NCBI GenBank assembly: GCA_965226495.1 | Contig: OZ245365.1 | Location: forward strand, 704,001-768,000 | DNA length: 64,000 nucleotides | Direction of reading: 5' to 3' | Source: Candidatus Marinacidobacterales bacterium | GTDB taxonomy: Bacteria; Acidobacteriota; Vicinamibacteria; Marinacidobacterales; DATDRI01 | Made by a program: the position numbers and the translations under genes | The notes under the pieces: model-generated | Told to the model about the DNA's origin: nothing | The model's database searches: none | Seen by the model: only the letters and a program-made list of their open reading frames with translations | Shown here: piece by piece, positions 1-64,000 of the stretch | Numbering within the stretch: position 1 is the stretch's first letter | How the letters are laid out: each line of letters opens with the position of its first letter

Positions 1-656
1 CGATAGAGGGTGGTTAGGAAGGCCCACCCGAACGGTATGAGGCGGGCGTGGGAGCGTCCGCTCTTGCGGGGCTGGTAGTTGAAGGGAGTTTCGGAGATGT
101 TACAACCCTTCGCGTAGAGGAGAACCAGGATCTCGGGAAGTACATCGAATTTCTCGGAGCGGAACTCGATCCCCTGGAGCGCCGCCCGACGGTAGAGACG
201 AAAGCCGGTTGAAAGGTCTCGATAAGGAAGGTCCAGCACCAGTCCGTAAACGGTATTGAGGACGCGGCTCAACAGTAGACGGAATTGCGACATGTCCGCG
301 GTACCGCCCTCGACGTAGCGAGAGGCGATGAGAAGGTCGGAAGTCTCTCTCTTGTGGAAAAGATCGGCCACGAAAGACGGTGGGTGAGAATAGTCGGCGT
401 CCATCGTCAGGATGTGCTTCCCCTGGGCCGCCGAGAACCCGGCATGAAGCGCTCCACCGTAGCCGGGTCGTTCTTGTGTGATGACGGAGACGCCATGCTG
501 TCTGGCGACGTCCTGGCTGCCGTCGGAAGAACCGCCATCGACGACTAGGATCTCGTAAGTCACTTGCAAAGCATCGGCGACCCGTTTGAGCTCAGGGAGC
601 AGGAGGGAAAGATTTTTCGCTTCGTTCCAAACCGGTAGAACGATTGTGAGCTTCAC
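1..656 (-). CDS. GT2 glycosyltransferase, polyprenol-phosphate sugar synthase (DPM1-like); runs off the window edge
   Basis: Not in the ORF track. Manual minus-strand translation from GTG 656 gives MKLTIVLPVWNEAKNL...EILVVDGGSSDGS...GYGGAL..GF..AQGKHILTMDADYSHPP...IASRYVEGG...DLSTGFRLYRR, with a DxD motif and classic DPM1-like motifs. Confidence 0.9.
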   Translation of the reverse strand, partial: MKLTIVLPVWNEAKNLSLLLPELKRVADALQVTYEILVVDGGSSDGSQDVARQHGVSVITQERPGYGGALHAGFSAAQGKHILTMDADYSHPPSFVADLFHKRETSDLLIASRYVEGGTADMSQFRLLLSRVLNTVYGLVLDLPYRDLSTGFRLYRRAALQGIEFRSEKFDVLPEILVLLYAKGCNISETPFNYQPRKSGRSHARLIPFGWAFLTTLY

Positions 657-665
657 GAGAGGGTT

Positions 666-671
666 ATCCTA
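666..671 (-). promoter_or_regulatory. Putative -10 box (TAGGAT) 9 nt upstream of GTG 656; leaderless-type
   Basis: TANNNT hexamer with no Shine-Dalgarno between it and the start codon. Confidence 0.4.
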
Positions 672-724
672 TCGTAATTCGATCCATGCGCACCCGGGGG
701 TGGTCGGGAGCGGGCTGGTGGGCA

Positions 725-2515
725 CTAGTTTTCCGTGGCGGGTTCTGGCGGTACGCGCAGGATGCGCAGGGTCGGGCCAACCAGCTTTCCGTCTTCTGGT
801 TTGAACTCGGCGACTTGAGGACAGATGTTAAAGAGCTTTTGATAGTTTTGCGTTTGGCGGTGGTCGGGACCATACCTTTGGTACTGAATGGAAGAGACGA
901 TCAGGTACTCGACGCCATCGGCGCGGTAGTCGCGCACCGCCCGATTGATAATGCGGGCTTCGTTGGTGATTTGATAACGATCGTCGTCCAGCACCACCGT
1001 GCTCCGTTCCACTGCGAAGCGTGTCCCAGGTGGAAACTCTTCTTCGATCCATCGGGCAGCATGTGTTCCTGTGTCGAGCATGTTGACGGCACGGTTGTGC
1101 TGGAGAGACATGTCGATTGGGAACCAGAACGTTGCAACAAGGAGGCCGGTGAGCAGGATTGGTTGAGCAGACAGTTTGATCTTGTCTTGGAGAAGGTTGT
1201 CCGAGGCCGAAGCCAGCTGGTGGATGGCGTATGCGGCCAGTATGGCTATAAATGGATAGACCGGAATGAGGTTGCCAGGGAAAATGACTTTCTGGGAGGA
1301 AAAAAAGGAGTAATAGAGAATGGGGAAGGTCAAGAAAACCGCGGTCGCCCGTTCGAGTCGATAAAGAGCCATTCCCAGCCCACCCAAACCCGCCAACAAA
1401 GCAAGGATGCCCGTACCATAGAGGGCTGCGTAGCGCGCATGCGTGTACCAGTTGTCGACGCCCTCCGCGCCGAGGCGACCGCCGAATCCGTAAGTAAACA
1501 TGGGCTCCGAAATGTTGTTGAGAAACCGAGGGAGATCGGTCATGAAGTAGGGACAGCCCATGAAGAATCCAGCGACCGAGCCCGCTGCGCCGAGATAGAG
1601 GTCGGGGGTAGTGAGGAATCTAGGGCCGCGCCGAAAAACGACCGCCAGCACGAAGGGTAAAAGAACCACCGCCCCGTTGTACTTCGCAGCCACGGTCAGA
1701 CCGATGGCTACCCCGCAAGAAAACGCGAGGACTCTTCCACCTTTGTCCAGATAACTCAGGCCGAGGAGCACGCTGACCGCGGTCATCAGGGTTAGCAAGG
1801 CGTCTGGCTTGTTGTACTGTGAAACTTCGACCGTTCCAGGAAACACCGCGAGCAAAGCCGCAGCGGTCAATCCCACTCCGATGCCGAAGAGCCTTCGGCC
1901 CATGAAGAAGCTGACCAGCACGACAGCCGTGCCCGGAATGACCCCGGCGGCAAATCGCCCCCAGTACAACATGTCCTCGACTGTGAGTTGGTGAACACTC
2001 GACCAGATTCCCTTCGGCACACTTAGCAGGTATACGACGATATAGGTGACGACATTGACGTACGACTTCAAGCTGGGATGGAACCACCAGTGTGGGTTGA
2101 GATCGCCGCGCTTGAGCATCTGGAGGTAGGCGTGGACGAAGTCGTACTCGTCTGGGATGTAACTTTGAGGCAGCCCATAGCTGATACCACTGAGGCGGAG
2201 GGCAAAAGCGATGGCTACGATGAGCGACAGAAGGATGGCAGTTGAGTAGCGGCGGAGGAGACGCGTGATTTGCGCGAGCGAGCGCGGCGCACCGTAGCGG
2301 CGGATCAACATCCACAGCCCGGTAACCGCGACTGCGCTCCATGCCAAGAGCTGCCTGGAGACAGCGTCTTCAGCGAATCGCAAGAAGTAGGCGTTGGTGA
2401 GAATCGTGAACGTCGAAAAGAGCAACAGGAGCCATTCGATGCGATGGCCCCGAGGCTCGTGAGGAAACCATGGGCGATCCGAATCTTCGCTCGGAATGGC
2501 TATTTTTTTCGTCAA
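725..2515 (-). CDS. GT-C membrane glycosyltransferase (ArnT/PMT, GT39/GT83-like)
   Basis: 596 aa polytopic protein. Contains LRLSGISYGLP..YIPDE in the first loop, then KPDA and AAKYNG, plus a C-terminal soluble domain. AGGAG lies upstream of the TTG start. Confidence 0.8.
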   Translation of the reverse strand: MTKKIAIPSEDSDRPWFPHEPRGHRIEWLLLLFSTFTILTNAYFLRFAEDAVSRQLLAWSAVAVTGLWMLIRRYGAPRSLAQITRLLRRYSTAILLSLIVAIAFALRLSGISYGLPQSYIPDEYDFVHAYLQMLKRGDLNPHWWFHPSLKSYVNVVTYIVVYLLSVPKGIWSSVHQLTVEDMLYWGRFAAGVIPGTAVVLVSFFMGRRLFGIGVGLTAAALLAVFPGTVEVSQYNKPDALLTLMTAVSVLLGLSYLDKGGRVLAFSCGVAIGLTVAAKYNGAVVLLPFVLAVVFRRGPRFLTTPDLYLGAAGSVAGFFMGCPYFMTDLPRFLNNISEPMFTYGFGGRLGAEGVDNWYTHARYAALYGTGILALLAGLGGLGMALYRLERATAVFLTFPILYYSFFSSQKVIFPGNLIPVYPFIAILAAYAIHQLASASDNLLQDKIKLSAQPILLTGLLVATFWFPIDMSLQHNRAVNMLDTGTHAARWIEEEFPPGTRFAVERSTVVLDDDRYQITNEARIINRAVRDYRADGVEYLIVSSIQYQRYGPDHRQTQNYQKLFNICPQVAEFKPEDGKLVGPTLRILRVPPEPATEN

Positions 2516-2623
2516 ACGGTCGGGCTCCTACACCCGCAGTGCGCGATCGTAACAATCGTGATGTCCGCCCGTCAATTTACTCGGCTTGCCGAATGCGCAG
2601 AAACGACCGCTCAAGAACCTCGA

Positions 2624-3883
2624 TCAAGAAAGATGCCGGGGCAGTTCGATCGACGGCGACGGGAATCCCTCAACTTCCTCCAGACATCGGGCGTAATCCT
2701 CGAACATTACGTTAGGACTATGCTCCGCCTCGATATACTCTCTCGCCTTTCTCTCTAGCCGTCTTCGGCGATCCGGGGCTCTGACAAGATCGAGCACATC
2801 GCAGAAAAGACCGTCTTCATCGCCGTCCAGGCTCGCTCGTGCCAGGACGTCGTCGGGGAAATCGAGTGCCTGCACCTGATCCGTCACCACCACTGCTCTC
2901 CCGGCCGCTAAGAGACGAAGAAGCGTGGCGGAAGTCTCTCCCGCGGTCGGGTAACGCAGATTCAAACAAAGATCCGCTGCTGCCGCGTAGAGCCAGAATC
3001 TCTGCTCTTCGACTCTTTCGGTCAGCTCCACGTGCTCGGCGACGCCCAGCTGCTCGGCTTCCTCGCGAACGTCGTAGTGGGGCACGGTGCCCCCGACGAG
3101 GATGTACTGCGCGTCGATGCCCTCGTTCAACAAGCGCCGGAGCGAGCGAAGAGCAATGGAGATGCGTTTTTCCGGAGTGACTAAGCCGAAGGACGCTAGG
3201 ATGATCTTCTTTCCGAGTCCGAGACGCTGGCGCGCCTCCTCGCGCGAGACCCCCTCCGGGGCCGCGATGCCCATGCGAACGACCCGTACATTGCTTCCCG
3301 GACAACTTTCGAGGAGCTTATCGCGCGCCGCACCGCTATGAACGAGAACCATTTTGCTCGCGTTGACGAGGAGCTCATGGAGCGGGTACTCGTAGAGAAG
3401 TCTTCCGCCTCCCATCCGTATGGCGATCTCGGCAACCTCGGTGCCTTCAAGGGGGTACGAGGCTTCTACTTCCGAGGTGTACTCGGATAGTTTATCGAAC
3501 GCCCGGTCGCGTTTCGCGGTATTGCCCATGTCGGCTCGGTACTCGACGACCTCGGGGCTTTTCATGTACATGGCGAGACGTGAGTGGTGGAGCACGAGGT
3601 CGTGGAGGACTACCACGCCGGGGTGACGGAATGCGATCGAGTAGATGAAGTCGTGGTGAAGGCTGTTGCCTATCTGGTAGACAGGGATCGCTTTCGGTTC
3701 GACGGTTTGGCGCTGCTCGAATGTTTTCCAGGGATAGCATGGAACGTCGAGCGTTGAGTCGATGGCACCGTTGGTGTAGGCCTCGACGGGAAACTTTGCC
3801 GCGAGTCCTTCGAGAAGGAGGCGACTGTAGTCTGCGACACCTGTGGGTGAAGGTGGCAAAGGCGAGAACAGGGCGACCCTCAT
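2624..3883 (-). CDS. GT4 (GT-B) glycosyltransferase
   Basis: MRVALFSPLPPSPTGVADYS, YQIGNS..H, FGLVTPEKRI and LRYPTAGETSATLLRLLAAG motifs. Confidence 0.88.
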   Translation of the reverse strand: MRVALFSPLPPSPTGVADYSRLLLEGLAAKFPVEAYTNGAIDSTLDVPCYPWKTFEQRQTVEPKAIPVYQIGNSLHHDFIYSIAFRHPGVVVLHDLVLHHSRLAMYMKSPEVVEYRADMGNTAKRDRAFDKLSEYTSEVEASYPLEGTEVAEIAIRMGGGRLLYEYPLHELLVNASKMVLVHSGAARDKLLESCPGSNVRVVRMGIAAPEGVSREEARQRLGLGKKIILASFGLVTPEKRISIALRSLRRLLNEGIDAQYILVGGTVPHYDVREEAEQLGVAEHVELTERVEEQRFWLYAAAADLCLNLRYPTAGETSATLLRLLAAGRAVVVTDQVQALDFPDDVLARASLDGDEDGLFCDVLDLVRAPDRRRRLERKAREYIEAEHSPNVMFEDYARCLEEVEGFPSPSIELPRHLS

Positions 3884-3887
3884 GCTT

Positions 3888-4985
3888 CTACGTCGAAAAG
3901 AAGTTTTTCACTTCGTCCGCCACCCGGTGCGCATCTTCCTCGCCGAGCTCCGGATAGATCGGGAGGCATAGCACCTCGGCGGCCGCTCTCTCGGCAATCG
4001 GGAAACTTCCCGTCTTCAATCCCAAGTGTTGGTATACGGGTTGGAGATGAATCGGGTGGGGGTAATGAATGGCCGATGCGACTCCTCTTTCCTCGAGATG
4101 AAGGCGGAGTGCGTCCCGCCGCGTCGAGCGCACAGTGTACTGGTGATACACCGCTCGACAGCCGGGTGCTTCCTTTGGAAGGCGCAGATCGGCGATCCCA
4201 TGTAGCTCCTGCGAGTAGATCGTCGCGAGGTGTCGCCGTTTTTCGTTCCATCCCTCCAAATGGCGTAGTTTCACGCGGAGGAGGGCGGCCTGAAGATTAT
4301 CGAGACGACTGCTGACTCCCTCGAGGGCGTGCTCGTATTTGGCGTGCTTGCCATGGTTGCTGAGAAGTCGAACACGCTCGATGAGGTTGGTGTCGTTCGA
4401 AACGAGCATTCCCGCATCTCCGGCAGCGCCGAGATTCTTGGTGGGGTAGAAGCTGAAGCACCCGATGGCACCGACGGCGCCGGCTCGCTTGCCCTCGAAC
4501 TCGGCTCCGTGGGCCTGCGCCGCATCTTCGACGATCGTCAACTGGCGAGATACGCGTGCCAAGCCGTTCATGTCGGCCGGATGACCGTAAAGGTGAACGG
4601 GAATGACGGCCTTGGTTTTCTCGCTGAGATGCGATTCCACCGCCTTCGGATCGAGATTCATAGTTTCTTCTTCGATGTCGGCGAAGACCACACGCGCCCC
4701 GTTACGCGATATGGCCTCGGCGGTAGCTATGAAGCTGAAAGGTGTCGTGACCACTTCGTCGCCCGGTCCGAGCCCGAGTGCCTTGAGAGCAAGAAAGAGG
4801 GCGTCGCTGCCGTTGGCCACACCACAGGCCGCGGAGGTCCCGCAAAACGCGGCGAACTCCTTCTCGAACGAGCGGCAGGCCTCGCCTTGGACGAAGGCAC
4901 CTTCTCGCAGGACCTCTTCAACGGCGACGTCGATCTCTTTCTTGAGGCTTCGGTATTGCGCGCTGAGATTGGCGACCGGGATCAT
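3888..4985 (-). CDS. DegT/DnrJ/EryC1/StrS PLP-dependent sugar aminotransferase
   Basis: ANGSDAL, PVHLYGHPADM, EDAAQAHGA and FSFYPTKNLGAAGDAG (PLP lysine) motifs. Confidence 0.96.
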   Translation of the reverse strand: MIPVANLSAQYRSLKKEIDVAVEEVLREGAFVQGEACRSFEKEFAAFCGTSAACGVANGSDALFLALKALGLGPGDEVVTTPFSFIATAEAISRNGARVVFADIEEETMNLDPKAVESHLSEKTKAVIPVHLYGHPADMNGLARVSRQLTIVEDAAQAHGAEFEGKRAGAVGAIGCFSFYPTKNLGAAGDAGMLVSNDTNLIERVRLLSNHGKHAKYEHALEGVSSRLDNLQAALLRVKLRHLEGWNEKRRHLATIYSQELHGIADLRLPKEAPGCRAVYHQYTVRSTRRDALRLHLEERGVASAIHYPHPIHLQPVYQHLGLKTGSFPIAERAAAEVLCLPIYPELGEEDAHRVADEVKNFFST

Positions 4986-6724
4986 GACGGGTCCTCTACG
5001 CTGCTTTCCTGCAACAGTTCATAGACGACGTCCTCACCGAAACGAGCTCGAATGGGCATACGATCGCGATAACGATTCATATCATGCTTCAACTTCTCCC
5101 TTCTGCGCTCGGGGAGCTTATCGTAATGGATGACGATCAACCGAACCGGGACATCTCGCTGGATGAAGCGAAGGATTCCCGAGGTGGGGAAGTATCGCAT
5201 GCGGTCCACCAGAACCCAATAGTCATTGGGCCACCAACCGCTGAAACCGTTGGCGAGCCGTTTCCAGTGAATGGTGGAGTAGTACATGTACATGGACTCG
5301 CGCGTGATGTCTTCGCCCTCGTGAATGGGAAGCTCTAGCACGCCGAAATCCCCCGACTGTGTGGCGAGCCATTGGTACACCGGCGGGATCGATGGCGCCG
5401 GAGGTAGGAACCGGGCAAGGGAATAGCTCTGGTACTCGAAGACCAGCAGGAGGACAAAGGCGGCCCCTAGTCCATGCTGCCAACCGCTCTTCCATCGGCT
5501 CGTCTTCGCCAGCAACCACGCAGCTCCCCAGCCGGCCAAAACGGCAAGCCCTAGCAGGAACAACACCGTGATACGGGCCGGTACCCTCAGACCCTGAAAG
5601 CCGGGGACGCTCCGGTAGAGGACACGGTAGGGGAGAAAGATGGTAGTTTCTCCGATCTCGAGACGAGGACCGAGTGACAGAACGAATCCCGAGATCATGA
5701 GGATCAGGAAAAAGGCCCGCATTACGCGGTGCAACCGTTCCTCGTCGCCTTGTTCTGCGGTCTTCCTACGGCGACTTCCGAAGTAGCCCACGCCTCCCAA
5801 GACGATGGCAAGTATTCCCGGAAAGAGAGCTTTCTCGGAGCGAAGTTGACGAGGAAGATAGTCGACGTAGAAGACCTTGTTCGCGGCGCTGGGTCGGAGG
5901 TAGTCCATCGGCTCGGCGGAGAATTGCAAGACGTCTTCGTAGCGTCGGTAATAACCCTGCTCCACACGATTCCTCTCGTAGGGGAGGAAGAAGGGGAGCG
6001 CGGCGAGAGCAACCCCTGCCACTCCGACACCCATTAGCACCAGCTTCCGACGATCGAAGAGTGGGCGGGTGCTCTTCAGCATGATGAGCAACACCATCCC
6101 AAATAAAGCGAGCGCGAGAGCGAGGTACATCGCGTAGTAGTTGCAGGAGAGGATCTGGAGGATGGCAAAAATGGCTGCGAGAACTATTTGACGCGGCCGG
6201 CCGTCGCGCAGGAAACGGAAAAGGTACAGGAAGACGAAAGGAAACCACTGGTAGCTCAGAAGCTGCACGTGGAAGAGTTGGAGAAAACGGAAGGGAACGG
6301 CTGCGTAGATCACGCCGGACGCGATGGCCGCCCATCGGTTTCCTGTTAACTCATGGACGAGGAGGTACATGCCGATTCCGGAAAGAAAAAACGAGACAAA
6401 GATGGCGAAGTTATAGGTGAAGATGATGTTGCCGCTCACGAGGTAGGCCGGTGCGGCGATGAGCGCCACGCCGAAGAGATGCTCCGAGTACGCGAGCGTG
6501 TCGTGGCGAGGGAAGAAGATGTTCGCGTCGAAGTACGATAACGGGTCGCTCGGCAGGATGTGATAGTTCCAGGCGAGCGCCCACAGATTCAGGAGGGAGT
6601 CCGGGTTCGGGCTGATGCCGTCTCCCATGCGAACCGCGAGTGGCCAGGTCAGGTAGACGGTCAGAACTATGAAGAAAGCTACGATCGCAGACGGCAGCAG
6701 AAATCGGGAGATGCTCGCTTTCAT
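4982..6724 (-). CDS. GT-C-like polytopic membrane protein (YfhO-related); paralog of 35602..37812
   Basis: Many TM helices. Motifs D..LNLWALAW..H, FDANIFFP...LAYSEH, RVPAR and YYSTIHWKRLANGFSG. ATG 6724 overlaps the upstream stop (ATGA). Confidence 0.75.
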   Translation of the reverse strand: MKASISRFLLPSAIVAFFIVLTVYLTWPLAVRMGDGISPNPDSLLNLWALAWNYHILPSDPLSYFDANIFFPRHDTLAYSEHLFGVALIAAPAYLVSGNIIFTYNFAIFVSFFLSGIGMYLLVHELTGNRWAAIASGVIYAAVPFRFLQLFHVQLLSYQWFPFVFLYLFRFLRDGRPRQIVLAAIFAILQILSCNYYAMYLALALALFGMVLLIMLKSTRPLFDRRKLVLMGVGVAGVALAALPFFLPYERNRVEQGYYRRYEDVLQFSAEPMDYLRPSAANKVFYVDYLPRQLRSEKALFPGILAIVLGGVGYFGSRRRKTAEQGDEERLHRVMRAFFLILMISGFVLSLGPRLEIGETTIFLPYRVLYRSVPGFQGLRVPARITVLFLLGLAVLAGWGAAWLLAKTSRWKSGWQHGLGAAFVLLLVFEYQSYSLARFLPPAPSIPPVYQWLATQSGDFGVLELPIHEGEDITRESMYMYYSTIHWKRLANGFSGWWPNDYWVLVDRMRYFPTSGILRFIQRDVPVRLIVIHYDKLPERRREKLKHDMNRYRDRMPIRARFGEDVVYELLQESSVEDPS

Positions 6725-8445
6725 TTCAGTTGCACTTGCAATTCGTGAGCGGCCCAATCCGTCACGAGCTCGACGTATCGATCCTCGCCGATCGTTTCCA
6801 TGGAGAAACTACGTGCTTCCTCGTCGACCAACAGCGTGCTTACCTTCTTGCCTCTTGGTAACAAAACGCTCAAATCCCCTTCGCCTGCGAGGTTGGACTC
6901 ATAGAACAAACGGATCTGCTGTTTCTCCTCATCGTAGCGGTAGCGATAGCGGATGAACGTCTCGGTGGCGGGCTGGTTCAACTGGATTTGCGCCGGCTGA
7001 TCTCCCAAGCGTACCTTGAGCTCCAGCTCGCCTCCGTGGAGGTAGACTCCGAACAACCCTCGGAAGGATGCGGCACCCAAGGCGCCGGCACTTCCCGCGT
7101 AGTTTCGACTACCCCGACCCTGGCCGTTTTTGGTCTGCCACTCGTACAGGCCGCCCGCGGAAGTCACCTTGCGAGCGATTTCCGAGAGATGCCGTCGCGC
7201 TCGCTCCGAGAAACCATTCTCGAACTCCGCGAGGACGAACCTCCCGCCGAACCAATCCCACTGTCCCCCATTCTGGTAGGCGTAGGGCTCCTTCAGCATC
7301 GGATGCGCAAAGAAACCCAGCGGGAAAGCGGGCAGAAGCGACCCCGAGATGGTGGACATGCCTACTTGGGACCTGCGCTCCGCGGCTCGTTCAAAAATGC
7401 TCTTGGCCTGATTCTGATCGGCGACCCCATGAAGAACCGCCAGCGCATTACCACCCATGGCGAAGATGTCCGTGTCGTCTTGCCAGCCGCCGGTTAGAGC
7501 CGGGGTGAGGACGGTGTGCATGCGATAAAAGCCCCTGTCTTCCTGCCACAGATGCCGGTTGATGCTCTCCTTGGTCTGTTCTGCGGTGCGACTCCAAAAC
7601 TCCGCTTGGGAGTCTTCCTCGAGAAGTGCGTACAGTTCGGACAGCTTCGATGCTGCGAAGTAGAACAGGCTGTTCGTATAAAGCCCAATCACTCGTGGAG
7701 TCTCATCGTCTAGATAGATGGCCTTCGGGTCGGGATGGATAGGACTGACGTCTCCCCAGTCGGCGCTGAACCCGCTAACGATCAACCCCGATTCCTGGTC
7801 GCGGCGATCGCTCAGTAGGTATCGAAGTCCTGCGTCGAGACGTTCGATCAAGGCTCGACCTTCAATTTCCTTCCTCAGCCAGTCTTCGTCCCCTGTGACG
7901 CTGTAGATTCGAGCCGCGGCGACCACGGCGCTGCTCTCTTGGTCGGCCTCGACGGTATTCTTGTCGGCCGACAAGACGTCGTCCCCTGATCCATAGATCT
8001 CCTTGGTTTTCGGGGCGTAAGGGATGAAGTGAGACGCCGGGCCGGCCGCGATCCAACCGAATAAGCGACCGTTGCGATCTTGGTGCGCTAAGTGTTCCTC
8101 GAGCCAAGTGGTGAGGTACGCGATCGGGAAGTAGAATCGGGAAACCGGGAGCAGAGTGGCGCTGTCTCTCAACCAGATCTGAGGGTAAACATCACCGGCT
8201 CCGAAGCCCTTGACCGGTCCCAACCGCCCCGCAAAACCTTTTCGGTTGGCCTCGAGCGTCGATTGAAACATGGTCTGCATGCGATAGAGGTACTGGTTTT
8301 CGATGCGGAACCCGCTCGTGGCGTCCGGTGCAGAAAAAGGCCTGTCGACCGTCGAGACGGATGGAGATAGTGACGTCACCCAGAGCGCGCCGGCAATACA
8401 GACGCCGATCGCCGCCAAACGTCCCAAGACTATCTTTCTCGACAA
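6721..8445 (-). CDS. Membrane-anchored (alpha/alpha)6-barrel glycoside hydrolase-like protein
   Basis: N-terminal TM segment. YPQIWLRDS, DWGD, YQNGGQWDW and LYEW resemble six-hairpin glycosidase motifs (GDE_C/GH100-like). Confidence 0.65.
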   Translation of the reverse strand: MSRKIVLGRLAAIGVCIAGALWVTSLSPSVSTVDRPFSAPDATSGFRIENQYLYRMQTMFQSTLEANRKGFAGRLGPVKGFGAGDVYPQIWLRDSATLLPVSRFYFPIAYLTTWLEEHLAHQDRNGRLFGWIAAGPASHFIPYAPKTKEIYGSGDDVLSADKNTVEADQESSAVVAAARIYSVTGDEDWLRKEIEGRALIERLDAGLRYLLSDRRDQESGLIVSGFSADWGDVSPIHPDPKAIYLDDETPRVIGLYTNSLFYFAASKLSELYALLEEDSQAEFWSRTAEQTKESINRHLWQEDRGFYRMHTVLTPALTGGWQDDTDIFAMGGNALAVLHGVADQNQAKSIFERAAERRSQVGMSTISGSLLPAFPLGFFAHPMLKEPYAYQNGGQWDWFGGRFVLAEFENGFSERARRHLSEIARKVTSAGGLYEWQTKNGQGRGSRNYAGSAGALGAASFRGLFGVYLHGGELELKVRLGDQPAQIQLNQPATETFIRYRYRYDEEKQQIRLFYESNLAGEGDLSVLLPRGKKVSTLLVDEEARSFSMETIGEDRYVELVTDWAAHELQVQLK

Positions 8446-8459
8446 ATCGATCCTATGTT

Positions 8460-9611
8460 TTACGGCACCGCTTCGCCCTGTGGACTGAGCTCGCGTCGGG
8501 TGGTCGAGATTTCCGGAATCGTCGCCAGCGCCTCGTGGAGCAGACCGGCAATGTACTGGTTTCCCTCGACCGAGTAGTGCCCGCCGGCGAACTCATGGAC
8601 GCCCGATCCTTTTTGAATGAACAGTTCGGCTAGCTTTCGGGGTGGCAGACTCTGGATCCCCGCGATCAGATCCAAGAAGACAATCTCCCTCTCCGCCAGC
8701 TCTCGTTCAAGAAATCGTCTGAGGGGATGCGATGGGTCCGGGGCGGCGTCGGCCTCGGTCGGCAACAGCACGACCACCAGAAGACTCCTCTGTGAGCGAT
8801 TGAGCTCGCTCAACTGTTCGATAACCCTTAGGAGAATCCTTCTTTGTTCCCTTGGGTTTGGCAAATCCCGTTCTGCCAACGCCGGTAGCACGCCACGCAA
8901 CAACTGCACGGTCCTCAGGTGCTCGAAGGACCGGATGTTTTGCGCGACCCAAGGCGCGTAGAACGCCGCGCGGGGGACCGGAACGTTTTCGACGACCAGC
9001 TCGCCGTCACGGAGTGTCAGGAGCGGTTTCCCATAGCCGTGGAATGAACGCTGCCGCATGCGCCAGAAGTCTGCGGTGATAAAAGTGAAGAGATGAACGC
9101 CAGGCTGAAGGGGGAGCCCGTCGCGCTCGTACCACAAGTACGCCTGATCGATCCCATAACCCCCTTGTCCCATGTTGATGGTCTGAAGACGATCATCGAG
9201 GGTGGTCAGGAGCTGGCACCACGTGTGGTCATTGTCGACCCCGTAGCCGAGGGTGAAGGAATCTCCCGAACAGATGATCCGTAGCTTTCCGTCCGGTGGT
9301 GTCACGTCGTAGTCCTGATTGGCGCGAAACCCCTGGGAGTTCGTTCTGAGGGAGAGCCCCTCGCCGTAAAGGTCTTCGATCTCGATGTTCTCTACGTTCG
9401 CCCAACCGAGAAGCTCGTCGTAGCGGGTATGCTTCCTTTCCGCCAGCGGTCCGCGCGAAGCCCGTGCGATGTCCCGCAAGAAGAGCACCGTGCTCGAGAT
9501 ACCCTCCAGAAGCACCAGCCCCAACAGGATCAAGACGAGGCCCAGCGCCAGGTTCAACGCGCGGGCGCCGAACCGGACTCGAGGTTTTTGCGTCGTTGCC
9601 GAACTTTTCAC
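8460..9611 (-). CDS. Membrane-anchored SGNH/GDSL protein (putative glycan O-acyltransferase or esterase)
   Basis: N-terminal TM, then RTNSQGFR, GDSFTLG, NMGQGGYG and GHYSVEGN. Confidence 0.85.
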   Translation of the reverse strand: MKSSATTQKPRVRFGARALNLALGLVLILLGLVLLEGISSTVLFLRDIARASRGPLAERKHTRYDELLGWANVENIEIEDLYGEGLSLRTNSQGFRANQDYDVTPPDGKLRIICSGDSFTLGYGVDNDHTWCQLLTTLDDRLQTINMGQGGYGIDQAYLWYERDGLPLQPGVHLFTFITADFWRMRQRSFHGYGKPLLTLRDGELVVENVPVPRAAFYAPWVAQNIRSFEHLRTVQLLRGVLPALAERDLPNPREQRRILLRVIEQLSELNRSQRSLLVVVLLPTEADAAPDPSHPLRRFLERELAEREIVFLDLIAGIQSLPPRKLAELFIQKGSGVHEFAGGHYSVEGNQYIAGLLHEALATIPEISTTRRELSPQGEAVP

Positions 9612-9817
9612 TCATGTACTCCAGACCACGGAAAAAGGATAATCTTCCCGCAAAGGCTGATGGTCTGCTACCAGGGTAGGGTGTCCCGCCTTGGCGAGCC
9701 AACTGGATCTTCGCCGCCGTGAACTTCGCAGTCAAACGACCTTGGAAGATGCTCTACCTTGCGTGGGCAATAGGACGGCTTGTGTTGTTCCCCGGATTGA
9801 AGTAACCAGATAGTCTC

Positions 9818-11777
9818 ATGAAACGGTTCGTCGACGCAGCGCTTGGCCTGCTTGCCCTCGATCTGATTCTCATCTTGCTGAGCGGTGGCTTCTCGGTCCT
9901 CGGCTCGGTGGGGGCTTCCGGGTTCTTGCTTCGGATAGCGGCCTCCCTCTTGCTCCTCGTCCTGAGGTATCGCCTGACAGGACTGACGGGTAGCGTGGCG
10001 AACGCTCGCTGGTATGGCTACCTGGCCATCTTGCTCGTCGCTCTGTCCCTCGTGCATCTCCGTGGCTATCGGCTGCGGGGAGACGGCATGTGGTACTACG
10101 CGTATGCACGCTCGCTGGCCTTCGATCGAGACCTCGACTTCACGAACGAGTACCGTCGCTTGGGCGTGGATCATTTTCGCGGTTCGCAGCCTGTTCGTGA
10201 GACCGGGCTTCCACGCAACACGTTTCCGATTGGCGCCGGACTCCTATGGATGCCGTTTTTCATCCTCGGACACATCGGAGCGGGACTCCGCAACGTCTAC
10301 GGCCAACCCACCGCCTATGACGGTTTTTCCGATCCCTATCTCCACGCGGTCGCTTTCGGCGGTCTGCTCATCGGATGGTTGGGACTCCTAGTTTTGGACC
10401 GCCTCTTGCGAAGGTGGTTCTCTCCCGGCGTCGCCTTCGCTGCCTCGGTCGGCACGATGCTCGGAAGTTTCATGTTCTGGTATATCGGATACCAACCGAT
10501 CTACACACATGCACCCAGCTTTCTCCTGGCGACTGTGATCATCGAGCGCTGGGTGAGTGGACCGAAAAGCACGAGGGATTTCGCCGTGCTTGGCCTACTG
10601 GTCGGCGCCGCGGCGTGCGTCAGATGGCAGAACGCCATCTTCGTTTTTCTTCCTTTGTGGTCCATCGTCGGGACCTCGCTCGAACGGCCACGCCTAGGGT
10701 TACGCAACATCGGTGTGTTAGCCGGAACCTTTCTCGTTGGCTTGGCTCCACAGCTTCTAGCTTGGAAAGTGATCTTCGGCCGGCTCTACCTGGGTGTCCC
10801 TGTGGGCGCAGACTACATGCGGTGGTCGCAGCCATTTATCACTGAAATGTTGTTCTCCTCGCGTCACGGGCTATTCTCTTGGAGCCCCGGTCTTGATCTT
10901 CGCAGCAATCGGATTCCTTTTCTTCCTTCGTCGCGAGCCGCGCGTAGGCATTCCTCTCGCGTTACTTCTCGCCGCTCTCACCTACGTCAACAGCAGCGTC
11001 GCCGACTGGTGGGCGGGGGGATCGTTCGGCGCCCGGCGTTTCGACTCCGCGATCCCCATCTTCGCCATCGGGCTAGCTACCACCACGAATGCGCTCGTCG
11101 CTATAGTCCGGCGTCGCCCCGCGATAGTCGTGGGTTGCCTTCTCTTGGGTTTCATTTTTATGAACCTGCTGCTCATGGAGCAGTACCGCAAGGGACGCGT
11201 ACCTGTCGACGACACGATTTCGTGGGAGGTGGCATCCGCCGGGATGCTAGAAGACTTCTTCGATGGCGTCGGCTATCCCTTCTCTTTTCCAGCCAACTGG
11301 GCGTTCGCGCTTCGGTACGGGCGACCCAAGACGCAGTACGATATTTTGATCGGAAAGTATCTGTTTCATTGGCACAACAACCTCGCTGGGGTCATCGATT
11401 TTGGAGAGAAGGACCCGCCGTTTCTGGGCAACGGTTGGAGCTCATTGACCGATTGGGAAGGAAGACCGCGCGGTGTGCGCCTCGCGATCTCCGCCCCAGC
11501 AGGAGTCTTCGTACCCACCGACCGCGCCGAGACGCTACGCATTTTTGTGGAGTGTGCGACGCCTGCTGGCTCGGACCCGCAGTGGATCGAGGTTTGGTTG
11601 AACGGTGACCGGCTAGGAGGATTCCGCCCTGGGAACGAGATGAAAGAGCACGAGCTGCTCGTGCCAGAGCGTTGGTGGCGGCGACTCAATTTGCTGGAGT
11701 TCCGACCCGGGGAGGAGGTTTCCAGCGCGCCGTTCCTCGCGGTGGACCGCATTCGGTTCGAACGCGGCGCGAACTAG
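9818..11777 (+). pseudogene. GT-C-like membrane glycosyltransferase with C-terminal soluble domain, split by a frameshift near 10885
   Basis: ORF 9818 (GDGMWYYAYARSLAFDRDLDF, VRWQN, LFSSRHGLFSWSP) continues in the frame of ORF 10794..11777 (PVLIFAAIG..WWAGGSFGARRF) if one C is removed from CCCC at 10885-10888. Confidence 0.8.
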
Positions 11778-12946
11778 ACTTGAACGGGTTCGAAGACGGC
11801 CTCTTTGGGTCTCGGTGCGCGAGCGTCGGTGAGCTCGACTTTACAACATCGCCGGCAAACCGGGAAGATCCCGTGCTCCAGAAGCTTCTTCCTTAGTCCG
11901 ACGAATTTCGGGCCGTTCCAAATCTCTTCCAGGCTTTGTTTCCTCACATCACCCATCTCGACCCGGATGAACGGGCAGAAGTGGACCTTGCCGTCGTAGG
12001 TGATGCGCCCTCCGAAGTACGGATAAAAGCATTGGCCTTTGAGTGGCTCGTCCGGCGTGTAGTACTTCTCCAAGTGCTCGTAGGATTGCGCAGGCCTCCA
12101 GTTGATCGTAATGCCCTTGCTCTCGGCGTAGTCGACGGCTTTCCTCAGGACCGGCGCCACGTCTCGGGGATCGATTCCGGGATCGTCGGTCACGTACGTG
12201 GTGATGAGGGAAGGATCGGTCTCGCCAATGATCTGAAGCGTCTGCTCGACTTCCTTGTGCGTTGCGAACATGAGCTGATTCAGACCGATGAGCTCCACTT
12301 CGAGCTCCGATGCCGCGTCCACGATCTCCGAGAGCAAGTGTAGATTGCCGGAGGTGAGCGTTGTGTTGATAGAAAGCGGCAAGCTGAGCCCGCGCGCCGC
12401 GAAGACCTTGCGAAGGAGACGGATGTTGCTCGAAGATTTATCGAACGCTCCCTTCTGTCCGCGAATCTCGTCGTGGAAACGCTTCGGCCCATCGATGGAC
12501 ACGCTGATGTGACGCAAGAATCCCGTGGCCGCTAGTTCCGCTAGAGCATTGGCCTTGTCCTCCCCGATCACCGTTCCGTTGGTCGTGATGTACTTGCAAT
12601 GCATGCCATTGTTTTGGAGGCGATGGAACACGTCAATCAGATTCTTGCGAACGAAAGGCTCTCCACCGGTGATGTTGACGGATTTCACGCCCCCCTTAAC
12701 GAAGATCTGGTCGAGCTCCTCGAGACTGAGCTCCTTGGAACGCCAGTCCTCCGGGTTCAGGATATCGGCGACATAGCAGAAGCTGCAGTGCAGGTTGCAG
12801 AGCAGGGTGGGTTCATAGACCACGAAATGCGGGACGCTCGGGGCGACCCCATCACCCCGCTTTGTGAACTGCTGGGTGTGGAGCCGACGAACGGTGCCCG
12901 ATACGCGATTCTTGAGCTTCTTGAGGTTTTGTCTGAGCAAAAGCAC
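11774..12946 (-). CDS. Radical SAM enzyme with SPASM/twitch-type C-terminal domain
   Basis: CNLHCSFC, TGGEP, TTNG and SIDG motifs. C-terminal C-x17-C...MGDV...LEEIWNG...CRRCC. Confidence 0.92.
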   Translation of the reverse strand: MLLLRQNLKKLKNRVSGTVRRLHTQQFTKRGDGVAPSVPHFVVYEPTLLCNLHCSFCYVADILNPEDWRSKELSLEELDQIFVKGGVKSVNITGGEPFVRKNLIDVFHRLQNNGMHCKYITTNGTVIGEDKANALAELAATGFLRHISVSIDGPKRFHDEIRGQKGAFDKSSSNIRLLRKVFAARGLSLPLSINTTLTSGNLHLLSEIVDAASELEVELIGLNQLMFATHKEVEQTLQIIGETDPSLITTYVTDDPGIDPRDVAPVLRKAVDYAESKGITINWRPAQSYEHLEKYYTPDEPLKGQCFYPYFGGRITYDGKVHFCPFIRVEMGDVRKQSLEEIWNGPKFVGLRKKLLEHGIFPVCRRCCKVELTDARAPRPKEAVFEPVQV

Positions 12947-13115
12947 TCCTTGACACTGCCAGGTCGACTGAAATTATAGCCCAAAGGGCTTTGAGTCGCC
13001 AAGGATAGACCGGCCAAGCTCGCACTCGTCGAGCTTTCATTCGACCGGGGCGAATATGCTAACCTGAGGGGGTTCTAGTGCAAGTCTCGTCGAGAAGAAC
13101 AAAACCCGGAGGTGA

Positions 13116-13574
13116 ATGATGATCGAGGGCGCGCGGACCAAGAGCCTCAAGCTGGTTCCAGATGAGCGGGGGTGGCTCATGGAGATGCTGCGCAGTGACG
13201 ACCAGCTGTTCACCAAGTTCGGACAGATCTACGCCACCGCGACCTATCCGGGCGTGGTCAAGGGTTGGCATTTCCATCGGGAGCAGGTGGATAATTTCAC
13301 GTGTGTCGCCGGAATGGTAAAGCTCGTATTGTTCGACCCCCGAGAGGAATCTCCAACCCGCAACGAGGTCAATGAGTTTTTCATTGGCAGTCGGAATCCT
13401 TTGCTGGTCCAAGTGCCGGCGGGGGTCTATCACGGTTGGAAATGCATCTCCCCGGAAACCGCCGTGGTCATCAATTGCCCGACCGAGCTATACAATTACG
13501 AAAAACCTGACGAAGTGCGCCTGGATGCCCACACCGACGAAATCCCCTACGATTGGACGAGGAAGGATCGCTAG
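13116..13574 (+). CDS. rfbC: dTDP-4-dehydrorhamnose 3,5-epimerase family protein
   Basis: Cupin motifs DERGWLME, GVVKGWHFH..Q.D and VPAGVYHGWK. GGAGG SD present. Adjacent to rfbD. Confidence 0.85.
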   Translation: MMIEGARTKSLKLVPDERGWLMEMLRSDDQLFTKFGQIYATATYPGVVKGWHFHREQVDNFTCVAGMVKLVLFDPREESPTRNEVNEFFIGSRNPLLVQVPAGVYHGWKCISPETAVVINCPTELYNYEKPDEVRLDAHTDEIPYDWTRKDR

Positions 13575-13599
13575 GCACTAGGCACCGCCAACGGATCCG

Positions 13600-14523
13600 A
13601 TGAAGGTTTTGGTGACGGGTGCCGGCGGCTTGCTAGGCAGGGCCTCGGTGAGCCTCGCCTCCCAAGAACATGATTGTATCGGCTTGCCTCGGAAGGAACT
13701 CGATGTGACGGACCGGTCCTCGGTTCGGGAAGTTATCCATCGCTTTGAACCGGATGCGGTCATTCACTGCGCTGCCTATACCGACGTGGATGAGTCGGAG
13801 CGGAATCCGGATCAGGCCTTCGCCGTCAATGTGCAAGGCACCGAGTGGGTCGCGCGCGCGGCGCGGGAAGCCGACGCACAGATGGTCTACGTCAGTACGG
13901 ATTACGTCTTCGATGGTGAAAAGAAGACACCCTATACCGAAGGAGAAGCCGTGAACCCGCTATCCCAGTACGGCCGTTCTAAACTCGAAGGGGAGGCCAA
14001 AGTGCGGGAGGTCTGCGCCGATAATCACACCATTGTGCGAAGCGCGTGGCTTTACGGTCCAGGCAAGGGTTTCGTTGACTGGATGCTGGGGCGGCTCGAG
14101 ACGCCTGATGCGCCTGATGGGGCTGATGTGCCTGATGCGTCTGACGCTAGCAAAACGCTGCGTGTAGTCGACGATCACATCGGCAGCCCAACATGGATCT
14201 CAGATCTTGCCAAGGCGATCCTGCTGCTAGCGGAGGAACGATTGACCGGCACCTTCCACTACGTGAACAAGGGCGAGACCCATTGGCTAGGAGCGGCTTG
14301 GGTGATCGCGGATTACCTCGGCGTGGAGCGGTCACGGCTTTCAGGCACGGCGATGGCCGAGCTGAGTCGGCCAGCCCCGAGGCCGCACTATTCCGCCCTC
14401 GACGTTGACAAGTTCGAAAAAGCAACGGGCAGTCGCGTTTCCCGGTGGGATGAAGCTCTCAAAAATTATCTAGTCACCGCCCGCCCGCGAAAATTGAAGT
14501 TGAACTCCGAGCGTTTGTCCTAA
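13600..14523 (+). CDS. rfbD: dTDP-4-dehydrorhamnose reductase
   Basis: GAGGLLG, HCAAYTDVD, STDYVFDG, YGRSKLEGE, GSPT and APRPHYSAL motifs. Confidence 0.93.
   Translation: MKVLVTGAGGLLGRASVSLASQEHDCIGLPRKELDVTDRSSVREVIHRFEPDAVIHCAAYTDVDESERNPDQAFAVNVQGTEWVARAAREADAQMVYVSTDYVFDGEKKTPYTEGEAVNPLSQYGRSKLEGEAKVREVCADNHTIVRSAWLYGPGKGFVDWMLGRLETPDAPDGADVPDASDASKTLRVVDDHIGSPTWISDLAKAILLLAEERLTGTFHYVNKGETHWLGAAWVIADYLGVERSRLSGTAMAELSRPAPRPHYSALDVDKFEKATGSRVSRWDEALKNYLVTARPRKLKLNSERLS
14104..14148 (+). repeat. Degenerate 9-bp tandem repeat (5 copies) in frame within rfbD
   Basis: cctgatgcg cctgatggg gctgatgtg cctgatgcg tctgacgct, encoding PDA-PDG-ADV-PDA-SDA. Confidence 0.85.
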
Positions 14524-15710
14524 TCGACCACACTCGTCAGGAGCTCGCTGAGCTTACGGCCTCTTTCCTCCCACGAATAACCCTTGGCGTCTTCCGTCGC
14601 CTTCGCGGCGAGCCGGTGCGCCATTTCCGGATCGCCGGCCAACCTTTGTATGGCGGCGGCGAGGGCATCGGGGTCTCCGGGTGGAACGAGAAGCGCGTTC
14701 TCATCGTTCGTCAGAACCTCTCGCAACGATGGAAGGTCCGATGCCACGATGGCTCGACCGGATGCCATGGCTTCGAAGAGTTTGAGGGGCGATGTGAAAA
14801 CGCGGGCCGTCATCGAATCGAGCAACGGGATCACGAACACGTCGGCGCTCGTTCTCTCTTTGGCTACCTCGGGAGGTGGAAGAAAACCTCGAAATCGCAC
14901 GCGGTCGGTGAGGCCGAGTCGTTCCGCGAGGCGACGGACTCGATCGAGGTCGGGTTCCGGTGGAAGTCCACCGATCACCACCAACTCGACTCCAAGTATG
15001 TTTTTCATCGATTCGATGAGAATATCGACGCCCTTCCACGGGTAGAGCTGTCCGACGTAGTACACCTGAAGGGGTTTGTCGGCGGATCGTTCTCGGGGTG
15101 GTTGCGGTTTCGTCGGAACCTCGGTGCCATCCGGGATAACTCGCGCCGGAGCAAGCGGTGCATGGAGCTCGGAAAGAGACTTTAGAAGGCCATGGGTAAT
15201 TGCGACCACCGCAGCCGCTCCTTGGCAGACGCGGTGCTCACGTCGGCTGAGCCTCTTCAACTTGCGAGCACTCGGGGGGCGAGAGTCCGGACCTTGGTAG
15301 AGACGACGGGTTTCCTCTGAAAAGAGCGCGGCCGCAGTGTGGGCCTCGTAGATCACCAGACGTCGGTGGTACCACTTTGTGCGCAAGGCAAGATCGGCCA
15401 GGACGAGGTCTCGCGTGTACACCGCGTCGTACCGGCCGTTCGCCAAGAAAGGGATGGCTCTCGCCGCAAAGGTCAATTGTCCCCAAACCGACCCGGGAGC
15501 CGCGGTGGAAAGACGCCGCAGCTCGAGATTGGGATGCGGGGTGAGCCCGAAGAATTCCAGGCAGGCTTCATCGGATCGGGAATCACTCCGGCGCACCACG
15601 AGATCTACCTGCACCCCTTGTCGAGCCAGCGCGTGGCACGTTTGCACGGTCTGGATACCGTTGGCCCGCTCCATCGGAAAACGGATGTCGGCGAGGTAGA
15701 GCAGTCTCAT
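14520..15710 (-). CDS. GT4 glycosyltransferase
   Basis: Start moved to ATG 15710 (MRLLYLADIRFP..ANGIQT). YVGQLYPWKGV and SPLKLFEAMASG motifs. Confidence 0.9.
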   Translation of the reverse strand: MRLLYLADIRFPMERANGIQTVQTCHALARQGVQVDLVVRRSDSRSDEACLEFFGLTPHPNLELRRLSTAAPGSVWGQLTFAARAIPFLANGRYDAVYTRDLVLADLALRTKWYHRRLVIYEAHTAAALFSEETRRLYQGPDSRPPSARKLKRLSRREHRVCQGAAAVVAITHGLLKSLSELHAPLAPARVIPDGTEVPTKPQPPRERSADKPLQVYYVGQLYPWKGVDILIESMKNILGVELVVIGGLPPEPDLDRVRRLAERLGLTDRVRFRGFLPPPEVAKERTSADVFVIPLLDSMTARVFTSPLKLFEAMASGRAIVASDLPSLREVLTNDENALLVPPGDPDALAAAIQRLAGDPEMAHRLAAKATEDAKGYSWEERGRKLSELLTSVVD

Positions 15711-17860
15711 TGGATGTAGCCTAATGCCCGGAGTGTGTCTTGCATCTCTCGATCCAGCTCCACTTGATTGCGAGCCGACCCCAACGGGAGGTGCCACACC
15801 CGAGCCAGCTCATCCTCCCGGTGAAGGAGGTCGTCTATCTCAGAAAGAGAAACCTGGAGCTCTTTCGGGTTTGCGTCGAAGGGGAACGCGATTGTCTCAA
15901 CACGCTCCGAGCCCAATCTCGCTCTCACCGTTTCGACCGTATGGCCGTCGCGCACAAGGGCGAAGCGAACCGGCGAACCTCCGGTCCTCGTCTGGATGAC
16001 GAGGTGTCGTCTTCTATCGTCGGCGGTGAAGGTGAGCGTCAATTTCTTGCGCTTCGAATCCACGTCGAAGAGGTCCCCGGTAACGATGGGAAACCGGAAC
16101 GCGTTTATGATTTCGACTTCCGACTCAGCATGAACCACAACGCGGGTGCCCGCTTTGTCGCCTCGAATAGAAAAGTGGAGGCCGTGCTGTCCGAGCTGGA
16201 CGAAACGCTCGAGCTCAGCAACGAGCTCGCGCGCCTGGGGCGGAACCGAAGGCAGTAGGTTCTTCCGCTCGGCGCGGTCCTTCTTGACGTCGAACAGATA
16301 CTCTTTTGGCGTCGGGACGAGCTCCCGGATATATTTGTGATCTTCATCGTAAACGGCGTAGCTCACGAACTTCGGGGCCACCAGCTCGGCAAGGAGCCGC
16401 CTTTCGCTCGTCTCGCCCCCTTCGAGTAACGGCGCGATGCTGCGGCCCTGAAAGACCGAGGGAACCGGCAACCCAGCTAGCTCCAGCAGGCTGGGAGCCA
16501 AGTCGATGTTCCCGACCAGCGAGGGTATCCGCCTGCCCGCCTTCTCGGAATGCGGCAATTTCAGAATACCGGGAATATGCAACGCTTCGCGGAAGAGAGT
16601 CTTGCCGTGCCGCGTGAAGTCATGTTCGCCAAATTCTTCGCCGTGATCGGCGGTCACGAGCAGTAGGGTCTCATCGTACAGCTCGAGTGCCTTCAAGGCC
16701 TCGACCAGCCTCCCGATCTCGCGGTCATTGTAGGCGAGCTCGTTGTCGTAGAGCTCCCGGTCCCGAGTTAGTCCCTCTTCAGCAGTCTTCACAAAAATTT
16801 CATCGAAGGGAGGTCGAGGTCGATAGCCGAAGTGGAGATCGAGGGAGTGCAGATACAAGAAGAAGCTCCGGCCACGATTTTCCTCGAGCCACGGGAGGAC
16901 CCCGTTGGTAATGTCGGCCGCGTCACTCTCGAGGGCATTGATGTGTTGCCCTGCGGAGCGCGCCTTGAAAGTCCGAAGATCCACCCACCGGTCGAATCCC
17001 TGGTTGAAAAAGAAAACGCGGGGCTTGATGACCGGATTGGCTACCCAGGCCGCGGTCGTATATCCGGACGCCCGGAATGCTTCGGCGAGGGTCAAGCGTT
17101 CGTAGGGCAGTGCGTCGTCGATGGTGCGCGCTTGGTGGTACATCGGAAGTAGTGAAGTGAACAGGCAGCCGGTGGACGGCTTGGTCCAAGGGGCACACGA
17201 CATGAGCTCCTCGAGGACGACGCCGTCCTCGGCTAGCGCGTCGAGTGTTGGAGTTGCGGGGAGCGGGTAGCCGTAGGCGCCGACGTGGTCGGCTCGAAGA
17301 CAGTCGACCACGTAGACGAGAACGTTGGGTCTTTTCGCCTCCGCCCGCGACGCGACGCCCACGACCTCGGGGTTGCCTAGAATCACCATCGCTTGTGGAC
17401 CGTCAACCGAGAGCTCGAGCTCGAGACTCCGTCCGGCGAAGCGGCTGAGGTCGATGCGACGCTCGACCCAATCTCTCTCTTCTTGCCACACTTCTTGCCA
17501 AATCTCTTGATTGACGACTTCGCCATCCACGACCGTGAGACGGATCTCGACCGGGACCTCCGGCTTCCGCACCGCGAGCCCGAAGCGAAGCTCGCCGCCA
17601 CGAGGAACGTCGCTTCGAAAAAACAACTTCGACGGACTCTCGAGAACCAATGACGGTCGGCGATCGCCATGGATCTCCGCATCGTGTACCTCAAAGGGTG
17701 AGTTGCTGCGCACGACGGCGTTTCGGAGCGAGCCCGGGCGCTGTTCGTCCATCTCGCTCACATCCAGCAGCCGTTGGTACGTCACGAGCCTCTCCGGTGC
17801 TCGCGCGCAATTCGAGACCAAGATGGCAGCAAGGATTGCAAGGAGTCGGCTGAGGGTCAT
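15707..17860 (-). CDS. Sulfatase-like (alkaline phosphatase superfamily) lipoprotein #1, Thr-type motif, with extra N- and C-terminal domains
   Basis: Start ATG 17860 with signal MTLSRLLAILAAILVSNC. Motifs VVDCLRADH, WTKPST, H..DLH and TADHGEEF.EH. Ends LRALGYIQ. Confidence 0.85.
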   Translation of the reverse strand: MTLSRLLAILAAILVSNCARAPERLVTYQRLLDVSEMDEQRPGSLRNAVVRSNSPFEVHDAEIHGDRRPSLVLESPSKLFFRSDVPRGGELRFGLAVRKPEVPVEIRLTVVDGEVVNQEIWQEVWQEERDWVERRIDLSRFAGRSLELELSVDGPQAMVILGNPEVVGVASRAEAKRPNVLVYVVDCLRADHVGAYGYPLPATPTLDALAEDGVVLEELMSCAPWTKPSTGCLFTSLLPMYHQARTIDDALPYERLTLAEAFRASGYTTAAWVANPVIKPRVFFFNQGFDRWVDLRTFKARSAGQHINALESDAADITNGVLPWLEENRGRSFFLYLHSLDLHFGYRPRPPFDEIFVKTAEEGLTRDRELYDNELAYNDREIGRLVEALKALELYDETLLLVTADHGEEFGEHDFTRHGKTLFREALHIPGILKLPHSEKAGRRIPSLVGNIDLAPSLLELAGLPVPSVFQGRSIAPLLEGGETSERRLLAELVAPKFVSYAVYDEDHKYIRELVPTPKEYLFDVKKDRAERKNLLPSVPPQARELVAELERFVQLGQHGLHFSIRGDKAGTRVVVHAESEVEIINAFRFPIVTGDLFDVDSKRKKLTLTFTADDRRRHLVIQTRTGGSPVRFALVRDGHTVETVRARLGSERVETIAFPFDANPKELQVSLSEIDDLLHREDELARVWHLPLGSARNQVELDREMQDTLRALGYIQ

Positions 17861-20800
17861 GAACCGTTCTCGCGATGCTCGCAAGTCTCGACCAGGACGT
17901 GGTCTTCGAGATCGAGTCGCTTCAGCTCTCGCTCCAGCAGAGTTCGTTGACGCTGGACGAAATCGCTCTCCGCGGGGTCGAGGACTAGAAAGGTACCTCT
18001 TCGGTAGAGTGTTCGTGCCAGCGACAGCATTCTCGCGCTGAAGTCCTGCCGGTCTGAGGCAAAGTGGATCTCGTCGTAACCGTCTTCGATGGCCGCGGTT
18101 CTCATGGTGAGCAGAATCATCAAGCGGTCGTCGGCACCTCCCGACAGTAAGCCTGTCAGGTCGGACGTCCTCTCCGGCATGACGAAGCATACCTTGCTCG
18201 GTTGCCGAGCTCGCGGTTCGAAGACCAAGGGGTTCCCCCAGGATACGGTGCCATGAGTTCCCGGCTTCACCTGCAGAAGGAGCTTCTTCGCTTCCGCGGG
18301 CACCGGCGCTTCCAACGCCGACCACCGCTTGCTGCGTCGGGCTGATCTCAGATCGGCGAGGGGAATTGGGTCGGTACCCATGCCGTCGATGGCGACACGA
18401 GCCTCCACCACGCTAGATCGTGCGGTAGCGAAGGCTCGCACGATCCGGTTGGAGGAACTATCGATGGGCCAGGCTGCCTCCGAGTCTGGCGTCACGTCGA
18501 CCGCCTCGACGGCGAGGGGACCCATCCGAAGAGAGCCGGCACTGGTGTGAGGAACGAAACGCTCCGCAACTCGCAGCTGACCGCAACCCTCGGGGTCTAT
18601 GACTTCTCTTGCGCTCCGCCAACCGAGTAGTCCAATCAGTGGCGCTCCCACGCTCGCCGCTACGAGGACGGCGGTGAGCGATCGTTCGGAGAGCTGGGTC
18701 CGTGAAAGCCAGATGACTAAGACGACAACTAACAGCGCGAGTCCGAAGATTCGCCATCCCCAGGTGTAAGACGCCGGTAGGTAGAAGAGCTCGACCCGGT
18801 GTGATCCGGCGGGCAAAGGGACCGCCCGGAAGTAGAGATTGGCCTCGAGGATGGTCGCCGCCTTGCCGTCGACCCGCGCGTGCCAGCCAGGGTCGAAGCT
18901 TTCCGACATCACGAGGTAAGAAGGCTTCGCCGATCGCGTTTCGACGACGATGTGCTCTGCGCGATATTCGACGATTTCCGCGAGGGGTGACGCGTCGATG
19001 TCAGCAGGCTCGGCGCGCATCCCTGCCGGTTCCGGGAAGTAGCAGGCCGGTTCAGTGCTCAGTAGAACGGTACGCTCCGGGCGCAGCTTGGGATCGAGGA
19101 GCCTCGCGTTGATACCTCGTTCCCCCGGAAGGACCATCGCTCGTTCTGCTAACCAGGCACGCGGCATTCGCGATTGATAAAGGAAGAGACGTACTTCGTC
19201 GTCGTAGACGAGCTCGAGGTGCACCGGGTCTGGGTTCGGCCATCCTGCGGGCAGGGCGAAGTATTTGATGTTCCAGTTGCGCAACAGGTGCGTGGGGCGA
19301 AAGGAAGAGAGCCATGCCCAGTTACCCGAAGCGTCTTTGACTTCCAGCAACGACTCGCCGGTGGAGCCGCGCGCGTACCGGCGTATGCGATCGACGTAGC
19401 TCCCTAGGTTCTTTGGCAGCAAGGAGTGGTAGGCACCCACATCCTGCACCTGGTAGGCGCCGAGGGTATTGGGCCAAAAGGGAGTGTGGTAGTTCCCGAG
19501 TAAAGTGGCGACACGAAACGTGTCGGGATCATTCCGGAGAAACTCGATCGCCGGAAACTCCGGAAAAGGTGGGTAGATGTCGGTATCGACCCGAGGGTTG
19601 AAAGCGCGAGCGTAGGAAAAGAGATCGACGAGGATGACGGCGCCCACCATGGCGGCGAATGTCGTCGCCGCAATTTTCTGTCGAACCTTGAGCTCCATCG
19701 CGAGCAGCGCAAAGCCGAGGAGCGCCAAGCCGAAGGGCAGACGGAAGACAGTGAGAACGTCATCCCGGCCGGAAAACCAGCCGGTAGCCGCCGCCGCCAC
19801 GCCCAACCCAAGCAAGAGAAGTGCGAGCACACGCTCCCACCGCATACGACTTTCCAAACTTACCGAAAATCCGATGCCCGCGAGGAGCGCCAGGCCGAAC
19901 GACGCCAGGGCAACGTGCGTCTGTAGGTAGCGCAGCCGCTCGACACCCGGAACGAGCGAGTGCAGCAGTGTGAACAGCGGACTGCCGGTCGCCAGCCCGA
20001 TTCCTACGACGACGGTTGCAAGAAGCGCGATGGAAGGACCTCGTGGAATACGGCGAAAGGCGGCGGGGACGAAGATGAGAGGCAGCAGACCGATGTAAAG
20101 TTGGCTCCTTTGCAGCTCCGGCGAAAAAGCGGTGAGAAAAACTTGAGAGCCCAGCCCCGTTGCGGCGAGCTCGGTTGCGCTCAGCACGGCACGGTTCGCG
20201 CGGCTCAGGAACTCCAAGGAAGGAAATAGGAACGGGGCGGCCAAAGAGGCTCCGAGCACGACCGCCCCCGCAGCGAGAGAGGCACGGCGAAGTGATGTCG
20301 CGAAGTTCGATAGAGAAATGAGACGAGTGATCCCGTAGATCGTGGCTCCGAGAAAATTGATAAAGATGTCCGGATAGTGACCGGCGAGTAATTGAAACGC
20401 CACCGCAACGGCAAGACCGACGTACGCGCGAGGCCGGCCGGTGGTCACCAGGTCTTCGACGAACGTCAGAAGAAGAGGGAACCAAACGAGGGAGGGCAAG
20501 ATGAACGAAATCTCGGCGCGGTGCGTGATGCTGGGGGTGAAACCGTAAACGATGGCGCCCAGGATCGAACCGGTGAGGCTCAACCCGAGCCGGCGCAGGA
20601 AGATAAAAGCGAAAAGCTGTGCCAGGAAAAGATGGAGCAGGATTTCAATGTTGTGGGCAAGCTCGGTATCGAGGACGGCGTAAATCCAAAACGGCGGATA
20701 GAGCATGCGGCTGAAACCGGCAGCTAGATGGGGAACCCCTCCTCCCGCGTAGGGGTTCCAAAGGGCAATGCGGCCTTCCTTCGCGGCGCGGGCCGAAACG

Positions 20801-21006
20801 ACGTCGAGCGCGTAGCCGTCGAGGATCGCGTCCTTGATGCGTGAGTTCACGACCGGATGGTCGGGGGTGAGTTGTCGCCATGGTTCGAGATCTTGGTGGA
20901 GCCAATCGGTGGGTAAGAGGAGATCGCCCCGCAACACCTCCCAAAAACAAAGCCAGGGCAGGGCGGCGAGGAGAGCCACCCCGAGGATCGTTTTTCGGTT
21001 CCCCAT
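17857..21006 (-). CDS. YfhO-family (GT-C-like) membrane protein, 1049 aa
   Basis: LWNPYAGGGVP, LLAGH, LYIGLLPL and SESFDPGWHARVDGK...ANLYFRAVPLPAGSHRVELFY motifs. Confidence 0.88.
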   Translation of the reverse strand: MGNRKTILGVALLAALPWLCFWEVLRGDLLLPTDWLHQDLEPWRQLTPDHPVVNSRIKDAILDGYALDVVSARAAKEGRIALWNPYAGGGVPHLAAGFSRMLYPPFWIYAVLDTELAHNIEILLHLFLAQLFAFIFLRRLGLSLTGSILGAIVYGFTPSITHRAEISFILPSLVWFPLLLTFVEDLVTTGRPRAYVGLAVAVAFQLLAGHYPDIFINFLGATIYGITRLISLSNFATSLRRASLAAGAVVLGASLAAPFLFPSLEFLSRANRAVLSATELAATGLGSQVFLTAFSPELQRSQLYIGLLPLIFVPAAFRRIPRGPSIALLATVVVGIGLATGSPLFTLLHSLVPGVERLRYLQTHVALASFGLALLAGIGFSVSLESRMRWERVLALLLLGLGVAAAATGWFSGRDDVLTVFRLPFGLALLGFALLAMELKVRQKIAATTFAAMVGAVILVDLFSYARAFNPRVDTDIYPPFPEFPAIEFLRNDPDTFRVATLLGNYHTPFWPNTLGAYQVQDVGAYHSLLPKNLGSYVDRIRRYARGSTGESLLEVKDASGNWAWLSSFRPTHLLRNWNIKYFALPAGWPNPDPVHLELVYDDEVRLFLYQSRMPRAWLAERAMVLPGERGINARLLDPKLRPERTVLLSTEPACYFPEPAGMRAEPADIDASPLAEIVEYRAEHIVVETRSAKPSYLVMSESFDPGWHARVDGKAATILEANLYFRAVPLPAGSHRVELFYLPASYTWGWRIFGLALLVVVLVIWLSRTQLSERSLTAVLVAASVGAPLIGLLGWRSAREVIDPEGCGQLRVAERFVPHTSAGSLRMGPLAVEAVDVTPDSEAAWPIDSSSNRIVRAFATARSSVVEARVAIDGMGTDPIPLADLRSARRSKRWSALEAPVPAEAKKLLLQVKPGTHGTVSWGNPLVFEPRARQPSKVCFVMPERTSDLTGLLSGGADDRLMILLTMRTAAIEDGYDEIHFASDRQDFSARMLSLARTLYRRGTFLVLDPAESDFVQRQRTLLERELKRLDLEDHVLVETCEHRENGS

Positions 21007-21099
21007 GTGGAGTCTACGCTAATGAAATGGCTGATTGAGGTCAACAGTTCGACAGGAGTGGTTGCCTTTGAATCAAGGAGACTTTATCCTGCCGGATTG

Positions 21100-22344
21100 A
21101 TGCTTTCGCCGCACTCACGCCGAGCGAGGTCGAGTCATTCCGTTAATCGATTCGCTATTTCGTGCATGCTCGCCAGCTCCATCATGTCGTGTATCGCAGA
21201 GAGGGAGCCCGACCCGACGGCCGAGGACGTTGCTGAGAACTTACAGTCCCTCTCCTACACCGCCTGGAGCCCGCTCGAGCACGCAGGTAGAGCCGGTGTC
21301 GTAGGCCATGACCGGAGCCGGGCTTATCCAGCTCTCAACCTTTTCAATTCTCTCCCCCGGGCCAGAGCGACACTCATGGACATGGAGGGGAAGACGCTGC
21401 ATGAGTGGTCCCTTGACGCCGCAAAAGAATGGGCACACGTCATGCTGCGGCCAAACGGTGATCTCCTGGTGCTTAGTGAAATCCCCCGGAAGCTCCTTCG
21501 ACTGGATTGGGAGTCCAACGTCATCTGGGAAGAGGAGATCGAGGCCCACCACGACATCGACATCGCCGACAACGGTGACCTTTATGTGTTGACCGGGAAG
21601 GATGAGCGGGTCGATCACGATGGAGTCGAAATCCCGATTAGAAACGAGTTCATCTTGATCCTGACGCCGGATGGGCGAAAGAAGCGTCGCCTTTCATTCT
21701 TACCTATTTTCCGACATCTCCTCGACTTCGACCAGATAAAAAGGTTCGTAGAAACGAACGGCGAGGTGGGCGAGGGGATGCGTTTCGAAGGGGATGCGGT
21801 CGACATTTTTCATGTCAATACTCTCTCCATCATCGACCGGACACACAACGATTTTCTCCGGAAGGGCTTCGTATTGGTAGCCGCCCGGAGCCTCAACCGG
21901 GTCGCGGTCATAGATCTGGAGGCAGAAGAGCTCGTTTGGAGCTGGGGAGAGAACGATCTCGACTGGCCTCACCAGCCCGTGCTCCTAGGGAACGGGAACC
22001 TACTCATCTTCGACAACGGGACCCACCGCAAATACTCCCGGGTGATCGAGCTCGATCCGACGACGGCCGAGATCGTCTGGGAGTACAAGGGCGATCCGCC
22101 GAAGTCTTTTTACACCGCGTTGAGGGGAGGCATCCAGAAGTTAACCAACGGAAACATCCTGGTCACTGAATCACGTCGGGGTCGTGCTTTCGAAATCACG
22201 CACGAGGGAATGATCGTTTGGGATTTCTACAACCCGGATATCTATGAAAGGCCGAAAAGGCGGAGCAAGAGAGCTACTATCTATTGCATGACCAGAATCG
22301 CGCCCGATTTTCTGAACCCCCGTTTGTGGGCCCAGGTTCAGTGA
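21100..22344 (+). CDS. Arylsulfotransferase (ASST) family beta-propeller lipoprotein #1
   Basis: AHHDID, DIFHVNTL, AARSLN, WPHQP, LIFDNG..R.YSRVIELDP and NGNILVTES motifs. IMSC is a possible lipobox. Start uncertain (21100-21170). Confidence 0.85.
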   Translation: MLSPHSRRARSSHSVNRFAISCMLASSIMSCIAEREPDPTAEDVAENLQSLSYTAWSPLEHAGRAGVVGHDRSRAYPALNLFNSLPRARATLMDMEGKTLHEWSLDAAKEWAHVMLRPNGDLLVLSEIPRKLLRLDWESNVIWEEEIEAHHDIDIADNGDLYVLTGKDERVDHDGVEIPIRNEFILILTPDGRKKRRLSFLPIFRHLLDFDQIKRFVETNGEVGEGMRFEGDAVDIFHVNTLSIIDRTHNDFLRKGFVLVAARSLNRVAVIDLEAEELVWSWGENDLDWPHQPVLLGNGNLLIFDNGTHRKYSRVIELDPTTAEIVWEYKGDPPKSFYTALRGGIQKLTNGNILVTESRRGRAFEITHEGMIVWDFYNPDIYERPKRRSKRATIYCMTRIAPDFLNPRLWAQVQ

Positions 22345-22346
22345 GC

Positions 22347-23717
22347 ATGAACGTCCGGTTCCGCTGGGTTCTCTTGATGGCTCAAGTGTTCCTAGGATGC
22401 GCCGGGCATCCTCCGGAAGCCCTAGAGGCTCCAAACGCTCCCGATGGCGTTCTGTTGATTGTGGTCGATGCCTTGCGTCCCGATCACCTCGGTGTGTACG
22501 GGTACGAGCGTGCGACCTCACCCCATCTAGACAAGTGGGCGGAGCAAGCGGCGGTGTTCGAGCGGGCCTTTACGACGTCACCTTGGACGCTACCCTCGTT
22601 CGGATCGATGTTGACCGGAGAATTGCCAGCTCGACATGCTGCCGGTAGCCGGGTGCGGGAGTCCAACTGGACTGTCTCCACCCGTTTGAACGACGCGCTC
22701 CCCACGCTACCTGAGACTCTCGCCGCGTCGGGGTTCGTTACTGGCGCGATCATCAACAATCCTTGGCTTCCTCGCGGTGTCGGATTGGAAAGAGGGTTCG
22801 ATACATACGACTACCAAAGTCCGGATGAACAGAATCATCGGCGCGCCGCAGAGGTCGTAGATCTCTCCTTGAAATGGATTGCGGAGAGCTCAGAGAGTCC
22901 ATTCTTTTTCATGATGCACATCTTGGATCCTCACATGACCTACGATGCGCCCGCACCCGTCCGTGGGCGTTTCACGTCTGGTATGCCCGGTGGGTTCGAG
23001 CTACCCGTGATCGAGCCGCGAAAGATTCGGAAGCGGGCGCAATCCATTGCAGACGGTGAACGCCAGTTCATCACCGCTGCCTATGACGAGGAAATTGCCT
23101 ACGTGGACCAAGAGCTCGGGCGTTTGTTCACGGCGCTCGAAGAAGTGGGTCTCTTCGAACGTTTGGTGATCGTTTTGACTTCCGACCACGGCGAAGAGCT
23201 TTTCGATCATGGAGACTTCGAGCATGGGCACGGAATGTATCAAGAGCTCCTGCGGATCCCGCTTCTGGTCTGGGGACCCGATGTGCTGCCCGGCCGGCAC
23301 ACCGCACCAGTCTCCTTGGTCGATCTGTACGACACGATCCTTGAGTCGGTCGGGGCGACTCCCACGGGGGGGACCGCGGGGCAGTCTCTCTGGCCGGCGG
23401 TCACGAAGGGCGATGCGATCCCCGAGCGGCCGATCCTGGCCGAAGCGACGCTCTACGGGCCGGAGCGCCGCGCCATCATCCGATGGCCGTTGAAGTTGAC
23501 ACTCGAGACGGGTGTCGGCCGCCGCCGGCTCTACAACCTCGAAACCGATCCCGGAGAGCAAGCCGATTTGGCGCCCGAGGAAGAGCGTGCGGTCGAGTAT
23601 TTGTCGAATGAGCTCCGTAGCACGATGCAGGCGGCACGACAGGGAGTTGAGGCGGAGGCACTGCCCTTGGACGAGGAGATGTTGAGGGAGCTGCGCTCAC
23701 TGGGCTATGTCAACTGA
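22347..23717 (+). CDS. Sulfatase-like lipoprotein #2, Thr-type
   Basis: Lipobox FLGC. Motifs VVDALRPDH, WTLPSF, HILDPH and TSDHGEE. Ends LRSLGYVN. Confidence 0.88.
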   Translation: MNVRFRWVLLMAQVFLGCAGHPPEALEAPNAPDGVLLIVVDALRPDHLGVYGYERATSPHLDKWAEQAAVFERAFTTSPWTLPSFGSMLTGELPARHAAGSRVRESNWTVSTRLNDALPTLPETLAASGFVTGAIINNPWLPRGVGLERGFDTYDYQSPDEQNHRRAAEVVDLSLKWIAESSESPFFFMMHILDPHMTYDAPAPVRGRFTSGMPGGFELPVIEPRKIRKRAQSIADGERQFITAAYDEEIAYVDQELGRLFTALEEVGLFERLVIVLTSDHGEELFDHGDFEHGHGMYQELLRIPLLVWGPDVLPGRHTAPVSLVDLYDTILESVGATPTGGTAGQSLWPAVTKGDAIPERPILAEATLYGPERRAIIRWPLKLTLETGVGRRRLYNLETDPGEQADLAPEEERAVEYLSNELRSTMQAARQGVEAEALPLDEEMLRELRSLGYVN

Positions 23718-23727
23718 CACCCTCGAG

Positions 23728-24924
23728 TTATTCATGCTCGGGAAGCAGACCCGGCTGAGAAAAATCCGCAGCTATTCTCGTCATGCGGTAGATCGAGGCC
23801 CTCTTGTCCCGAACTTCGTTCACGTCAGGGTTGTAGAATTCCCAAGCAACCTCTCCCTCGCGCGTGATCTCAAAAGCGTGGCCTTTCGTCGATTCGGTAA
23901 TCAAGATATTACCGTTCGGTAGCTCCTGAACTCCCCCCATCATTACCGAGAAGAAAGATTCGGGAGGCTCGGCCGTGTACTGCCAAACGATCTTGCCGGC
24001 CGATGGATTCAGTTCAATAACGCGAGAATACTGGCGGTGCGTGCCGTTGTCGAAAATCAAGATGTTCCCGTTCTCTAGAAGGACTGGTTGGTGGGGCCAA
24101 TCGAGGTCTCCCTCACCCCAAGTCCAAATGAGTTTTTCTCTTTCGACATCGAGCACGCCGATGAGATTCAGGCTTCGGGCTGCAAAGAGTACGAAGCCTT
24201 CTTGGAAGAATTCATTGACCGTACGGTCGATAATGGAAAGTGTGTTGATGTGAAAAACGTCGACGAAATCTCCTTCGAAACGGAACCCGTAGTCTATCTC
24301 GCCACCGGTTGCAATGAACTTTTGAAGTTTGTCCATGTCGAGGAGGTGGCTCAGCAGAGGGAGAAAGGAAATCGTGTGGGTGATTTGCCCTTCCGGCGAA
24401 AGAACGAGAATGCTGTGGTTCCGAACTGGAATATCTAGACCATTGTAGTTCGTATACTCCTCCGACGCGGACAGCACGTAGATCTCGCCTTCGTTGGAGA
24501 TGTCCATGTCGTGGTGAACGTAAACTTCCTGGGTCCACAACATGCTGGAATTCCAATCCAATCGAATTAGTTTGCGGGGCAGTTCGTTTAGCACCAGAAG
24601 GTCACCGTTCGGAAGCGGTTTCACGTGCTCCCACTTCTTGCCCGTGTCCAGCGACCAAGAATGCAGCTCCTTTCCGTCCATATCAATTAGGGCCGCTCGG
24701 GTCGCAACGAGAGAGTTGAACAGGTTGAGCCCAGGGTACGCGCGCTGGGGACGATGGACGACGACACCCTCCTTTTCCTTGTGCTCAATCGGACTCCACG
24801 ACGTGTAGGGAAGTGCCCTGAGCTTCCTTGCGCTCTCCTCGGGAGTCTCATCCTTGACCTTGGTCTCGATGCTGCAGGCGGCGTTCAGGCAGGCGACGCT
24901 CAAAAGGAGCAGAATCCGTTTCAT
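23728..24924 (-). CDS. Arylsulfotransferase (ASST) family lipoprotein #2, close paralog of #1
   Basis: Start ATG 24924, MKRILLLLSVACLNAAC. Motifs VHHDMD, DVFHINTL, AARSLN, WPHQP and LIFDNG. Confidence 0.87.
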   Translation of the reverse strand: MKRILLLLSVACLNAACSIETKVKDETPEESARKLRALPYTSWSPIEHKEKEGVVVHRPQRAYPGLNLFNSLVATRAALIDMDGKELHSWSLDTGKKWEHVKPLPNGDLLVLNELPRKLIRLDWNSSMLWTQEVYVHHDMDISNEGEIYVLSASEEYTNYNGLDIPVRNHSILVLSPEGQITHTISFLPLLSHLLDMDKLQKFIATGGEIDYGFRFEGDFVDVFHINTLSIIDRTVNEFFQEGFVLFAARSLNLIGVLDVEREKLIWTWGEGDLDWPHQPVLLENGNILIFDNGTHRQYSRVIELNPSAGKIVWQYTAEPPESFFSVMMGGVQELPNGNILITESTKGHAFEITREGEVAWEFYNPDVNEVRDKRASIYRMTRIAADFSQPGLLPEHE

Positions 24925-24938
24925 CGTTAAGCTGGCCT

Positions 24939-26405
24939 CTATTGGATGTAGCCCAGGGAGCGCAGCTCTTCCCGGACGCGCGGCGGAAGGTCGACGCTTT
25001 CTGCTCCTTCCGGCGTGGCGCGGACCGAAAATGCTTTCGATTCTCGTTGGAGCAAGGCCGACCTGAGTTCGTCGAACTTTTGGCGCGCTCCCGGGCTCAA
25101 AGTTCGTTCGTCTTTCCACTGGAGCGGCCTATGCTCACCGGGGTCGTTACCTAGATCGAACAAGAGCTCGGTCTCTGCGTCACGGTTCACGATGTACTTG
25201 AAGTGAGGGGTGCGCAGCGAGGTCCAGTCACCGCTCCGTCGCAAGCTCGAGATCGCCCCGGCGCGCTGGAGAGAAGCTTTACCCTTGAGGGTGTCTCCCA
25301 AGTTTCTGCCCCCGACGCCGTTCAACGGGTCGCCCGGTTCTTCGATGCCTGCGAAGGCAAGTAGAGTCGGCAGGATGTCGAGATGGCTCACCTGCTCCGA
25401 AATGCGGACTCCTGCTTGTACTTCTCCCGGTAGCCTTACGATCATCGGGATCTGGATAACTTCATCGAAAAGCGTGCGGTAGTGACCCTTGTCGCCATGC
25501 TCGAAGAACTCCACACCGTGGTCAGAAGTCACCACGATCAGCGTGTTCTCACGCAAGCCGTTGCGGTCCAGCGCGTCGATCAAATAGCCGATTTCGCGAT
25601 CGGTATAGAGGATCTCAGCATCGTACAGGGCGACTAAGTGGTCTAGGTCTCTCGGATCCATGTTGGCGTTGATTGCTTCGTTCTCTTGAAAGTACTCACC
25701 GGTCATCGTTCCCTGATAGTCAGCGTCGAATTTGCGCCAAAGCTCTTCGGGGGCCATGTAGTCGAAATGCACATCGAAGTAATGCAGGAAGAGAAAGAAA
25801 CGCTGATCGGACACTGTACCTAGAAACTCGATCGCCTTTTCGGTGATGAGGTGGCTGGTGACGATGCGGTGCGACATGAAATTCGTCTTCTTGACTTTGC
25901 TGTCGGTTCCTGGAATGGTGGGATCGAAATCCACCTCGTCGTAGACCGTCTTGCCCATCGCGCTCTCGTAGCTATCGAACCCGCGGCCGAAGCCGAAGAT
26001 GGGATGCAGGTAAGGCCCGCTGAACACACCGTAGGTGCGATAGCCTCGCTCGCTCAGGATTTGAGCAAGGGTCGAGTAGTCGGCGCTGAGCGTCGAGCCC
26101 GAGAAGTACTCGACACCGTGGGTCTGGGCTGGCAACCCGGTAAGCATCGTCATGTGCGTCGGCAAGGTCCAGGAGCTTTCCGCAATCACATTCTCGAAGA
26201 GCGTTCCTTCCTGAGCCAGGCGATCCAATGTGGGCGTCGTTTCTCTCGGATAGTCATAGGAGTGGACGTGATCGGCTCGCAATGAGTCGATCGAGATGAG
26301 AAGAATGTTGACCGGCTGTTGCTCCGGGCGCCCGGCGCAAGACACGGTGAGCCCGGTGAACGTGATGAGCCCGATCGCTAGAAAGCTTCTAGGAAATATC
26401 GTCAC
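24939..26405 (-). CDS. Sulfatase-like lipoprotein #3, Thr-type
   Basis: Signal ending TVSC. Motifs SIDSLRADH, WTLPTH, HYFDVH and TSDHG. Ends LRSLGYIQ. Confidence 0.88.
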   Translation of the reverse strand: MTIFPRSFLAIGLITFTGLTVSCAGRPEQQPVNILLISIDSLRADHVHSYDYPRETTPTLDRLAQEGTLFENVIAESSWTLPTHMTMLTGLPAQTHGVEYFSGSTLSADYSTLAQILSERGYRTYGVFSGPYLHPIFGFGRGFDSYESAMGKTVYDEVDFDPTIPGTDSKVKKTNFMSHRIVTSHLITEKAIEFLGTVSDQRFFLFLHYFDVHFDYMAPEELWRKFDADYQGTMTGEYFQENEAINANMDPRDLDHLVALYDAEILYTDREIGYLIDALDRNGLRENTLIVVTSDHGVEFFEHGDKGHYRTLFDEVIQIPMIVRLPGEVQAGVRISEQVSHLDILPTLLAFAGIEEPGDPLNGVGGRNLGDTLKGKASLQRAGAISSLRRSGDWTSLRTPHFKYIVNRDAETELLFDLGNDPGEHRPLQWKDERTLSPGARQKFDELRSALLQRESKAFSVRATPEGAESVDLPPRVREELRSLGYIQ

Positions 26406-27820
26406 TGCACATAACCAAGGGATTCGAGGCGTTCGATCTCCTCTGGAGAGAGGACGATGTTCGGGCCACTGACGGATTGTCGTTCAGAGAAACGTTCGAG
26501 CGCTTCCTGAAGCCTGGCGACTTCTACCGAGCGTTTCTGGCCATCCCAGAGATTCTCTCGTTCTTCGGGATCGTTTTCCAAGTTGTACAGCTCATATCGG
26601 CCGGTATCGAGGTTGTAGATGAGCTTGCGCTGCTCCCACTCCACCATGATCTTGCGATCCTTCGTCCCCCAGGCGAAGCTGCCCTCACTGAAGATCGGTC
26701 GCCCGCTACTGCCTTTCGCGGCGAGTACCAGCAGGTCCTCCCCTTGGAACGGGTTGGTGTCGACCTGGGCCAGTCGGGCAAAGGTGTGGGCCAGGCTGGC
26801 GGGCTCTACCGCCTCCGAGTAACGCCGTCCCTGGAGCTCACGATCGATGTCTCCCCATATGATCAGCGGGACGTGAACGAGCTCGTCATAGACGTCTCTC
26901 CCGTGGCCGAAACGGCCTCGCTCCATGAAGTACTCGCCGTGATCGGCGGTCAAGGCAGCGATCGTCGGTCGCCGCAACGGTAAGTTTCCAATAGCTCGGA
27001 AGAGGCGGCCGATGGACTCGTCTGTAAACGCGATCTCCTCGTCATACACCGCGGTGACCGTTGTCAGCGAGAAAGGATCGGGGACGGTGTCGTCCCCCAA
27101 GGCTTCGGCGGCTCTTCGGAGCTCGCCGGCGCGGAGGCGATCGGGTACCTGCTTCGGCGGGCCATGGGCGAAGCGAAACTCCGGATGACGCACATAGGTT
27201 AGATGGGGATCGAAATAGTGTACCCATAGGAAGAAGGGCTCTTTCGCTTTCCTGCGGAGATACTTCATCGCCGTCCTCGTCACCTCGGGCGAAGTGACCG
27301 CCTCGTGGCCCTGGACCAGTGTGTCGTCGAAGGTGGCGAAGCCTTGATCGAAGTTGTAGCGCCGACTGACGAAGGTGTGCGTTACCACGGCGGTGGTGTC
27401 GTAGCCAACGTCCTGGAGTGACTCCGCGAGGGTCGTCAACTCGTTTCTTAGAGGGAGCTGGGCGCCGGTTGCCCCGTGCTCTCGGGGATAAAGAGAGGTG
27501 TGGATCGACGCGATACTGGGAAGGGTCCATGGAGCCGACGAGATCGCGCGCTCGAAAAGGACTCCCGATGCCGCGAGGCGATCGATGCGGGGCGAGGACG
27601 GACGATAGTGACCGTAGCAGCTAAGATGATCGGCTCGCAGCGTATCGACGGTGACGAGAACGAGATTGGGTTGCGGCCTGGGCACGTCGTCGGGGCCACC
27701 GCGACCATCGGTACAGGCACCGGCAGCAGAGAGGAAGCCCGAAAGTGCTGCAACGAGCTGCAAGAGTTCCCGCCGGGAGAGGGAAGCTGAAAATGGAGGC
27801 TCGGGGTCGGGTGCGATCAT
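26402..27820 (-). CDS. Sulfatase-like Tat-lipoprotein #4, Thr-type
   Basis: Start ATG 27820. SRRELL twin-arginine signal ending AGAC. Motifs TVDTLRADH, WTLPSI, HYFDPH and TADHGE. Ends LESLGYVQ. Confidence 0.86.
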   Translation of the reverse strand: MIAPDPEPPFSASLSRRELLQLVAALSGFLSAAGACTDGRGGPDDVPRPQPNLVLVTVDTLRADHLSCYGHYRPSSPRIDRLAASGVLFERAISSAPWTLPSIASIHTSLYPREHGATGAQLPLRNELTTLAESLQDVGYDTTAVVTHTFVSRRYNFDQGFATFDDTLVQGHEAVTSPEVTRTAMKYLRRKAKEPFFLWVHYFDPHLTYVRHPEFRFAHGPPKQVPDRLRAGELRRAAEALGDDTVPDPFSLTTVTAVYDEEIAFTDESIGRLFRAIGNLPLRRPTIAALTADHGEYFMERGRFGHGRDVYDELVHVPLIIWGDIDRELQGRRYSEAVEPASLAHTFARLAQVDTNPFQGEDLLVLAAKGSSGRPIFSEGSFAWGTKDRKIMVEWEQRKLIYNLDTGRYELYNLENDPEERENLWDGQKRSVEVARLQEALERFSERQSVSGPNIVLSPEEIERLESLGYVQ

Positions 27821-27912
27821 GCTTCTTCGGTGTGATGTCGGTTTCTTGCGTCGTCTCCTACCGAGGAACCAGAATAGTCCGGGCCAGGATTGAAACGCAA
27901 GCCTTGCGGTCT

Positions 27913-30033
27913 TTACGGGTTCGGGCCGGTTTCCCTTCCACTTCTGGCGAGGAGCCGCTCCACGTGTTCTTTTTCTTCGCGAGCGCGTTCCATTTGTTCC
28001 CAGAAGATGGCTCGACGTTCGGGGCCGAGACGCTCGAGCCACTTCTGATTGGTGGCCTTGTCCCGATTGATCATTTCCGCGATTCGGCCCCAATGAGCCC
28101 AATCCTCGATGATGCGTTGATCAGTGGGGGCCATTCGGGCGGCCGAGAGAAGAACAAGCGCGACCGAGAGCCATGCACCGGGGCGCGTCCACTGGCGAGA
28201 GAGGAAAGCGAAGAGCGCCGCCGCTGCCATGCCGCAGGCTACCGCCGGAAGATAACCCAAACGGATGTAGTCGGGGTAACGGATGTTGAACAGAGGAATG
28301 ACGGTGACGATGAGCCAGAACGTCGCGAAAACGAAAAGCGATCTCTCTCGGGCCCGACCGCGGATTAATAGCATGAGCCCAACCGTCAAGAAAAATGCAC
28401 TGCCAGCGTACAAATACAGTAGAGACTCGGCGCCTAGAAACTCGAAATCATAGGACGGGTAATAGGTCGGGATGAACGCAAAGCTCAGCAGTCGCAGCAG
28501 AGAATGCCAAAACTGCATCAAGGACCCCTCGGAAGCGACGGTCTTGATGGTGACCGCACTCAGTTTCTCGTGGAAGAGCGCGACCCAACAGACGGCATAG
28601 ATGACACTCACCCCGACGAGGAGCACCAGCATCCGGAGACTCTTGCGAGTCAGGCGCCGACGGCAAGCGGCAAAACCGAGAGCCACCGCGGGAAACGTGA
28701 TGGCAACCTCCTTGGATGCGAGCGCTCCGGCGTAGCCAACTCCAATCGGGACGAGCCCCGATGTGCTGCCCGGACGCAAGTAGCGCGCCACCGCCATAAG
28801 GGCCAGGAGGAAGAACGTGGTGGCCAGGACGTCGGTGCGCTCGCTGATCCAAGCCAAACCCGTAGCGGCCATGGGATGAAGGGCGAAGAATGTCGCTCCG
28901 GCGAGCGCCCATTTCCATCGCACCCAGCGGGCTAGGAACCACGCAACCAAAGTGGAGTTCAGAATGTGGAGAAGGATGTTGGTCAGGTGGAAGCCTGGCG
29001 GGCGCAAGCCGTAGAGATGATAGTCGACCTGAAAGAGCGTCACGATGAGCGGGCGGTAATAGTCGTTCCCGATGCCGGTCCAATTCCAAGTGCCGTAAAA
29101 GGTGAAGAGCCACTCACCGAGCGTAATGGGGCGAGCAAAATCGAAATCGTCCCAGAAAAAACCGCTTTGCAGGGCCGGTGCATAGACGGTGAAGATACTT
29201 CCGGCCAGCGTCGTGGCGACCGCCCATCTCGGGAGCCTGCGTCCGCGCGCCGAAAGGCGAGAGGTCAGCAAGGGTGGCGCCACGATCAACCCGAGCACGA
29301 AAACACGGAGGAACGGGACACTCCATGCGGGGAGGGCGTCGAAAACGTAGGGCCTCGCCGAGTGGAGACCGATCCACATCGCTGCGGTCATGGCGGCAAG
29401 AGACCAGCAAAAACGGATCGGCGCCACGACGCGGGCCAAGCCGAGGATGAACCAACACACTCCGGCGACGGCCACCGCCAGCCCTATCCAGAGTAAGCGA
29501 TGAGTGGGGACCTCGAGCCGCACCGTTCTCAGCTGCAAGCCCAAGACCCTCCGATCGCCCGATGCTGCGTCGTGCGCCGACGGCTGAAAAGGTTCGCTGT
29601 CGAGAAGCAAATCTAGATGAGCGCCTTCTTCCGGTCCGGTCCCGATCTTTACCGTTTGCCAATCCGCCTCCATGTCTCGATTCCAAATCTCTCGCTCATC
29701 GGTCTCGATGACCAAGCGAGGGGGCGGGAAATTGGGCGGGCGCCATCCTCTGACATCGAGCTCTAGCCGCACGCCGCGAGAGCGATCGATGCCGCGAAAA
29801 TGGACGACGGCGCGGGGCCGACTCCATCGAAACCCGACCGTCCCATTCGTCTCTGAGGGGTAGAAGCCCTCATGACCCCAGAGGTCGTTCGGATGGAGGG
29901 TGACACTCGGTGTACCCGCCATCGTCCCGATCACTACGGCGGCGACCAGGAGAAAAGAGGCAGGAAGAGGGGATGTGACCAGTCGTGGCAAACGAAGCTT
30001 CCTCAGCGGCCTCTTAGCGTGCCCTTCCGGCAA
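27913..30033 (-). CDS. GT-C membrane glycosyltransferase (TMTC/PMT-like core) with N-terminal extracytoplasmic beta-rich domain
   Basis: [38 protein letters not shown] and SKE motifs. N-terminal GFYPSE..FRW domain. Start uncertain. Confidence 0.75.
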
Positions 30034-30082
30034 AGCGAAGTCAACAGTTGTTCAGAACTGCTAGGCCGTCGAGGCCGTGCGC

Positions 30083-30088
30083 TATACT
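30083..30088 (+). promoter_or_regulatory. Putative -10 box TATACT 10 nt before ATG 30099
   Basis: Sequence gcgcTATACTcgcccgtcgcATG. Confidence 0.45.
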
Positions 30089-30098
30089 CGCCCGTCGC

Positions 30099-30862
30099 AT
30101 GATGAAAGAGCTGGTCGCCATCCGATGGCTTGCTTGCGCCGCCGCCCTGGCGCTCTTTTTCGAGAGCGGCTGTGGGGAGGGTGAGCCTCCGAGCTCTTCG
30201 CGGTACTTTTTCGTGGACCACGCGGAAGAAGTAGGACGTGAGTTGCCGCTGCGTAAGGGGTTGCAGCTAGCGACGTCGATTACTATGGCGGACGAGACGC
30301 GCCGGAGCTTGGTGCCTCCGATCCCTTCCCGCCTCGCGTTCGATGTCGAGGTCCCGAACGATCCGGTGCTGCGATTCGGAATCGGCGTGTTCACGTTCGA
30401 CGCGCCCGGCCTGGGGGCAGCGGTGGAGTTCCATCTGTATCTCGACGCGGGTGGCAACCCGGAGGAAGTTTTCGCAGGCGTTGTGGGGCGAGCCCGGCCC
30501 AATCTTTGGTTCGACCAGGAAGTGGATCTATCGACATGGCAAGGCTCGAGCGTACGTTTGATCCTCGAAACGAAGCAAAGGGGATCGGGTGAGGCTTCGG
30601 GAGAGCGTCCAGCGCTTGCGCTTTGGGGCAATCCGGTTCTTTCGAGTCGGAGCGAACGTTCCGAGCGTCCGAACGTCATCCTGATATCCATCGACTGTCT
30701 GCGCTCCGATCATCTCGGGAGCTACGGTTACTCCCGGAACACGACCCCGAGTATCGATGCCTTGGCCGGGGACGGCGTTCTGTTCGAGACGGCGGTGAGC
30801 ACGTCGTCGTGGACGAGCTTTTGCGGGAGAGGTTGGAGGCACTCGGATACCTCGACAACTGA
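30099..30862 (+). pseudogene. Sulfatase-like lipoprotein #5 with large internal deletion
   Basis: Lipobox ESGC, accessory domain, then SIDCLRSDH...STSSWT. It joins directly, out of frame, to the terminal [17 protein letters not shown] at GTGGACG (30809-30815). The catalytic core is missing. Confidence 0.85.
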
Positions 30863-30890
30863 GTGTCGAGGGGTTCGCCTCCAGGTTGGC

Positions 30891-31706
30891 CTAGCCGGCG
30901 TAGGTCTCCTTCAGGTAGGTCAAGACGCGCCGCAGCTCGGCCGCAGTCTCCGCGTTCGGGTCGTGCCTCATCTCGACGGAGACGCATTCGGAGTACTCGA
31001 TTTGGCTCAGGAGAGATGCCAGGGTCTCATGATCGACGCCACCCTTGCCGAGCGCACCGAGGTTCGGTTCGCTGGCGTGGAAGTGACAAATCGATCCCGC
31101 GGCGCTCGTGAAGGCGGGCTCCAGCGACTCGCCACTAAGGGTCATGGCGGCGGCGTCGAGGTGGAGCCCGAAACCCGCACTATTTACCCTTCGCACCAGC
31201 TCTAGACCCTCCGCCGAAGTGGTTACGAAGTCGCAACCGTATTCCCGTGGGTTAGGCTCGATGCACAAGATCATGCCTTCCGCTCGCGCCGCGTCGCCCG
31301 CAGCCCCGAAGAAGGACACTGCGATGTCTTCCACCTCCTGCGGGGGGCGGCCGTTTACACGACGGTTCTTGGGAGAGCCGAAAACGAGGACTCGTGCTCC
31401 GAGCTTGCTTCCCAAACGCACGATACCCCGCAGGTAGTCGAGCGTCTCGGCGCGAGCCTCTGGGCTTCCGAAAACGGTGAGGTCGGGCCGCCCGAACAGT
31501 AGGGCTTGCAAAGCGACGATCTCGATCCCTCGCTGACTCCAAAACTCGCGATACCGCTCGAGATCGTCCGCGGTAGCGCGAAGGGGCTCGGCCCAAATCT
31601 TTGTGGGAGCGACTTCCACGCGGGTAAGGCTGGACTCGCGGACAATCTCTGCCGCCATCGGCTCGTCTTCGCTCGCCCAGGCGATGTTGGAAATGCAGAG
31701 GTTCAT
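30891..31706 (-). CDS. Sugar phosphate isomerase/epimerase (xylose isomerase-like TIM barrel)
   Basis: [46 protein letters not shown] and SVEM motifs. Confidence 0.85.
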
Positions 31707-31713
31707 CTCGCGT

Positions 31714-32481
31714 TCATCTCGCGCCGGGCCCGCGGTTCGAAACGAACTCGCCAAGAGCCGCCAGGATCTCTTGTCGGTCGTACAAATACGGCCCCGATTT
31801 GCCGAACAGGTTGGCGTATTTGGTTTTCATGTCGTATCGCGCGGCATTCTCAACGTCGGGACTCTCGAGCTCGAAGCCGAATATTTCCTGGGCGATCTCT
31901 CCTACGCTAGTGGGCTCGGTCGCGAAGTTGATGAGGGGGAGTCGGTTCCTTCGCACCACGTCGATGTCTTGCCAAGCCCGGACGAGGGGATAGAACTGGA
32001 AGACGCTATCCGGGCAAATCTTGTCGACGCGATGGTTGTTCAGCAGATCGTAAATGACGTTCTTCCTGAGTCCTGGGCCAAAGAGTCCCGGTAGTCTTAT
32101 CACCGTGCTCTCGAACCGGTCACGGATGAACTCCTCCAACTCGAGGCGGTGCTTTCCATAAGAGGATCCCGCATCGTCTATTTTTGTATCTTCATCGACT
32201 TGGATGGGACGGGGGTAGACGTCGATGGTGGAGAGCAGGATGACGTGATCGGCAGCGGCCTTCTTGAGCGAGGCGGTCAATAGCTCGAGGCTCGCGCGAT
32301 CTACCGCCGGCTCCTGATTGGCCTTCCATTTTGCGCCCGGTGCCCCCGCGCAGACGATCAGGTTGTAGTGCTTGCCGCCTATGTCGCCGATGTTCGAAGA
32401 ATTGTAGACGTCGTCGAAGCGAGCCTGGCTAAGGAGATTCCCGCCGACGAAGCCCGTGTGCCCAATGAGGGCGTTATGCAT
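31714..32481 (-). CDS. NAD(P)-dependent epimerase/dehydratase-like SDR protein
   Basis: GHTGFVG Rossmann motif, STIDVY, YGKHR and IRLPGLFG. Confidence 0.82.
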   Translation of the reverse strand: MHNALIGHTGFVGGNLLSQARFDDVYNSSNIGDIGGKHYNLIVCAGAPGAKWKANQEPAVDRASLELLTASLKKAAADHVILLSTIDVYPRPIQVDEDTKIDDAGSSYGKHRLELEEFIRDRFESTVIRLPGLFGPGLRKNVIYDLLNNHRVDKICPDSVFQFYPLVRAWQDIDVVRRNRLPLINFATEPTSVGEIAQEIFGFELESPDVENAARYDMKTKYANLFGKSGPYLYDRQEILAALGEFVSNRGPGAR

Positions 32482-33334
32482 TAGGCCCCCCCTTGCTATG
32501 CGGCTCGATGGCTTTTCTTCCCTCTCCCAAGGGAGAGGGCGTCGGATCGTAGCGATGTCCGCAGGCGCGAAAGAGATCCCGTAGGACCGCCCAGTAGCCG
32601 CCCAACCCTCGGATCTTGGTTGGAGTCGGGCCTTTCTCGGGATAGGTCCGGGTAACGGGGATTTCCTTGACGCGGTAGCCCAATCGCGCTGCGCGGATGG
32701 CGAGGTAGTAGTGTAACTCGTAACCGGAAAAGACGTTTCTAAATACCGCCACCCGAGGGTCCTCGAGCAGTTGACGACTATAGCCCCGGAAGCCGTTGGT
32801 CGTGTCGGTGTACTTGAAACCCGCCGCGAACGAGATGAGAGGCGCGTGAATGACTCTAATCGCCACCAGGCGCATCAAAGGGGTACGGACCGCCTGGCCT
32901 CCTTCGATGAAGCGGGAACCTTGAAGGTAGTCGGACCCTTCCTTCAAAGCGTCGACGAATGATGGGAGGGCGCTTGGGTCGTCCTTGTTGTTCCCGTCCA
33001 TGGCTACCACGCCCTGGTACCCTTCGCGAAGTGCGTATCGAAAGGCCATCCGCATCTGCGCCCCGAGCCTTCCAGGGCCCGTCTTGACGAGGAGGGAACG
33101 CACGTTGCGAGACGCCAAATTCTCTCGCTCGACGGATCCATCGATGCTGCCTCCGTCCACGACGATGACGTCGATCTCGTCTGTAAGGGGGCGCATCTTG
33201 TCGAGTTGGGCGAGCAGTTTCTCTCCCTCGTTGATAACGAAGACTGCGACGCAAAACCGATGGCCCTTGGGGCGCAGCTCCTCGACTCGATGGTCCGGTA
33301 CCTCCCAGCCTTGCTCGTTGAGCTCTCCGGTCAC
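32474..33334 (-). CDS. GT2 glycosyltransferase (polyprenyl-phosphate sugar synthase-like)
   Basis: VINEG, VDGGSIDGS, MDGNNKDDP, QGSRFIEGG and DTTNGFRGYS motifs. Confidence 0.88.
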   Translation of the reverse strand: MTGELNEQGWEVPDHRVEELRPKGHRFCVAVFVINEGEKLLAQLDKMRPLTDEIDVIVVDGGSIDGSVERENLASRNVRSLLVKTGPGRLGAQMRMAFRYALREGYQGVVAMDGNNKDDPSALPSFVDALKEGSDYLQGSRFIEGGQAVRTPLMRLVAIRVIHAPLISFAAGFKYTDTTNGFRGYSRQLLEDPRVAVFRNVFSGYELHYYLAIRAARLGYRVKEIPVTRTYPEKGPTPTKIRGLGGYWAVLRDLFRACGHRYDPTPSPLGEGRKAIEPHSKGGPNA

Positions 33335-33335
33335 G

Positions 33336-34322
33336 TCAATTCTCGGTCGATTCGGTGACGATGTTCTTGGCGTGCTCGTCTAGCGGGAGCACCGAGCTGT
33401 TGTTCTCATCCATGACGTAGTAGAGAGGGCGTCCCTGGCTTTCGTCGACGATGCGTCCAACGTACTCACAAAGCACTGCCAATATCAGAAAAAGAAACAG
33501 GAACATCACCGCGCCCTGGAGGGAGGTTGCGATGCCGTACCCGTTCCCGTGGAGCAGATACGAAGCCGTTAGGTAGAGGATGTAGGCCGCGTTCAGGGCC
33601 GCGATCGCGAGTCCTGCCCAGCTCGCCACGCGGAGCGGCTTTCGGGTGTTGGCAACGATGATGTTGATCGCGAGCCCGATCGCCTCCCCGAGGCTCTTTG
33701 TCCTTGGGGGCGAGCGTCTCTCGATGAGCTCGTATTCGAAGCTTCGGTTCTCGAAACCAACCTGCTGGCTGAGGGTGCGGAGGTACCTGCCGCGGTCTCT
33801 TATTTGGATGAGTGCGTTCACGACCCGGCGGCTCAATACCCGAAAGTGAGTGGAATTCTTTTGAAGGTTGAGCCGCAGAACGGCGTTGCAAAACCCGTAG
33901 AAGAGGGAAGCTCCTGCTTTCAAGAACCATGGATCGGTGGCCCGTGACTTCCGGATACCGAAGACCATCTCCGCTCCACTCCGTGCTTGGTTGACCATTT
34001 CGGATACCAGGCTCGGCGGGTCGGTGTCGGGAAGCATCACCACAACGAAGTCGCCGATCACGGAATCGAGGCCGGCGGATATCGCGATCTCCTGGCCGAA
34101 TCGTCGTGACAATCGGATGAGGCGGATCCGTGGATGTTTTGAGAGCAGGGCATTGACTTTGGCCACCGTCTCGTCGGTCGATCCATCATCGACGAGCACC
34201 ATCTCGTAAACGGCAAAATTGCTTTTGAGAGCATCCGCCAACTCGCCAACGAAGGAGTCGATGATATCGGAATCGTTGTGTAGGGGAACGATTGCCGAGA
34301 TGACACAGTCCGGATCGGTCAT
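33336..34322 (-). CDS. ArnC/GtrB-like GT2 with C-terminal TM pair; DxD motif degenerate
   Basis: VDDGSTD and RLSRRFGQEIAISAGL present. MLPDTDPP stands where MDADLQDPP is expected. Two TM helices, then EYVGRI...RPLY. Confidence 0.85.
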   Translation of the reverse strand: MTDPDCVISAIVPLHNDSDIIDSFVGELADALKSNFAVYEMVLVDDGSTDETVAKVNALLSKHPRIRLIRLSRRFGQEIAISAGLDSVIGDFVVVMLPDTDPPSLVSEMVNQARSGAEMVFGIRKSRATDPWFLKAGASLFYGFCNAVLRLNLQKNSTHFRVLSRRVVNALIQIRDRGRYLRTLSQQVGFENRSFEYELIERRSPPRTKSLGEAIGLAINIIVANTRKPLRVASWAGLAIAALNAAYILYLTASYLLHGNGYGIATSLQGAVMFLFLFLILAVLCEYVGRIVDESQGRPLYYVMDENNSSVLPLDEHAKNIVTESTEN

Positions 34323-34332
34323 CGGTTATCGG

Positions 34333-35469
34333 TTATCCTCCCCCCGCCGCGATCGTGTCGTTGGTGAAGTCGATCATATCGTACACGTTGTCGATCTTGG
34401 AGCCCATGATGCAGGTCAAGCCCTTCAACCCGTAGTTTTCCTTGAACAGAATCGGCCGGCTGTCGTCGACCTCGCTGCGCGGCAAGACCGCCTTGAGCTC
34501 CCAAATCGAATCGACGTAGCGAGATTCCTTGAGGAGCGGCAGGTATCGGCTCGCGTCCTTTACCATCTCGACGAAATGGGTTTCTTTCTGCATTCGGTCG
34601 AATAGTTCGTAAGGATCTCTATCGAACTTCTCGGGACCGTCGTGCCACTCGCAATGTGGCGTATACCGAACGTGGCTGAACGAATGCAATCCGCGAGGAG
34701 GAAACGGGATGACCGAAAAGAAAGGCCCGCACATGACGGTGACTCCCGTTTTGCGCAACGGCTCGGGAACCTCGACCAAGGCTAACTCTGCCAGCTCGTA
34801 TTTGAGCGCAAGAGGAGGCAGGTCGGACGCGGCAAGGAGCCGGTTCATTCGGGAATAGGTGCAGTTGAAGACCCGCCCAGACGTCGTCTTCGAGAGCGTC
34901 CCGCCCGAGGATAGGCTGACCGCCAGCCAACCGCTCGGAAGTCGCTCAACCCGCTCGGCCGCGGTTCCTAGTCGGACCTCCACGCCACTCGCGTCCAGCT
35001 TGTCGGTCAAACGCTTCCTCAGCTTCACCGCGTCGAAAGCAACTTCGCAGACTTCGAAAACGTCCTCGATTAGATTGGAGTTGAACAATCTCCGGATTTC
35101 GACCGGGGCGGTATCGATCGGCGCCCCGATACGTTGGCAGAAGAGTTTGAACTGCGTCGCGGTGACTTTCGAGAACAACCGCCCGATGGCGTAGTAGCTG
35201 GTGAAACGATCATCGATACAATCTCGATAGTCTCCGAGGAATCGCTCGAAGTTCACGCGAGAGCGGTAGCCGGTCAATAGGCTCCGCGGATAGTGGTACC
35301 CGTGGTGCACGCGCGCCTGATTGACATAAGACGCCCGGGCGAGGAGCTTGGTGCTCGCTTCTACGAGCAGCGTTCGCTGTCCGAGGGCATGTCGAAGGTG
35401 TTGGGCCAAGACGCAGCCGTAGAAGCCGCCCCCCACGACAATAGTGTCATAGTCAGGCTTGGAGTTCAC
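34333..35469 (-). CDS. FAD-dependent oxidoreductase (DAO/LhgO-like)
   Basis: VVGGGFYG, RASYVNQARVHHGYHYPRS, VFNCTY, TVMCGPFFS and GSKIDN motifs. Confidence 0.87.
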   Translation of the reverse strand: MNSKPDYDTIVVGGGFYGCVLAQHLRHALGQRTLLVEASTKLLARASYVNQARVHHGYHYPRSLLTGYRSRVNFERFLGDYRDCIDDRFTSYYAIGRLFSKVTATQFKLFCQRIGAPIDTAPVEIRRLFNSNLIEDVFEVCEVAFDAVKLRKRLTDKLDASGVEVRLGTAAERVERLPSGWLAVSLSSGGTLSKTTSGRVFNCTYSRMNRLLAASDLPPLALKYELAELALVEVPEPLRKTGVTVMCGPFFSVIPFPPRGLHSFSHVRYTPHCEWHDGPEKFDRDPYELFDRMQKETHFVEMVKDASRYLPLLKESRYVDSIWELKAVLPRSEVDDSRPILFKENYGLKGLTCIMGSKIDNVYDMIDFTNDTIAAGGG

Positions 35470-35572
35470 GGTGAGGGCTCCCGTCCACTCTGGATGTGTG
35501 CGGTTGTCGTTACGAAATGCACACGAGGAGGCGCCGCTCCACCCGAAATCTTCGTTTCACCGCAAACAATTG

Positions 35573-35581
35573 TGCTATACT
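35573..35581 (+). promoter_or_regulatory. Putative extended -10 (TG-C-TATACT)
   Basis: Lies in the divergent intergenic gap about 20 nt before TTG 35602. Confidence 0.45.
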
Positions 35582-35601
35582 TCGCGCTCGGCAACAAGCC
35601 A

Positions 35602-37812
35602 TTGCTGATCCCTTCTCATCGCACGGTCCTCTACGCGTTTTGGGTGTGCGTCTGCATTTTCCTGCTTTTCTTTCCGCTCTCTTCTAATCCGACGACTTTT
35701 CTGCCCGACGACGGGGACGCGCTGCAGGGGCTTTATGTGCAATCGTGGGTGGCTCACCAGTTTCCGAAGGCGCCGTTAGAAATCTTCGATAGCAACTTCT
35801 ACTACCCCCATCCCACCGGCCTAGTCTACTCGGAGCATCTGATCCCTCAGGGGCTGGTAGTCGCGCTTCTGATGAAACTGGGGGCCAATCTCATATTAGC
35901 GAACAACCTGGTGCTGGCGCTCACGCTGCTCATGATCGCGCTTTTCGTCAGGTTGTGGGCCCGTGAGCTCGGAGTTGGCGAAACGGGAGCCGCGGTGGCG
36001 GGGGTCGTTTGTGCGCTCAGTACGTTCACGCTTCTTCAAGCGTCTCGCGTCCAGATCTTGTCGATGCAGTGGATCCCCCTATGCCTTTTTTTCCTTCACC
36101 GGTTTTTCAGGAGAGGTCGTTGGTTGGATGCCGCAGCTTTCGCCGCTTGTTTCGTCTTGCTGGGGCTTTCGTGTCAGTACTACCTCATTTCGTTTCCCCT
36201 CTTCTTAGTTCCGGTGGTTGCCGGGTACGTCTATTTGTTTCCAGACCGGCGAAATCTTCGGGACGCATTCCGGCTCGGGGTGCCATTGTTCTTCGGCTGC
36301 CTACTTTTGGTTCCTGTAGAGCTCCCATACCTGAAGATATTTCACCACTACGGGTTCGAGCGCGCCCTGTCCGAAGGCCCGGACCTTGCTTACCATCTCT
36401 TGCCTCCGCCCGATAATTTCCTGTACGGCTGGCTCACCAAGGGGATGTTTAAGGATTTGCCGGGCAATCACCATTTCATCGGATACTTGACGATGGTACT
36501 GGCTGTGCTCGGCGCCGCATTCCTCCTAAGAAGGAGAAACGACGCTGGACCTCGCAGTTATCGGTGGTTGATTGCTTGGATCGCGTCTTGGGGAGTCTTC
36601 TTCCTCATTCTTTCCGCTGGAGCCGAGGTGAAGTTCATGGGACGGGGTCTCGGCCCGGGTCCATTCGGCCTACTCTTCGACTACGTTCCGTTTTTCCAAT
36701 ACACGCGAGTTCCGGAGCGGCTATCCGTCTATTTCACGTTCGGCCTCGCATTGCTCGCCGGTGCAGGAGCTTCGGTGCTTTCGAAACGACTGGTCCGCTG
36801 GCCCCGGGCAAAGACCGTTCTGCCGTTGATACTCCTGGCTTTGATTCCGTTGGAGCATGCACGCCGTAACGTGTATGCGCGGATCCCCACCGAAGACGAA
36901 ATCCCTGCCGTCTACCATTGGCTGGCCGAGCTCCCGGAAGATTTTCCGGTGGTCGAGTTCCCGGTGTACGACCGAAGGTTCTTACGTTTCTACGGCTACG
37001 AGACCTATTTCTCCACGGTTCACTGGAAACGCGTTCCGTTCGGGAAACCGAGTTTCAAACCGCCCGCCATGGAGTACATGCTTTGGACCTGGCGCGATTT
37101 TCCTTCGAGCGAAGGCACACGTCTTCTGCAGTCGTTGGGGGTTCGCTACATCATTTATCATCCCCGTCGCGATCCCAACGCCGCCAGAGTTAATCGGCGA
37201 CTCCGGCAGGATCCGAACTTCGAATTCGTTCGCCAATTTCCTCGAGCGATGCGAATCGCCAGGCGGCTACGTTATGGCGAAGAGATGGTGTTCCGCGTGC
37301 TCCCCGCTTCCGAGCCCCTTTCACCACCCCCACAAGTCGAAGAGCGGCTTCGGGCGATACCGCGAGACGCGTGGGAGTTCAAGACGTCCTCACAATCGGA
37401 TGCACGCCTAGCCGTGGACGGCAGTCTGGAAACGAGTTGGAGCAGCGGCAAGGGGCAGGAAAAAGGGCAATTCTTCGAGATCGATCTCGAGGGAGAGTAT
37501 CGAGTGTCCAAGATCTCGCTAGGATTCAGTTTTCCTTACGGGCATTTTCCGCGCTCGCTCGCGGTCAATGGCTTTCATCCGTCACATCGATGGAGGCGTC
37601 TCGAGCTCGAGGAAGATCCATGGCAGAGCGCACGTTTAGTGCGACGTCTGGTTGAGAACCCCAAAGAGGCGACGATGGATGTCGTACTGCGAGAGCCCCA
37701 ACTATTGGAGAGATTACGGCTCTTCATACGCGAGGCAGATCCGAGCGACGTCGGACCTGTTTGGCGCATCCCGGAGGTCCAAGTCTTCGAGGCTCTGCCG
37801 CATCATCGATGA
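35602..37812 (+). CDS. GT-C-like membrane protein with C-terminal discoidin (F5/8 type C, CBM32-like) domain
   Basis: Paralog of 4982..6724 (FDSNFYYP...YSEH, RVPER, YFSTVHWKR). C-terminal AVDGSLETSWSSGKGQ..GQFFEIDL...W.IPEVQVF. Start uncertain (TTG 35602). Confidence 0.78.
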   Translation: MLIPSHRTVLYAFWVCVCIFLLFFPLSSNPTTFLPDDGDALQGLYVQSWVAHQFPKAPLEIFDSNFYYPHPTGLVYSEHLIPQGLVVALLMKLGANLILANNLVLALTLLMIALFVRLWARELGVGETGAAVAGVVCALSTFTLLQASRVQILSMQWIPLCLFFLHRFFRRGRWLDAAAFAACFVLLGLSCQYYLISFPLFLVPVVAGYVYLFPDRRNLRDAFRLGVPLFFGCLLLVPVELPYLKIFHHYGFERALSEGPDLAYHLLPPPDNFLYGWLTKGMFKDLPGNHHFIGYLTMVLAVLGAAFLLRRRNDAGPRSYRWLIAWIASWGVFFLILSAGAEVKFMGRGLGPGPFGLLFDYVPFFQYTRVPERLSVYFTFGLALLAGAGASVLSKRLVRWPRAKTVLPLILLALIPLEHARRNVYARIPTEDEIPAVYHWLAELPEDFPVVEFPVYDRRFLRFYGYETYFSTVHWKRVPFGKPSFKPPAMEYMLWTWRDFPSSEGTRLLQSLGVRYIIYHPRRDPNAARVNRRLRQDPNFEFVRQFPRAMRIARRLRYGEEMVFRVLPASEPLSPPPQVEERLRAIPRDAWEFKTSSQSDARLAVDGSLETSWSSGKGQEKGQFFEIDLEGEYRVSKISLGFSFPYGHFPRSLAVNGFHPSHRWRRLELEEDPWQSARLVRRLVENPKEATMDVVLREPQLLERLRLFIREADPSDVGPVWRIPEVQVFEALPHHR

Positions 37813-38014
37813 GCCATTTGTCCACTGGTGGGGGATCCTCCTAGACTCGGCTTTCCCTGCGTTATACTCGCCATCGATTTGATGCTGGCTTCCTTCTCCC
37901 CGTAGCGAGACTACGGCCGTCAAAATACGCGATGCCAAAGATAAACGTGGCCAGACGACGGGTGAGGGGCTCATGTTGAGAGAGCTGGTGACACTCTGGC
38001 CGGGCGGTCCGGCC

Positions 38015-39661
38015 ATGACCTTTGCCAGCTACTTCGTTACCTTCAAGTATGTTTTCACCGTCGCTTTCCTTTGCTGGGCGATCGGCATTCTCCGATGGCC
38101 GAATCGATGGTGGCTGTTCGGCGGTTCGCTCTTGCTCGCTGCGTTGGCGTGGACTGTCTTAGAGCTCCCTCTGGGACGCCCTTACGGCGTCGTCGAAGGT
38201 GAGCAAGGGCTTTCCGCCCTAGCGCAGCCGATGGTGGCGGCCGCTCGAGGGACGGCCGCAGATGGATGGATGGTCCATCAGCCGAACCCGCAACCACTTT
38301 GGAGCCTCGTTCTGGCCTTTGCGTCGGGCTTCGATCCCGGGCGGCTCTTTTCTTTTTACGACTTCATTCCATTGGTGGGGATGATCTTCCTCGCCTCGGC
38401 CGTTTTCTGGTTCATGGGTGCGTTTGACGACGAGGAATCGACTGGGCTTGCGAGAGGGCTCGCAGTATTCTTCGTTCTATTCCTCAGCTCGACACGGTTG
38501 AGCTTTCTTGAAACTCCCGGGCCATTTTGGCTCGACGTCTTTGGCCAGCGGCCGCACTTGGCCTTCGCTCTGGGGCTGCTCGTCATATGGCTCAAGCTGC
38601 TCGGGGGAGCTCGTCGGCTTCCGTCCTTTCTGGGAGCAGGCGCTCTGCTTGGACTCATCGCGTGGATGGAGCCCCGCGTCGCGGCACCAGCCGTTCTCGG
38701 CGCTATCGCGTGGGTGGTGGTGAGCCGCGGGATTTCGACCGCAGGCTGGAAGACCGGAGTGACTCTGACGGTTGGAGCCCTCTTGTTTCTTCCGTGGTCC
38801 AAAGTTCTCGAGCCAGCCGGGGCTCCCCTCGAGACGGGCGCCTTGTACTTCGCGTTCGACCACTTTCTTGGTCTTACAATGGACAAAGGGCTGGTTTTTT
38901 ATCTCGCGGTGTTCGCCCTAGTCCGTATGGTCCGTGGCGGCAGGGCTACGGAAGTCCTTTTCGTGAGTCAGGTTGGAACGGTGTTGGTTCTGGCAACGGT
39001 ATCGTTTCTGACCCCGAGCGTCGCTTCATGGACCGACATCCGGATTGTCGGTGCTACGTTGAATCTCTTGCTCGCGATGGCAGCGGGGCGAGGTGCTTGC
39101 TGTCTCGTGGAATGGCTGGAGCAAAGCCTCGGGGGCGGTCCGATCGGCACGAGGTATTTCAAAAACGTTTCGCTTCACGCCTTGGGAATGACTGCGGTGG
39201 TGGTTTTCTCGCTGCCGTGGGCTTTCCCATACTGGTGGCATCCGGTACTGATGGATCCAGTCTATGTTCGGAGTGTTGAGCCGGTCGCTCCGCAGTTCGG
39301 CCCCCTGGTCTCTTGGATCGGAACGGAAACCGAGCCCGATGCCGTTTTCGTTGCCGGACCTAGCTACTCATCTTGGATACCGGCGCTGAGCGGAAGGCGA
39401 GTCTTAATCGTCGAACGGGCCGTTGTCCCTCCGTCGGATCTGGACGAGCGGCGGCAAGCCGAGTCCTGGTTCGCCGAATCAGAGGATCCGGCCAGAATTC
39501 GCGGCGCCGCGTCTCGGTGGAGCCTGACGCACCTGGCAGGGGGCCGCCTCGACAAAGACGCGCAGCTACAAGTGGACCACACGTTCTTCGAAGAAAGTCG
39601 GGACTTCTCGCTGGTTTGGCAGCAAGGGCGTTGGATTCGGGTCTTCAAATACCAGCGCTAG
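38015..39661 (+). CDS. Polytopic membrane protein, probable GT-C-like glycosyltransferase
   Basis: More than 10 hydrophobic segments followed by a soluble C-terminal domain (WI...T.PDAVF, WIPALSGRRVL) like those on other GT-C proteins. Assignment relies partly on context. Confidence 0.55.
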   Translation: MTFASYFVTFKYVFTVAFLCWAIGILRWPNRWWLFGGSLLLAALAWTVLELPLGRPYGVVEGEQGLSALAQPMVAAARGTAADGWMVHQPNPQPLWSLVLAFASGFDPGRLFSFYDFIPLVGMIFLASAVFWFMGAFDDEESTGLARGLAVFFVLFLSSTRLSFLETPGPFWLDVFGQRPHLAFALGLLVIWLKLLGGARRLPSFLGAGALLGLIAWMEPRVAAPAVLGAIAWVVVSRGISTAGWKTGVTLTVGALLFLPWSKVLEPAGAPLETGALYFAFDHFLGLTMDKGLVFYLAVFALVRMVRGGRATEVLFVSQVGTVLVLATVSFLTPSVASWTDIRIVGATLNLLLAMAAGRGACCLVEWLEQSLGGGPIGTRYFKNVSLHALGMTAVVVFSLPWAFPYWWHPVLMDPVYVRSVEPVAPQFGPLVSWIGTETEPDAVFVAGPSYSSWIPALSGRRVLIVERAVVPPSDLDERRQAESWFAESEDPARIRGAASRWSLTHLAGGRLDKDAQLQVDHTFFEESRDFSLVWQQGRWIRVFKYQR

Positions 39662-41532
39662 CGCGAGAGGCCGGCCAGGGAACAAAAAGTCTGCAGGTCG
39701 GCGCGGTACCTCACCGCCCAGACAATTATCAACCCGGCGACAATCATCACCGCGGCGATCTTGCCGGCTCGATTTCGTTTTGCGAGCTCGAGGATGCTGG
39801 CGCTCGCGGAGATCGCAATCAGGGGACCCACAAAGAGTATCTCCTTTAAGTCTTTGAACAGGCCGCCCGATAGACCCCTCAAGCCCAGGAGGAAGACAAA
39901 GGTCAAGAAGTAGGCGAGCATGGGACGGAAGACGCTAGGTTCGCGCCGACGATACACGAGGATCATTCCTACCACGGCAAGAGCCCAGTATCCGACGTCG
40001 TAGAAGATGAGTGGCCGGCGTAAGGCTGCCGCAAAGCCAGCGCTTGCCCCGCCCTCCAGGGTTGGCAGACCGGAGTTTCCGAGGGTGGGCACTATCTCGG
40101 TCAGAAACGTCCATGTGAAAGACGAGTAAAGCACTGCGATGGCAATGATGGCGGCAACTGCGCCGACGAGGAGCGGCCCCAGCCGTCGCTGTAGCGCCGC
40201 GAAAAGAGAAGTGAACGGGGCCAAGGTAAATAGGCTCGAGACATAGGTGAGGAAAGAAGCGAGAGAGAGCCCGCCAAACACGAGGAGTCCACGAAGGCTG
40301 GAGGGCGATCGGGCGAGCAGCGCCGCCGATGTGATCGTCAGCACGTCGAGAAGGTGACCCCATGTGGTCGGCCACATCGCAAGGAAGAGGCGGTTGTACA
40401 TGACGGGAAGAAAAGCCGCTAGAAGCGCAGCCAGTATCCCATTGCCAGATCCCAGCCAGATCGTAGCCAGCCAGTAAACGACGATGGTCTGCGCCGCCGC
40501 CGCGGCGAGAGCCGCGTATTTGAGCGCCTCGTCGACCTGCGCACGATCGCGCAGTCCGGTGAAGGGTAGATAGAAAAGCGGCGAGTAGGGAAAGGCGTAG
40601 CGTTTGCCTCCCACGTTGCGAGGGTAGGCGATGTTGCTCTTTTCTTGAGCCGCCACTCCCCGTGCCTCGAGGCTAACTCCTTCAGACGGGAATGCTAGGA
40701 CATATCGTCCGTGCGTCAGCACGTCGGGGGAGAAGAAGCTGGGGTAAAAAATGGCTGCGCCTTTCAGTAGATAGCCCACCATGAATAACAACGGAAGCCA
40801 ACGTCGGTCCTCGGCTTCGGAGATGAAGCGGCTGAGGACGATGGTGACTCCGCCGAGCAACACCGCGCGCGAGGCGATCTTGTCACTCACGTGCGCCACC
40901 CCAAAGGGATCCACCGCGAACCAGGTAGCCTGAATGGCGGACAGAATGAAGGCGGCGGTGAAAGCATGCGACAAGCGAAGGCCGGAAAGAAGGCAAACTA
41001 GGAAGAGACCTGCGACCAGCAGGCGCGGTGGCCAGAAGTCGAGCGGTAGTCTAGCTCTCGTTCCTTCGAAGCGGATCCAGTCGACGGCGATTCCAAGCCT
41101 TTCGGGCGCGGGATCTTCGGTCAGTAGCTCTACCCGTACAGGATTTCCGTTGAAGCGAACCGGAAGCCTCTGGATACGAAATCTCCCCGGGCGCGCTTCG
41201 AACGAACCGGCCGGTTGACCATCCACGAAGAGACGTACTCGCGCCATTCCATCGAGAAAACGCCCGTAGCGGAGGACTACGGCACCTTCGCCCTGCGAGC
41301 TCAGGAGGAAAGTGGACACAGAGGCCGTCTCGTGCGTCCACCGAAAGCTGACGCCAGGGCGTTCCTCACTCTCAGCGAATCCCGAAAGGTAGTCTTCGGT
41401 GGAGGGGCCGATGTCGACGTCCACCGGACCCCCAGCACGACTCGCCAGCAAGAGCAGCGTTTCGCTGAAAACGAGCAGTGCGATGCAGGCGACTCCGAGC
41501 CGCGACCAATGTCTAAGGGGTCGTCTGCTCAT
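39658..41532 (-). CDS. GT-C-like membrane protein with N-terminal beta-rich domain
   Basis: Start ATG 41532. GFAESEE...FRWT domain, SPDVLTH and FPYSPLFY motifs, many TMs. Confidence 0.65.
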   Translation of the reverse strand: MSRRPLRHWSRLGVACIALLVFSETLLLLASRAGGPVDVDIGPSTEDYLSGFAESEERPGVSFRWTHETASVSTFLLSSQGEGAVVLRYGRFLDGMARVRLFVDGQPAGSFEARPGRFRIQRLPVRFNGNPVRVELLTEDPAPERLGIAVDWIRFEGTRARLPLDFWPPRLLVAGLFLVCLLSGLRLSHAFTAAFILSAIQATWFAVDPFGVAHVSDKIASRAVLLGGVTIVLSRFISEAEDRRWLPLLFMVGYLLKGAAIFYPSFFSPDVLTHGRYVLAFPSEGVSLEARGVAAQEKSNIAYPRNVGGKRYAFPYSPLFYLPFTGLRDRAQVDEALKYAALAAAAAQTIVVYWLATIWLGSGNGILAALLAAFLPVMYNRLFLAMWPTTWGHLLDVLTITSAALLARSPSSLRGLLVFGGLSLASFLTYVSSLFTLAPFTSLFAALQRRLGPLLVGAVAAIIAIAVLYSSFTWTFLTEIVPTLGNSGLPTLEGGASAGFAAALRRPLIFYDVGYWALAVVGMILVYRRREPSVFRPMLAYFLTFVFLLGLRGLSGGLFKDLKEILFVGPLIAISASASILELAKRNRAGKIAAVMIVAGLIIVWAVRYRADLQTFCSLAGLSR

Positions 41533-42913
41533 TGGGTCGGCGCCACAAGGCGAGGAAGGCCAGGCCCGCCATGGCGAGGATAAACAGGATCTTTCCCACT
41601 GCGAGGAGACCAGCCATTCCGGAAAAACCCCACTGTTGAATGAAAATCCAGGAGAGCCCGAGCACGAACGCGGTGTGCACGCCGACTCCTTGCGCGTATT
41701 GGCGGGCCCGCCCTGAGGCGTAGTAGAGCGGCTTGACCGCGAAGAATGCCGCCTCCACCGCGGCACCGGCCATCATGAACTGAAGGCCGACCACCATGGG
41801 TCGGTAGATCTCGCCGAAAGCCCATGGGACCAAGACCGGCAGGATGGGTATGCTCAGCAGCAACAGCAGACAAATAGGAAGACCACCCTGAAGAGTCCAT
41901 CGCTCGATGCTCTTCTTCAGCGACTCTATTTCTCCTTTGGCCCAGCGACCAGAAAAAATTGGATACGCCACACGGCCTAGCGCCTGGCCGATCTGTGAAG
42001 CGGCAAGCACGAGACTGCTGGCCAGACGGTAATAGCCCGCGGTCTCCGGGCCGCGAAGCCAACCGAGTAGAATCAACGGACCCTGGGCCATCAATCCGCC
42101 AAAGGAGACGATGAGATAGTTCCATCCGAAGAACGAGCCGAGCTCTCTCCACGAATGTCTCAACTGACCGAGGGGCGCGGACCACCAGGCGCCGATGCCT
42201 GCGTTCTTCGAAGTCCATGTGGCAAAGGCCATGAGCAGAAGACCACCGGTCGCTTGGGCAACCGCCGTCCCTAAAACCATTCCCGCAACGTCGAGACCAC
42301 CCAACAGCAAGCCGACAACGAGGACGAATTGGATAACTCGTTCGCATAGTTGCAAACCCGCCAGCGAGCGAAACTCTTGCAATGAAGTCAGCACTGCGGT
42401 CCCCGTTCCTCTCAGAGAGGAGAAAACGAACGACGAGCTGTAGGCAACGATGACCGTTGTCGCTCCCGGTCGATCAACGACGTGGGGCGTCAACCAAATG
42501 GCACTCAGGCCGATCACTGCAAACGCCACGAACGAAGCTAGGAGATCGACCACGTAGCCGAGCTTGCACATGCTTTCGAACTCGGAAACCTTTCGCGTCG
42601 AAACGAACCCGGCTAGGTAGCGTGTGGTCACGGACGCCGATTTGACCGACGTGAGGGACCAGACCAGGTTTGGATACGCCATGATCAGTGCAGCAACGCC
42701 GTAGGAAGACGGTCCCAGCAGACGGGCGGCGGCGATGGAGGTGAGCAAATTGACGCTCGCCCCCACGTACTGAGACGCCGCAAGAGCCCCGGCGCCACTG
42801 ACCATCGGGTGGCTCAGCAGCCGCCAGAAGCCTGCCCAAACGCCGTCGCCGAAGGCTGCCCCGTCGGTCTGCCGAGCGGTAGGGTAATCGTTGTCTTCTT
42901 CGGGATGGAGCAT
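41513..42913 (-). CDS. Wzx/MOP-family oligosaccharide flippase
   Basis: About 12 TMs. AARLLGPSSYG and LGWLRGPETAGYYRLA..L motifs. Confidence 0.88.
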   Translation of the reverse strand: MLHPEEDNDYPTARQTDGAAFGDGVWAGFWRLLSHPMVSGAGALAASQYVGASVNLLTSIAAARLLGPSSYGVAALIMAYPNLVWSLTSVKSASVTTRYLAGFVSTRKVSEFESMCKLGYVVDLLASFVAFAVIGLSAIWLTPHVVDRPGATTVIVAYSSSFVFSSLRGTGTAVLTSLQEFRSLAGLQLCERVIQFVLVVGLLLGGLDVAGMVLGTAVAQATGGLLLMAFATWTSKNAGIGAWWSAPLGQLRHSWRELGSFFGWNYLIVSFGGLMAQGPLILLGWLRGPETAGYYRLASSLVLAASQIGQALGRVAYPIFSGRWAKGEIESLKKSIERWTLQGGLPICLLLLLSIPILPVLVPWAFGEIYRPMVVGLQFMMAGAAVEAAFFAVKPLYYASGRARQYAQGVGVHTAFVLGLSWIFIQQWGFSGMAGLLAVGKILFILAMAGLAFLALWRRPNEQTTP

Positions 42914-42938
42914 AGCGCCTCAGAGAAGTCTCTTGAGA

Positions 42939-44788
42939 CTAATTAATGTAACCCAAAGCGCGTAGCGTTTCCTTGGTTTGTTCGTCCAGAATCACACCCG
43001 CACCTGATACGCGATCTCCTTTTGCCTTGGCTAAGAATGTTCGCACGTTGGCTAATAACATTTTGGTTTCCGTCTCTTTGGACCGACTGAGGTCGTTTTG
43101 CTCTTCGGGATCATCTGCCAAATCGTAGAGCTCTTGTTGCACGACCTGCGTTCGGCCCTCGGGGTTGGAGAGCGTCACGACGTATTTCAGATCTCGAATT
43201 CTCATCGCGATCTTCACGCAGCTATCGCCTTCCGCACAGCCGAGTGAGCCCTGTGACACCTCGCTGATGACGCTTCTTTCGTCGAAAGCGTGGCTCTGCC
43301 ATTCTGCCAAGTCCAAAGCTCCGGTTGGCGGCGGATCGATACCCGCGGCTCGCAATACCGTGGGGAATATGTCGGTTTGGCTGGCCAGCGTCTTCGCCCG
43401 TCCGGTCGGTAGATTCCCCGGCCACTTCACTACGAGGGGTATGCGGATGATTTCATCGTACAGGCTAACCGTATGTTGCCAGTGCCCGTGTTCGTAGAAG
43501 GCTTCGCCGTGGTCGGCGGTCACGATGATGAGCGTGTCATCGTAGAGGTCTCGCGCCTTGAGCTCATCGAGAAGTCGTCCAATCTGCTCGTCCACAAATC
43601 CAACCTCGGCGTCGTATAAACGGATTACGTCGTCTATCTCGACTTGGTCCTTCGGCTTGCCTCCGTCGAACACCTTGTCGAGCAAGTCCGAGATGTCCGG
43701 GGGGCGCGGTCCGAATCGCTCGCGCCATGTTTTCGGCGATAGGTATGGCCAGTGCGCGTCGATTAGGTGAACGAAGAGGAATTGCTCTGTTCCTTCGCCG
43801 CGACCGAGCAAATCGATGGCGGCGTCTATTGTTTTGTCCGCTGTGCTACCTACCATTAACCGGTAGTTGTGAAAACCGCGATAAAAGTTGAAGTGTTGCG
43901 AGACGAAGTACCAGGAAGCCACTCCGACGACTTGATAGCCAGCGCGAGAGAGGAGCTCGGGCAAGTAAGCGACATCATCGCTCAGCTTCCGCTGACGGGT
44001 GACCCCGTGGAAAGAAGGTAGAAGGCCGGTCAGCATGGAGAAATGAGTGGGCAGGGTCCATGACGACGTGCTGAAGGCCGCCTCGAAAACCGTCCCATTC
44101 TCGGCCAGGGCATCGATGTGGCGGGTCGTGTCTCTCGTGTAGCCATACGCTCCGACGTGATCGGCTCGCAGGCAGTCGATGGAAATTAGAACCACCGGGG
44201 GCCGGTCGCCGCGATAAGTCTTGCTCGACACCGTCGGGCTGCCCCAGACTGGCATCACTCGCTGGGCAGTCCATTGCACGCGGTCCCGAGGACGGTCGAC
44301 TCGGGTCTCGAATGTCAGTCGCAGTCGGCGTCCCTCCCATTCCGATAGATCGATTTCCCGATCTAGCCAACGTCCCGCCTGGTTGCGGCGGAGGCTTTCC
44401 GTGAAGAGAGACTTGCTGACGCCGTCGGCTTCGGCCAGCAATCGGAATTCGACCGGGGGAATACCTTGGCATCGCCGATCGGATTGAGGGCGATGGCGAA
44501 CCGCAGGATCGGATTCGACGGCACCCTGACCCCGAACGCGAATCGCGACGGGAGAGGAGGAGCGAGCGCCAGTCGGGACTCATCCTCGAGCGTGATCGGC
44601 AACGACAGCCTCGCGTCGTTTCGGCTCGAGAGAAACAGTTTCCGGTTGAAAGTCGCCTCCGCCTCATTCAAATGATCGATGAAGTAAAAGGGGGGAGGCG
44701 GTTTCGCGCTTCCATCGCCACAACCGGTAGCGTTCAGCGCGAGGAGCGAGAACGCTATGAGATATTGCCGCGCAGGCTCACGTAGCAT
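42939..44788 (-). pseudogene. Sulfatase-like lipoprotein #6, Thr-type, split by a frameshift near 44457 (possibly sequencing error)
   Basis: N-terminal part 44363..44788 (lipobox ATGC) joins 42939..44441 (SIDCLRADH, WTLPTH, TADHGE, ends LRALGYIN) if the G5 run at 44455-44459 were G6, giving FPPVEFRLLAE. Confidence 0.83.
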
Positions 44789-44919
44789 TTGGGGAGATCG
44801 TCACCGAGGCGAAGTTAACACACCCCGGGTGAGGGGTGAAGCGGGGCGGCCACACCGGACGACTCTTTTGTTGACGGGCACTCATACCCATGCACATAAT
44901 TCCTGCCTGGTCGCTACGC

Positions 44920-46029
44920 ATGCCCCCTAGCTCCGAAGAATCACAATCCCGCCAGACCATCACCCTTGGTCAGGTTCTGATCGCTCTGCTCGTCGCCGGC
45001 ATATGGCTCTCGGTGACGTTGCTGCCGCTCCCCGGGGTCGTTCCAGCCGATGACGCGCGCGGTCTCGATGCCCACATCTACGTCGCGATGGCGGAAGCCC
45101 CCGCCATTTTCACGATGCCGCCCTTCGCTTATCGACTGGGGGGCCCTTTCCTCGCGTTCGTACTTCCTTTTCCGGTGGAGATTAATTTTTTCCTGCTTTC
45201 ACTACTCGGCCTGCTTGCAACTTTGGTGCTTGGGTACGTTTTCTTCCGGGAGCTCGGCTACAGTCACGGCCTTGCGTTGCTCGGTCTGATTTTTATGGCT
45301 GCCGCGCCAGAGGTGACCGTCTTCCTGAGGAATCACTTCTTGATCGACCCACTCGGTCTGGCCTTCACGGTTGCGCTGTTCATTGCCATCGAGCGGCGGG
45401 TCTCGGCAGGGCCGATGGCCCTGCTGCTGCTGGTTGCGAGTCTGTTCAAAGAGACCGCCTTCTTCGTCCTGCCGGTGATGTACCTACGACTTGCTTCGCC
45501 CAGGCTCGTGGACCGGTCGGCGGTTTGGAGGGTCCTCGTTGTTAGCGCGCCGGCGGTCACCGCGGCGCTCATCCTGAGATTCGGGTGGGGTGGGGCTTTC
45601 CAGGCTTTTCCGTACCTCAGTCCCTGGGGTGGGCAGCGCCAACCATGGTTCGGTAGTTTGGAAGCCTACCAAGCGATCTGGGGTGGTCTATTCGGCTACC
45701 TCGCGGTGCTCGCCATCGCCAACGCTTTCTCCGCACGCTGGCGTGATTTCGCGCGTCGCTATTCACCGTACGCGGCTCTAGTTGTCGCACAAATGCTGGT
45801 GCCGCAAAACTCGGAGCGCCTTCTATTCTCTGCATTTCCCGTCATCATTCCGCTCGCCTTGGCAGAGTTCCAGAGGATAGGCGATGAGCTTCCCGAGTGG
45901 TTCCCCTTGATAGCGACATTGCTGATCTTTTGTTACCTCTTCTTGCCGAACCAGCTCGTGGCGCCGATTGCCCTTGTGATCGTGGCGAGGATCATCATGG
46001 AGCGACGATCGTGGGGAGCCGCGAAGTGA
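44920..46029 (+). CDS. Polytopic membrane protein, GT-C-like
   Basis: GLDAHIYVAMA..PPFAYRL, LIDPL and FKE motifs; about 10 TMs. Confidence 0.6.
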   Translation: MPPSSEESQSRQTITLGQVLIALLVAGIWLSVTLLPLPGVVPADDARGLDAHIYVAMAEAPAIFTMPPFAYRLGGPFLAFVLPFPVEINFFLLSLLGLLATLVLGYVFFRELGYSHGLALLGLIFMAAAPEVTVFLRNHFLIDPLGLAFTVALFIAIERRVSAGPMALLLLVASLFKETAFFVLPVMYLRLASPRLVDRSAVWRVLVVSAPAVTAALILRFGWGGAFQAFPYLSPWGGQRQPWFGSLEAYQAIWGGLFGYLAVLAIANAFSARWRDFARRYSPYAALVVAQMLVPQNSERLLFSAFPVIIPLALAEFQRIGDELPEWFPLIATLLIFCYLFLPNQLVAPIALVIVARIIMERRSWGAAK

Positions 46030-46628
46030 ATCGGAAGACGGTCGTCGAATGGCTTTCGTGGGTTGCGTGTTTCGGAATCTTGTTGGCACTAGTGGCGGGC
46101 CTCGACCCCTACCGGCGACCGCCTCTACGGTACGGTTACGGTCTGGATCGCCACCAGTACTTCCGCGCCACCATCAGGCGGGCGCGCGAGCTTCAGGATA
46201 CCGGTACCTATCGCGTCCAGCCTAATGAGAACTGGCTATTGCGCGGTGGTTGGGCGGACGGACCCGCAGCCCGCCAATCGGGCCTAGCTCTCGCCGAACA
46301 ACGCCGGGTTCGCGTCATCTTGCCGGTCCTCGTCCCAGAGTCTCTCCAGGTTCGGCTTCGCGTGGAATCGCTCCCATCCCCGGATCGGGAGCAAGAGGCC
46401 CTCGAGGTCGAGTATGGCGTCGGAATGGCCTTGGGCCGTTTCTTGGTGCCGCCCGAGGGGTCGGTGCTCAAGTTCCAGGTCGAGCCTTCGATGCTCCATC
46501 GCGGTGACGGAACATCGTCTTCCGATCTATCGCGTCATCGCGCACGCGAGGGGACGCCGAACCCTGGCTCTCTCTCGGCTGGATGAGCGCTCGGGTCCTC
46601 GAAAGCGGTAACTTGAGCGGTTCTTAAT
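46026..46628 (+). pseudogene. Probable internally deleted or frameshifted remnant of a GT-C-like protein
   Basis: One TM plus GLDRHQY (compare GLDAHIY upstream) jumps directly to a soluble WLLRGGW...LGRF..HRG domain. Frame is ambiguous after about 46510. Confidence 0.4.
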
Positions 46629-47756
46629 TCAATGCGGCCGGTGCTTGTGGATACCGCGGTGCTGCTCTTCCGTCAACGTGTCATCGATGTTCGGATAAAC
46701 GGCTGACCAATCGAATTGAGCTTTCACAAGGTCACGAGCCTTTCTTCCCATAGCGTGCCGCTCCACTGGATGGGTGACCAGATGTCGGAGGCGTGCGCAG
46801 AACTCCTCGATGTCGAAGGGTTCAATCGCATACCCGCATTCCGCCGGGATCATGTTTTTGACGTCACCTACGGCGAAGGCGATGGACGGCACCCCACACG
46901 CCGACGCTTCCATAACCACCCGCGGCGAGCCCTCTGCGAAAGTCGGAAGGACCAGGACTGCAGAGGAACCGATGACCTGTTTGGTCTCCTCGTGCGACAG
47001 AGTCCCCAAGATCTTCACCTGGGGTTCGGTCGCGCTCCAAGTCTCGACACTTTTCCGATCGGGTCCGTTTCCGACGATGACGAAGGACCAGTCGGGCGGG
47101 AGCGTGCGCGTGATGTCGGGAAAAAACCGAACCCCTTTGTTCTCGACTAACCGGCCCACGAAGACGACCTGCCGTTGCTTTTCCAGCTCATGAGGGTAGT
47201 CCGCGACGTGGATGGCACCGTGGACCACCACCAAGCCTTCGCGGGACGTTTCATAGCCTCTCCGCCGAAGCTCCGGGCCGATGTCGGCGTTGGCAATCAC
47301 CCGGTCTACTTGTCTGAACAGCCCCTTGCCAAAGGTCCGATCGTACAAGATCTTCCCAAGCCGGGTCGGCAGGGACAGGTGAGCTAGGACGTCCTCGTCC
47401 AGGCTGCCGACGTAGAAAAGAATCAAGGGCTTCCCGAACTTGCCTTTCCGGCGAAGCCGGACGACGCGGCTGTTCATTTCGAACATGTAACTGAACAATA
47501 CGATCACATCGCACCAATCCACGTGTTTCCGAATGTGATGCCAGAGGCGATAGGTAATAGGATTCCGCCCGAGGACGCGGCCCAGATGAGGAACTGGAAA
47601 TACGTCCAGCCCTTTGCTCTCCACCGATTCATCGCCGGCCACCACGACGCGAAGCTCATGGCCGTGATTGAGGAGCTCGCTGCAGAGCTCGTAACAGGTT
47701 TGGGACAGACCACCCCGGATAGGAAACCAATCGGGGCAGACCATGAGGATTTTCAA
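46629..47756 (-). CDS. GT4 glycosyltransferase
   Basis: PDWFPIRGG, FVGRLVENKG and LPTFAEGSPRVVMEASACG motifs. Confidence 0.9.
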   Translation of the reverse strand: MKILMVCPDWFPIRGGLSQTCYELCSELLNHGHELRVVVAGDESVESKGLDVFPVPHLGRVLGRNPITYRLWHHIRKHVDWCDVIVLFSYMFEMNSRVVRLRRKGKFGKPLILFYVGSLDEDVLAHLSLPTRLGKILYDRTFGKGLFRQVDRVIANADIGPELRRRGYETSREGLVVVHGAIHVADYPHELEKQRQVVFVGRLVENKGVRFFPDITRTLPPDWSFVIVGNGPDRKSVETWSATEPQVKILGTLSHEETKQVIGSSAVLVLPTFAEGSPRVVMEASACGVPSIAFAVGDVKNMIPAECGYAIEPFDIEEFCARLRHLVTHPVERHAMGRKARDLVKAQFDWSAVYPNIDDTLTEEQHRGIHKHRPH

Positions 47757-48151
47757 TGTGGCCGGCGTTGTTCTTTCGCGGCCGATTCAGCGTCGCTGGG
47801 TGGGGGGTCGCCCCCTAGTTCCGTCCTCCGATGTTGCTCCATGAGGATGCTCACCATTTGGGCTAGGCTGGCAATCCTTCGCTCTTGGATACTGATGATT
47901 GAAAGAAGCTCGAATAGCTGGACTAGAAGAAAGCCCGTGACGAGCAGGATCATGACGGTGTGATAGGGCATGCTCATGAGACCGGCGAGTCGCGAGATGG
48001 CGTTGGGCCAAACGGCGAGAGCCAGAAACGGTAGGCCGGTCAGAATAAGCACTACCACGTAGCGCTCTTTGAGTCGCTGCGCTCGCAGGCTGCGGAGGGC
48101 GAGAAAAAGGAGCGTACCGCCGTAGAGTAGGAGAATTAGTGAACGGATCAT
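47753..48151 (-). CDS. DUF2304 family small membrane protein (GacJ-like partner of GT2)
   Basis: Three TMs. RLKERY..., WPN.I.RLA.LM and LSI.ISIQERRIASLAQMVSIL patterns; lies directly downstream of a GT2. Confidence 0.8.
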   Translation of the reverse strand: MIRSLILLLYGGTLLFLALRSLRAQRLKERYVVVLILTGLPFLALAVWPNAISRLAGLMSMPYHTVMILLVTGFLLVQLFELLSIISIQERRIASLAQMVSILMEQHRRTELGGDPPPSDAESAAKEQRRPH

Positions 48152-48169
48152 GTTGCGGCCTGTGTCGCC

Positions 48170-48913
48170 TTAGGTATTCCAGTCGCCATGGAGTTTATCG
48201 CTTTCCCGCCAGGGCTCGCGAATCATGTCCAGGACGAGGGCGACGGACACCTTGATGACATAGTAAATGCCTTTCCAGAGCGGAATACTGGTCCGCCCAC
48301 CCGCGCGTTCGTGCATGCGCACCGGTACTTCGGTGACTCGAAACTTGGCTCGCAGAAGCAGCAGGATGACTTCCGGCTCGGGATAGTCATCGGGATACCA
48401 GCGCGCGTAGGCTTCGATGACCCGGCGATTCGCGGCCCGAAAGCCGCTCGTGCAGTCGGTGAAACGCCGGCCGGTCAAGGCCTTGAGAAGCAAACTGAGC
48501 CAAAGTGTTCCCATCCGGCGAGGGAAAGATAGGGGATAGGTCTCGTCGCGTTGGTCGAGAAATCTCGAGCCGACCACGATGTCGGCTTCGTCGTTACAAA
48601 CGGGCTCGAGTATCTTGGCGACCTCTTCGGCGGCGTGCTGGCCATCTGCGTCGACCTGAATCGCCACCTCGTATCCGTTCAGCGCCGCGTAGCGGTAGCC
48701 GGTCTGCATCGCACCCCCGATGCCGAGGTTAAAGGGTAGACTCAAGACGGTTGCCCAAGGCGGTACGTTTTGCGCGGTCGCGTCGGTCGAACCGTCGTCG
48801 ATAACTACGACGTCGGCGGTGGGCAGGCTCTTGCGCAGCCCGTCCACGACCTGGCGGATGGTGCCAGATTCGTTCCAAGCGGGGACGATCACGAGTTGAG
48901 CAGCGGCCGCCAT
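48170..48913 (-). CDS. GT2 polyprenyl-phosphate glycosyltransferase (GacI-like)
   Basis: VPAWNE, DDGSTD, NLGIGGAMQTG, QVDADGQH, GSRF, DCTSGFRA and DYPEPE motifs. Confidence 0.9.
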   Translation of the reverse strand: MAAAAQLVIVPAWNESGTIRQVVDGLRKSLPTADVVVIDDGSTDATAQNVPPWATVLSLPFNLGIGGAMQTGYRYAALNGYEVAIQVDADGQHAAEEVAKILEPVCNDEADIVVGSRFLDQRDETYPLSFPRRMGTLWLSLLLKALTGRRFTDCTSGFRAANRRVIEAYARWYPDDYPEPEVILLLLRAKFRVTEVPVRMHERAGGRTSIPLWKGIYYVIKVSVALVLDMIREPWRESDKLHGDWNT

Positions 48914-48983
48914 CGGTCGATAGACATTGTATCAGTCTCAGCTGCCGAGCCTCACCTCTGAGGCACGCCGCCAGCGGACAATT

Positions 48984-49183
48984 TCAGTTCTGCTTTTCGA
49001 CTCCCCCGGCTCCGCGCACGACAGCCCGGACCAAGTCGAGGTGGAGTGGATCGTCGATGTGTAGAGACTTCCAGTCACCTAAAACGATGGCCCTGACATC
49101 ATTTCCGAGACAGAAGTCGCGACCACTCCAATCTTCGAGGAGCGTCCGTTTCCTCGAGCTTCGCGATAGCGCGGTCCCTTCAT
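48984..49183 (-). pseudogene. Remnant resembling the C-terminus of an acylneuraminate cytidylyltransferase (NeuA/CMAS-like)
   Basis: A start-less open frame reads KRTLLEDWSGRDFCLGNDVRAIVLGDWKSLHIDDPLHLDLVRAVV, resembling the S-x-D-I-D-x-x-x-D C-terminal motif. Confidence 0.45.
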
Positions 49184-49193
49184 ACTGCGTCGC

Positions 49194-50570
49194 TCAGACT
49201 CGAGCCTTCTCGGTGGATGACGCGGCAGGCCGGACCTCACGTGGCACATGGAAGTAGTTCAACGCGTCGAACAGCAGGCGATCGAATTCGTTAGGTACTC
49301 GCGTCCACTTCAGGTTGAAGGAGATCATCGCGTTGTTCCAATGACATTTACCGCGTAAGAGGCCGGCGAGATAGTTTGCTTCACAAATGCAGGTGAGCAT
49401 CGATCTCGCCTCGGGCTTATGTCGGGTCCACCGTCGCTCGCGGAAGTCGACGTAGAGCGGGCTGGAATCGAGATCCTCGGGGGCGAGACACAGCACCCAA
49501 TCCGTCGCGATTCTATACTGCTCCATCTTTTCGAACATGTGAGAAGCGGCCCGTTCGACGAGCCCATCGAGTTCCCCAGGATCCCGAACTTGAGGGTAAC
49601 GATCATGAGTGTTCGGCACCGGAGAATATAGTTGTTGGGCAATCTCTTCGAGCTTGGGAGGCTCCGAGCTTCGCTTGATGAACTCGTACCCCGCTTCGGG
49701 GATGATGTTGAGCTCGTCGCTTTCGTAGAGGCCGAAGGTAGGGAGCCCGGTGCTACCGGTATATCTCTCGACCACCTTATCCTTGTTTGCCCACCAGGCG
49801 TCTCCGCACCACGCCGCGAACTTCTTGGCCATCGGTCCAACCAAAGCGAATTCCGATGAATACGGCATCAAAGCCTTGGGTCGCAGTTGATCGAACAGAG
49901 CTTGATTGATTTTCTCACGCTTGTCCTCACGGTCGTCGGCAATGGCGCGTTTGTCTTGGTCACTGAGGTTTTCGTAGCAAAGGGGATAATCGGACGCCGC
50001 TCCGTTGTAGGAAAAGGCGAGGAGGTCGCAGTCCCTCATATGCTCGAGCGAGGAGCCCGCATCCTCGGGGCAATACGGAACGTTATCGGCCAGCAGGACG
50101 ACTTTGAGTCCCTCCGAGGAGAAGATGACTCCATTGTCGATGACCAGCGACTCGAGGTCATGCGATTCATAGTGCTCGAGCTCTTGACCGAAGGCGTTCA
50201 TTCGGGGGACCACTTCCACCGTGAGGTCTCGAGACACCTCGACCGGCACCTTGGGTTTGAGCATTCGGACCTTGTCGAAGCCCATCTGCTTCAATCGTAA
50301 CGCGATGACGTGATTGGGGTAAACGTCGGGCACTAGCATCATAGCGGAACGATCCACGTGCTCGAGGGTCGCGACATCGTAGTGGTCTTCGTGGATATGA
50401 GAAATGAAGCAATGCGTCGCGCCCGTCAAGACAGCAGCCATATCGCGGACCGGGGGGTAGGGTGCCCAAGCGCCGTCGAAGATTCCTGGCTTCAGCCACG
50501 GGTCGCAGAGGATCACGTGGTCTCGTGCTTCCAGGCGAACGCAACCGTTCACCGGATTCGTGATCTTCAT
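49194..50570 (-). CDS. Metallo-beta-lactamase-fold protein resembling the hydroxylase domain of CMP-Neu5Ac hydroxylase (CMAH)/NamH; no Rieske domain
   Basis: C-V-x-L...LCDPWL....F.GAW, ISHIHEDH, YNGAASDYPLCY and LRPK.LMPYSSEF patterns. Confidence 0.7.
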   Translation of the reverse strand: MKITNPVNGCVRLEARDHVILCDPWLKPGIFDGAWAPYPPVRDMAAVLTGATHCFISHIHEDHYDVATLEHVDRSAMMLVPDVYPNHVIALRLKQMGFDKVRMLKPKVPVEVSRDLTVEVVPRMNAFGQELEHYESHDLESLVIDNGVIFSSEGLKVVLLADNVPYCPEDAGSSLEHMRDCDLLAFSYNGAASDYPLCYENLSDQDKRAIADDREDKREKINQALFDQLRPKALMPYSSEFALVGPMAKKFAAWCGDAWWANKDKVVERYTGSTGLPTFGLYESDELNIIPEAGYEFIKRSSEPPKLEEIAQQLYSPVPNTHDRYPQVRDPGELDGLVERAASHMFEKMEQYRIATDWVLCLAPEDLDSSPLYVDFRERRWTRHKPEARSMLTCICEANYLAGLLRGKCHWNNAMISFNLKWTRVPNEFDRLLFDALNYFHVPREVRPAASSTEKARV

Positions 50571-50622
50571 TCGAAGCCCGGCAACATAGTGTGCTTAATG
50601 CGCGCTCACTCCTCTATAAGTG

Positions 50623-50777
50623 GCGCGGGGCCCCACCCCCACGCCTCATGCTCCGTCGACTGGCGACTCCGCGTGGGCTCATGGCTGCGTTCGCGCGCTG
50701 GCGCCTCGCTCTTCGCTCGGCGCTCCTTTCGTCGGCCCACTCGGGCCGGGCTCGCTCCGCTCGCGCAGGGTGCCGGG
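50623..50777. repeat. GC-rich palindromic intergenic element (REP/MITE-like), single copy in this window
   Basis: gcgcggggccccacccc...ggcccactcgggcc...gggctcgctccgctcgcgcaggg, with short hairpins and repeated (t)cgct units in a non-coding gap. Confidence 0.4.
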
Positions 50778-50794
50778 TATTCTTCAGCACCCTG

Positions 50795-52801
50795 CTACTG
50801 CCCTGTCCGTCGTTCGTCCGCCATCTCCCGGATGGCGCTTACGATTCGGGCCGTCGAGCAGCCGTCGGCTCCAAAAGCGAACTCTTCGATGTACTTTTTT
50901 CTTCTCACCTCGAGCTCCTGGCCAAGCTCTCGATCGAAGAGTAGGCGACGTAGTAGTGTTTCCATAGGCTCACCTCGTCGCACGCCGACCGCAACCCCAC
51001 GCTCCACGAGCGCACTGAGGTTGCTGGGCAAGTTGACCACCAGAACCGGCCGGCCGAGCACGAGAGCCTCGGAAGAGGCAAAGGAGTCTACCGTTATCAA
51101 GCCGTCTGAAGCAAAAAGCAGCTCGATGAGGTTCTCTCCGGGTGGAACGACTCGCAATCGTGAAGCACCCTCTCGCGCACCGATTTCCTCGTAGGGGTCG
51201 GAGCGCTCCGCCTGATGGGGTTTCACCAGGAGCCATAGGTCGTCGATGGCCTCCGCCGCCCGGACTAATTCGGCGAACGCGGAGCCGAGGGCGACGAAAC
51301 GGGAAGCCACCACCACCATCGGTGCGCCCTCGCTCAAGTCGAGCCTCTGGCGCGTTTCTGCTCTGTTGAAGTGGCGTCCCGCCTCCACGAGGGCATCGAA
51401 CTTTGGGCTTCCGGTAATCACGACCCGGTCGGGAGGATACCTGCCTCGTTCGATGAGCAGTTGTCGGGCCAGACTGCCGAAGACGGCGGTTTTCGTGGGG
51501 ATAGGAACGGAGTCCACCCCATCCAGCTTCGGGCCAATCTCGTCCGTCGCGTGCTCGTTGGCGTACAGGCGGGGATAGAGGATCCCATGCTGGACGGCGA
51601 ACGACGGTGTTTCCTGACTGCATGCCGCCGCCACCGCGGCGCGGCCCAACCCACTGTACTCGGCATAGAGCACGAGAGCATGGGGTTGCTCTTGGAGAAG
51701 AGTGGCCTCGATCTCGCAGTACGATCGGATCGCCCACGGGAGCTGCAGGAGAAAAGTGTCACGGAACGATGTCAGTACGTTTTTCGGCAACGGGACTTCC
51801 CGATGTTGCAGAGCCCGGTCAAGAAAGGGTTGACGCCGCATGCGGCGCCACATTCGCCAACAGCCCAGGGAAGCGCCGGTCAGGCGCAGCCCCAGTGAGA
51901 ATGAAAAGTAGCGTCGAATAGCCACATAGGGCCGGCGCCCGTCTTCGAGCTCCAGCACATCGCGCAGCTTGTCGCGGAGGCTCCTTTGCCTGAAGGGTAC
52001 CAGCGGGCCGACCGCCACGACTTTGACCTCTTCTCCATCCGAGCCAAGTGCCTTCAGGATCGGGTCTAGATACATCTCGGCGAACTCTTCGCCCGGTTTT
52101 TCCTTCCACATGGAGGCATGAGTTACGAACAACAGGCGTCGCCCAGCCTTGCTAGGGGTTTCCACAGATTTGCGAAGCCTTCGAAACAGTGCCTTCAAAC
52201 TTGTGCCCATCATTTTGACTAGGGCGCTCGCGAAGTGGATAGATGTGTTGCCCGGACGGATCGGGCCCGCCCGCTGGGTGCCGTGGATCTCCACGTTCCC
52301 GGCCAATCGGGCCGCGATGTTGCCGAGGTCACGAACCGGACCGATGACGACGACGCGTTCGGGTCGCTCCTTTTCCAAAAGCCTCGCCATGGCTTCCACA
52401 TCACGGACGAAAAGGCGTAAGGGCGTGTCGTGGTAGAGAAAGAGCTCCGCCCACCACCAAAGCGAAAGATTCCGGTAGCGGAAGAGTGATCGAAAGCTTC
52501 CGTCGGGGCTCAATGACGCTCGCCCCAACGCCTTCATCCAGTCGATGACCGCGTCGTCGACTGCCACGTTGCCCGCCTCACCGAGAGCCTTCGCCAAGGG
52601 GATCGAACGTAGGTCTGCATTGGCGAGAGCCCCGTTCACGTCTGGACTGGGGAAGCGCTCCTGAACGATGGGCGCGTGTTGCCAGGCGACGAGCTTGGCG
52701 CCTCGAGAGGCAAGCTCGCGAACGAGATGGAGCTCCTTGGCCTCGAGGTGGGGTGTAGCCACGATGACCAAAACCGATTCTGAGGCGCGGGTCTCTTGCA
52801 C
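50795..52801 (-). CDS. GT-B-like transferase (CDP-glycerol glycerophosphotransferase / KpsS / sialyltransferase-like)
   Basis: QHG..Y, VFG, ITGSPKFD, VKPH, S..SSEALVLGRPV and DG.ST.RI patterns. Confidence 0.55.
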   Translation of the reverse strand: MQETRASESVLVIVATPHLEAKELHLVRELASRGAKLVAWQHAPIVQERFPSPDVNGALANADLRSIPLAKALGEAGNVAVDDAVIDWMKALGRASLSPDGSFRSLFRYRNLSLWWWAELFLYHDTPLRLFVRDVEAMARLLEKERPERVVVIGPVRDLGNIAARLAGNVEIHGTQRAGPIRPGNTSIHFASALVKMMGTSLKALFRRLRKSVETPSKAGRRLLFVTHASMWKEKPGEEFAEMYLDPILKALGSDGEEVKVVAVGPLVPFRQRSLRDKLRDVLELEDGRRPYVAIRRYFSFSLGLRLTGASLGCWRMWRRMRRQPFLDRALQHREVPLPKNVLTSFRDTFLLQLPWAIRSYCEIEATLLQEQPHALVLYAEYSGLGRAAVAAACSQETPSFAVQHGILYPRLYANEHATDEIGPKLDGVDSVPIPTKTAVFGSLARQLLIERGRYPPDRVVITGSPKFDALVEAGRHFNRAETRQRLDLSEGAPMVVVASRFVALGSAFAELVRAAEAIDDLWLLVKPHQAERSDPYEEIGAREGASRLRVVPPGENLIELLFASDGLITVDSFASSEALVLGRPVLVVNLPSNLSALVERGVAVGVRRGEPMETLLRRLLFDRELGQELEVRRKKYIEEFAFGADGCSTARIVSAIREMADERRTGQ

Positions 52802-52810
52802 CAGCCGCTG

Positions 52811-52819
52811 ATTATATCA
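52811..52819 (-). promoter_or_regulatory. Extended -10 (TG-A-TATAAT) 9 nt before GTG 52801; leaderless-type
   Basis: Perfect TATAAT with a TG extension and no SD. Confidence 0.55.
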
Positions 52820-52910
52820 GGTCAAAGGAAGACCAAGTTTCTTTCCGGGCGCCGGGCTTCCTAAGCAATAGTCGCCTTCCCTGGAGATCCGGTCTTGAGC
52901 GCCGGCGGAT

Positions 52911-53294
52911 CTAGGAGCTCTTGGCGAGGAGAGTGAGGGCACATAGCCGGGCTTCCGTTTGGGAGAGCATCCAGTGCCCGAGGCGCACCACCCGTTCTTC
53001 GGCGAAGTCTTGCTTCACCCGGTCGCGAATCAGAATGCGGACGTCGGTCTCCAGGAAGGCACTCCATTCGAAGCTCGAAAAGATCGACTCCGTTAGAAGC
53101 GCCGGATCCTTCTCCGACGGAGTCTTTCTCAAGTACTGCCTCCCGATCAGCTCGGTGGAAGGTCCGAAGTCCAGAACCTCTTTCAATTCCAGAACAATTC
53201 TCTTGTTCCTACCTCCGCGAAACACGACGATGGCTAGAGCCGCACCCCCGCCGACAACCGAGACAAGAAAACCGCGTCTTGAAATCGTGCTCAT
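52911..53294 (-). CDS. Small Tat-signal protein, partner of the GMC oxidoreductase
   Basis: SRRGFL twin-arginine signal. C-terminal DFAEERVV...WMLSQTEARLCAL. Translationally coupled (ATGA overlap). Confidence 0.72.
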   Translation of the reverse strand: MSTISRRGFLVSVVGGGAALAIVVFRGGRNKRIVLELKEVLDFGPSTELIGRQYLRKTPSEKDPALLTESIFSSFEWSAFLETDVRILIRDRVKQDFAEERVVRLGHWMLSQTEARLCALTLLAKSS

Positions 53295-54805
53295 CGGTCC
53301 TGGGACTCGAGAACTTCCGTTAGATGACTTGCGAGCCGAAGGGCGAGCGCAACCAGCGTTAGCGTGGGGTTAGAGAAGCCCCCGGTCGGAAACACCGAGC
53401 TGCCGGCAACGTATAAATTAGCGATACCGTGGACCCGGCAGTTGGCATCCACAACACCTTTCTTGGCATCCGAGTGCATTCGCGTGCCACCCATCGGATG
53501 AGATGCCGCACGCACTGGCCATGGGTTATGGTCGGTAACTCTGAGTGCTACCCTGCCGAACCCGTTTCGGCCGAGCTCGCGCCCGAGAAACTTGATCGAT
53601 TTCCGGATTTGCTCGGTATCCCGATCGCTCAATTGCCAATTCAGGATTACCCGTGGTTTTCCGAGGGCGTCCTGCTCCCCAGACAGTGTAATGCGGCTAT
53701 TAGGGTTCGGAACTTGTTCGGTGCGCGTATAGAGCATGGAGTAATGGGGCCCGCGGGATGGGGGTGTCGGCTTGCCGAAACGGTCGATTAGGGAGGACAC
53801 TTCTCCGACGGCGGCGAGCATTCCCCGGACATCGTACTTTGGGAAGAGTATGAACGCCGTATTCAAAAGTTGATGGCGTCGCTGAAGATCTTCGGCCAAC
53901 GACAAGGCCCCGAACGTGGGGTTACCGAGTGTCGGTTCCATGGTAGCGCTCTCATACAGATCCATGGACTCATTGGGTTTGGTTACCACCGCTGAACCGG
54001 CGACCCAATTCAGATGCTCGAAAAAGTACCGCCCCACTAAGCCATGCTGGTTTCCCAAGCCCGCCTTCAGCACCTTGTTCGAGTACAGCAGGACGCGTGA
54101 GTTTTGCATGCCACCGGCCGCCAGTACGTAGGCCTTGGCACGGACCCAGAGTTTGTTGTCGGTGAGACATTGCACCTCCATAAGATGCACAGCCGACGCG
54201 CTCGAGTTGGTCACGATGTCCACGACGTTTGCGTGGAGCAGTACTCGAATGTTGGGTGCATCCACGACATCTTTTCGATAGACCTGGCCAAACCGCGTCG
54301 GAGGGCTGAGGTGGTACGTTTTGGTCACGATCCCGTCGTTCTTGCCGATCGTCAGGGGGGGACGGGAGGGGGAAAGGGCCTCCTGCGGATCGTAGTCGAA
54401 CGGTTTGATTTGGCAGATCTCGTTGGCATTCCGATAAAACGGCTCGAGGTGGGACTTCGGAAAAGGCCAGCCGCTGTTCGGGACCCAAGAACGCTCTTCG
54501 AAGTCGATCGCATCGAGGGGTCGGCACCAGCCTTCCCAACGGTTCGTGGAGCCGCCGAAATAGCGGACCTGCACACGGGACACATAGTGCCGTTTGGCGG
54601 GCATGAAACGGCCCACGGTCTCGCCCGCGTTCAGGTCTTGCGTATCTTCTTCGAACTCGAACCCACCGCTCTCCAGCAAGATCACCGACTGGCCCTTATT
54701 GGCGAACTCTCTCGCGATCGTAATACCGGCCGCACCGGCACCGACGATGCAGAGGTCGGCCTCGAAAGTTTTGTCTTTGGGGACGGCTCGTGCGTCGATT
54801 AGCAT
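53291..54805 (-). CDS. GMC-family FAD oxidoreductase
   Basis: IVGAGAAG, FGGSTNRW.G, LAAGG.QNSR.LL, GRYFFEH, EQVPNPNSRITL, HPMGGTRM and NPTLT motifs. Confidence 0.93.
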   Translation of the reverse strand: MLIDARAVPKDKTFEADLCIVGAGAAGITIAREFANKGQSVILLESGGFEFEEDTQDLNAGETVGRFMPAKRHYVSRVQVRYFGGSTNRWEGWCRPLDAIDFEERSWVPNSGWPFPKSHLEPFYRNANEICQIKPFDYDPQEALSPSRPPLTIGKNDGIVTKTYHLSPPTRFGQVYRKDVVDAPNIRVLLHANVVDIVTNSSASAVHLMEVQCLTDNKLWVRAKAYVLAAGGMQNSRVLLYSNKVLKAGLGNQHGLVGRYFFEHLNWVAGSAVVTKPNESMDLYESATMEPTLGNPTFGALSLAEDLQRRHQLLNTAFILFPKYDVRGMLAAVGEVSSLIDRFGKPTPPSRGPHYSMLYTRTEQVPNPNSRITLSGEQDALGKPRVILNWQLSDRDTEQIRKSIKFLGRELGRNGFGRVALRVTDHNPWPVRAASHPMGGTRMHSDAKKGVVDANCRVHGIANLYVAGSSVFPTGGFSNPTLTLVALALRLASHLTEVLESQDR

Positions 54806-54898
54806 CTAAAGTCTTCTAGGGGTTCGAACCGGTTGGCTTGATTTTCTGCACTCTCGTCTGCCAGAAAACGCCCGCTTGGCGACTCCCAACATTCTTGG

Positions 54899-55762
54899 CT
54901 AGACGCGCGTCCCGACCGACGGGATATCAAACGGAGAGTATCCGTACTCGGCCAGGGTGGGCTGCAAAATCTCATTGAGAAGCTTCATGCCTTCCGAGGA
55001 ACATCTTTCATACTGCCGCTCGTTTGTAATCGACAAGGTGGCGGGTAGTTCTCCGAGGACCTCACCGATTTCGGCGAGGCCGCTAGATTTCATAGTCGAT
55101 GACATGATGCCCCTGACATCTTTGCACAGGCTCTCGTATTTGATGACCGTGAATCTGCCACCGATTCTCGTGTTGGCGTCCTTGAGGTGAAGCACCGTAT
55201 CCTTCCAATATTCGGCAGACTCTCGCAACGCGACCGCCGGCCCCCAGGGGCTTCTGGCGAACTTGTGCTCGTTGGATAGAGCCACCGCTTTCCCATCGCG
55301 AATGATGTGGATGAAGTTGGCAGTGGGAAACACTCGGTTCAAAAGTAAAACCGCACGGGAGAGCCAGGGAAGTTTGACCACCAGCCTGTTCTTTCGCCAT
55401 GATCGACATTCCTGCTCGCAGAAGGACACGACTCGCTGGGCCAGGGCTTCGGTGTAGTCCTCTTCCGTCAAGAACCTCTTGGTGGTGGGGAGATAGTGGT
55501 CCCAAATTTGGCGCCCTTCGTCCGGGTTGGGGACGATCATGGTGAAAATGCCAAAGTTCTTACGCCAGCTCGTTCTAAGGAATCTTGTTCCCAATCGTTT
55601 GATAAGCGGCGAGAAGGGGACTCGGGTCCGTTCCGGGATCTCTCCCCCTCGCATCGAGTATTGAGATAGCCAAGCGAGATGGGGGTGTCGAGCCAGCATC
55701 CTATATAGGATGGTAGTTCCCGAGTGCTCGACACCGACGACGAAGATGGGGCGAATGTCCAT
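54899..55762 (-). CDS. PAPS-dependent sulfotransferase family protein (cytoplasmic)
   Basis: Start ATG 55762. IFVVG..HSGTT.L...LARHP (5'-PSB loop), IIRDGKAVALS (3'-PB) and KYE.L. Confidence 0.85.
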   Translation of the reverse strand: MDIRPIFVVGVEHSGTTILYRMLARHPHLAWLSQYSMRGGEIPERTRVPFSPLIKRLGTRFLRTSWRKNFGIFTMIVPNPDEGRQIWDHYLPTTKRFLTEEDYTEALAQRVVSFCEQECRSWRKNRLVVKLPWLSRAVLLLNRVFPTANFIHIIRDGKAVALSNEHKFARSPWGPAVALRESAEYWKDTVLHLKDANTRIGGRFTVIKYESLCKDVRGIMSSTMKSSGLAEIGEVLGELPATLSITNERQYERCSSEGMKLLNEILQPTLAEYGYSPFDIPSVGTRV

Positions 55763-55771
55763 GAACGCTAC

Positions 55772-55777
55772 ATTATA
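55772..55777 (-). promoter_or_regulatory. -10 box TATAAT 9 nt before ATG 55762; leaderless-type
   Basis: Minus strand reads cagTATAATgtagcgttcATG. Confidence 0.55.
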
Positions 55778-55862
55778 CTGATTCGAAAGAATTCGTTCGC
55801 CGGGAGGAGGGTCGAATGCGCGTGCCGCAGTATGTTGGGGACGTGTCAATAACCGCAGCAGT

Positions 55863-57056
55863 ATGAGGCTCTTATACGTATCGGCCGCAAGATTGCCGAC
55901 CGAGAAGGCGCATGGTTATCAGATCATGAAGATGTGCGAGGCTTTCGCCGATCGGCACGAAGTGCTGCTGCTGGCTCCGGCCACGAGAAGGACGGAACTG
56001 CCGCCGAAAGCCGAGGACATCTACGCCTACTACTCGGTCAAGAAAAATTTTGAGATAAAGAGCCTTCCCAGTTTGGATCTTCCGTTCCTGGGGAAGATCA
56101 GTGCGCGGCTGAGGTTTCTGACGCGCGTCGCGTCTCATTCTTTCATGGTCTTGATTTGGATCTTGAACCACCGGCAAGAGATCGACGTTGTCTATTCCCG
56201 AGATCCGATTGCCCTATACCTCCTACGCACGGTCAAGAGATTCGTCGAACTGCCTCTAGTCTATGAGACCCATGATTTTCCCCGCGAAGGGACGAGTCTC
56301 AGAAGCAAGTTGGCGAAGAGGTTGGATGGCCTGGTGGTGGTGACCAGCCAGTTACAAGAGCGGTACGTTCGGGCGGGCGTGGAAGAAGCCAGAGTGATGG
56401 TCGCGCCGGATGCCGTGGACCTCGGTCACTTCGACATTCAGGTGACGAAGGACGAGGCGAGGGAGAAACTCGGCCTTACGTCCGATATCAAGATTGCGGC
56501 GTTCATCGGGACCTTTCACACCATGGACATGGAAAAGGGAATTCCGGAGATCCTCGCGTCCGCCAAGTACCTTTTTGGAGAATTCGAGGATCTCTTCTTC
56601 TACTTTGTGGGCGGGCCCATGGAGCGAGCGAGGAAATACAGGAATTTTCTAGAGGCGGAAGGTTTGCCTCTGGACCGATTCATCTTCCTTGAGAAACAAG
56701 CCATCGGGGACGTGCCTATGTGGATGAAGGCCAGCGACGTGCTCTTGATGCCCCATCCAAAGAACACCTTCTATTCGTTCTATGTTTCTCCCTTGAAGAT
56801 GTTCGAGTACATGGCATCGAAGCGGCCGATCGTCGCTTCACGATTGCCCGCCATTGAAGAAATTCTCGCTCATGGGAGAAACGCCCTGCTCGGAGAACCG
56901 GGAAACCCGAAGAGCATCGCCGCGAATGTAAGTCTGCTCCTGAACGATCCGGAAGCCTGCCAGTCGCTCGCCGAGCAAGCGTTCATCGACGTCAAAAATC
57001 ACTCCTGGACAGACAGAGCCATCAGGATATCGGATTTCATCTCAAGCGTCTCTTGA
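55863..57056 (+). CDS. GT4 glycosyltransferase
   Basis: RLPTEKAHGYQIMKMCEAF, EKG and SPLKMFEYMAS motifs. Confidence 0.9.
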   Translation: MRLLYVSAARLPTEKAHGYQIMKMCEAFADRHEVLLLAPATRRTELPPKAEDIYAYYSVKKNFEIKSLPSLDLPFLGKISARLRFLTRVASHSFMVLIWILNHRQEIDVVYSRDPIALYLLRTVKRFVELPLVYETHDFPREGTSLRSKLAKRLDGLVVVTSQLQERYVRAGVEEARVMVAPDAVDLGHFDIQVTKDEAREKLGLTSDIKIAAFIGTFHTMDMEKGIPEILASAKYLFGEFEDLFFYFVGGPMERARKYRNFLEAEGLPLDRFIFLEKQAIGDVPMWMKASDVLLMPHPKNTFYSFYVSPLKMFEYMASKRPIVASRLPAIEEILAHGRNALLGEPGNPKSIAANVSLLLNDPEACQSLAEQAFIDVKNHSWTDRAIRISDFISSVS

Positions 57057-57146
57057 GCGCGGAACGGGAACTTGGCTGAAAGGGTATCGATGGCTTGCGG
57101 CAGTTTGGCGATGCGGTTCGTTGAGTTCGGTCTTCGTCGTCCCGTC

Positions 57147-57176
57147 TTGCACTTTCTCGTCGACGCTTGATACCCT
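57147..57176 (+). promoter_or_regulatory. Putative sigma70 promoter TTGCAC-N18-TACCCT (TG-extended), 8 nt before ATG 57185
   Basis: Both hexamers are visible with plausible spacing. Confidence 0.45.
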
Positions 57177-57184
57177 CTCCGAAA

Positions 57185-57934
57185 ATGGAAGCCATTGATC
57201 CCCGGAACGTCCAAGCGGCGAAGTATGGTTTTCCCTATCATCATCTGCCGCACGCTGCCAACGGGGTCTGGTACGTTGGCCGCCACTTGCACTGGGGCTT
57301 CCGGTACCTTTCCCTATTGGAAAGCGTGGTGAGCGAGGTCGAGAAACTCGATCCCCAATCTGTTTTGGACTTCGGATGCGGCGATGGCCGGCTGCTCTCC
57401 GAGCTGGCGTCGCGCGTCCCGGTGAGCAAGTTGTGGGGGGTCGATGTCGACGAGCGATCGCTCCGTTTCGCGGGTGGTTTCAACGACGAGGCGAAGGTCC
57501 TGTTCGCCAGAAGTCTCAAAGAGCTCAGGGGAAAACGCTTTGACGTCATCGTCGCAAGCGAGGTGATGGAGCATATTCCACCCGAAGAGTGCTCGCCGAT
57601 CGTTTCCGCGCTTGGTGAACTCGTCTCTCCATCCGGCGCTGTGGTCGTGACGGTGCCTACCCACAATATTCGGGTGAGCCGAAAGCATTTCCGTCACTTC
57701 GACGCGACTGAGCTCGCAGCACTTCTCGGATCCCACTTCAAGCTCGTTTCTTCTCGCTACATCCATCGCGTCGGCTTGGCGCCGATGCTCGTCGAGGGGA
57801 TGGCGGTGAACCGGTTCTTCGTAGCGAATTGGGCACCGTGGTTGAGGATCCTCCGGACCGCGTATCGCAGATGGGTGGAGCCCGCGAGAGCGACGAACGG
57901 GGCGCGATTGATCGCGGTTTTCGCCAGGCGCTGA
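57185..57934 (+). CDS. Class I SAM-dependent methyltransferase
   Basis: VLDFGCGDG, GVDVD, FDVIVASEVMEHI and TVP..H motifs. Confidence 0.9.
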   Translation: MEAIDPRNVQAAKYGFPYHHLPHAANGVWYVGRHLHWGFRYLSLLESVVSEVEKLDPQSVLDFGCGDGRLLSELASRVPVSKLWGVDVDERSLRFAGGFNDEAKVLFARSLKELRGKRFDVIVASEVMEHIPPEECSPIVSALGELVSPSGAVVVTVPTHNIRVSRKHFRHFDATELAALLGSHFKLVSSRYIHRVGLAPMLVEGMAVNRFFVANWAPWLRILRTAYRRWVEPARATNGARLIAVFARR

Positions 57935-58008
57935 GCTAGTCGACGACTCTCCTCGGCCTCGACCAACGTACCTGGGACTGCACCAACGGAGCGCGGAGTG
58001 AGGTGGTC

Positions 58009-58686
58009 ATGTTGGCGAAAATGTATCAACTCCTAATCGACGCCTCCAAGATTCTAACTCGCAAGGGGATCTATCCCTTCCTCACCAAGCAGTTGTCCGA
58101 GATAGAGCCCGGGGCAAGCGTTCTTTCAGTCGGCGCCGGCGGGCCGATCGCGGCGATGGTCCGAGAGTTCGGCCAAAGGCGAGAGTTCGACGTCGATTTT
58201 TTCGATGTCGCGACCGTTCACAAGTCGCAGGAGATCGTAGGTGATATCTGTACGTATGAGTTCGAGAAAGACGAGGTCTATGACCATGTCGTCCTGGCGG
58301 AAGTCCTCGAGCACCTACATTCGCCTCAGCAGGCCATCGATCGCATTCGTAGGGTGCTGAAAAAGGAAGGTAAGCTGACGCTGACGGTGCCCTTCATCTT
58401 CCCGATTCACAGCCGCCCGAACGACTACTTTCGCTTTACATCATTCGGGTTGGAGCATCTCTTGCGTGAGTTCACGATGGTCGTCATCAAGGAAAGAAAC
58501 TCTTGGGGGGAAGCGGTCAATGTGCTCATCGTCCGGCTGATCATGGAGAATCGCCTGGTGGCGAAGCTACTCGCACCGCTGATCGTCTTGATCGCCTTCT
58601 TGTTGGCGCCGTTCGCCCTGCTCGCCTCGAGGCTTATCCCGTCAGATTTCATGACCAGCGGATACCTCGTTGTGGCCAAGAAGTGA
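58009..58686 (+). CDS. Class I SAM-dependent methyltransferase (type 11-like)
   Basis: VLSVGAGG, GDI, EVLEHL..P, LK.EG and VPFIFPIH..PNDYFRFT motifs. Confidence 0.85.
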   Translation: MLAKMYQLLIDASKILTRKGIYPFLTKQLSEIEPGASVLSVGAGGPIAAMVREFGQRREFDVDFFDVATVHKSQEIVGDICTYEFEKDEVYDHVVLAEVLEHLHSPQQAIDRIRRVLKKEGKLTLTVPFIFPIHSRPNDYFRFTSFGLEHLLREFTMVVIKERNSWGEAVNVLIVRLIMENRLVAKLLAPLIVLIAFLLAPFALLASRLIPSDFMTSGYLVVAKK

Positions 58687-58710
58687 TGGGTCTTCGTAAG
58701 CCTGGTCAGC

Positions 58711-59787
58711 TCATCGCCGAGCCAAGATGTGGCCGCGGATAAGCTGGGCCACGAGGCGATTTCCTTCCGGATTGAAGTGGCCGTCGGATGCGTACAGGTA
58801 TCGTTTCATGTCATCCGGCCCCTCGATGAAATCCAGTAGATCGATGACCCGGATGTCGTTTTCCTCGCAGAACACGCGAATCCGCTCTCCGACTAGGCGA
58901 CTCCTCGTCCACCATTGCGCGAATCCGCCCATCACGGCGTCTCGCGGATAGATGATCACCACCGAAAAGCCACTCTCGTTGGCTAGCGAGATGCTACGGA
59001 GCTCCTCCAGCAGCGAATAGGTCTCTTCGAGGATTTCGGGTCGCGAAGCCATTTGGTAGCGGAGACGCGGGACCAAGGCGAGCCGGGCCGCCATGCGATA
59101 GATAACGCTTGCTCCGAGTAGGGGAGGATAGTAGCTCTCGAGTTCGTTTCTCATGCTCGCGAGCCTGTCCTCGGAGAAAGCGTAATTGCCTTCCCCGTTT
59201 ATGTATGCGACGGCGTTGGGGAGAACGTCGTTGCCAATGAACAGTCCGAGCACAGTCTCCTGCGGGCCGACGTCTTGGACGAATTCCCGTGCCACGATGA
59301 GTTGTTGCACCGTGTTGTATCCGAACACCGCGAAATTATAGGCGGTCAGCGAGTACTGAGCCGACTCGTCTTCGGCGTTCAACCGTTCCAACCAGGTCGA
59401 GATCATGTCTTCTTCTTCGACGCCGGTCCCGTAGAAAAACGAGTCACCGAGCAACAGAACTCTCAACTCGTCGTCGCCCCGAGGGGCAATCTCCTTGGTT
59501 CGAAAGCCAAGGGAGTTCGTTCGAACGGTGTGTCGGTATTCGGGTTTCTCGACTATCTGCTCTCTGTTCGGAGAGAGCCGGAATCCAAACCGCTCGCTGT
59601 ACGCGTCGAGCGAGGGATCGAAGACGACGTTCGAGTTGAGGAGCATCATCTCCGCTTGATGCAAGGAGCAGTCGACCTCTCGATAGCAGGGGAAGTAATA
59701 CCGGGCCAACAGTTCGGTGGCGAAAAGAGCGAGTATCGCACTGAGCACCACCGCTGAGATTCGACCCACCACCGCTTGTTTCCTCAT
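58711..59787 (-). CDS. Membrane-anchored SGNH/GDSL protein
   Basis: Start ATG 59787, N-terminal TM. Motifs RTNSLGFR, LGDSFFYG, GYN, GND and DGHFNPEGN. Confidence 0.85.
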   Translation of the reverse strand: MRKQAVVGRISAVVLSAILALFATELLARYYFPCYREVDCSLHQAEMMLLNSNVVFDPSLDAYSERFGFRLSPNREQIVEKPEYRHTVRTNSLGFRTKEIAPRGDDELRVLLLGDSFFYGTGVEEEDMISTWLERLNAEDESAQYSLTAYNFAVFGYNTVQQLIVAREFVQDVGPQETVLGLFIGNDVLPNAVAYINGEGNYAFSEDRLASMRNELESYYPPLLGASVIYRMAARLALVPRLRYQMASRPEILEETYSLLEELRSISLANESGFSVVIIYPRDAVMGGFAQWWTRSRLVGERIRVFCEENDIRVIDLLDFIEGPDDMKRYLYASDGHFNPEGNRLVAQLIRGHILARR

Positions 59788-59795
59788 CGATCCGG

Positions 59796-59801
59796 AGTAT
59801 A
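59796..59801 (-). promoter_or_regulatory. -10 box TATACT 8 nt before ATG 59787; leaderless-type
   Basis: Minus strand reads gcTATACTccggatcgATG. Confidence 0.5.
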
Positions 59802-59886
59802 GCGGAACTGCATGCTGGACCGAGATGGCGCGGATCAGGTTAAGATAGCGGGCAGGACCGGCAACGGCTTTCAGGAAAGGACCGCG

Positions 59887-61305
<1,419 letters not shown>

Positions 61306-61339
61306 GCGGACGCCCGCCGCGGGGGATCACCCGGCCGCC

Positions 61340-62527
61340 ATGAGCCCGCCCAGTGTCTGCTTCATCAGCAGCACGGCCTACCAAATCCCCTTGGACCCAA
61401 CCAGCGAGAAGAAGTTTCGCGCCCTCGCCGCCGTGGGGACGATATTCGTCATCGGGTTTTCGACCAGTTGGAAGGGCCGGCGACACGATGAGAGCGCAAA
61501 TTTCATTCTCCTGCCGCGGCTCCCGGGGCCGATGTTGCGCTACCTTACCCTGCTGAGTATCGGCTCTCTCGTTGCGTTGAGCCTCGTTTTACGTCGTCGT
61601 GTGGGGATCTTGGTAGCGCAGAGTCCTTACGAAGGGGTCGCGGGAGCCTGGGTGAAGCTGCTGGGTGGAATTTTTGGCCGACGGGTGGCGCTCATCGTAG
61701 AGAGTCATGGTGATTTCGAGAAGGCACCTTTCTTGCAGCATCGTTTCTCCTGGCCGGGCCTCGGACGGTTTTTCTCGGTCCGTTTCTCGCAGTTCGCATT
61801 ACGACATGCCGACGCGTTTCGCGCCATATCGGACGCGACGCGGGAGCAGCTCAACGAGTGGGCAAGGGGAAAGCCTATCGAGCAGTTTCCAACATGGACT
61901 GATATGGACGCCTTCTTGGACGCTGGGCAAAAGAAGCAGAAAACGACTCGAGGCAGACTTCTCTACGTCGGTCTGCTGATCCCTCTCAAAGGCGTCGATC
62001 TTCTCATTCGAGCCTTCGCCTCGATCGCCGAGGATTTTCCCGAGGCGCAACTCCTGATCATTGGAAAGGCCGAGGATCGCCGGTGCGCTCAGTCCCTCGC
62101 CGAACAGACGGAAGAGCTTGGTCTGGTCTCACGAGTGGTTTTCAAGGATCCGCTCCCTCAGCGCGAGCTGGCCAGGCAGATGGCTCAGGCCGAGGCTCTG
62201 GTTCTCCCTTCCCGATCCGAGGGGTTGGGACGGGTCGTCTTCGAAGCGATGGCCTGCGGCACTCCGGTTATAGGGAGTCGAGTTGGTGGTATCGGTGAAA
62301 TGATCGTGGATGGGGACAACGGATTCCTAGTTCCTACTGACGATAGCGAGGCCGTTGCGGAGCGACTGCGTTGGCTTCTGGAAAACCCCGAGAAGTCCGA
62401 TCGGATGGGAGAACGCGCCCGCGCTTTCGCGGAACGATTCTTCTCGACAGAGTCATATGTCGACGCTTACCGTCGTCTATTCGAAGAGGCCACTCGCGTC
62501 ACGGGAGAGAAGAATCCAACCCCGTGA
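61340..62527 (+). CDS. GT4 glycosyltransferase
   Basis: YVGLLIPLKGV and LPSRSEGLGRVVFEAMACG motifs. Confidence 0.9.
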   Translation: MSPPSVCFISSTAYQIPLDPTSEKKFRALAAVGTIFVIGFSTSWKGRRHDESANFILLPRLPGPMLRYLTLLSIGSLVALSLVLRRRVGILVAQSPYEGVAGAWVKLLGGIFGRRVALIVESHGDFEKAPFLQHRFSWPGLGRFFSVRFSQFALRHADAFRAISDATREQLNEWARGKPIEQFPTWTDMDAFLDAGQKKQKTTRGRLLYVGLLIPLKGVDLLIRAFASIAEDFPEAQLLIIGKAEDRRCAQSLAEQTEELGLVSRVVFKDPLPQRELARQMAQAEALVLPSRSEGLGRVVFEAMACGTPVIGSRVGGIGEMIVDGDNGFLVPTDDSEAVAERLRWLLENPEKSDRMGERARAFAERFFSTESYVDAYRRLFEEATRVTGEKNPTP

Positions 62528-63865
62528 AAAAATCATCCCACGCTTTTTCGGCTCGCTTCGCGCGGGCGGCGCGGCGCTGGGGACGCGGACGTGTGGCGAT
62601 ACCAGGTCGTCGTTCTTCCTCGATCAACCGCAGGACCATGAGCACGCTAGGACTACCTTCCGGCAACGGTTCCAGCGGTAGGACCTCGGGCACGTAGCGT
62701 CGCCAGATCGACAAGTTTCGCCAAGACTCGGCCTTCGTCCAAACTCGCCGATCCAACGGGTATTACGGGTATTCTGGATTCTCGCGGTCGGGTGGAGGCC
62801 CGTTCACTCTTTCGTGAAGCAGGACGGTGGGCTCGTCCGAGAAAAAGAACCCGGTCGAGACCTTGCTGTCATGCCCCGGAGAGCGGAGCTGGCTACGCTG
62901 ATGGGGGCGCATCGCCACGCGCCGATCGACTAGGCCGTAACGGTCGTAGATGCGTAGCTCGGAGTAGTAGCCGAGTACGCCAATCGCGCCACCCACGATG
63001 CTATCTCTGGGCTCGAAGCGGGCCTTCAGTGCCAGAGCAATTTCCTTTCTGTCGGCGAGATTGTCGAGTCCGTCTCTCCACACCTCGTACTCGCTGCGGA
63101 AGCCCGCCCCGTAGTAACGAAAATGAAACGCGCGCCGCACCGACGCGGGAACGAGCTGCACGTTCCAAGCGGGAAGAAGTCCCACCGCGATGGTGGCAAT
63201 CACTACCGCGGTGATTGCAAAACGCGATGTCAGACGGTCCTGCAGTCGAGTCACCAACCATCCCATTAAGAGCGCTCCGAAGGCGAGCCCCGGTACGAGA
63301 AACCGTCCCATCGGCATCCAATCCCCGCCGACCACTACCCCGTAGGCGGGAAATGCGAGGCTCAAGGTGCCGAGGGCCAGCGCCAGAGGCTTTGGTGCCT
63401 GCCTCCAGGCCACGTAGCCGAGAGTGCGAACGCCATGGTGGCCATGCCACCGGTCGACCACAACGCGTAGGGTGGGAAAAGGCCGAGCCCCAGCGTGATG
63501 GAGAAAGCCACGCCCATCGCCATGCCGAAATCTTGCCGGAGCGTTCGAAAAACGAGGTACAGGAGTAAAGAGCCACAAGCGAAACTGAGCATCGGTGCCC
63601 AGAAAGTGACGTCAAGTCGCAGGTACTCGACAAGTGCGCACACCGCGACCCAAAGAAAGTTGCTGTCTCCCTCTTCGGGCTGCTGATACCCTACGTTGTA
63701 GCGCAGGCCGTATCCCATGGCCCAGTTCTTTGCGTAGCGGAAACTGATGAAGGCGTCGTCGTTGTTGTACCAGAATCTATAGGTCAACAACGAGTAGGGG
63801 ATCCACGCGACAACGAAGGCGATCCAATCTCGGCGGGATTCGCGTTGGGCGTGACCGTGGTTCAT
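62499..63865 (-). pseudogene. Disrupted AftB-like (DDAFISFRYA-type) GT-C membrane glycosyltransferase
   Basis: Three frames: 63865 (DDAFISFRYA..G.G..YN...EG.SNFLW), then GGDWMPMGRFLVP...GAIG.LGYYS...D.YGLVD...PGH, then 62756..62499. Frame breaks near 63425 and 62790; the middle TM region appears to be missing. Confidence 0.72.
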
Positions 63866-64000
63866 TCGAGGCTAGCTTCTCACGCAGCGGACTAGATCCT
63901 AGCGACATGGTGCCCTATGTGGGAAACGTGCGGGAACATCCGGGCTTGCCACCGCGACGAGGCCGCTCTAGAATACCTCCGTTCTCCGTAGACGTCATTT

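Follow-up and report, generated by a model that had tools for sequence, protein, structure and literature searches.

The six sulfatase-like genes in the window, by which we mean the whole 64,000-nucleotide stretch that was analysed, most likely act on phosphate, not sulfate, groups of envelope sugars or lipids. They are part of a branch of the alkaline-phosphatase (AP) superfamily that is large, monophyletic and uncharacterised and has the S1-sulfatase fold with another catalytic centre. We argue, with somewhat better than even confidence, that their products are Thr-nucleophile phosphoryl-transfer enzymes that work with GT-C enzymes on an envelope glycolipid or glycan. The first-pass annotation had described a candidate sulfuryl-transfer system and mentioned phospho-substituent transfer only in brackets. 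A sulfuryl relay through Thr is unlikely, because the cationic sulfate-binding residues are lost, the His and Asp set is like that of MCR-1, and adjacency of S3 homologues to ASST genes was seen only in the two closest relatives, L001 and L002. The bracketed alternative is the one that best fits the active-site residues.

Pfam matches PF00884 in six open reading frames of the window (Table 1), at 137.7-179.3 bits for the five full genes and 32.3 bits for the S5 fragment, against a cut-off of 25. Pfam and the alignments agree with the annotation that these genes have Thr at the formylglycine (FGly) position and that two ASST-family genes, A1 and A2, lie among them. The motif it gave for five of them, W-T-[LK]-P-[ST]-[THFI], is found in each, and the sixth is indeed cut right after WT. 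The signal and N-terminal domain of this gene, S5, are readable as far as SSWT and sense is lost directly after. About 1.07 kb is gone relative to the whole orthologue in L001 (82% identity), and a 15-residue C-terminal stretch with the LGY tail persists out of frame. S5 is a deletion pseudogene. Close to a C5 run at about 44440 the frame of S6 shifts by one base, which cuts off the catalytic part from the signal and N-terminal domain; this may reflect either a sequencing error or genuine decay. Four of the six genes are intact, S6 being frameshifted and S5 internally deleted. S1 has a beta-rich N-terminal domain and an extra insert in its C-terminal part. The signal of S4 has a twin-arginine-like motif (SRRELL, read by eye) plus a lipobox. 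Lipoprotein signals had been claimed for all of the proteins. Under a strict, PROSITE-like lipobox rule this stands for S2, S3 and S4; the other five of the eight proteins (six Thr-type and two ASST-family) fail despite a hydrophobic N-terminus and a Cys. Nor are the genes co-oriented as claimed: the plus strand carries S2, S5 and A1, and the other five (S1, S3, S4, S6 and A2) read in the opposite direction.

Table 1. Features of the locus, with coordinates in the window
Feature	Coordinates	Strand	Evidence and remarks
S1	15707-17860	-	PF00884 E 4.2e-49; WTKPST; tail LRALGYIQ
S2	22347-23717	+	PF00884 E 6.1e-45; WTLPSF; tail LRSLGYVN; lipoprotein
S3	24939-26405	-	PF00884 E 8.4e-51; WTLPTH; tail LRSLGYIQ; lipoprotein
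S4	26402-27820	-	PF00884 E 6.7e-40; WTLPSI; lipoprotein
S5	30099-30862	+	PF00884 profile positions 1-49 only, E 8.4e-08; pseudogene
S6	42939-44788	-	PF00884 E 1.4e-52; WTLPTH; tail LRALGYIN; frameshifted
A1, ASST-family beta-propeller	21100-22344	+	PF05935 52.8 bits, PF14269 47.6 bits; LQSLSY after signal
A2, ASST-family beta-propeller	23728-24924	-	PF05935 45.1 bits, PF14269 52.2 bits; LRALPY after signal
PAPS-type sulfotransferase (cytoplasmic, Sulfotransfer_3)	54899-55849	-	PF13469 81 bits; HSGTT loop, no signal
YfhO-family GT-C glycosyltransferase	17857-21006	-	1049 aa, ~12 hydrophobic segments; PF09586 78.9 bits vs 28.5
PMT_2-like polytopic protein, probable GT-C	27913-30033	-	PF13231 23.9 bits, under cut-off 26.1; hydropathy
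GT2 polyprenyl-phosphate sugar synthase-like, AglJ-like	32474-33334	-	Pfam; AglJ E 1.5e-11
GT2 polyprenyl-phosphate sugar synthase-like, PgfS-like	33336-34322	-	Pfam; PgfS E 9e-50, below cut-off
Three polytopic membrane proteins (839, 562, 702 aa)	35293-41766		No confident family; putative GT-C-like
Wzx-type flippase (Polysacc_synt)	41513-42913	-	Pfam; downstream of S6
DUF2304	47753-48151	-	Pfam; pairs with GT2 48170-48913
GT2	48170-48913	-	Pfam; GT2 + DUF2304 pairing is that of GacI/GacJ
Second PMT_2 GT-C gene	725-2515	-	PF13231 49 bits; edge of same glycan super-locus
Radical-SAM/SPASM gene	11774-12946

The Thr pairs with the nucleophile Ser or Cys of S-x-P-S-R in HMMER alignments to four solved sulfatases, and alignment to the same genome's own Cys-type sulfatases concurs, pairing it with their Cys. 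We compared six Thr-type proteins with seven of these Cys-type sulfatases. The latter keep, with variations, the motif Arg, the Lys-x-His of GKWH, the Lys after D-N/H-G and a paired Asp-Asp. The Thr-type proteins have H, F, I or T for the Arg and D followed by C, A, S or T for the Asp pair; GKWH and the Lys after DNG are absent from all six. We take the Arg, Lys-x-His and Lys to be the sulfate-binding residues, and neither this cationic set nor the Asp-Asp is found in the Thr-type proteins. The SulfAtlas paper (PMC5066984) defines S1 sulfatases by C/S-x-P/A-x-R, in which the FGly precursor is Cys or Ser, and keeps such sequences as ours out of the sulfatases. None of the five full genes has this signature. 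The claim that they are not formylglycine sulfatases holds on the Thr at the FGly site, the pattern of invariant residues and the missing sulfatase residues.

What the family conserves points elsewhere. Among 53 sequences with a mean identity of 40% the invariant columns are D40, T80, H96, D211, H213, D295, H296, H308, K403 and Y486 (S3 numbering). The distance from D to T is 40 in the S3 family and 39 in MCR-1 (Glu246-Thr285). The step from D-H to the next His is 12 in both (H296-H308; His466-His478), and by sequence spacing H213 would fall at the position of His395. The MCR-1 paper (PMC5175174) gives its ligands as E246/T285/D465/H466, plus His395 and His478. GacH and LtaS have E/T/D/H with Mn (the literature set is E488/T530/D711/H712). 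The D, T, D-x-H, D-H and H of the S3 family are thus spaced like the two-zinc site of MCR-1/EptA, and D40, T80, D211, H213, D295, H296 and H308 appear to be placed as in the two-metal enzymes EptA/MCR-1, LtaS/GacH and NPP. By sequence pattern they would form the acidic/Thr/Asp/His metal site of the LtaS/GacH/EptA type around a Thr nucleophile, and we infer that the ligands are equivalent to those of MCR-1/EptA. NCBIfam models for PEtN transferases and LtaS match both motif regions of S3, all below cut-off: CptA at E 1.4e-11 on residues 28-125 (43.7 bits vs a cut-off of 404) and LtaS at 2.6e-05 on residues 248-355 (23 bits vs 970). No Thr-type protein reaches the cut-off of any LtaS/GacH/EptA-type model. 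PF01663 is over its cut-off on S3 (69.6 bits), S6 and others. When the Thr family is aligned by hhalign with a PF01663 protein of the same genome only the DHG half aligns, and the second His is unpaired.

The fold is that of a two-domain sulfatase. The AF2 model of S3 has a pLDDT of 89.9, and its top-listed Foldseek matches are S1 sulfatases (TM 0.62-0.68). The best 60 PDB matches are all FGly sulfatases or PMHs (best 9s03, E 5.4e-56), and none has the Thr. WT[LIV]P[TAS][HY] is present in 114 of the 120 best S3 homologues, so the motif is not chance. In the genome 31 Thr-type open reading frames stand against 13 Cys-type sulfatases, which together are the 44 PF00884 frames with a readable motif. 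Having 31 Thr-type frames in one genome is also compatible with nutrient scavenging. A tree separates 28 of the Thr-type proteins from the Cys-type sulfatases with 100/100 support. Of 8000 proteins scored, at least 2220 fall into the clade at E <= 1e-10, and the clade is abundant in the Planctomycetota and Acidobacteriota, where it is annotated "sulfatase". The sequence LxxLGY is found at the end of 22 sulfatase-fold frames with a match to the Thr-clade profile, but at the end of no Cys-type frame (0 of 13). It also terminates four PF01663 phosphodiesterases of the same genome. This tail is a low-confidence, flexible end in S3 (pLDDT 62-75), and in TPR-fused Thr proteins it lies inside the chain, before the TPR. 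S1, S2 and S4 are deep separate lineages in the tree, not recent duplicates, and with S3 they are old paralogues gathered at one locus. S6 and the four Thr genes of the 780-788 kb region, by contrast, arose by recent duplication.

The locus also has the genes of a glycan pathway. GT-C proteins are indicated by Pfam matches on polytopic proteins to YfhO, PMT_2 (725-2515) and PTPS_related (44.7 bits), and rhamnose genes (RmlD and RmlC-like) are present too. The YfhO-family protein has weak matches to PgfM1/PgfM2. The 839-aa membrane protein has a weak F5/8-type-C match, and for all three proteins of its group the Atlas offered nothing beyond clusters of hypothetical acidobacterial proteins and a lead to DUF6311. 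Two coupled units, YfhO-S1-GT4 and PMT_2-S4-S3, contain overlapping genes: S1 shares 4 nt with the YfhO gene, and S4 shares GTGA with S3. The PMT_2-like gene at 27913-30033 is upstream of S4-S3-A2 and has an orthologue in L001. Coupling of the Thr genes with ASSTs, as annotated, is seen at S3-A2 (gap 14 nt) and A1-S2 (gap 2 nt) but at no other Thr/ASST join. Ten of the 31 Thr-type frames are inside one ~70-kb stretch of glycan genes (719-789 kb).

The tie to GT-C glycosylation genes recurs in other phyla. In 5 of 20 loci (L003, L007, L010, L048 and L050) a gene that reaches the Pfam cut-off for PMT_2 or GT87 is found within ~8-10 kb of the S3 homologue, a count that includes related, hence non-independent, genomes. 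We estimate the background at ~4% per 17 kb, from 14 matches in 6.34 Mb. In L003, L010 and L050, which span two phyla, the homologue has PMT_2 as its immediate neighbour, and PMT_2-TPR fusions adjoin the homologues in L010 and L050 (weakly in L004). In L004 and L052 the PMT_2/GT87 matches are below cut-off. About 13 of the 20 loci show no GT-C gene, several being short contigs and 7 having been screened with a crude home-made HMM alone. No GT2, PMT_2 or GT87 gene was seen beside the homologue in L047, L051, L053 and L055, where transporters, a TonB receptor, aconitase and so on are found, or in L011, where only a DUF2298 fragment is nearby.

A1 and A2 are probably active Cpz4-like sulfotransferases that are separate from the Thr family, judging from their sequences and the A2 model. 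Each scores above the Pfam cut-off for PF05935 as well as for PF14269; the start of A1 is uncertain (21100 or 21166). The 400-residue model of A2 (pLDDT 86.4) has a flexible N-terminal segment, which carries the motif at a pLDDT under 50, followed by a six-bladed propeller near a solved AST. It is nearest to Cpz4 (Foldseek E 2.3e-17, TM 0.64) and then to EcAST (E 2e-11). The EcAST-type N-terminal beta-sandwich domain is absent from this model. The ASST-like profile matches Cpz4 (E 1.3e-13), and the alignment pairs HD, HxN, H and FDN. Across 17 ASST-like sequences H280, H227 and N229 never vary and H139-H140-D141 show 90% conservation or more, so the annotated HHD, HxN and downstream His stand, but the Arg is missing in 2 of the 17. 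H280 pairs with His436 of EcAST only in a weak alignment (E 0.086). His436 is catalytic there, with His252, His356, Asn358 and Arg374 (PMC13426309). The PAPS-type sulfotransferase is the only copy found in the genome with that query, and an APS kinase gene is also present. Neither a type III PKS nor another gene that would make a donor was recognised in the context of A1 and A2.

One can imagine a scenario where the Thr proteins carry or transfer sulfuryl groups, the ASSTs charging either them or a phenolic donor, with each paralogue serving one position of the surface glycan via sulfo-Thr. We find this very improbable. It would account for the A1-S2 and S3-A2 coupling and for the conserved ASST residues, including the His weakly aligned to His436. 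An LxxL[GP]Y motif is on a flexible end in both families, and the PAPS-type enzyme and APS kinase are in the genome. ASST-like genes occur in 6 of 12 S3-positive genomes vs 24 of 188 others, though kin are not independent in this count. However, every sulfate-binding residue is lost and the ligand set looks to be of the phosphoryl type, and the tail is common to NPP-type phosphodiesterases. Gene adjacency to ASST does not recur either. Adjacency to A1 or A2 is conserved in the two closest relatives only, L001 and L002; it is seen in 0 of 10 more distant S3 loci, and only 1 of 20 ASST loci of other Acidobacteriota has a Thr-type gene nearby. In the 6 genomes with both families the best S3 homologue never adjoins the ASST-like matches, and no ASST gene is at the four Thr genes of 780-788 kb. 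The ASST-like genes at the locus are a feature of the lineage, not of the Thr family. We know of no enzyme with a sulfo-Thr intermediate, and the idea of one paralogue per sugar position is weakened by the 31 Thr-type frames scattered over the genome. A new kind of sulfatase, in which the radical-SAM/SPASM enzyme oxidises the Thr and the resulting keto residue takes the role of formylglycine, is hardly credible. The gene is at hand, and anSME is able to oxidise Thr peptides. According to the SulfAtlas paper (PMC5066984), oxidation of Thr would yield a ketone. Here too the loss of the sulfate-binding residues argues against it, as does the broken C/S-x-P-x-R recognition motif, and among the 25 listed of 73 NCBIfam matches for the radical-SAM gene all are far under cut-off and none is anSME.

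The Thr proteins could instead be periplasmic phosphoesterases that scavenge organic phosphorus, at the glycan locus by accident because it is rich in exported proteins and prone to tandem duplication. The 31 frames in one genome, the recent duplication of S6 and the four genes at 780-788 kb, the five loci that lack GT2, PMT_2 and GT87, and the abundance of the family in the Planctomycetota and Acidobacteriota all fit. We still consider this unlikely, since Thr genes are translationally coupled to GT-C genes, PMT_2 immediately adjoins them in two phyla, S1-S4 are old paralogues brought together in one locus, and no pho-type genes were noticed near the Thr genes there. It is quite improbable that the LxxLGY enzymes (Thr-type PF00884, PF01663 and ASST-like) are clients of the PMT_2 glycosyltransferases, with the motif as a docking peptide or O-glycosylation site, so that the linkage is between an enzyme and its substrate protein and not within a common glycan pathway. 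The motif is on flexible ends and common to three unrelated or distant folds, and TPR domains often bind terminal peptides. PMT_2-TPR genes adjoin S3 homologues as described, and PMT_2 adjoins ASST-like genes in L025 and L035 (weakly in L033). The motif's place within the same chain in the TPR-fused Thr proteins does not suit a client, and the invariant catalytic residues mark these proteins as enzymes themselves.

We argue that phosphoryl transfer with GT-C partners could proceed as follows. The proteins are exported, several as lipoproteins, and are without the membrane domain of LtaS/EptA. A metal-activated Thr would attack a phosphoester, probably a phosphodiester, and the phospho-Thr intermediate would be resolved by water or a sugar hydroxyl. 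The net effect would be that phosphate-linked groups are removed, added or exchanged on an envelope glycolipid or glycan. This molecule would be glycosylated from polyprenyl-phosphate sugars by the GT-C enzymes encoded alongside, afterwards or beforehand. The residue pattern, fold, clade and gene neighbourhoods are observed, and we infer the metals, the substrate and the choice between transfer and hydrolysis. Transfer is less certain than hydrolysis because a membrane domain for lipid donors is missing. AP-superfamily enzymes are promiscuous, so as far as sequence goes some sulfatase or sulfotransfer activity is possible. A wider proposal, which we regard as distinctly doubtful, is a conserved module for extracytoplasmic modification in the Acidobacteriota and Planctomycetota that pairs a PMT_2-type GT-C enzyme, often TPR-fused, with a soluble or lipid-anchored Thr enzyme whose LxxLGY tail serves for docking or modification. 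Cpz4-like sulfotransferases with an N-terminal motif would have joined it in the marine acidobacterial lineage. Outside the cytoplasm the envelope glycan would then acquire both phospho-modifications and sulfate, the latter reaching it from the cytoplasmic PAPS enzyme via an exported aryl sulfate.

Very high numbers of sulfatases are a frequently cited trait of the Planctomycetota and Acidobacteriota. Here 31 of the 44 readable PF00884 frames are Thr-type and unable to make formylglycine, so tallies that rely on Pfam or on the label "arylsulfatase A-like" overstate desulfation capacity. Since the clade of at least 2220 proteins is uncharacterised, one characterised enzyme would annotate thousands of genes. 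The repeated pairing with PMT_2/TPR GT-C enzymes points to a modification of the envelope, as yet undescribed, in two phyla that have been little studied, and the exported Cpz4-like sulfotransferases raise the question of sulfate addition outside the cytoplasm, where PAPS is absent.

Several known systems resemble parts of this one. GacH and LtaS are glycerol-phosphate transferases of Gram-positive wall polymers, and they share with the Thr-type proteins the AP superfamily, the Thr nucleophile and, by pattern, the acidic/Thr/Asp/His metal site. They have an N-terminal membrane domain (11 TM in GacH and 5 in LtaS). The Thr-type proteins lack any such polytopic domain and have a signal peptide or lipobox only. 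Unlike GacH and LtaS they are far nearer to S1 sulfatases in fold and sequence, have an SGSH_C-like C-terminal subdomain and LxxLGY tail, and belong to a diderm acidobacterium. EptA, MCR-1 and CptA also have the conserved Thr, the Asp-His with a His 12 further on (Asp465-His466...His478 in MCR-1) and, by spacing, a His that may correspond to His395, and NCBIfam matches below cut-off extend over both motif regions. They differ in having Glu as the first ligand, vs Asp, and a membrane domain; this analysis gave no sign of lipid A as a substrate. S1 sulfatases and phosphonate monoester hydrolases provide the best sequence and fold matches, the two-domain architecture and the nucleophile position, and S1 sulfatases are set apart by Cys/Ser for Thr, by the Arg, Lys-x-His and Lys that ours lack, and by their separate clade. 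NPP/PF01663 proteins share D-x-x-R-x-D and T-x-P-x-H style N-terminal motifs, a PF01663 score over cut-off and the LxxLGY tail, but the best overall model for the Thr family is PF00884 with its sulfatase C-terminal subdomain, and hhalign pairs the DHG half only. Cpz4, the aryl-sulfate-dependent sugar sulfotransferase of caprazamycin, and EcAST are like the A2 model in fold, and the ASST-like profile shares HD/HxN/H/FDN with Cpz4 and, in a weak alignment, the His at His436 with EcAST. A1 and A2 are unlike them in being exported, membrane-tethered, set in a glycan locus and equipped with an N-terminal LxxL[GP]Y, and in having no EcAST beta-sandwich. As a whole the locus is like the Gac-type decoration loci (GacI-GacJ-GacK-GacL), where GacJ is a DUF2304 protein (10.1101/180810). 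The likeness extends to the RmlD/RmlC-like genes, the GT2 with DUF2304, the Wzx flippase and the GT-C transferases.

The window covers bases 704001-768000 of one 6.34-Mb contig. Pfam finds the PF00884 sulfatase domain in six of its ORFs (S1 to S6) and both ASST families in two (A1 and A2). The first-pass annotation counted six Thr-type genes. Five are full-length and read WTKPST, WTLPSF, WTLPTH, WTLPSI and WTLPTH at the motif, although S6 has a frameshift close to a C5 run around 44440. The other, S5, is a deletion pseudogene: about 1.07 kb is gone and a C-terminal stretch of 15 residues persists in another frame. Its orthologue in L001, one of the two closest related loci, is intact and 82% identical across the N-terminal 239 residues. 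Among named sequences, the S3 gene is closest to relatives from MAGs that carry the labels Candidatus Marinacidobacterales (82% identity) and Vicinamibacteria (68%); both groups belong to Acidobacteriota. The placement of Thr at the nucleophile position holds. HMMER aligns the Thr of S3 on the nucleophile Ser/Cys of S-x-P-S-R in four solved sulfatases, and the same match is found with seven Cys-type sulfatases of its own genome. The coupling of S genes with the two ASST genes is also real, with a 2-nt gap between A1 and S2 and a 14-nt gap between S3 and A2; S4 and S3 share a GTGA overlap and the GT-C gene YfhO overlaps S1 by 4 nt. The genes were said to be co-oriented, but both strands are in use. 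Lipoprotein signals were claimed for all eight proteins; under a strict lipobox rule only S2, S3 and S4 pass (3/8). S4 has a twin-arginine-like motif, SRRELL, ahead of its lipobox. This suggests that S4 may be exported as a folded, metal-loaded lipoprotein.

It is worth considering the active site of the whole clade. Of 8000 candidates scored, at least 2220 are homologous to S3 at E <= 1e-10. Where a name is given it is 'arylsulfatase A-like enzyme' or 'sulfatase', and the source is chiefly Planctomycetota and Acidobacteriota. WT[LIV]P[TAS][HY] is present in 114 of the 120 best. An alignment of 53 sequences (mean identity 40%) has D40, T80, H96, D211, H213, D295, H296, H308, K403, L481, G485 and Y486 invariant. 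Set against the Cys-type sulfatases of their own genome, the Thr proteins keep only the first Asp of DD and have lost the Arg of the motif, the Lys and His of GKWH and the Lys that follows D-N-G; they have gained H-x-x-D-x-H and D-H-G-E...H. The Zn1 ligands reported for MCR-1 are Glu246, Thr285, Asp465 and His466, and its Zn2 ligands include His395 and His478 (PMC5175174). The putative acidic ligand lies 40 residues from the Thr in the Thr proteins versus 39 in MCR-1, and in both the last His comes 12 residues after D-H. GacH and LtaS are described with an E/T/D/H site that holds Mn (10.1101/337519). We argue from these active-site residues that the Thr proteins would act on phosphoryl and not on sulfuryl groups, using the Thr as nucleophile. 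Hydrolysis and transfer are both compatible with them, since they lack a membrane domain.

NCBIfam gives no match over threshold for the Thr proteins, and the sub-threshold models are arylsulfatase, PEtN-transferase, LtaS and YejM. The AF2 model of S3 (pLDDT 89.9) is nearest to S1 sulfatases, with TM 0.62-0.68. Sulfatases and phosphonate monoester hydrolases make up the whole of the best 60 PDB profile matches, so no solved member with Thr was found among them. The E. faecium Mn-arylsulfatase matched in NCBIfam was considered as a possible Thr enzyme and rejected, as it uses Cys61. According to the SulfAtlas paper, 30/59 PF00884 seed sequences carry Thr and are not to be named sulfatases (PMC5066984). 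The Thr type treated in its account is TxNxE, which differs from the present clade (PMC5066984). Our literature searches of main texts found no study of this Thr clade.

A profile of the five paralogues matched 50 ORFs in the genome: 31 Thr-type, 13 Cys-type and 6 fragments without the motif region. Pfam counts 55 matches. FGE-type genes and an APS kinase are present as well. A radical-SAM/SPASM gene in the glycan locus was considered as an anSME and set aside: among the 25 of its 73 NCBIfam matches listed, none comes near the cut-off, and the protein is not recognisable as an anSME. A maximum likelihood tree (35 rows, each with at least 330 aligned residues) splits 28 Thr proteins from the Cys-type sulfatases with support 100/100. 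The one T-labelled row inside the Cys group comes from C-T-Q-S-R being misaligned by one column. Recent duplication gave S6 and four more genes at 780-788 kb, and S1, S2 and S4 are deep separate branches. The four genes stand in a row broken by an FdhD/NarQ gene, and the row comes after GT4 genes and a 1627-aa F5/8-type-C/fn3 protein.

Positions and strands of features in the window and elsewhere in the genome
Feature	Position	Strand	Remark
LxxL[GP]Y sites	Tails of S1-S4 and S6; L040-L043; A1 and A2 N-termini (about 21200 and 24820)
GT2 gene, then directly DUF2304 gene	Window 47753-48913	-
Cytoplasmic PAPS-type sulfotransferase	Window 54899-55849	-	PF13469; HSGTT loop; no signal peptide
S4	Window 26402-27820	-	N-terminal motif
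Radical-SAM/SPASM gene	Window 11774-12946	-	Glycan locus
Row of four Thr-type genes	L013:12219-19995 (genome 780-788 kb)
Thr-type gene, then directly an ORF matching the crude PMT_2 HMM	Genome 1134889-1136070; ORF about 1136087
Second ASST-family gene pair	L015:13545-15939 (genome about 821.5-824 kb)		Adjoins FG-GAP protein
Sulfatase-fold fragment	L016 (genome 828 kb)		Adjoins IS91-type transposase

The five full genes all end L-[RE]-[AS]-L-G-Y-[IV]-[QN], and so do most of the 120 S3 homologues. This tail closes 22 of the 50 profile-matched sulfatase-fold ORFs but 0/13 of the Cys-type. A stricter pattern occurs 67 times in the genome versus 18-26 in shuffles, and the Thr proteins account for the excess together with four other proteins, PF01663 phosphodiesterases by Pfam, and one ASST-like protein. 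With hhalign the Thr clade and a PF01663 protein align over the C-terminal half and nothing more. In Thr proteins fused to TPR repeats the motif lies between the catalytic domain and the TPR. L..L[GPA]Y directly follows the signal or anchor in 17/17 aligned ASST-like proteins, with L37 and Y42 invariant. Model confidence is low at these places: pLDDT is 62-75 in the S3 tail and <50 in the N-terminal segment of A2. LxxL[GP]Y is seen on the flexible ends of three families, as a C-terminal motif in Thr-type PF00884 and in PF01663 proteins and as an N-terminal one in ASST-like proteins, and in no Cys-type sulfatase.

The linkage to GT-C genes recurs outside the window. In 5/20 loci (L003, L007, L010, L048 and L050) an S3 homologue has a PMT_2 or GT87 gene nearby that reaches the Pfam cut-off, against a background estimated at about 4%, with 7 of the 20 (L005, L006, L008, L009, L045, L046 and L054) screened by a crude PMT_2 HMM alone. 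That HMM was trained on four loci later scored, so only its non-seed matches, rechecked with Pfam, count. L012 (25% identity, Bacteroidales) is not a family member and was left out of all neighbourhood counts. The GT-C gene is the immediate neighbour in L003, L010 and L050, and in the latter two it is also fused to TPR repeats. L004 and L052 have matches under cut-off and L011 has a DUF2298 fragment; GT2 genes are found in L003, L007, L049 and L052. The PMT_2 genes of L003 and L007, detected later by Pfam, had escaped phmmer searches with the window's GT-C proteins, so 'no GT-C' results from phmmer are weak for both S3 and ASST loci. The proposed tie to GT-C genes is supported. A Thr-type gene followed by a crude-HMM PMT_2 ORF near 1136087 is the second such pair in the same genome. 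We argue from the gene pairs that the Thr proteins and the GT-C enzymes would share one envelope glycoconjugate as their target.

The ASST linkage fares differently in the counts. A1 is kept in L001 and A2 in L002, the other close relative. L001, a syntenic region of a Marinacidobacterales MAG, keeps the order PMT_2-S4-S3, S2-A1 and YfhO-S1-GT4-RmlD, without A2. Its genes are each split into many frame fragments, which looks like assembly indel error. An ASST homologue is absent from all 10 other S3-homologue loci fetched. ASST-like genes occur in 31/201 sampled Acidobacteriota genomes, and a Thr-type neighbour stands at 1/20 fetched ASST loci (L036); a conserved ASST adjacency is not borne out. 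An ASST-like gene is present in 6/12 other genomes with a strong S3 homologue versus 24/188 without, though these genomes are related, and in none of the 6 is the best S3 homologue adjacent to the ASST-like matches. The second ASST pair of this genome has no Thr-type gene beside it. PMT_2 neighbours of ASST-like genes are seen in L025 and L035, and under cut-off in L033.

A single-sequence phmmer search of A2 against PDB gave nothing useful and a profile was required. The profile of 17 ASST-like sequences matches Cpz4 (9kf4, 9kf6; E 1.3e-13) with the HD, HxN, H, FDN and GN blocks aligned. Its match to E. coli ASST is weak (E 0.086) and sets the invariant His opposite His436. The A2 model (pLDDT 86.4) is also nearest to Cpz4 (E 2.3e-17, TM 0.64), with EcAST next. 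A 2026 review identifies the sulfo-His as His436, surrounded by His252, His356, Asn358 and Arg374, and states that Cpz4 favours a sugar hydroxyl and that natural AST roles are unknown (PMC13426309). A literature search found no paper on 9KF4. The first-pass annotation had the Thr proteins pass sulfate together with the ASSTs. That scheme had two supports, a sulfate-type site and a conserved ASST linkage, but both are gone and we consider it unlikely. Any sulfation of the glycan would more likely be the work of the cytoplasmic PAPS enzyme and the Cpz4-like proteins than of the Thr proteins.

The setting is a glycan super-locus. Ten of the 31 Thr-type ORFs lie within 719-789 kb, a stretch rich in glycan genes. 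It has RmlD, an RmlC-like gene, several GT4 and GT2 genes, a GT2+DUF2304 pair and Wzx, the membrane genes YfhO, two PMT_2-like genes and a PTPS_related protein, and also methyltransferases, the 1627-aa F5/8-type-C protein and a PAPS-type sulfotransferase. An Atlas search with a 702-aa membrane protein returned hypothetical clusters only. The sulfotransferase sits 10 kb past the S and ASST genes. It would offer a conventional way of making a sulfated glycan, or an aryl-sulfate donor. A single query found no Sulfotransfer_3 homologues in 20 ASST loci or 20 S3 loci. GacJ is described as a DUF2304 protein and the partner of the GT2 GacI, and GacL as a GT-C enzyme (10.1101/180810). The GT2+DUF2304 genes of the window are the same pair as streptococcal GacI/GacJ and mycobacterial PpgS/Rv3632, but here the host is an acidobacterium.

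Follow-up and report, generated by a model that had tools for sequence, protein, structure and literature searches.

Why should six AlkP-superfamily 'sulfatase-like' genes and two genes for ASST-like beta-propellers, all within one 64-kb window (the whole stretch of DNA analysed), share a peptide of six residues, and what does it do there? A six-frame scan of the window with the pattern L..L[GSPA]Y gave 11 matches, six of which read L..LGY with a stop codon 2–3 residues downstream. The scan confirmed the original prediction of a C-terminal L-x-x-L-G-Y on six sulfatase-like proteins with an echo in both ASST N-termini, the ASST copies having S-Y and P-Y instead of G-Y (L-x-x-L-[S/P]-Y). The other three, at 1751, 31888 and 55122, have L..LSY, lie in unrelated frames and seem fortuitous. 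That all six proteins carry the peptide holds for the six ORF ends, but two of the genes are damaged, one being a deletion remnant and the other frameshifted. The codons of the six tails differ synonymously and the DNA downstream of them is unrelated, which indicates conservation at the protein level. By the same observations, a conserved DNA element at the gene ends is ruled out.

Module carriers in the window

Table 1. Genes and motif copies in the window, with the small RHH-like protein encoded elsewhere in the genome
Feature	Position	Strand	Evidence or sequence
s1, AlkP-superfamily 'sulfatase-like' lipoprotein	15707..17860	-	PF00884 E 4.2e-49, residues 333-618
LGY tail (s1)	15716-15733	-	DTLRALGYIQ*
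ASST-like beta-propeller lipoprotein 1	21007..22344	+	PF05935 E 4.2e-14, PF14269 1.9e-12; lipobox IMSC
N-terminal motif, ASST-like 1	21241-21258	+	ENLQSLSYTAWSP; ENLQSLSY; 17 residues past lipobox Cys
s2, AlkP 'sulfatase-like' lipoprotein	22284..23717	+	PF00884 E 6.1e-45; lipobox FLGC
LGY tail (s2)	23691-23708	+	RELRSLGYVN*
ASST-like beta-propeller lipoprotein 2	23728..25119	-	PF14269 E 7.7e-14, PF05935 9.2e-12; lipobox NAAC
N-terminal motif, ASST-like 2	24805-24822	-	RKLRALPYTSWSP; RKLRALPY; 16 residues past lipobox Cys
s3, AlkP 'sulfatase-like' lipoprotein	24939..26405	-	PF00884 E 8.4e-51; lipobox TVSC
LGY tail (s3)	24948-24965	-	EELRSLGYIQ*
s4, AlkP 'sulfatase-like' lipoprotein	26402..27820	-	PF00884 E 6.7e-40; Tat-like SRRELLQL + lipobox AGAC
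LGY tail (s4)	26411-26428	-	ERLESLGYVQ*
Remnant of sixth AlkP gene	30048..30862	+	covers just 1-49 of the 301 PF00884 profile positions
LGY tail of gene remnant	30833-30850	+	letters not shown
s5, AlkP 'sulfatase-like'	42939..44441	-	PF00884 E 1.4e-52; core intact
LGY tail (s5)	42948-42965	-	ETLRALGYIN*
RHH-like protein, 65 aa, this genome	G000 1125119-1125316		ends RKRLQGLGYIS

The carriers are listed in Table 1. Five AlkP genes have a full catalytic core and match PF00884 above its gathering score (E 6.7e-40 to 1.4e-52). The product of s1, whose likely start is the MTLSRLL at 17860 (the ORF as listed extends to 18325), consists of an N-terminal domain and the PF00884 core, followed on the C-terminal side by ~150 aa of extra domain and then the LGY module, with an SGSH_C match reaching residue 706 of 872. 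The likely start of s2, at 22347, is 2 nt from the stop of ASST-like 1, and that of ASST-like 2, at 24924, is 14 nt past the stop of s3; s4 (likely start 27820) overlaps the start of s3, which supplied the reference protein of alignments A1, A4 and A5. What survives in the remnant is the N-terminal domain plus some 50 residues from the beginning of the PF00884 core. Its N-terminal reading breaks down at 'VSTSSWT', the remaining catalytic core has been lost (~1 kb, by eye), and the tail lies in a different frame, preceded by only ~20 sensible residues. In s5 the lipobox and N-terminal domain are in a different frame upstream of ~44,470, a break that is a frameshift or an assembly error.

The AlkP proteins of the window have the fold of type I (formylglycine) sulfatases, but the nucleophile motif C/S-x-P-x-R is absent. 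The nucleophile site reads W-T-[L/K]-P-[S/T] (W-T-L-P-S in s2, W-T-L-P-T in s3), and an alignment to PDB 9s03 pairs T80 with the Ser of S-x-P-S-R and H84 with its Arg. Since Thr occupies the nucleophile position and C/S-x-P-x-R is missing, these are not formylglycine sulfatases, and caution is needed in their annotation. In alignment A1 (83 rows selected from 120 matches, nearly all motif-bearing), T80, D40, D295 and H296 are invariant, as expected for the Thr nucleophile and metal ligands of AlkP-superfamily phosphotransferases and hydrolases (EptA/MCR, LtaS, NPP type). NCBIfam sulfatase equivalogs all scored far under their cut-offs (for example 136.8 vs 481 bits), and a regular expression run over 45 paralogues of the genome found C-x-P-S-R in two only, both tail-less. 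The window proteins partly match PF01663 as well as EptA/CptA models; the NCBIfam EptA/MCR/LtaS models scored far under cut-offs, and the N-terminal multi-helix membrane domain typical of lipid-linked transferases is absent, a lipobox or signal anchor being all that they carry. An association of the tail with a lipobox or TM anchor was judged by eye and is uncounted.

Both propellers belong to the ASST family by their Pfam scores, with 52.8 and 47.6 bits for ASST-like 1 and 45.1 and 52.2 bits for ASST-like 2 against PF05935 and PF14269 (cut-offs 24.2 and 27). Enzymes of this family have a catalytic His that is transiently sulfated and are active on phenols. In the ASST alignment A2, His140 and His227 are invariant, and the search for solved relatives by sequence gave none (best E 0.0028). 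The N-terminal match, as the original prediction required, is conserved in relatives: Tyr is found in 118/120 ASST homologues. A profile built from AlkP tails only found the N-terminal motif as its best match in 64/120 ASST homologues (82 had any match), and scored at least 5 bits in 12/120 real ASST sequences against 1/1200 shuffled ones. In ASST-like propellers the module is N-terminal, right after a lipobox or a several-helix hydrophobic (TM-like) anchor, and in a second ASST type it lies within a ~40-residue insertion absent from the sister type. A related-loci search with one ASST protein returned a single locus. Dependence of the tail on ASST was rejected, as 16 relatives without an ASST match keep it.

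Extent, conservation and distribution of the module

L-x-x-L-G-Y forms the unvarying centre of a self-contained module ~16-20 residues long, with the consensus h-x-L-[S/T/D/P]-x-[E/D]-[E/Q]-h-x-x-x-L-[R/K]-[S/A/T]-L-[G/P]-Y-[I/V/L]-x. The module is read as one short capped amphipathic helix, probably on a flexible and often acidic tether. Genome-wide, 24 stop-to-stop ORFs with a length of 150 aa or more finish in L..[LIVM]GY plus exactly two residues, where ~0.64 would be expected from the frequency of the L..[LIVM]GY pattern itself. Among 147 sequences of at most 85% identity, the L, G and Y positions have zero entropy. The motif lies within the last 40 residues of 113/120 sulfatase-like homologues and is present in 116/120 PF01663 homologues, with Tyr in 113/113 and 116/116 of the bearers; F, W or H takes the Tyr position in 0/229 motif-bearing AlkP homologues, and the search pattern permitted all three. 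The predicted invariance of the Tyr, without free replacement by Phe, is thereby upheld (Phe in 0/113 and 0/116 AlkP and 0/118 ASST homologues, with one Cys). Exactly two residues follow the Tyr in 69/113 sulfatase-like and 109/116 PF01663 tails, and the module nearly always lies 42-61 residues from the D-P-x-E motif of the core (medians 51 and 47).

In this genome, 26/45 sulfatase-like ORFs end with the module and four more have it ahead of a TPR array; in s1 it is placed beyond the extra domain. PF01663 ORFs ending with it comprise three confirmed by Pfam and one judged by eye. The sulfatase-like clade has 2220 database relatives at E <=1e-10, and module-bearing AlkP-family enzymes are spread over numerous lineages of bacteria and some of archaea, in diderms and monoderm phyla alike. 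Among 41 relatives, AlkP proteins with the module occur in 7/7, 17/17 and 0/16 genomes of groups f1, f2 and f3, and RHH-like proteins with it in 5/7, 16/17 and 1/16 (the f3 case being weak), counts in which kin are non-independent. These tallies, the ASST-negative one and loci L001, L003 and L025 include the unpublished genome G007, on which no claim depends by itself.

No Pfam or NCBIfam model names the module or its small carrier proteins, and a search of the literature library gave no paper on the LGY motif. Searches of solved structures gave no match for a 30-aa tail query and only non-significant ones for the A4 module profile; the A1 and A5 profiles matched no further than positions 468 of 477 and ~92 of 111, the module never being reached. 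Several known kinds of terminal signal were considered and rejected. A strict free-carboxylate (PDZ-type) motif is at odds with the tolerance of 3-30 residue extensions and internal copies, and an outer-membrane or lipoprotein sorting tag with the presence of the module in contigs of Actinomycetota, Chloroflexota, Clostridia, Halobacteriales, Nitrosopumilus and others. In C-terminal sorting signals such as PEP-CTERM and LPXTG, a hydrophobic helix and then a basic cluster come after the motif; here usually two residues follow the Tyr, and the module is also internal and N-terminal. TPR repeats, helix pairs of 34 residues, were dismissed since 12 tails gave no Pfam TPR family at E up to 10.

Separate carriers of the module

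The module also occurs on proteins that have no enzymatic core. A DNA-pattern search of an unbiased sample of public genomes gave 84 module matches, 66 in AlkP ORFs and five in small RHH-like proteins. At three of these five loci, a 63-65 aa protein begins 13-31 nt past a tail-less PF01663 gene; two of the three are labelled Planctomycetota and one 'bacterium' without further label. In the class of one such genome the small protein is found in 19/121 genomes, and all 18 further copies end in L..LGY, 13 of them with a tail-less PF01663 gene immediately upstream. The genome studied here has two tail-less PF01663 genes followed by the 65-aa RHH-like gene, whose start overlaps the upstream stop, and the arrangement is repeated in 10/12 loci of relatives. 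The split arrangement, in which an RHH-like module protein follows a tail-less PF01663 gene, thus occurs in both Acidobacteriota and Planctomycetota. A profile of 20 small proteins matched NikR RHH domains of three orthologues/species at E 0.0066-0.019; Pfam matches stayed under cut-offs (PSK_trans_fac E 0.023-0.094). The RHH-like protein is signal-less, and of the AlkP proteins encoded by the two upstream genes one is a lipoprotein.

A further carrier of this genome is a 170-aa membrane microprotein that ends in the module and has no other extracytoplasmic domain. Its module is kept in 17 of its 24 closest homologues. Its gene has no adjoining AlkP gene, and a profile of the microprotein found it in this genome only among 41 (0/40 relatives).

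A possible docking helix and its alternatives

The likeliest reading, though at slightly less than even confidence, is that the module is a docking helix for AlkP-fold enzymes, acting in cis or in trans. Its functional home would be AlkP-superfamily enzymes with a Thr nucleophile: it is usually fused to their C-terminus, and otherwise comes on a small protein of its own whose gene adjoins tail-less AlkP genes. The ASST-like propellers, tightly coupled to AlkP genes in the window, are additional carriers. The helix is envisaged to bind a groove on the AlkP-fold core, be it its own core, that of a paralogue or that of a partner enzyme, and so to assemble or regulate homo- and hetero-oligomers, with a contact through the Tyr hydroxyl that could not be spared and might lie where the active site opens. 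This reading draws on the invariant Tyr, the occurrence in two AlkP families, the modularity, the fused and split forms, the phyletic pattern, the NikR match, the 2- and 14-nt spacing of the ASST-like and AlkP genes, and a precedent in AP-superfamily sulfatases and PMHs, whose C-terminal extensions mediate oligomerisation and reach in the direction of the facing protomer's active site (PMC5870055). The original prediction had suggested docking to a common membrane partner; docking fits the evidence, but the evidence favours AlkP-fold enzymes as the partner over a membrane protein. Against docking, mutual information with APC over 147 sequences, an underpowered set, gave no tail-core pair above background, the best pair (Z 4.3) lying under the top-0.1% level. 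The microprotein gene lies apart from AlkP genes and is missing in relatives, and the distant motif-bearing ASST-like genes of four relatives have no AlkP gene within 10 kb. With a signal-less RHH-like protein beside an AlkP lipoprotein, at least some of the contact would require that an AlkP domain face the cytoplasm or that binding precede export.

A rival explanation, unlikely but not negligible, is that the module is an ordinary structural helix end packing in cis as a generic C-cap, of the Schellman type with a hydrophobic staple, the likeness across proteins being convergence. E. coli Era (1EGA) ends in ...WADDERALRSLGYV and another Era in ...FIRQIGYV, so that the hexapeptide can arise as an ordinary helix end on an unrelated fold (...ERALRSLGYV). 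The fairly constant distance from D-P-x-E to the module, the ASST motif running directly into the propeller (Y-x-x-W-x-P ... G-V), a weak PG_binding_1 match of one of 12 tails (E 0.16) and a covariation of E(i) with R(i+3) at Z 3.5 that suits a helix are all in keeping with it. However, a cap in cis leaves unexplained both a microprotein that keeps the module without a domain and, in two phyla, RHH-like carriers beside tail-less AlkP genes. The aromatic of Era is variable (this genome's Era ends ...LTELGM), whereas the Tyr of the module is present in 229/229; the likeness spans ~16 residues including a [S/T]-P-E-[E/Q] start, and outside the AlkP-linked set ~6 ORFs of the genome end in this way where ~3.8 are expected. 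Quite unlikely, too, is docking of all carriers to one shared non-AlkP receptor, such as a TPR scaffold, chaperone, protease or sensor, at which the enzymes would face competition from the RHH-like protein and the membrane microprotein. Carriers do number dozens per genome, two of them are regulator-like, and AlkP-module-TPR fusions are known in both AlkP families. The weak likeness to the junction of a designed consensus TPR (7obi, E 0.51; four repeats at 2.6-3.4 bits, with a P-to-G spacing of 10 in both) is non-significant, though, and Pfam sees no TPR in the tails. No candidate receptor was found, the tight and conserved adjacency is specific to AlkP genes, and one universal receptor or outer-membrane sorting machine is hard to picture for a module present inside and outside the cell and across diderms, monoderms and archaea.

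A covalent role of the Tyr, as a modification site or as a tethered shuttle passing a phosphoryl-type or sulfuryl group between active sites much as DltX passes acyl groups, seems improbable; it generalises the carrier idea of the original prediction. AlkP and ASST enzymes, the two host classes, both transfer groups via covalent intermediates, and the Tyr sits on a tether at the chain end. A Tyr that is never Phe, a motif either fused or split, and a microprotein laid out like DltX (an anchor, then an extracytoplasmic C-terminal Tyr motif) keep a phospho- or sulfo-Tyr shuttle in consideration. Fused and separate forms are likewise reported for FXYXXF, in PatA-type MBOATs and in DltX respectively (PMC12148441). 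In its detailed form, which we consider just as improbable, an AlkP-fold enzyme would load the Tyr on its own or the microprotein tail, and the helix would carry the ester to a second active site. That second site, of a paralogue, of an ASST-like propeller or of a membrane glycosyltransferase, would then use the ester to decorate an envelope polymer. A DltX-type shuttle is defined by FXYXXF on a membrane microprotein or MBOAT C-terminus together with an MBOAT/SGNH pair (PMC12148441); here the motif is L-x-x-L-G-Y, and a Pfam scan of 10 locus proteins turned up no MBOAT, no SGNH and no further known shuttle partner. The Tyr-O-sulfate carrier between sulfatases and ASSTs that was first imagined is unsupported, given the Thr nucleophile of AlkP proteins that are not sulfatases, the tail's independence of ASST in 16 relatives, and the same tail on PF01663 phosphodiesterase-type enzymes, in monoderms and archaea, and on a signal-less RHH-like protein of DNA-binding type.

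Whatever its role, a large and widespread 'sulfatase-like' and PF01663 clade of unassigned function (~30 copies in this genome) has a strictly conserved short appendage. Its fused-or-split pattern with an RHH-like protein in two phyla offers a handle on the partner of the helix and the role of the Tyr, and work on the module could reveal what assembles such enzymes, controls them or feeds them substrate in polysaccharide loci like the present one.

Several known systems resemble parts of this picture. In type II antitoxins, an RHH regulator carries a C-terminal partner-binding tail. The small protein similarly has an RHH-like N-terminus, joined by an acidic linker to a short helix at the C-terminus, and shares an operon with a presumed partner, but Pfam antitoxin models score weakly and its neighbours are AlkP enzymes, not toxins. 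Era of E. coli (...ALRSLGYV, 1EGA) has the same hexapeptide near its end with acidic residues ahead, yet it has an unrelated cytoplasmic fold and a variable aromatic, Met in this genome. The FXYXXF motif of DltX and PatA is like the module in its invariant Tyr near an extracytoplasmic C-terminus and its fused or microprotein form (PMC12148441), whereas the sequence differs, the partners are MBOAT/SGNH rather than AlkP/ASST, and one LGY carrier is a cytoplasmic-type RHH protein. Finally, the C-terminal extensions of the choline sulfatase SmCS, the phosphonate monoester hydrolase RlPMH and dimeric arylsulfatases are, like the module, tails past an AlkP-fold core (PMC5870055); they are family-specific, of 40-60 residues or more, and belong to formylglycine enzymes. 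The LGY module, by contrast, is ~16-20 residues long, aligns with no solved chain, and is shared by two Thr-nucleophile AlkP Pfam families and by non-AlkP proteins, on all of which it would be a putative docking element.

A conserved module and its places of occurrence

The alkaline-phosphatase-superfamily (AlkP) "sulfatase-like" proteins and the two ASST-like beta-propeller lipoproteins of the window share a module of about 16-20 residues with the core L-x-x-L-G-Y (LGY). All six AlkP tails and both ASST N-terminal peptides of the original prediction are present as quoted, but two of the tails do not belong to intact genes: that at 30833-30850 is part of a deletion remnant, and that of s5 (42939-44441) ends a frame-shifted gene.

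The tyrosine, noted in the original prediction as invariant in all eight peptides, is also fixed among relatives. For s3, the best 120 of 2220 database matches were inspected for the pattern [LIVMF]xx[LIVMF]G[YFWH] in the last 40 residues; 113 carry it, the aromatic is Y in 113/113, and exactly two residues follow in 69. The seven others are three short fragments, three other ends and one L-I-E-N-G-Y variant. Members of a second AlkP family, PF01663, hold the motif in 116 of 120, with Y in 116/116 and two residues after it in 109; two of the four exceptions have it internally, followed by TPR repeats. The ASST match is conserved as well: among the best 120 of 909 family members, the aligned position holds Y in 118 sequences, C in one and a gap in one; before it stands P in 90 and G in 25. 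Like those of the AlkP tails, the x positions of the ASST motif favour K/R/Q and S/A/T, and in 64 of 120 ASST homologues a profile made solely from AlkP tails hits this N-terminal motif. The motif plus two trailing residues ends 24 ORFs in the genome, compared with 0.64 expected, and codon usage at the tails places the conservation on the protein, not on the DNA.

Alignments extend the unit to h-x-L-[S/T/D/P]-x-E/D-E/Q-h-x-x-x-L-R/K-S/A/T-L-G-Y-I/V/L, which can be read under helix capping rules as a single helix, N-capped and C-capped; E(i)-R(i+3) covariation is consistent with a helix. Two-Cys variants, of the forms L-C-x-L-G-Y-x-x-C and C-E-x-L-x-x-L-G-Y-[IV]-x-C, point to a chain that folds back on the helix and is stapled to it by a disulfide. 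No solved chain in the PDB aligns with the module, all sulfatase-fold matches ending at the preceding core helix.

The module mostly follows the AlkP core. It comes after an extra domain of ~150 aa in s1, and separates the core from a TPR array in four paralogues encoded by the window's own genome (G000) and in PF01663 relatives. In the ASST-like propellers it is N-terminal, 16-17 residues past the lipobox Cys in the window proteins and shortly after a several-helix hydrophobic (TM-like) anchor in longer homologues; in more distant ASSTs of relatives the motif region reads SPEQAQQMARLRAVGYLSG. A PF05935-type ASST of G000 and of a relative, G026, has it within a ~40-residue insertion that is missing from a sister ASST type. 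Finally, it terminates a 170-aa microprotein in which a Cys-rich N-domain is followed by a single hydrophobic segment, bearing an invariant Cys, and by a Pro/Ser-rich linker. This microprotein matches no family model; among the 24 relatives closest to it (E 1e-10 or better), the motif is retained in 17 and present as a near variant in three more. It was found in 0/40 related genomes, so it may be a recent acquisition. On sequence grounds, the module is an autonomous unit and not merely the end of one fold.

Features of the window and of other carriers of the module
Feature	Location	Strand	Remark
Window	704001-768000		stretch of one 6.34-Mb contig
s1	15707-17860	-	AlkP gene; likely start MTLSRLL at 17860
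s1, listed ORF extension	17857-18325		~155 codons upstream; listed ORF 872 aa
ASST1	21007-22344	+	ASST-like propeller
s2	22284-23717	+	AlkP gene
ASST2	23728-25119	-	ASST-like propeller
s3	24939-26405	-	AlkP gene
s4	26402-27820	-	AlkP gene
AlkP remnant (sixth gene)	30048-30862	+	N-terminal domain and first ~50 core residues, then last ~20 residues with LGY tail
s5	42939-44441	-	AlkP gene
s5 lipobox (LNATGC) and N-terminal domain	~44,440-44,700	-	in another frame than 42939-44441; shift near 44,470
Recurring N-terminal domain	15707-18325, 30048-30700, 42939-44700		three AlkP genes
Large membrane proteins	27913-30033, 39658-41766		opening stretches resemble that domain (by eye)
Tandem paralogues	G000 C1:780219-788541	-	four, sulfatase-like, 617-669 aa; LGY module ends all four
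170-aa microprotein	G000 C1:1682900-1687500 (L022), L022:2053-2565		beside 308-aa ORF
308-aa ORF	L022 919-1845	-	IS-transposase-like by eye
67-codon stop-to-stop ORF	G000 C1:4049340-4049543	-	ends ...DLAEAELRSLGYAQ; small carrier or gene remnant
Two-Cys variant carriers	P0312, P0321, P0323, P0324, P0356, P0367, P0370, P0377, P0381		database proteins; Cys on both sides of module

The window locus and the class of its enzymes

The closest named relatives of the window proteins come from MAGs labelled Vicinamibacteria (phylum Acidobacteriota). The 13-46 kb region is a polysaccharide-type locus encoding YfhO- and PMT_2-like membrane proteins, a Wzx-type flippase, an epimerase, a DAO oxidoreductase, a TIM-barrel protein and, by eye, glycosyltransferases. 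Scattered among them are two genes for ASST-like propellers, five PF00884 "sulfatase-like" genes and what is left of a sixth. Both ASST genes closely adjoin an AlkP gene: 2 nt separate the ASST1 stop from s2, and 14 nt separate the s3 stop from the start of ASST2. The s4 and s3 genes overlap. Only positions 1-49 of the 301 of the sulfatase-domain profile survive in the remnant, the remaining catalytic core being missing, and its LGY tail is in a different frame from its N-terminal part; the opposite-strand TIM-barrel gene begins directly after it. The break in s5 reflects a frameshift or else a mistake in the assembly of this single-contig genome. The syntenic locus of a same-genus genome (L016 in G002) is likewise broken into many frames. 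The upstream extension of the listed s1 ORF reaches into the 3' end of the YfhO-like gene, and this long N-terminal extension is probably untranslated. By eye, three AlkP genes share an N-terminal domain of ~150-200 aa (R-F-G-I/L...E-F/I-R-L...), to which Pfam assigned no family.

The label "sulfatase" does not hold. The formylglycine Cys/Ser position is Thr in the window proteins (W-T-L/K-P-S/T), and alignment to PDB 9s03 puts T80 under the Ser of S-x-P-S-R and a His under its Arg. C-x-P-S-R is present in only 2 of the 45 sulfatase-like ORFs of the genome, both of them tail-less paralogues, and all scores of the window proteins against NCBIfam sulfatase, PEtN-transferase and LtaS models are far below the cut-offs. 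Judged from these residues, the window "sulfatases" are Thr-nucleophile AlkP-superfamily enzymes, lipobox- or signal-anchored.

Phyletic spread and the split form

The AlkP tail is INDEPENDENCE from ASST. Among 41 related genomes, an ASST query has a match in 9 and an s3 query in 25; an ORF ending in the module is found in the loci of 21 of 22 relatives, including all 16 genomes without an ASST match. A wider, unbiased sample, taken with DNA encoding E-x-L-R-x-L-G-Y-[IVM]-x-stop and one genome per species, yielded at least 120 stretches in at least 80 loci. Among the matches listed, 83/84 end in a stop codon; sulfatase-like ORFs account for 45 and PF01663-like ORFs for 21. The other 17 comprise six cut by the locus end, five small RHH-like proteins, one frameshifted AlkP, one divergent AlkP-like archaeal protein, one ABC-ATPase-like protein (by eye), one Era GTPase and two unassigned. 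The contig labels across the whole sample include Proteobacteria, Myxococcota, Planctomycetota, Acidobacteriota, Chloroflexota, Actinomycetota, Clostridia, Spirochaetes, Armatimonadia, Gemmatimonadota and Eisenbacteria, as well as the archaeal Halobacteriales, Nitrosopumilus, Bathyarchaeia and Thermoplasmata; the module is thus not tied to an outer membrane. At one locus labelled Halobacteriaceae (L109), three neighbouring ORFs end ERLAELGYV, ERLRDLGYME and RRLADLGYR, two of them being AlkP-like by phmmer or by motif regex and the RRLADLGYR ORF having the LGY end only, so haloarchaeal gene clusters carry the module too. A 302-aa ABC-type ATPase-like ORF on a contig labelled Acidobacteriaceae (L061; Walker A GPTGCGKTT and LSGGQ, by eye) ends ...LHEQLRALGYMA and could be another cytoplasmic carrier or a chance match.

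The module also occurs apart from the AlkP core. In three of the listed loci, one of them unlabelled and two labelled Planctomycetota, a protein of 63-65 aa begins 13-31 nt past the second of two PF01663 genes, both tail-less. It has no signal peptide and reads MFGPRLKLDKALYERAREVAKVAGYSSVDEFIAAVIEREL..., an acidic linker, then EERLRGLGYIQ. When 20 such proteins were combined into a profile, it hit the RHH DNA-binding domain of NikR in three species (E 0.0066-0.019). Within the class to which one of the host genomes belongs, 19/121 genomes have the small protein, and 18/18 further copies end L..LGY; a tail-less PF01663 gene is directly upstream in 13 and just downstream in one, and is not found within the 1.5-kb flanks in four. 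G000 has the same arrangement: two tail-less PF01663 proteins (E 4.4e-29 and 6.1e-29) precede a 65-aa protein that ends RKRLQGLGYIS and whose start overlaps the upstream stop. A lipobox is present in one of the two; in the other, a signal-like segment is accompanied by a further hydrophobic helix with a basic stretch behind it. Under the positive-inside rule, the catalytic domain of this second protein could lie on the cytoplasmic side, the side on which the RHH-like protein resides. In relatives' loci, the gene directly upstream is a tail-less PF01663 gene in 10/12. The small-protein profile hits 23/41 relatives (5/7 in group f1, 16/17 in f2, 1/16, weakly, in f3), the same split as for AlkP-LGY (7/7, 17/17 and 0/16), a co-distribution that amounts to two clades and not to independent events.

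Neither Pfam and NCBIfam nor a literature search returned a description of the module, of its occurrence in two AlkP families, in ASST-like propellers and in small proteins, or of the conserved AlkP-AlkP-RHH operon.

A proposed docking handle and its alternatives

The great majority of module copies go with AlkP-fold enzymes, as a fusion or, in two phyla, on a small protein encoded directly after tail-less ones. Such a fused-or-split pattern is a classical sign of two parts acting together, from which we infer that the helix may bind the AlkP-fold core. It would do so in cis or in trans, and ASST-like propellers, the membrane microprotein and the RHH-like protein would attach to or sense AlkP enzymes via the same handle. 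Such docking has a precedent within the superfamily: in choline sulfatase, PMHs and dimeric arylsulfatases, C-terminal extensions bring about oligomerisation and extend as far as the active-site entrance of the opposing protomer (PMC5870055). By analogy and from sequence patterns, a docking helix for AlkP-fold cores is tentatively proposed, at somewhat less than an even chance. A generic cis helix cap would account for the fairly constant spacing of the module from the AlkP core and for Era, which ends ...ALRSLGYV; it is nevertheless unlikely, as it leaves the domain-less and split carriers without explanation and the aromatic varies in Era itself. More doubtful still is a third-party receptor such as a TPR scaffold. 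The TPR fusions and regulator-like carriers would fit it, but there is no candidate, and it would be needed inside and outside cells, across very different envelope types.

A covalent Tyr shuttle, the broader form of the boldest idea in the original prediction, seems improbable: its sulfatase-ASST version is contradicted, and a carrier of DNA-binding type is hard to fit. It does have a parallel in the DltX/PatA motif, which is likewise fused or split with an invariant Tyr (PMC12148441). Taken as kinds, Tyr shuttle motifs and tails docking on AlkP-fold neighbours are both already known.
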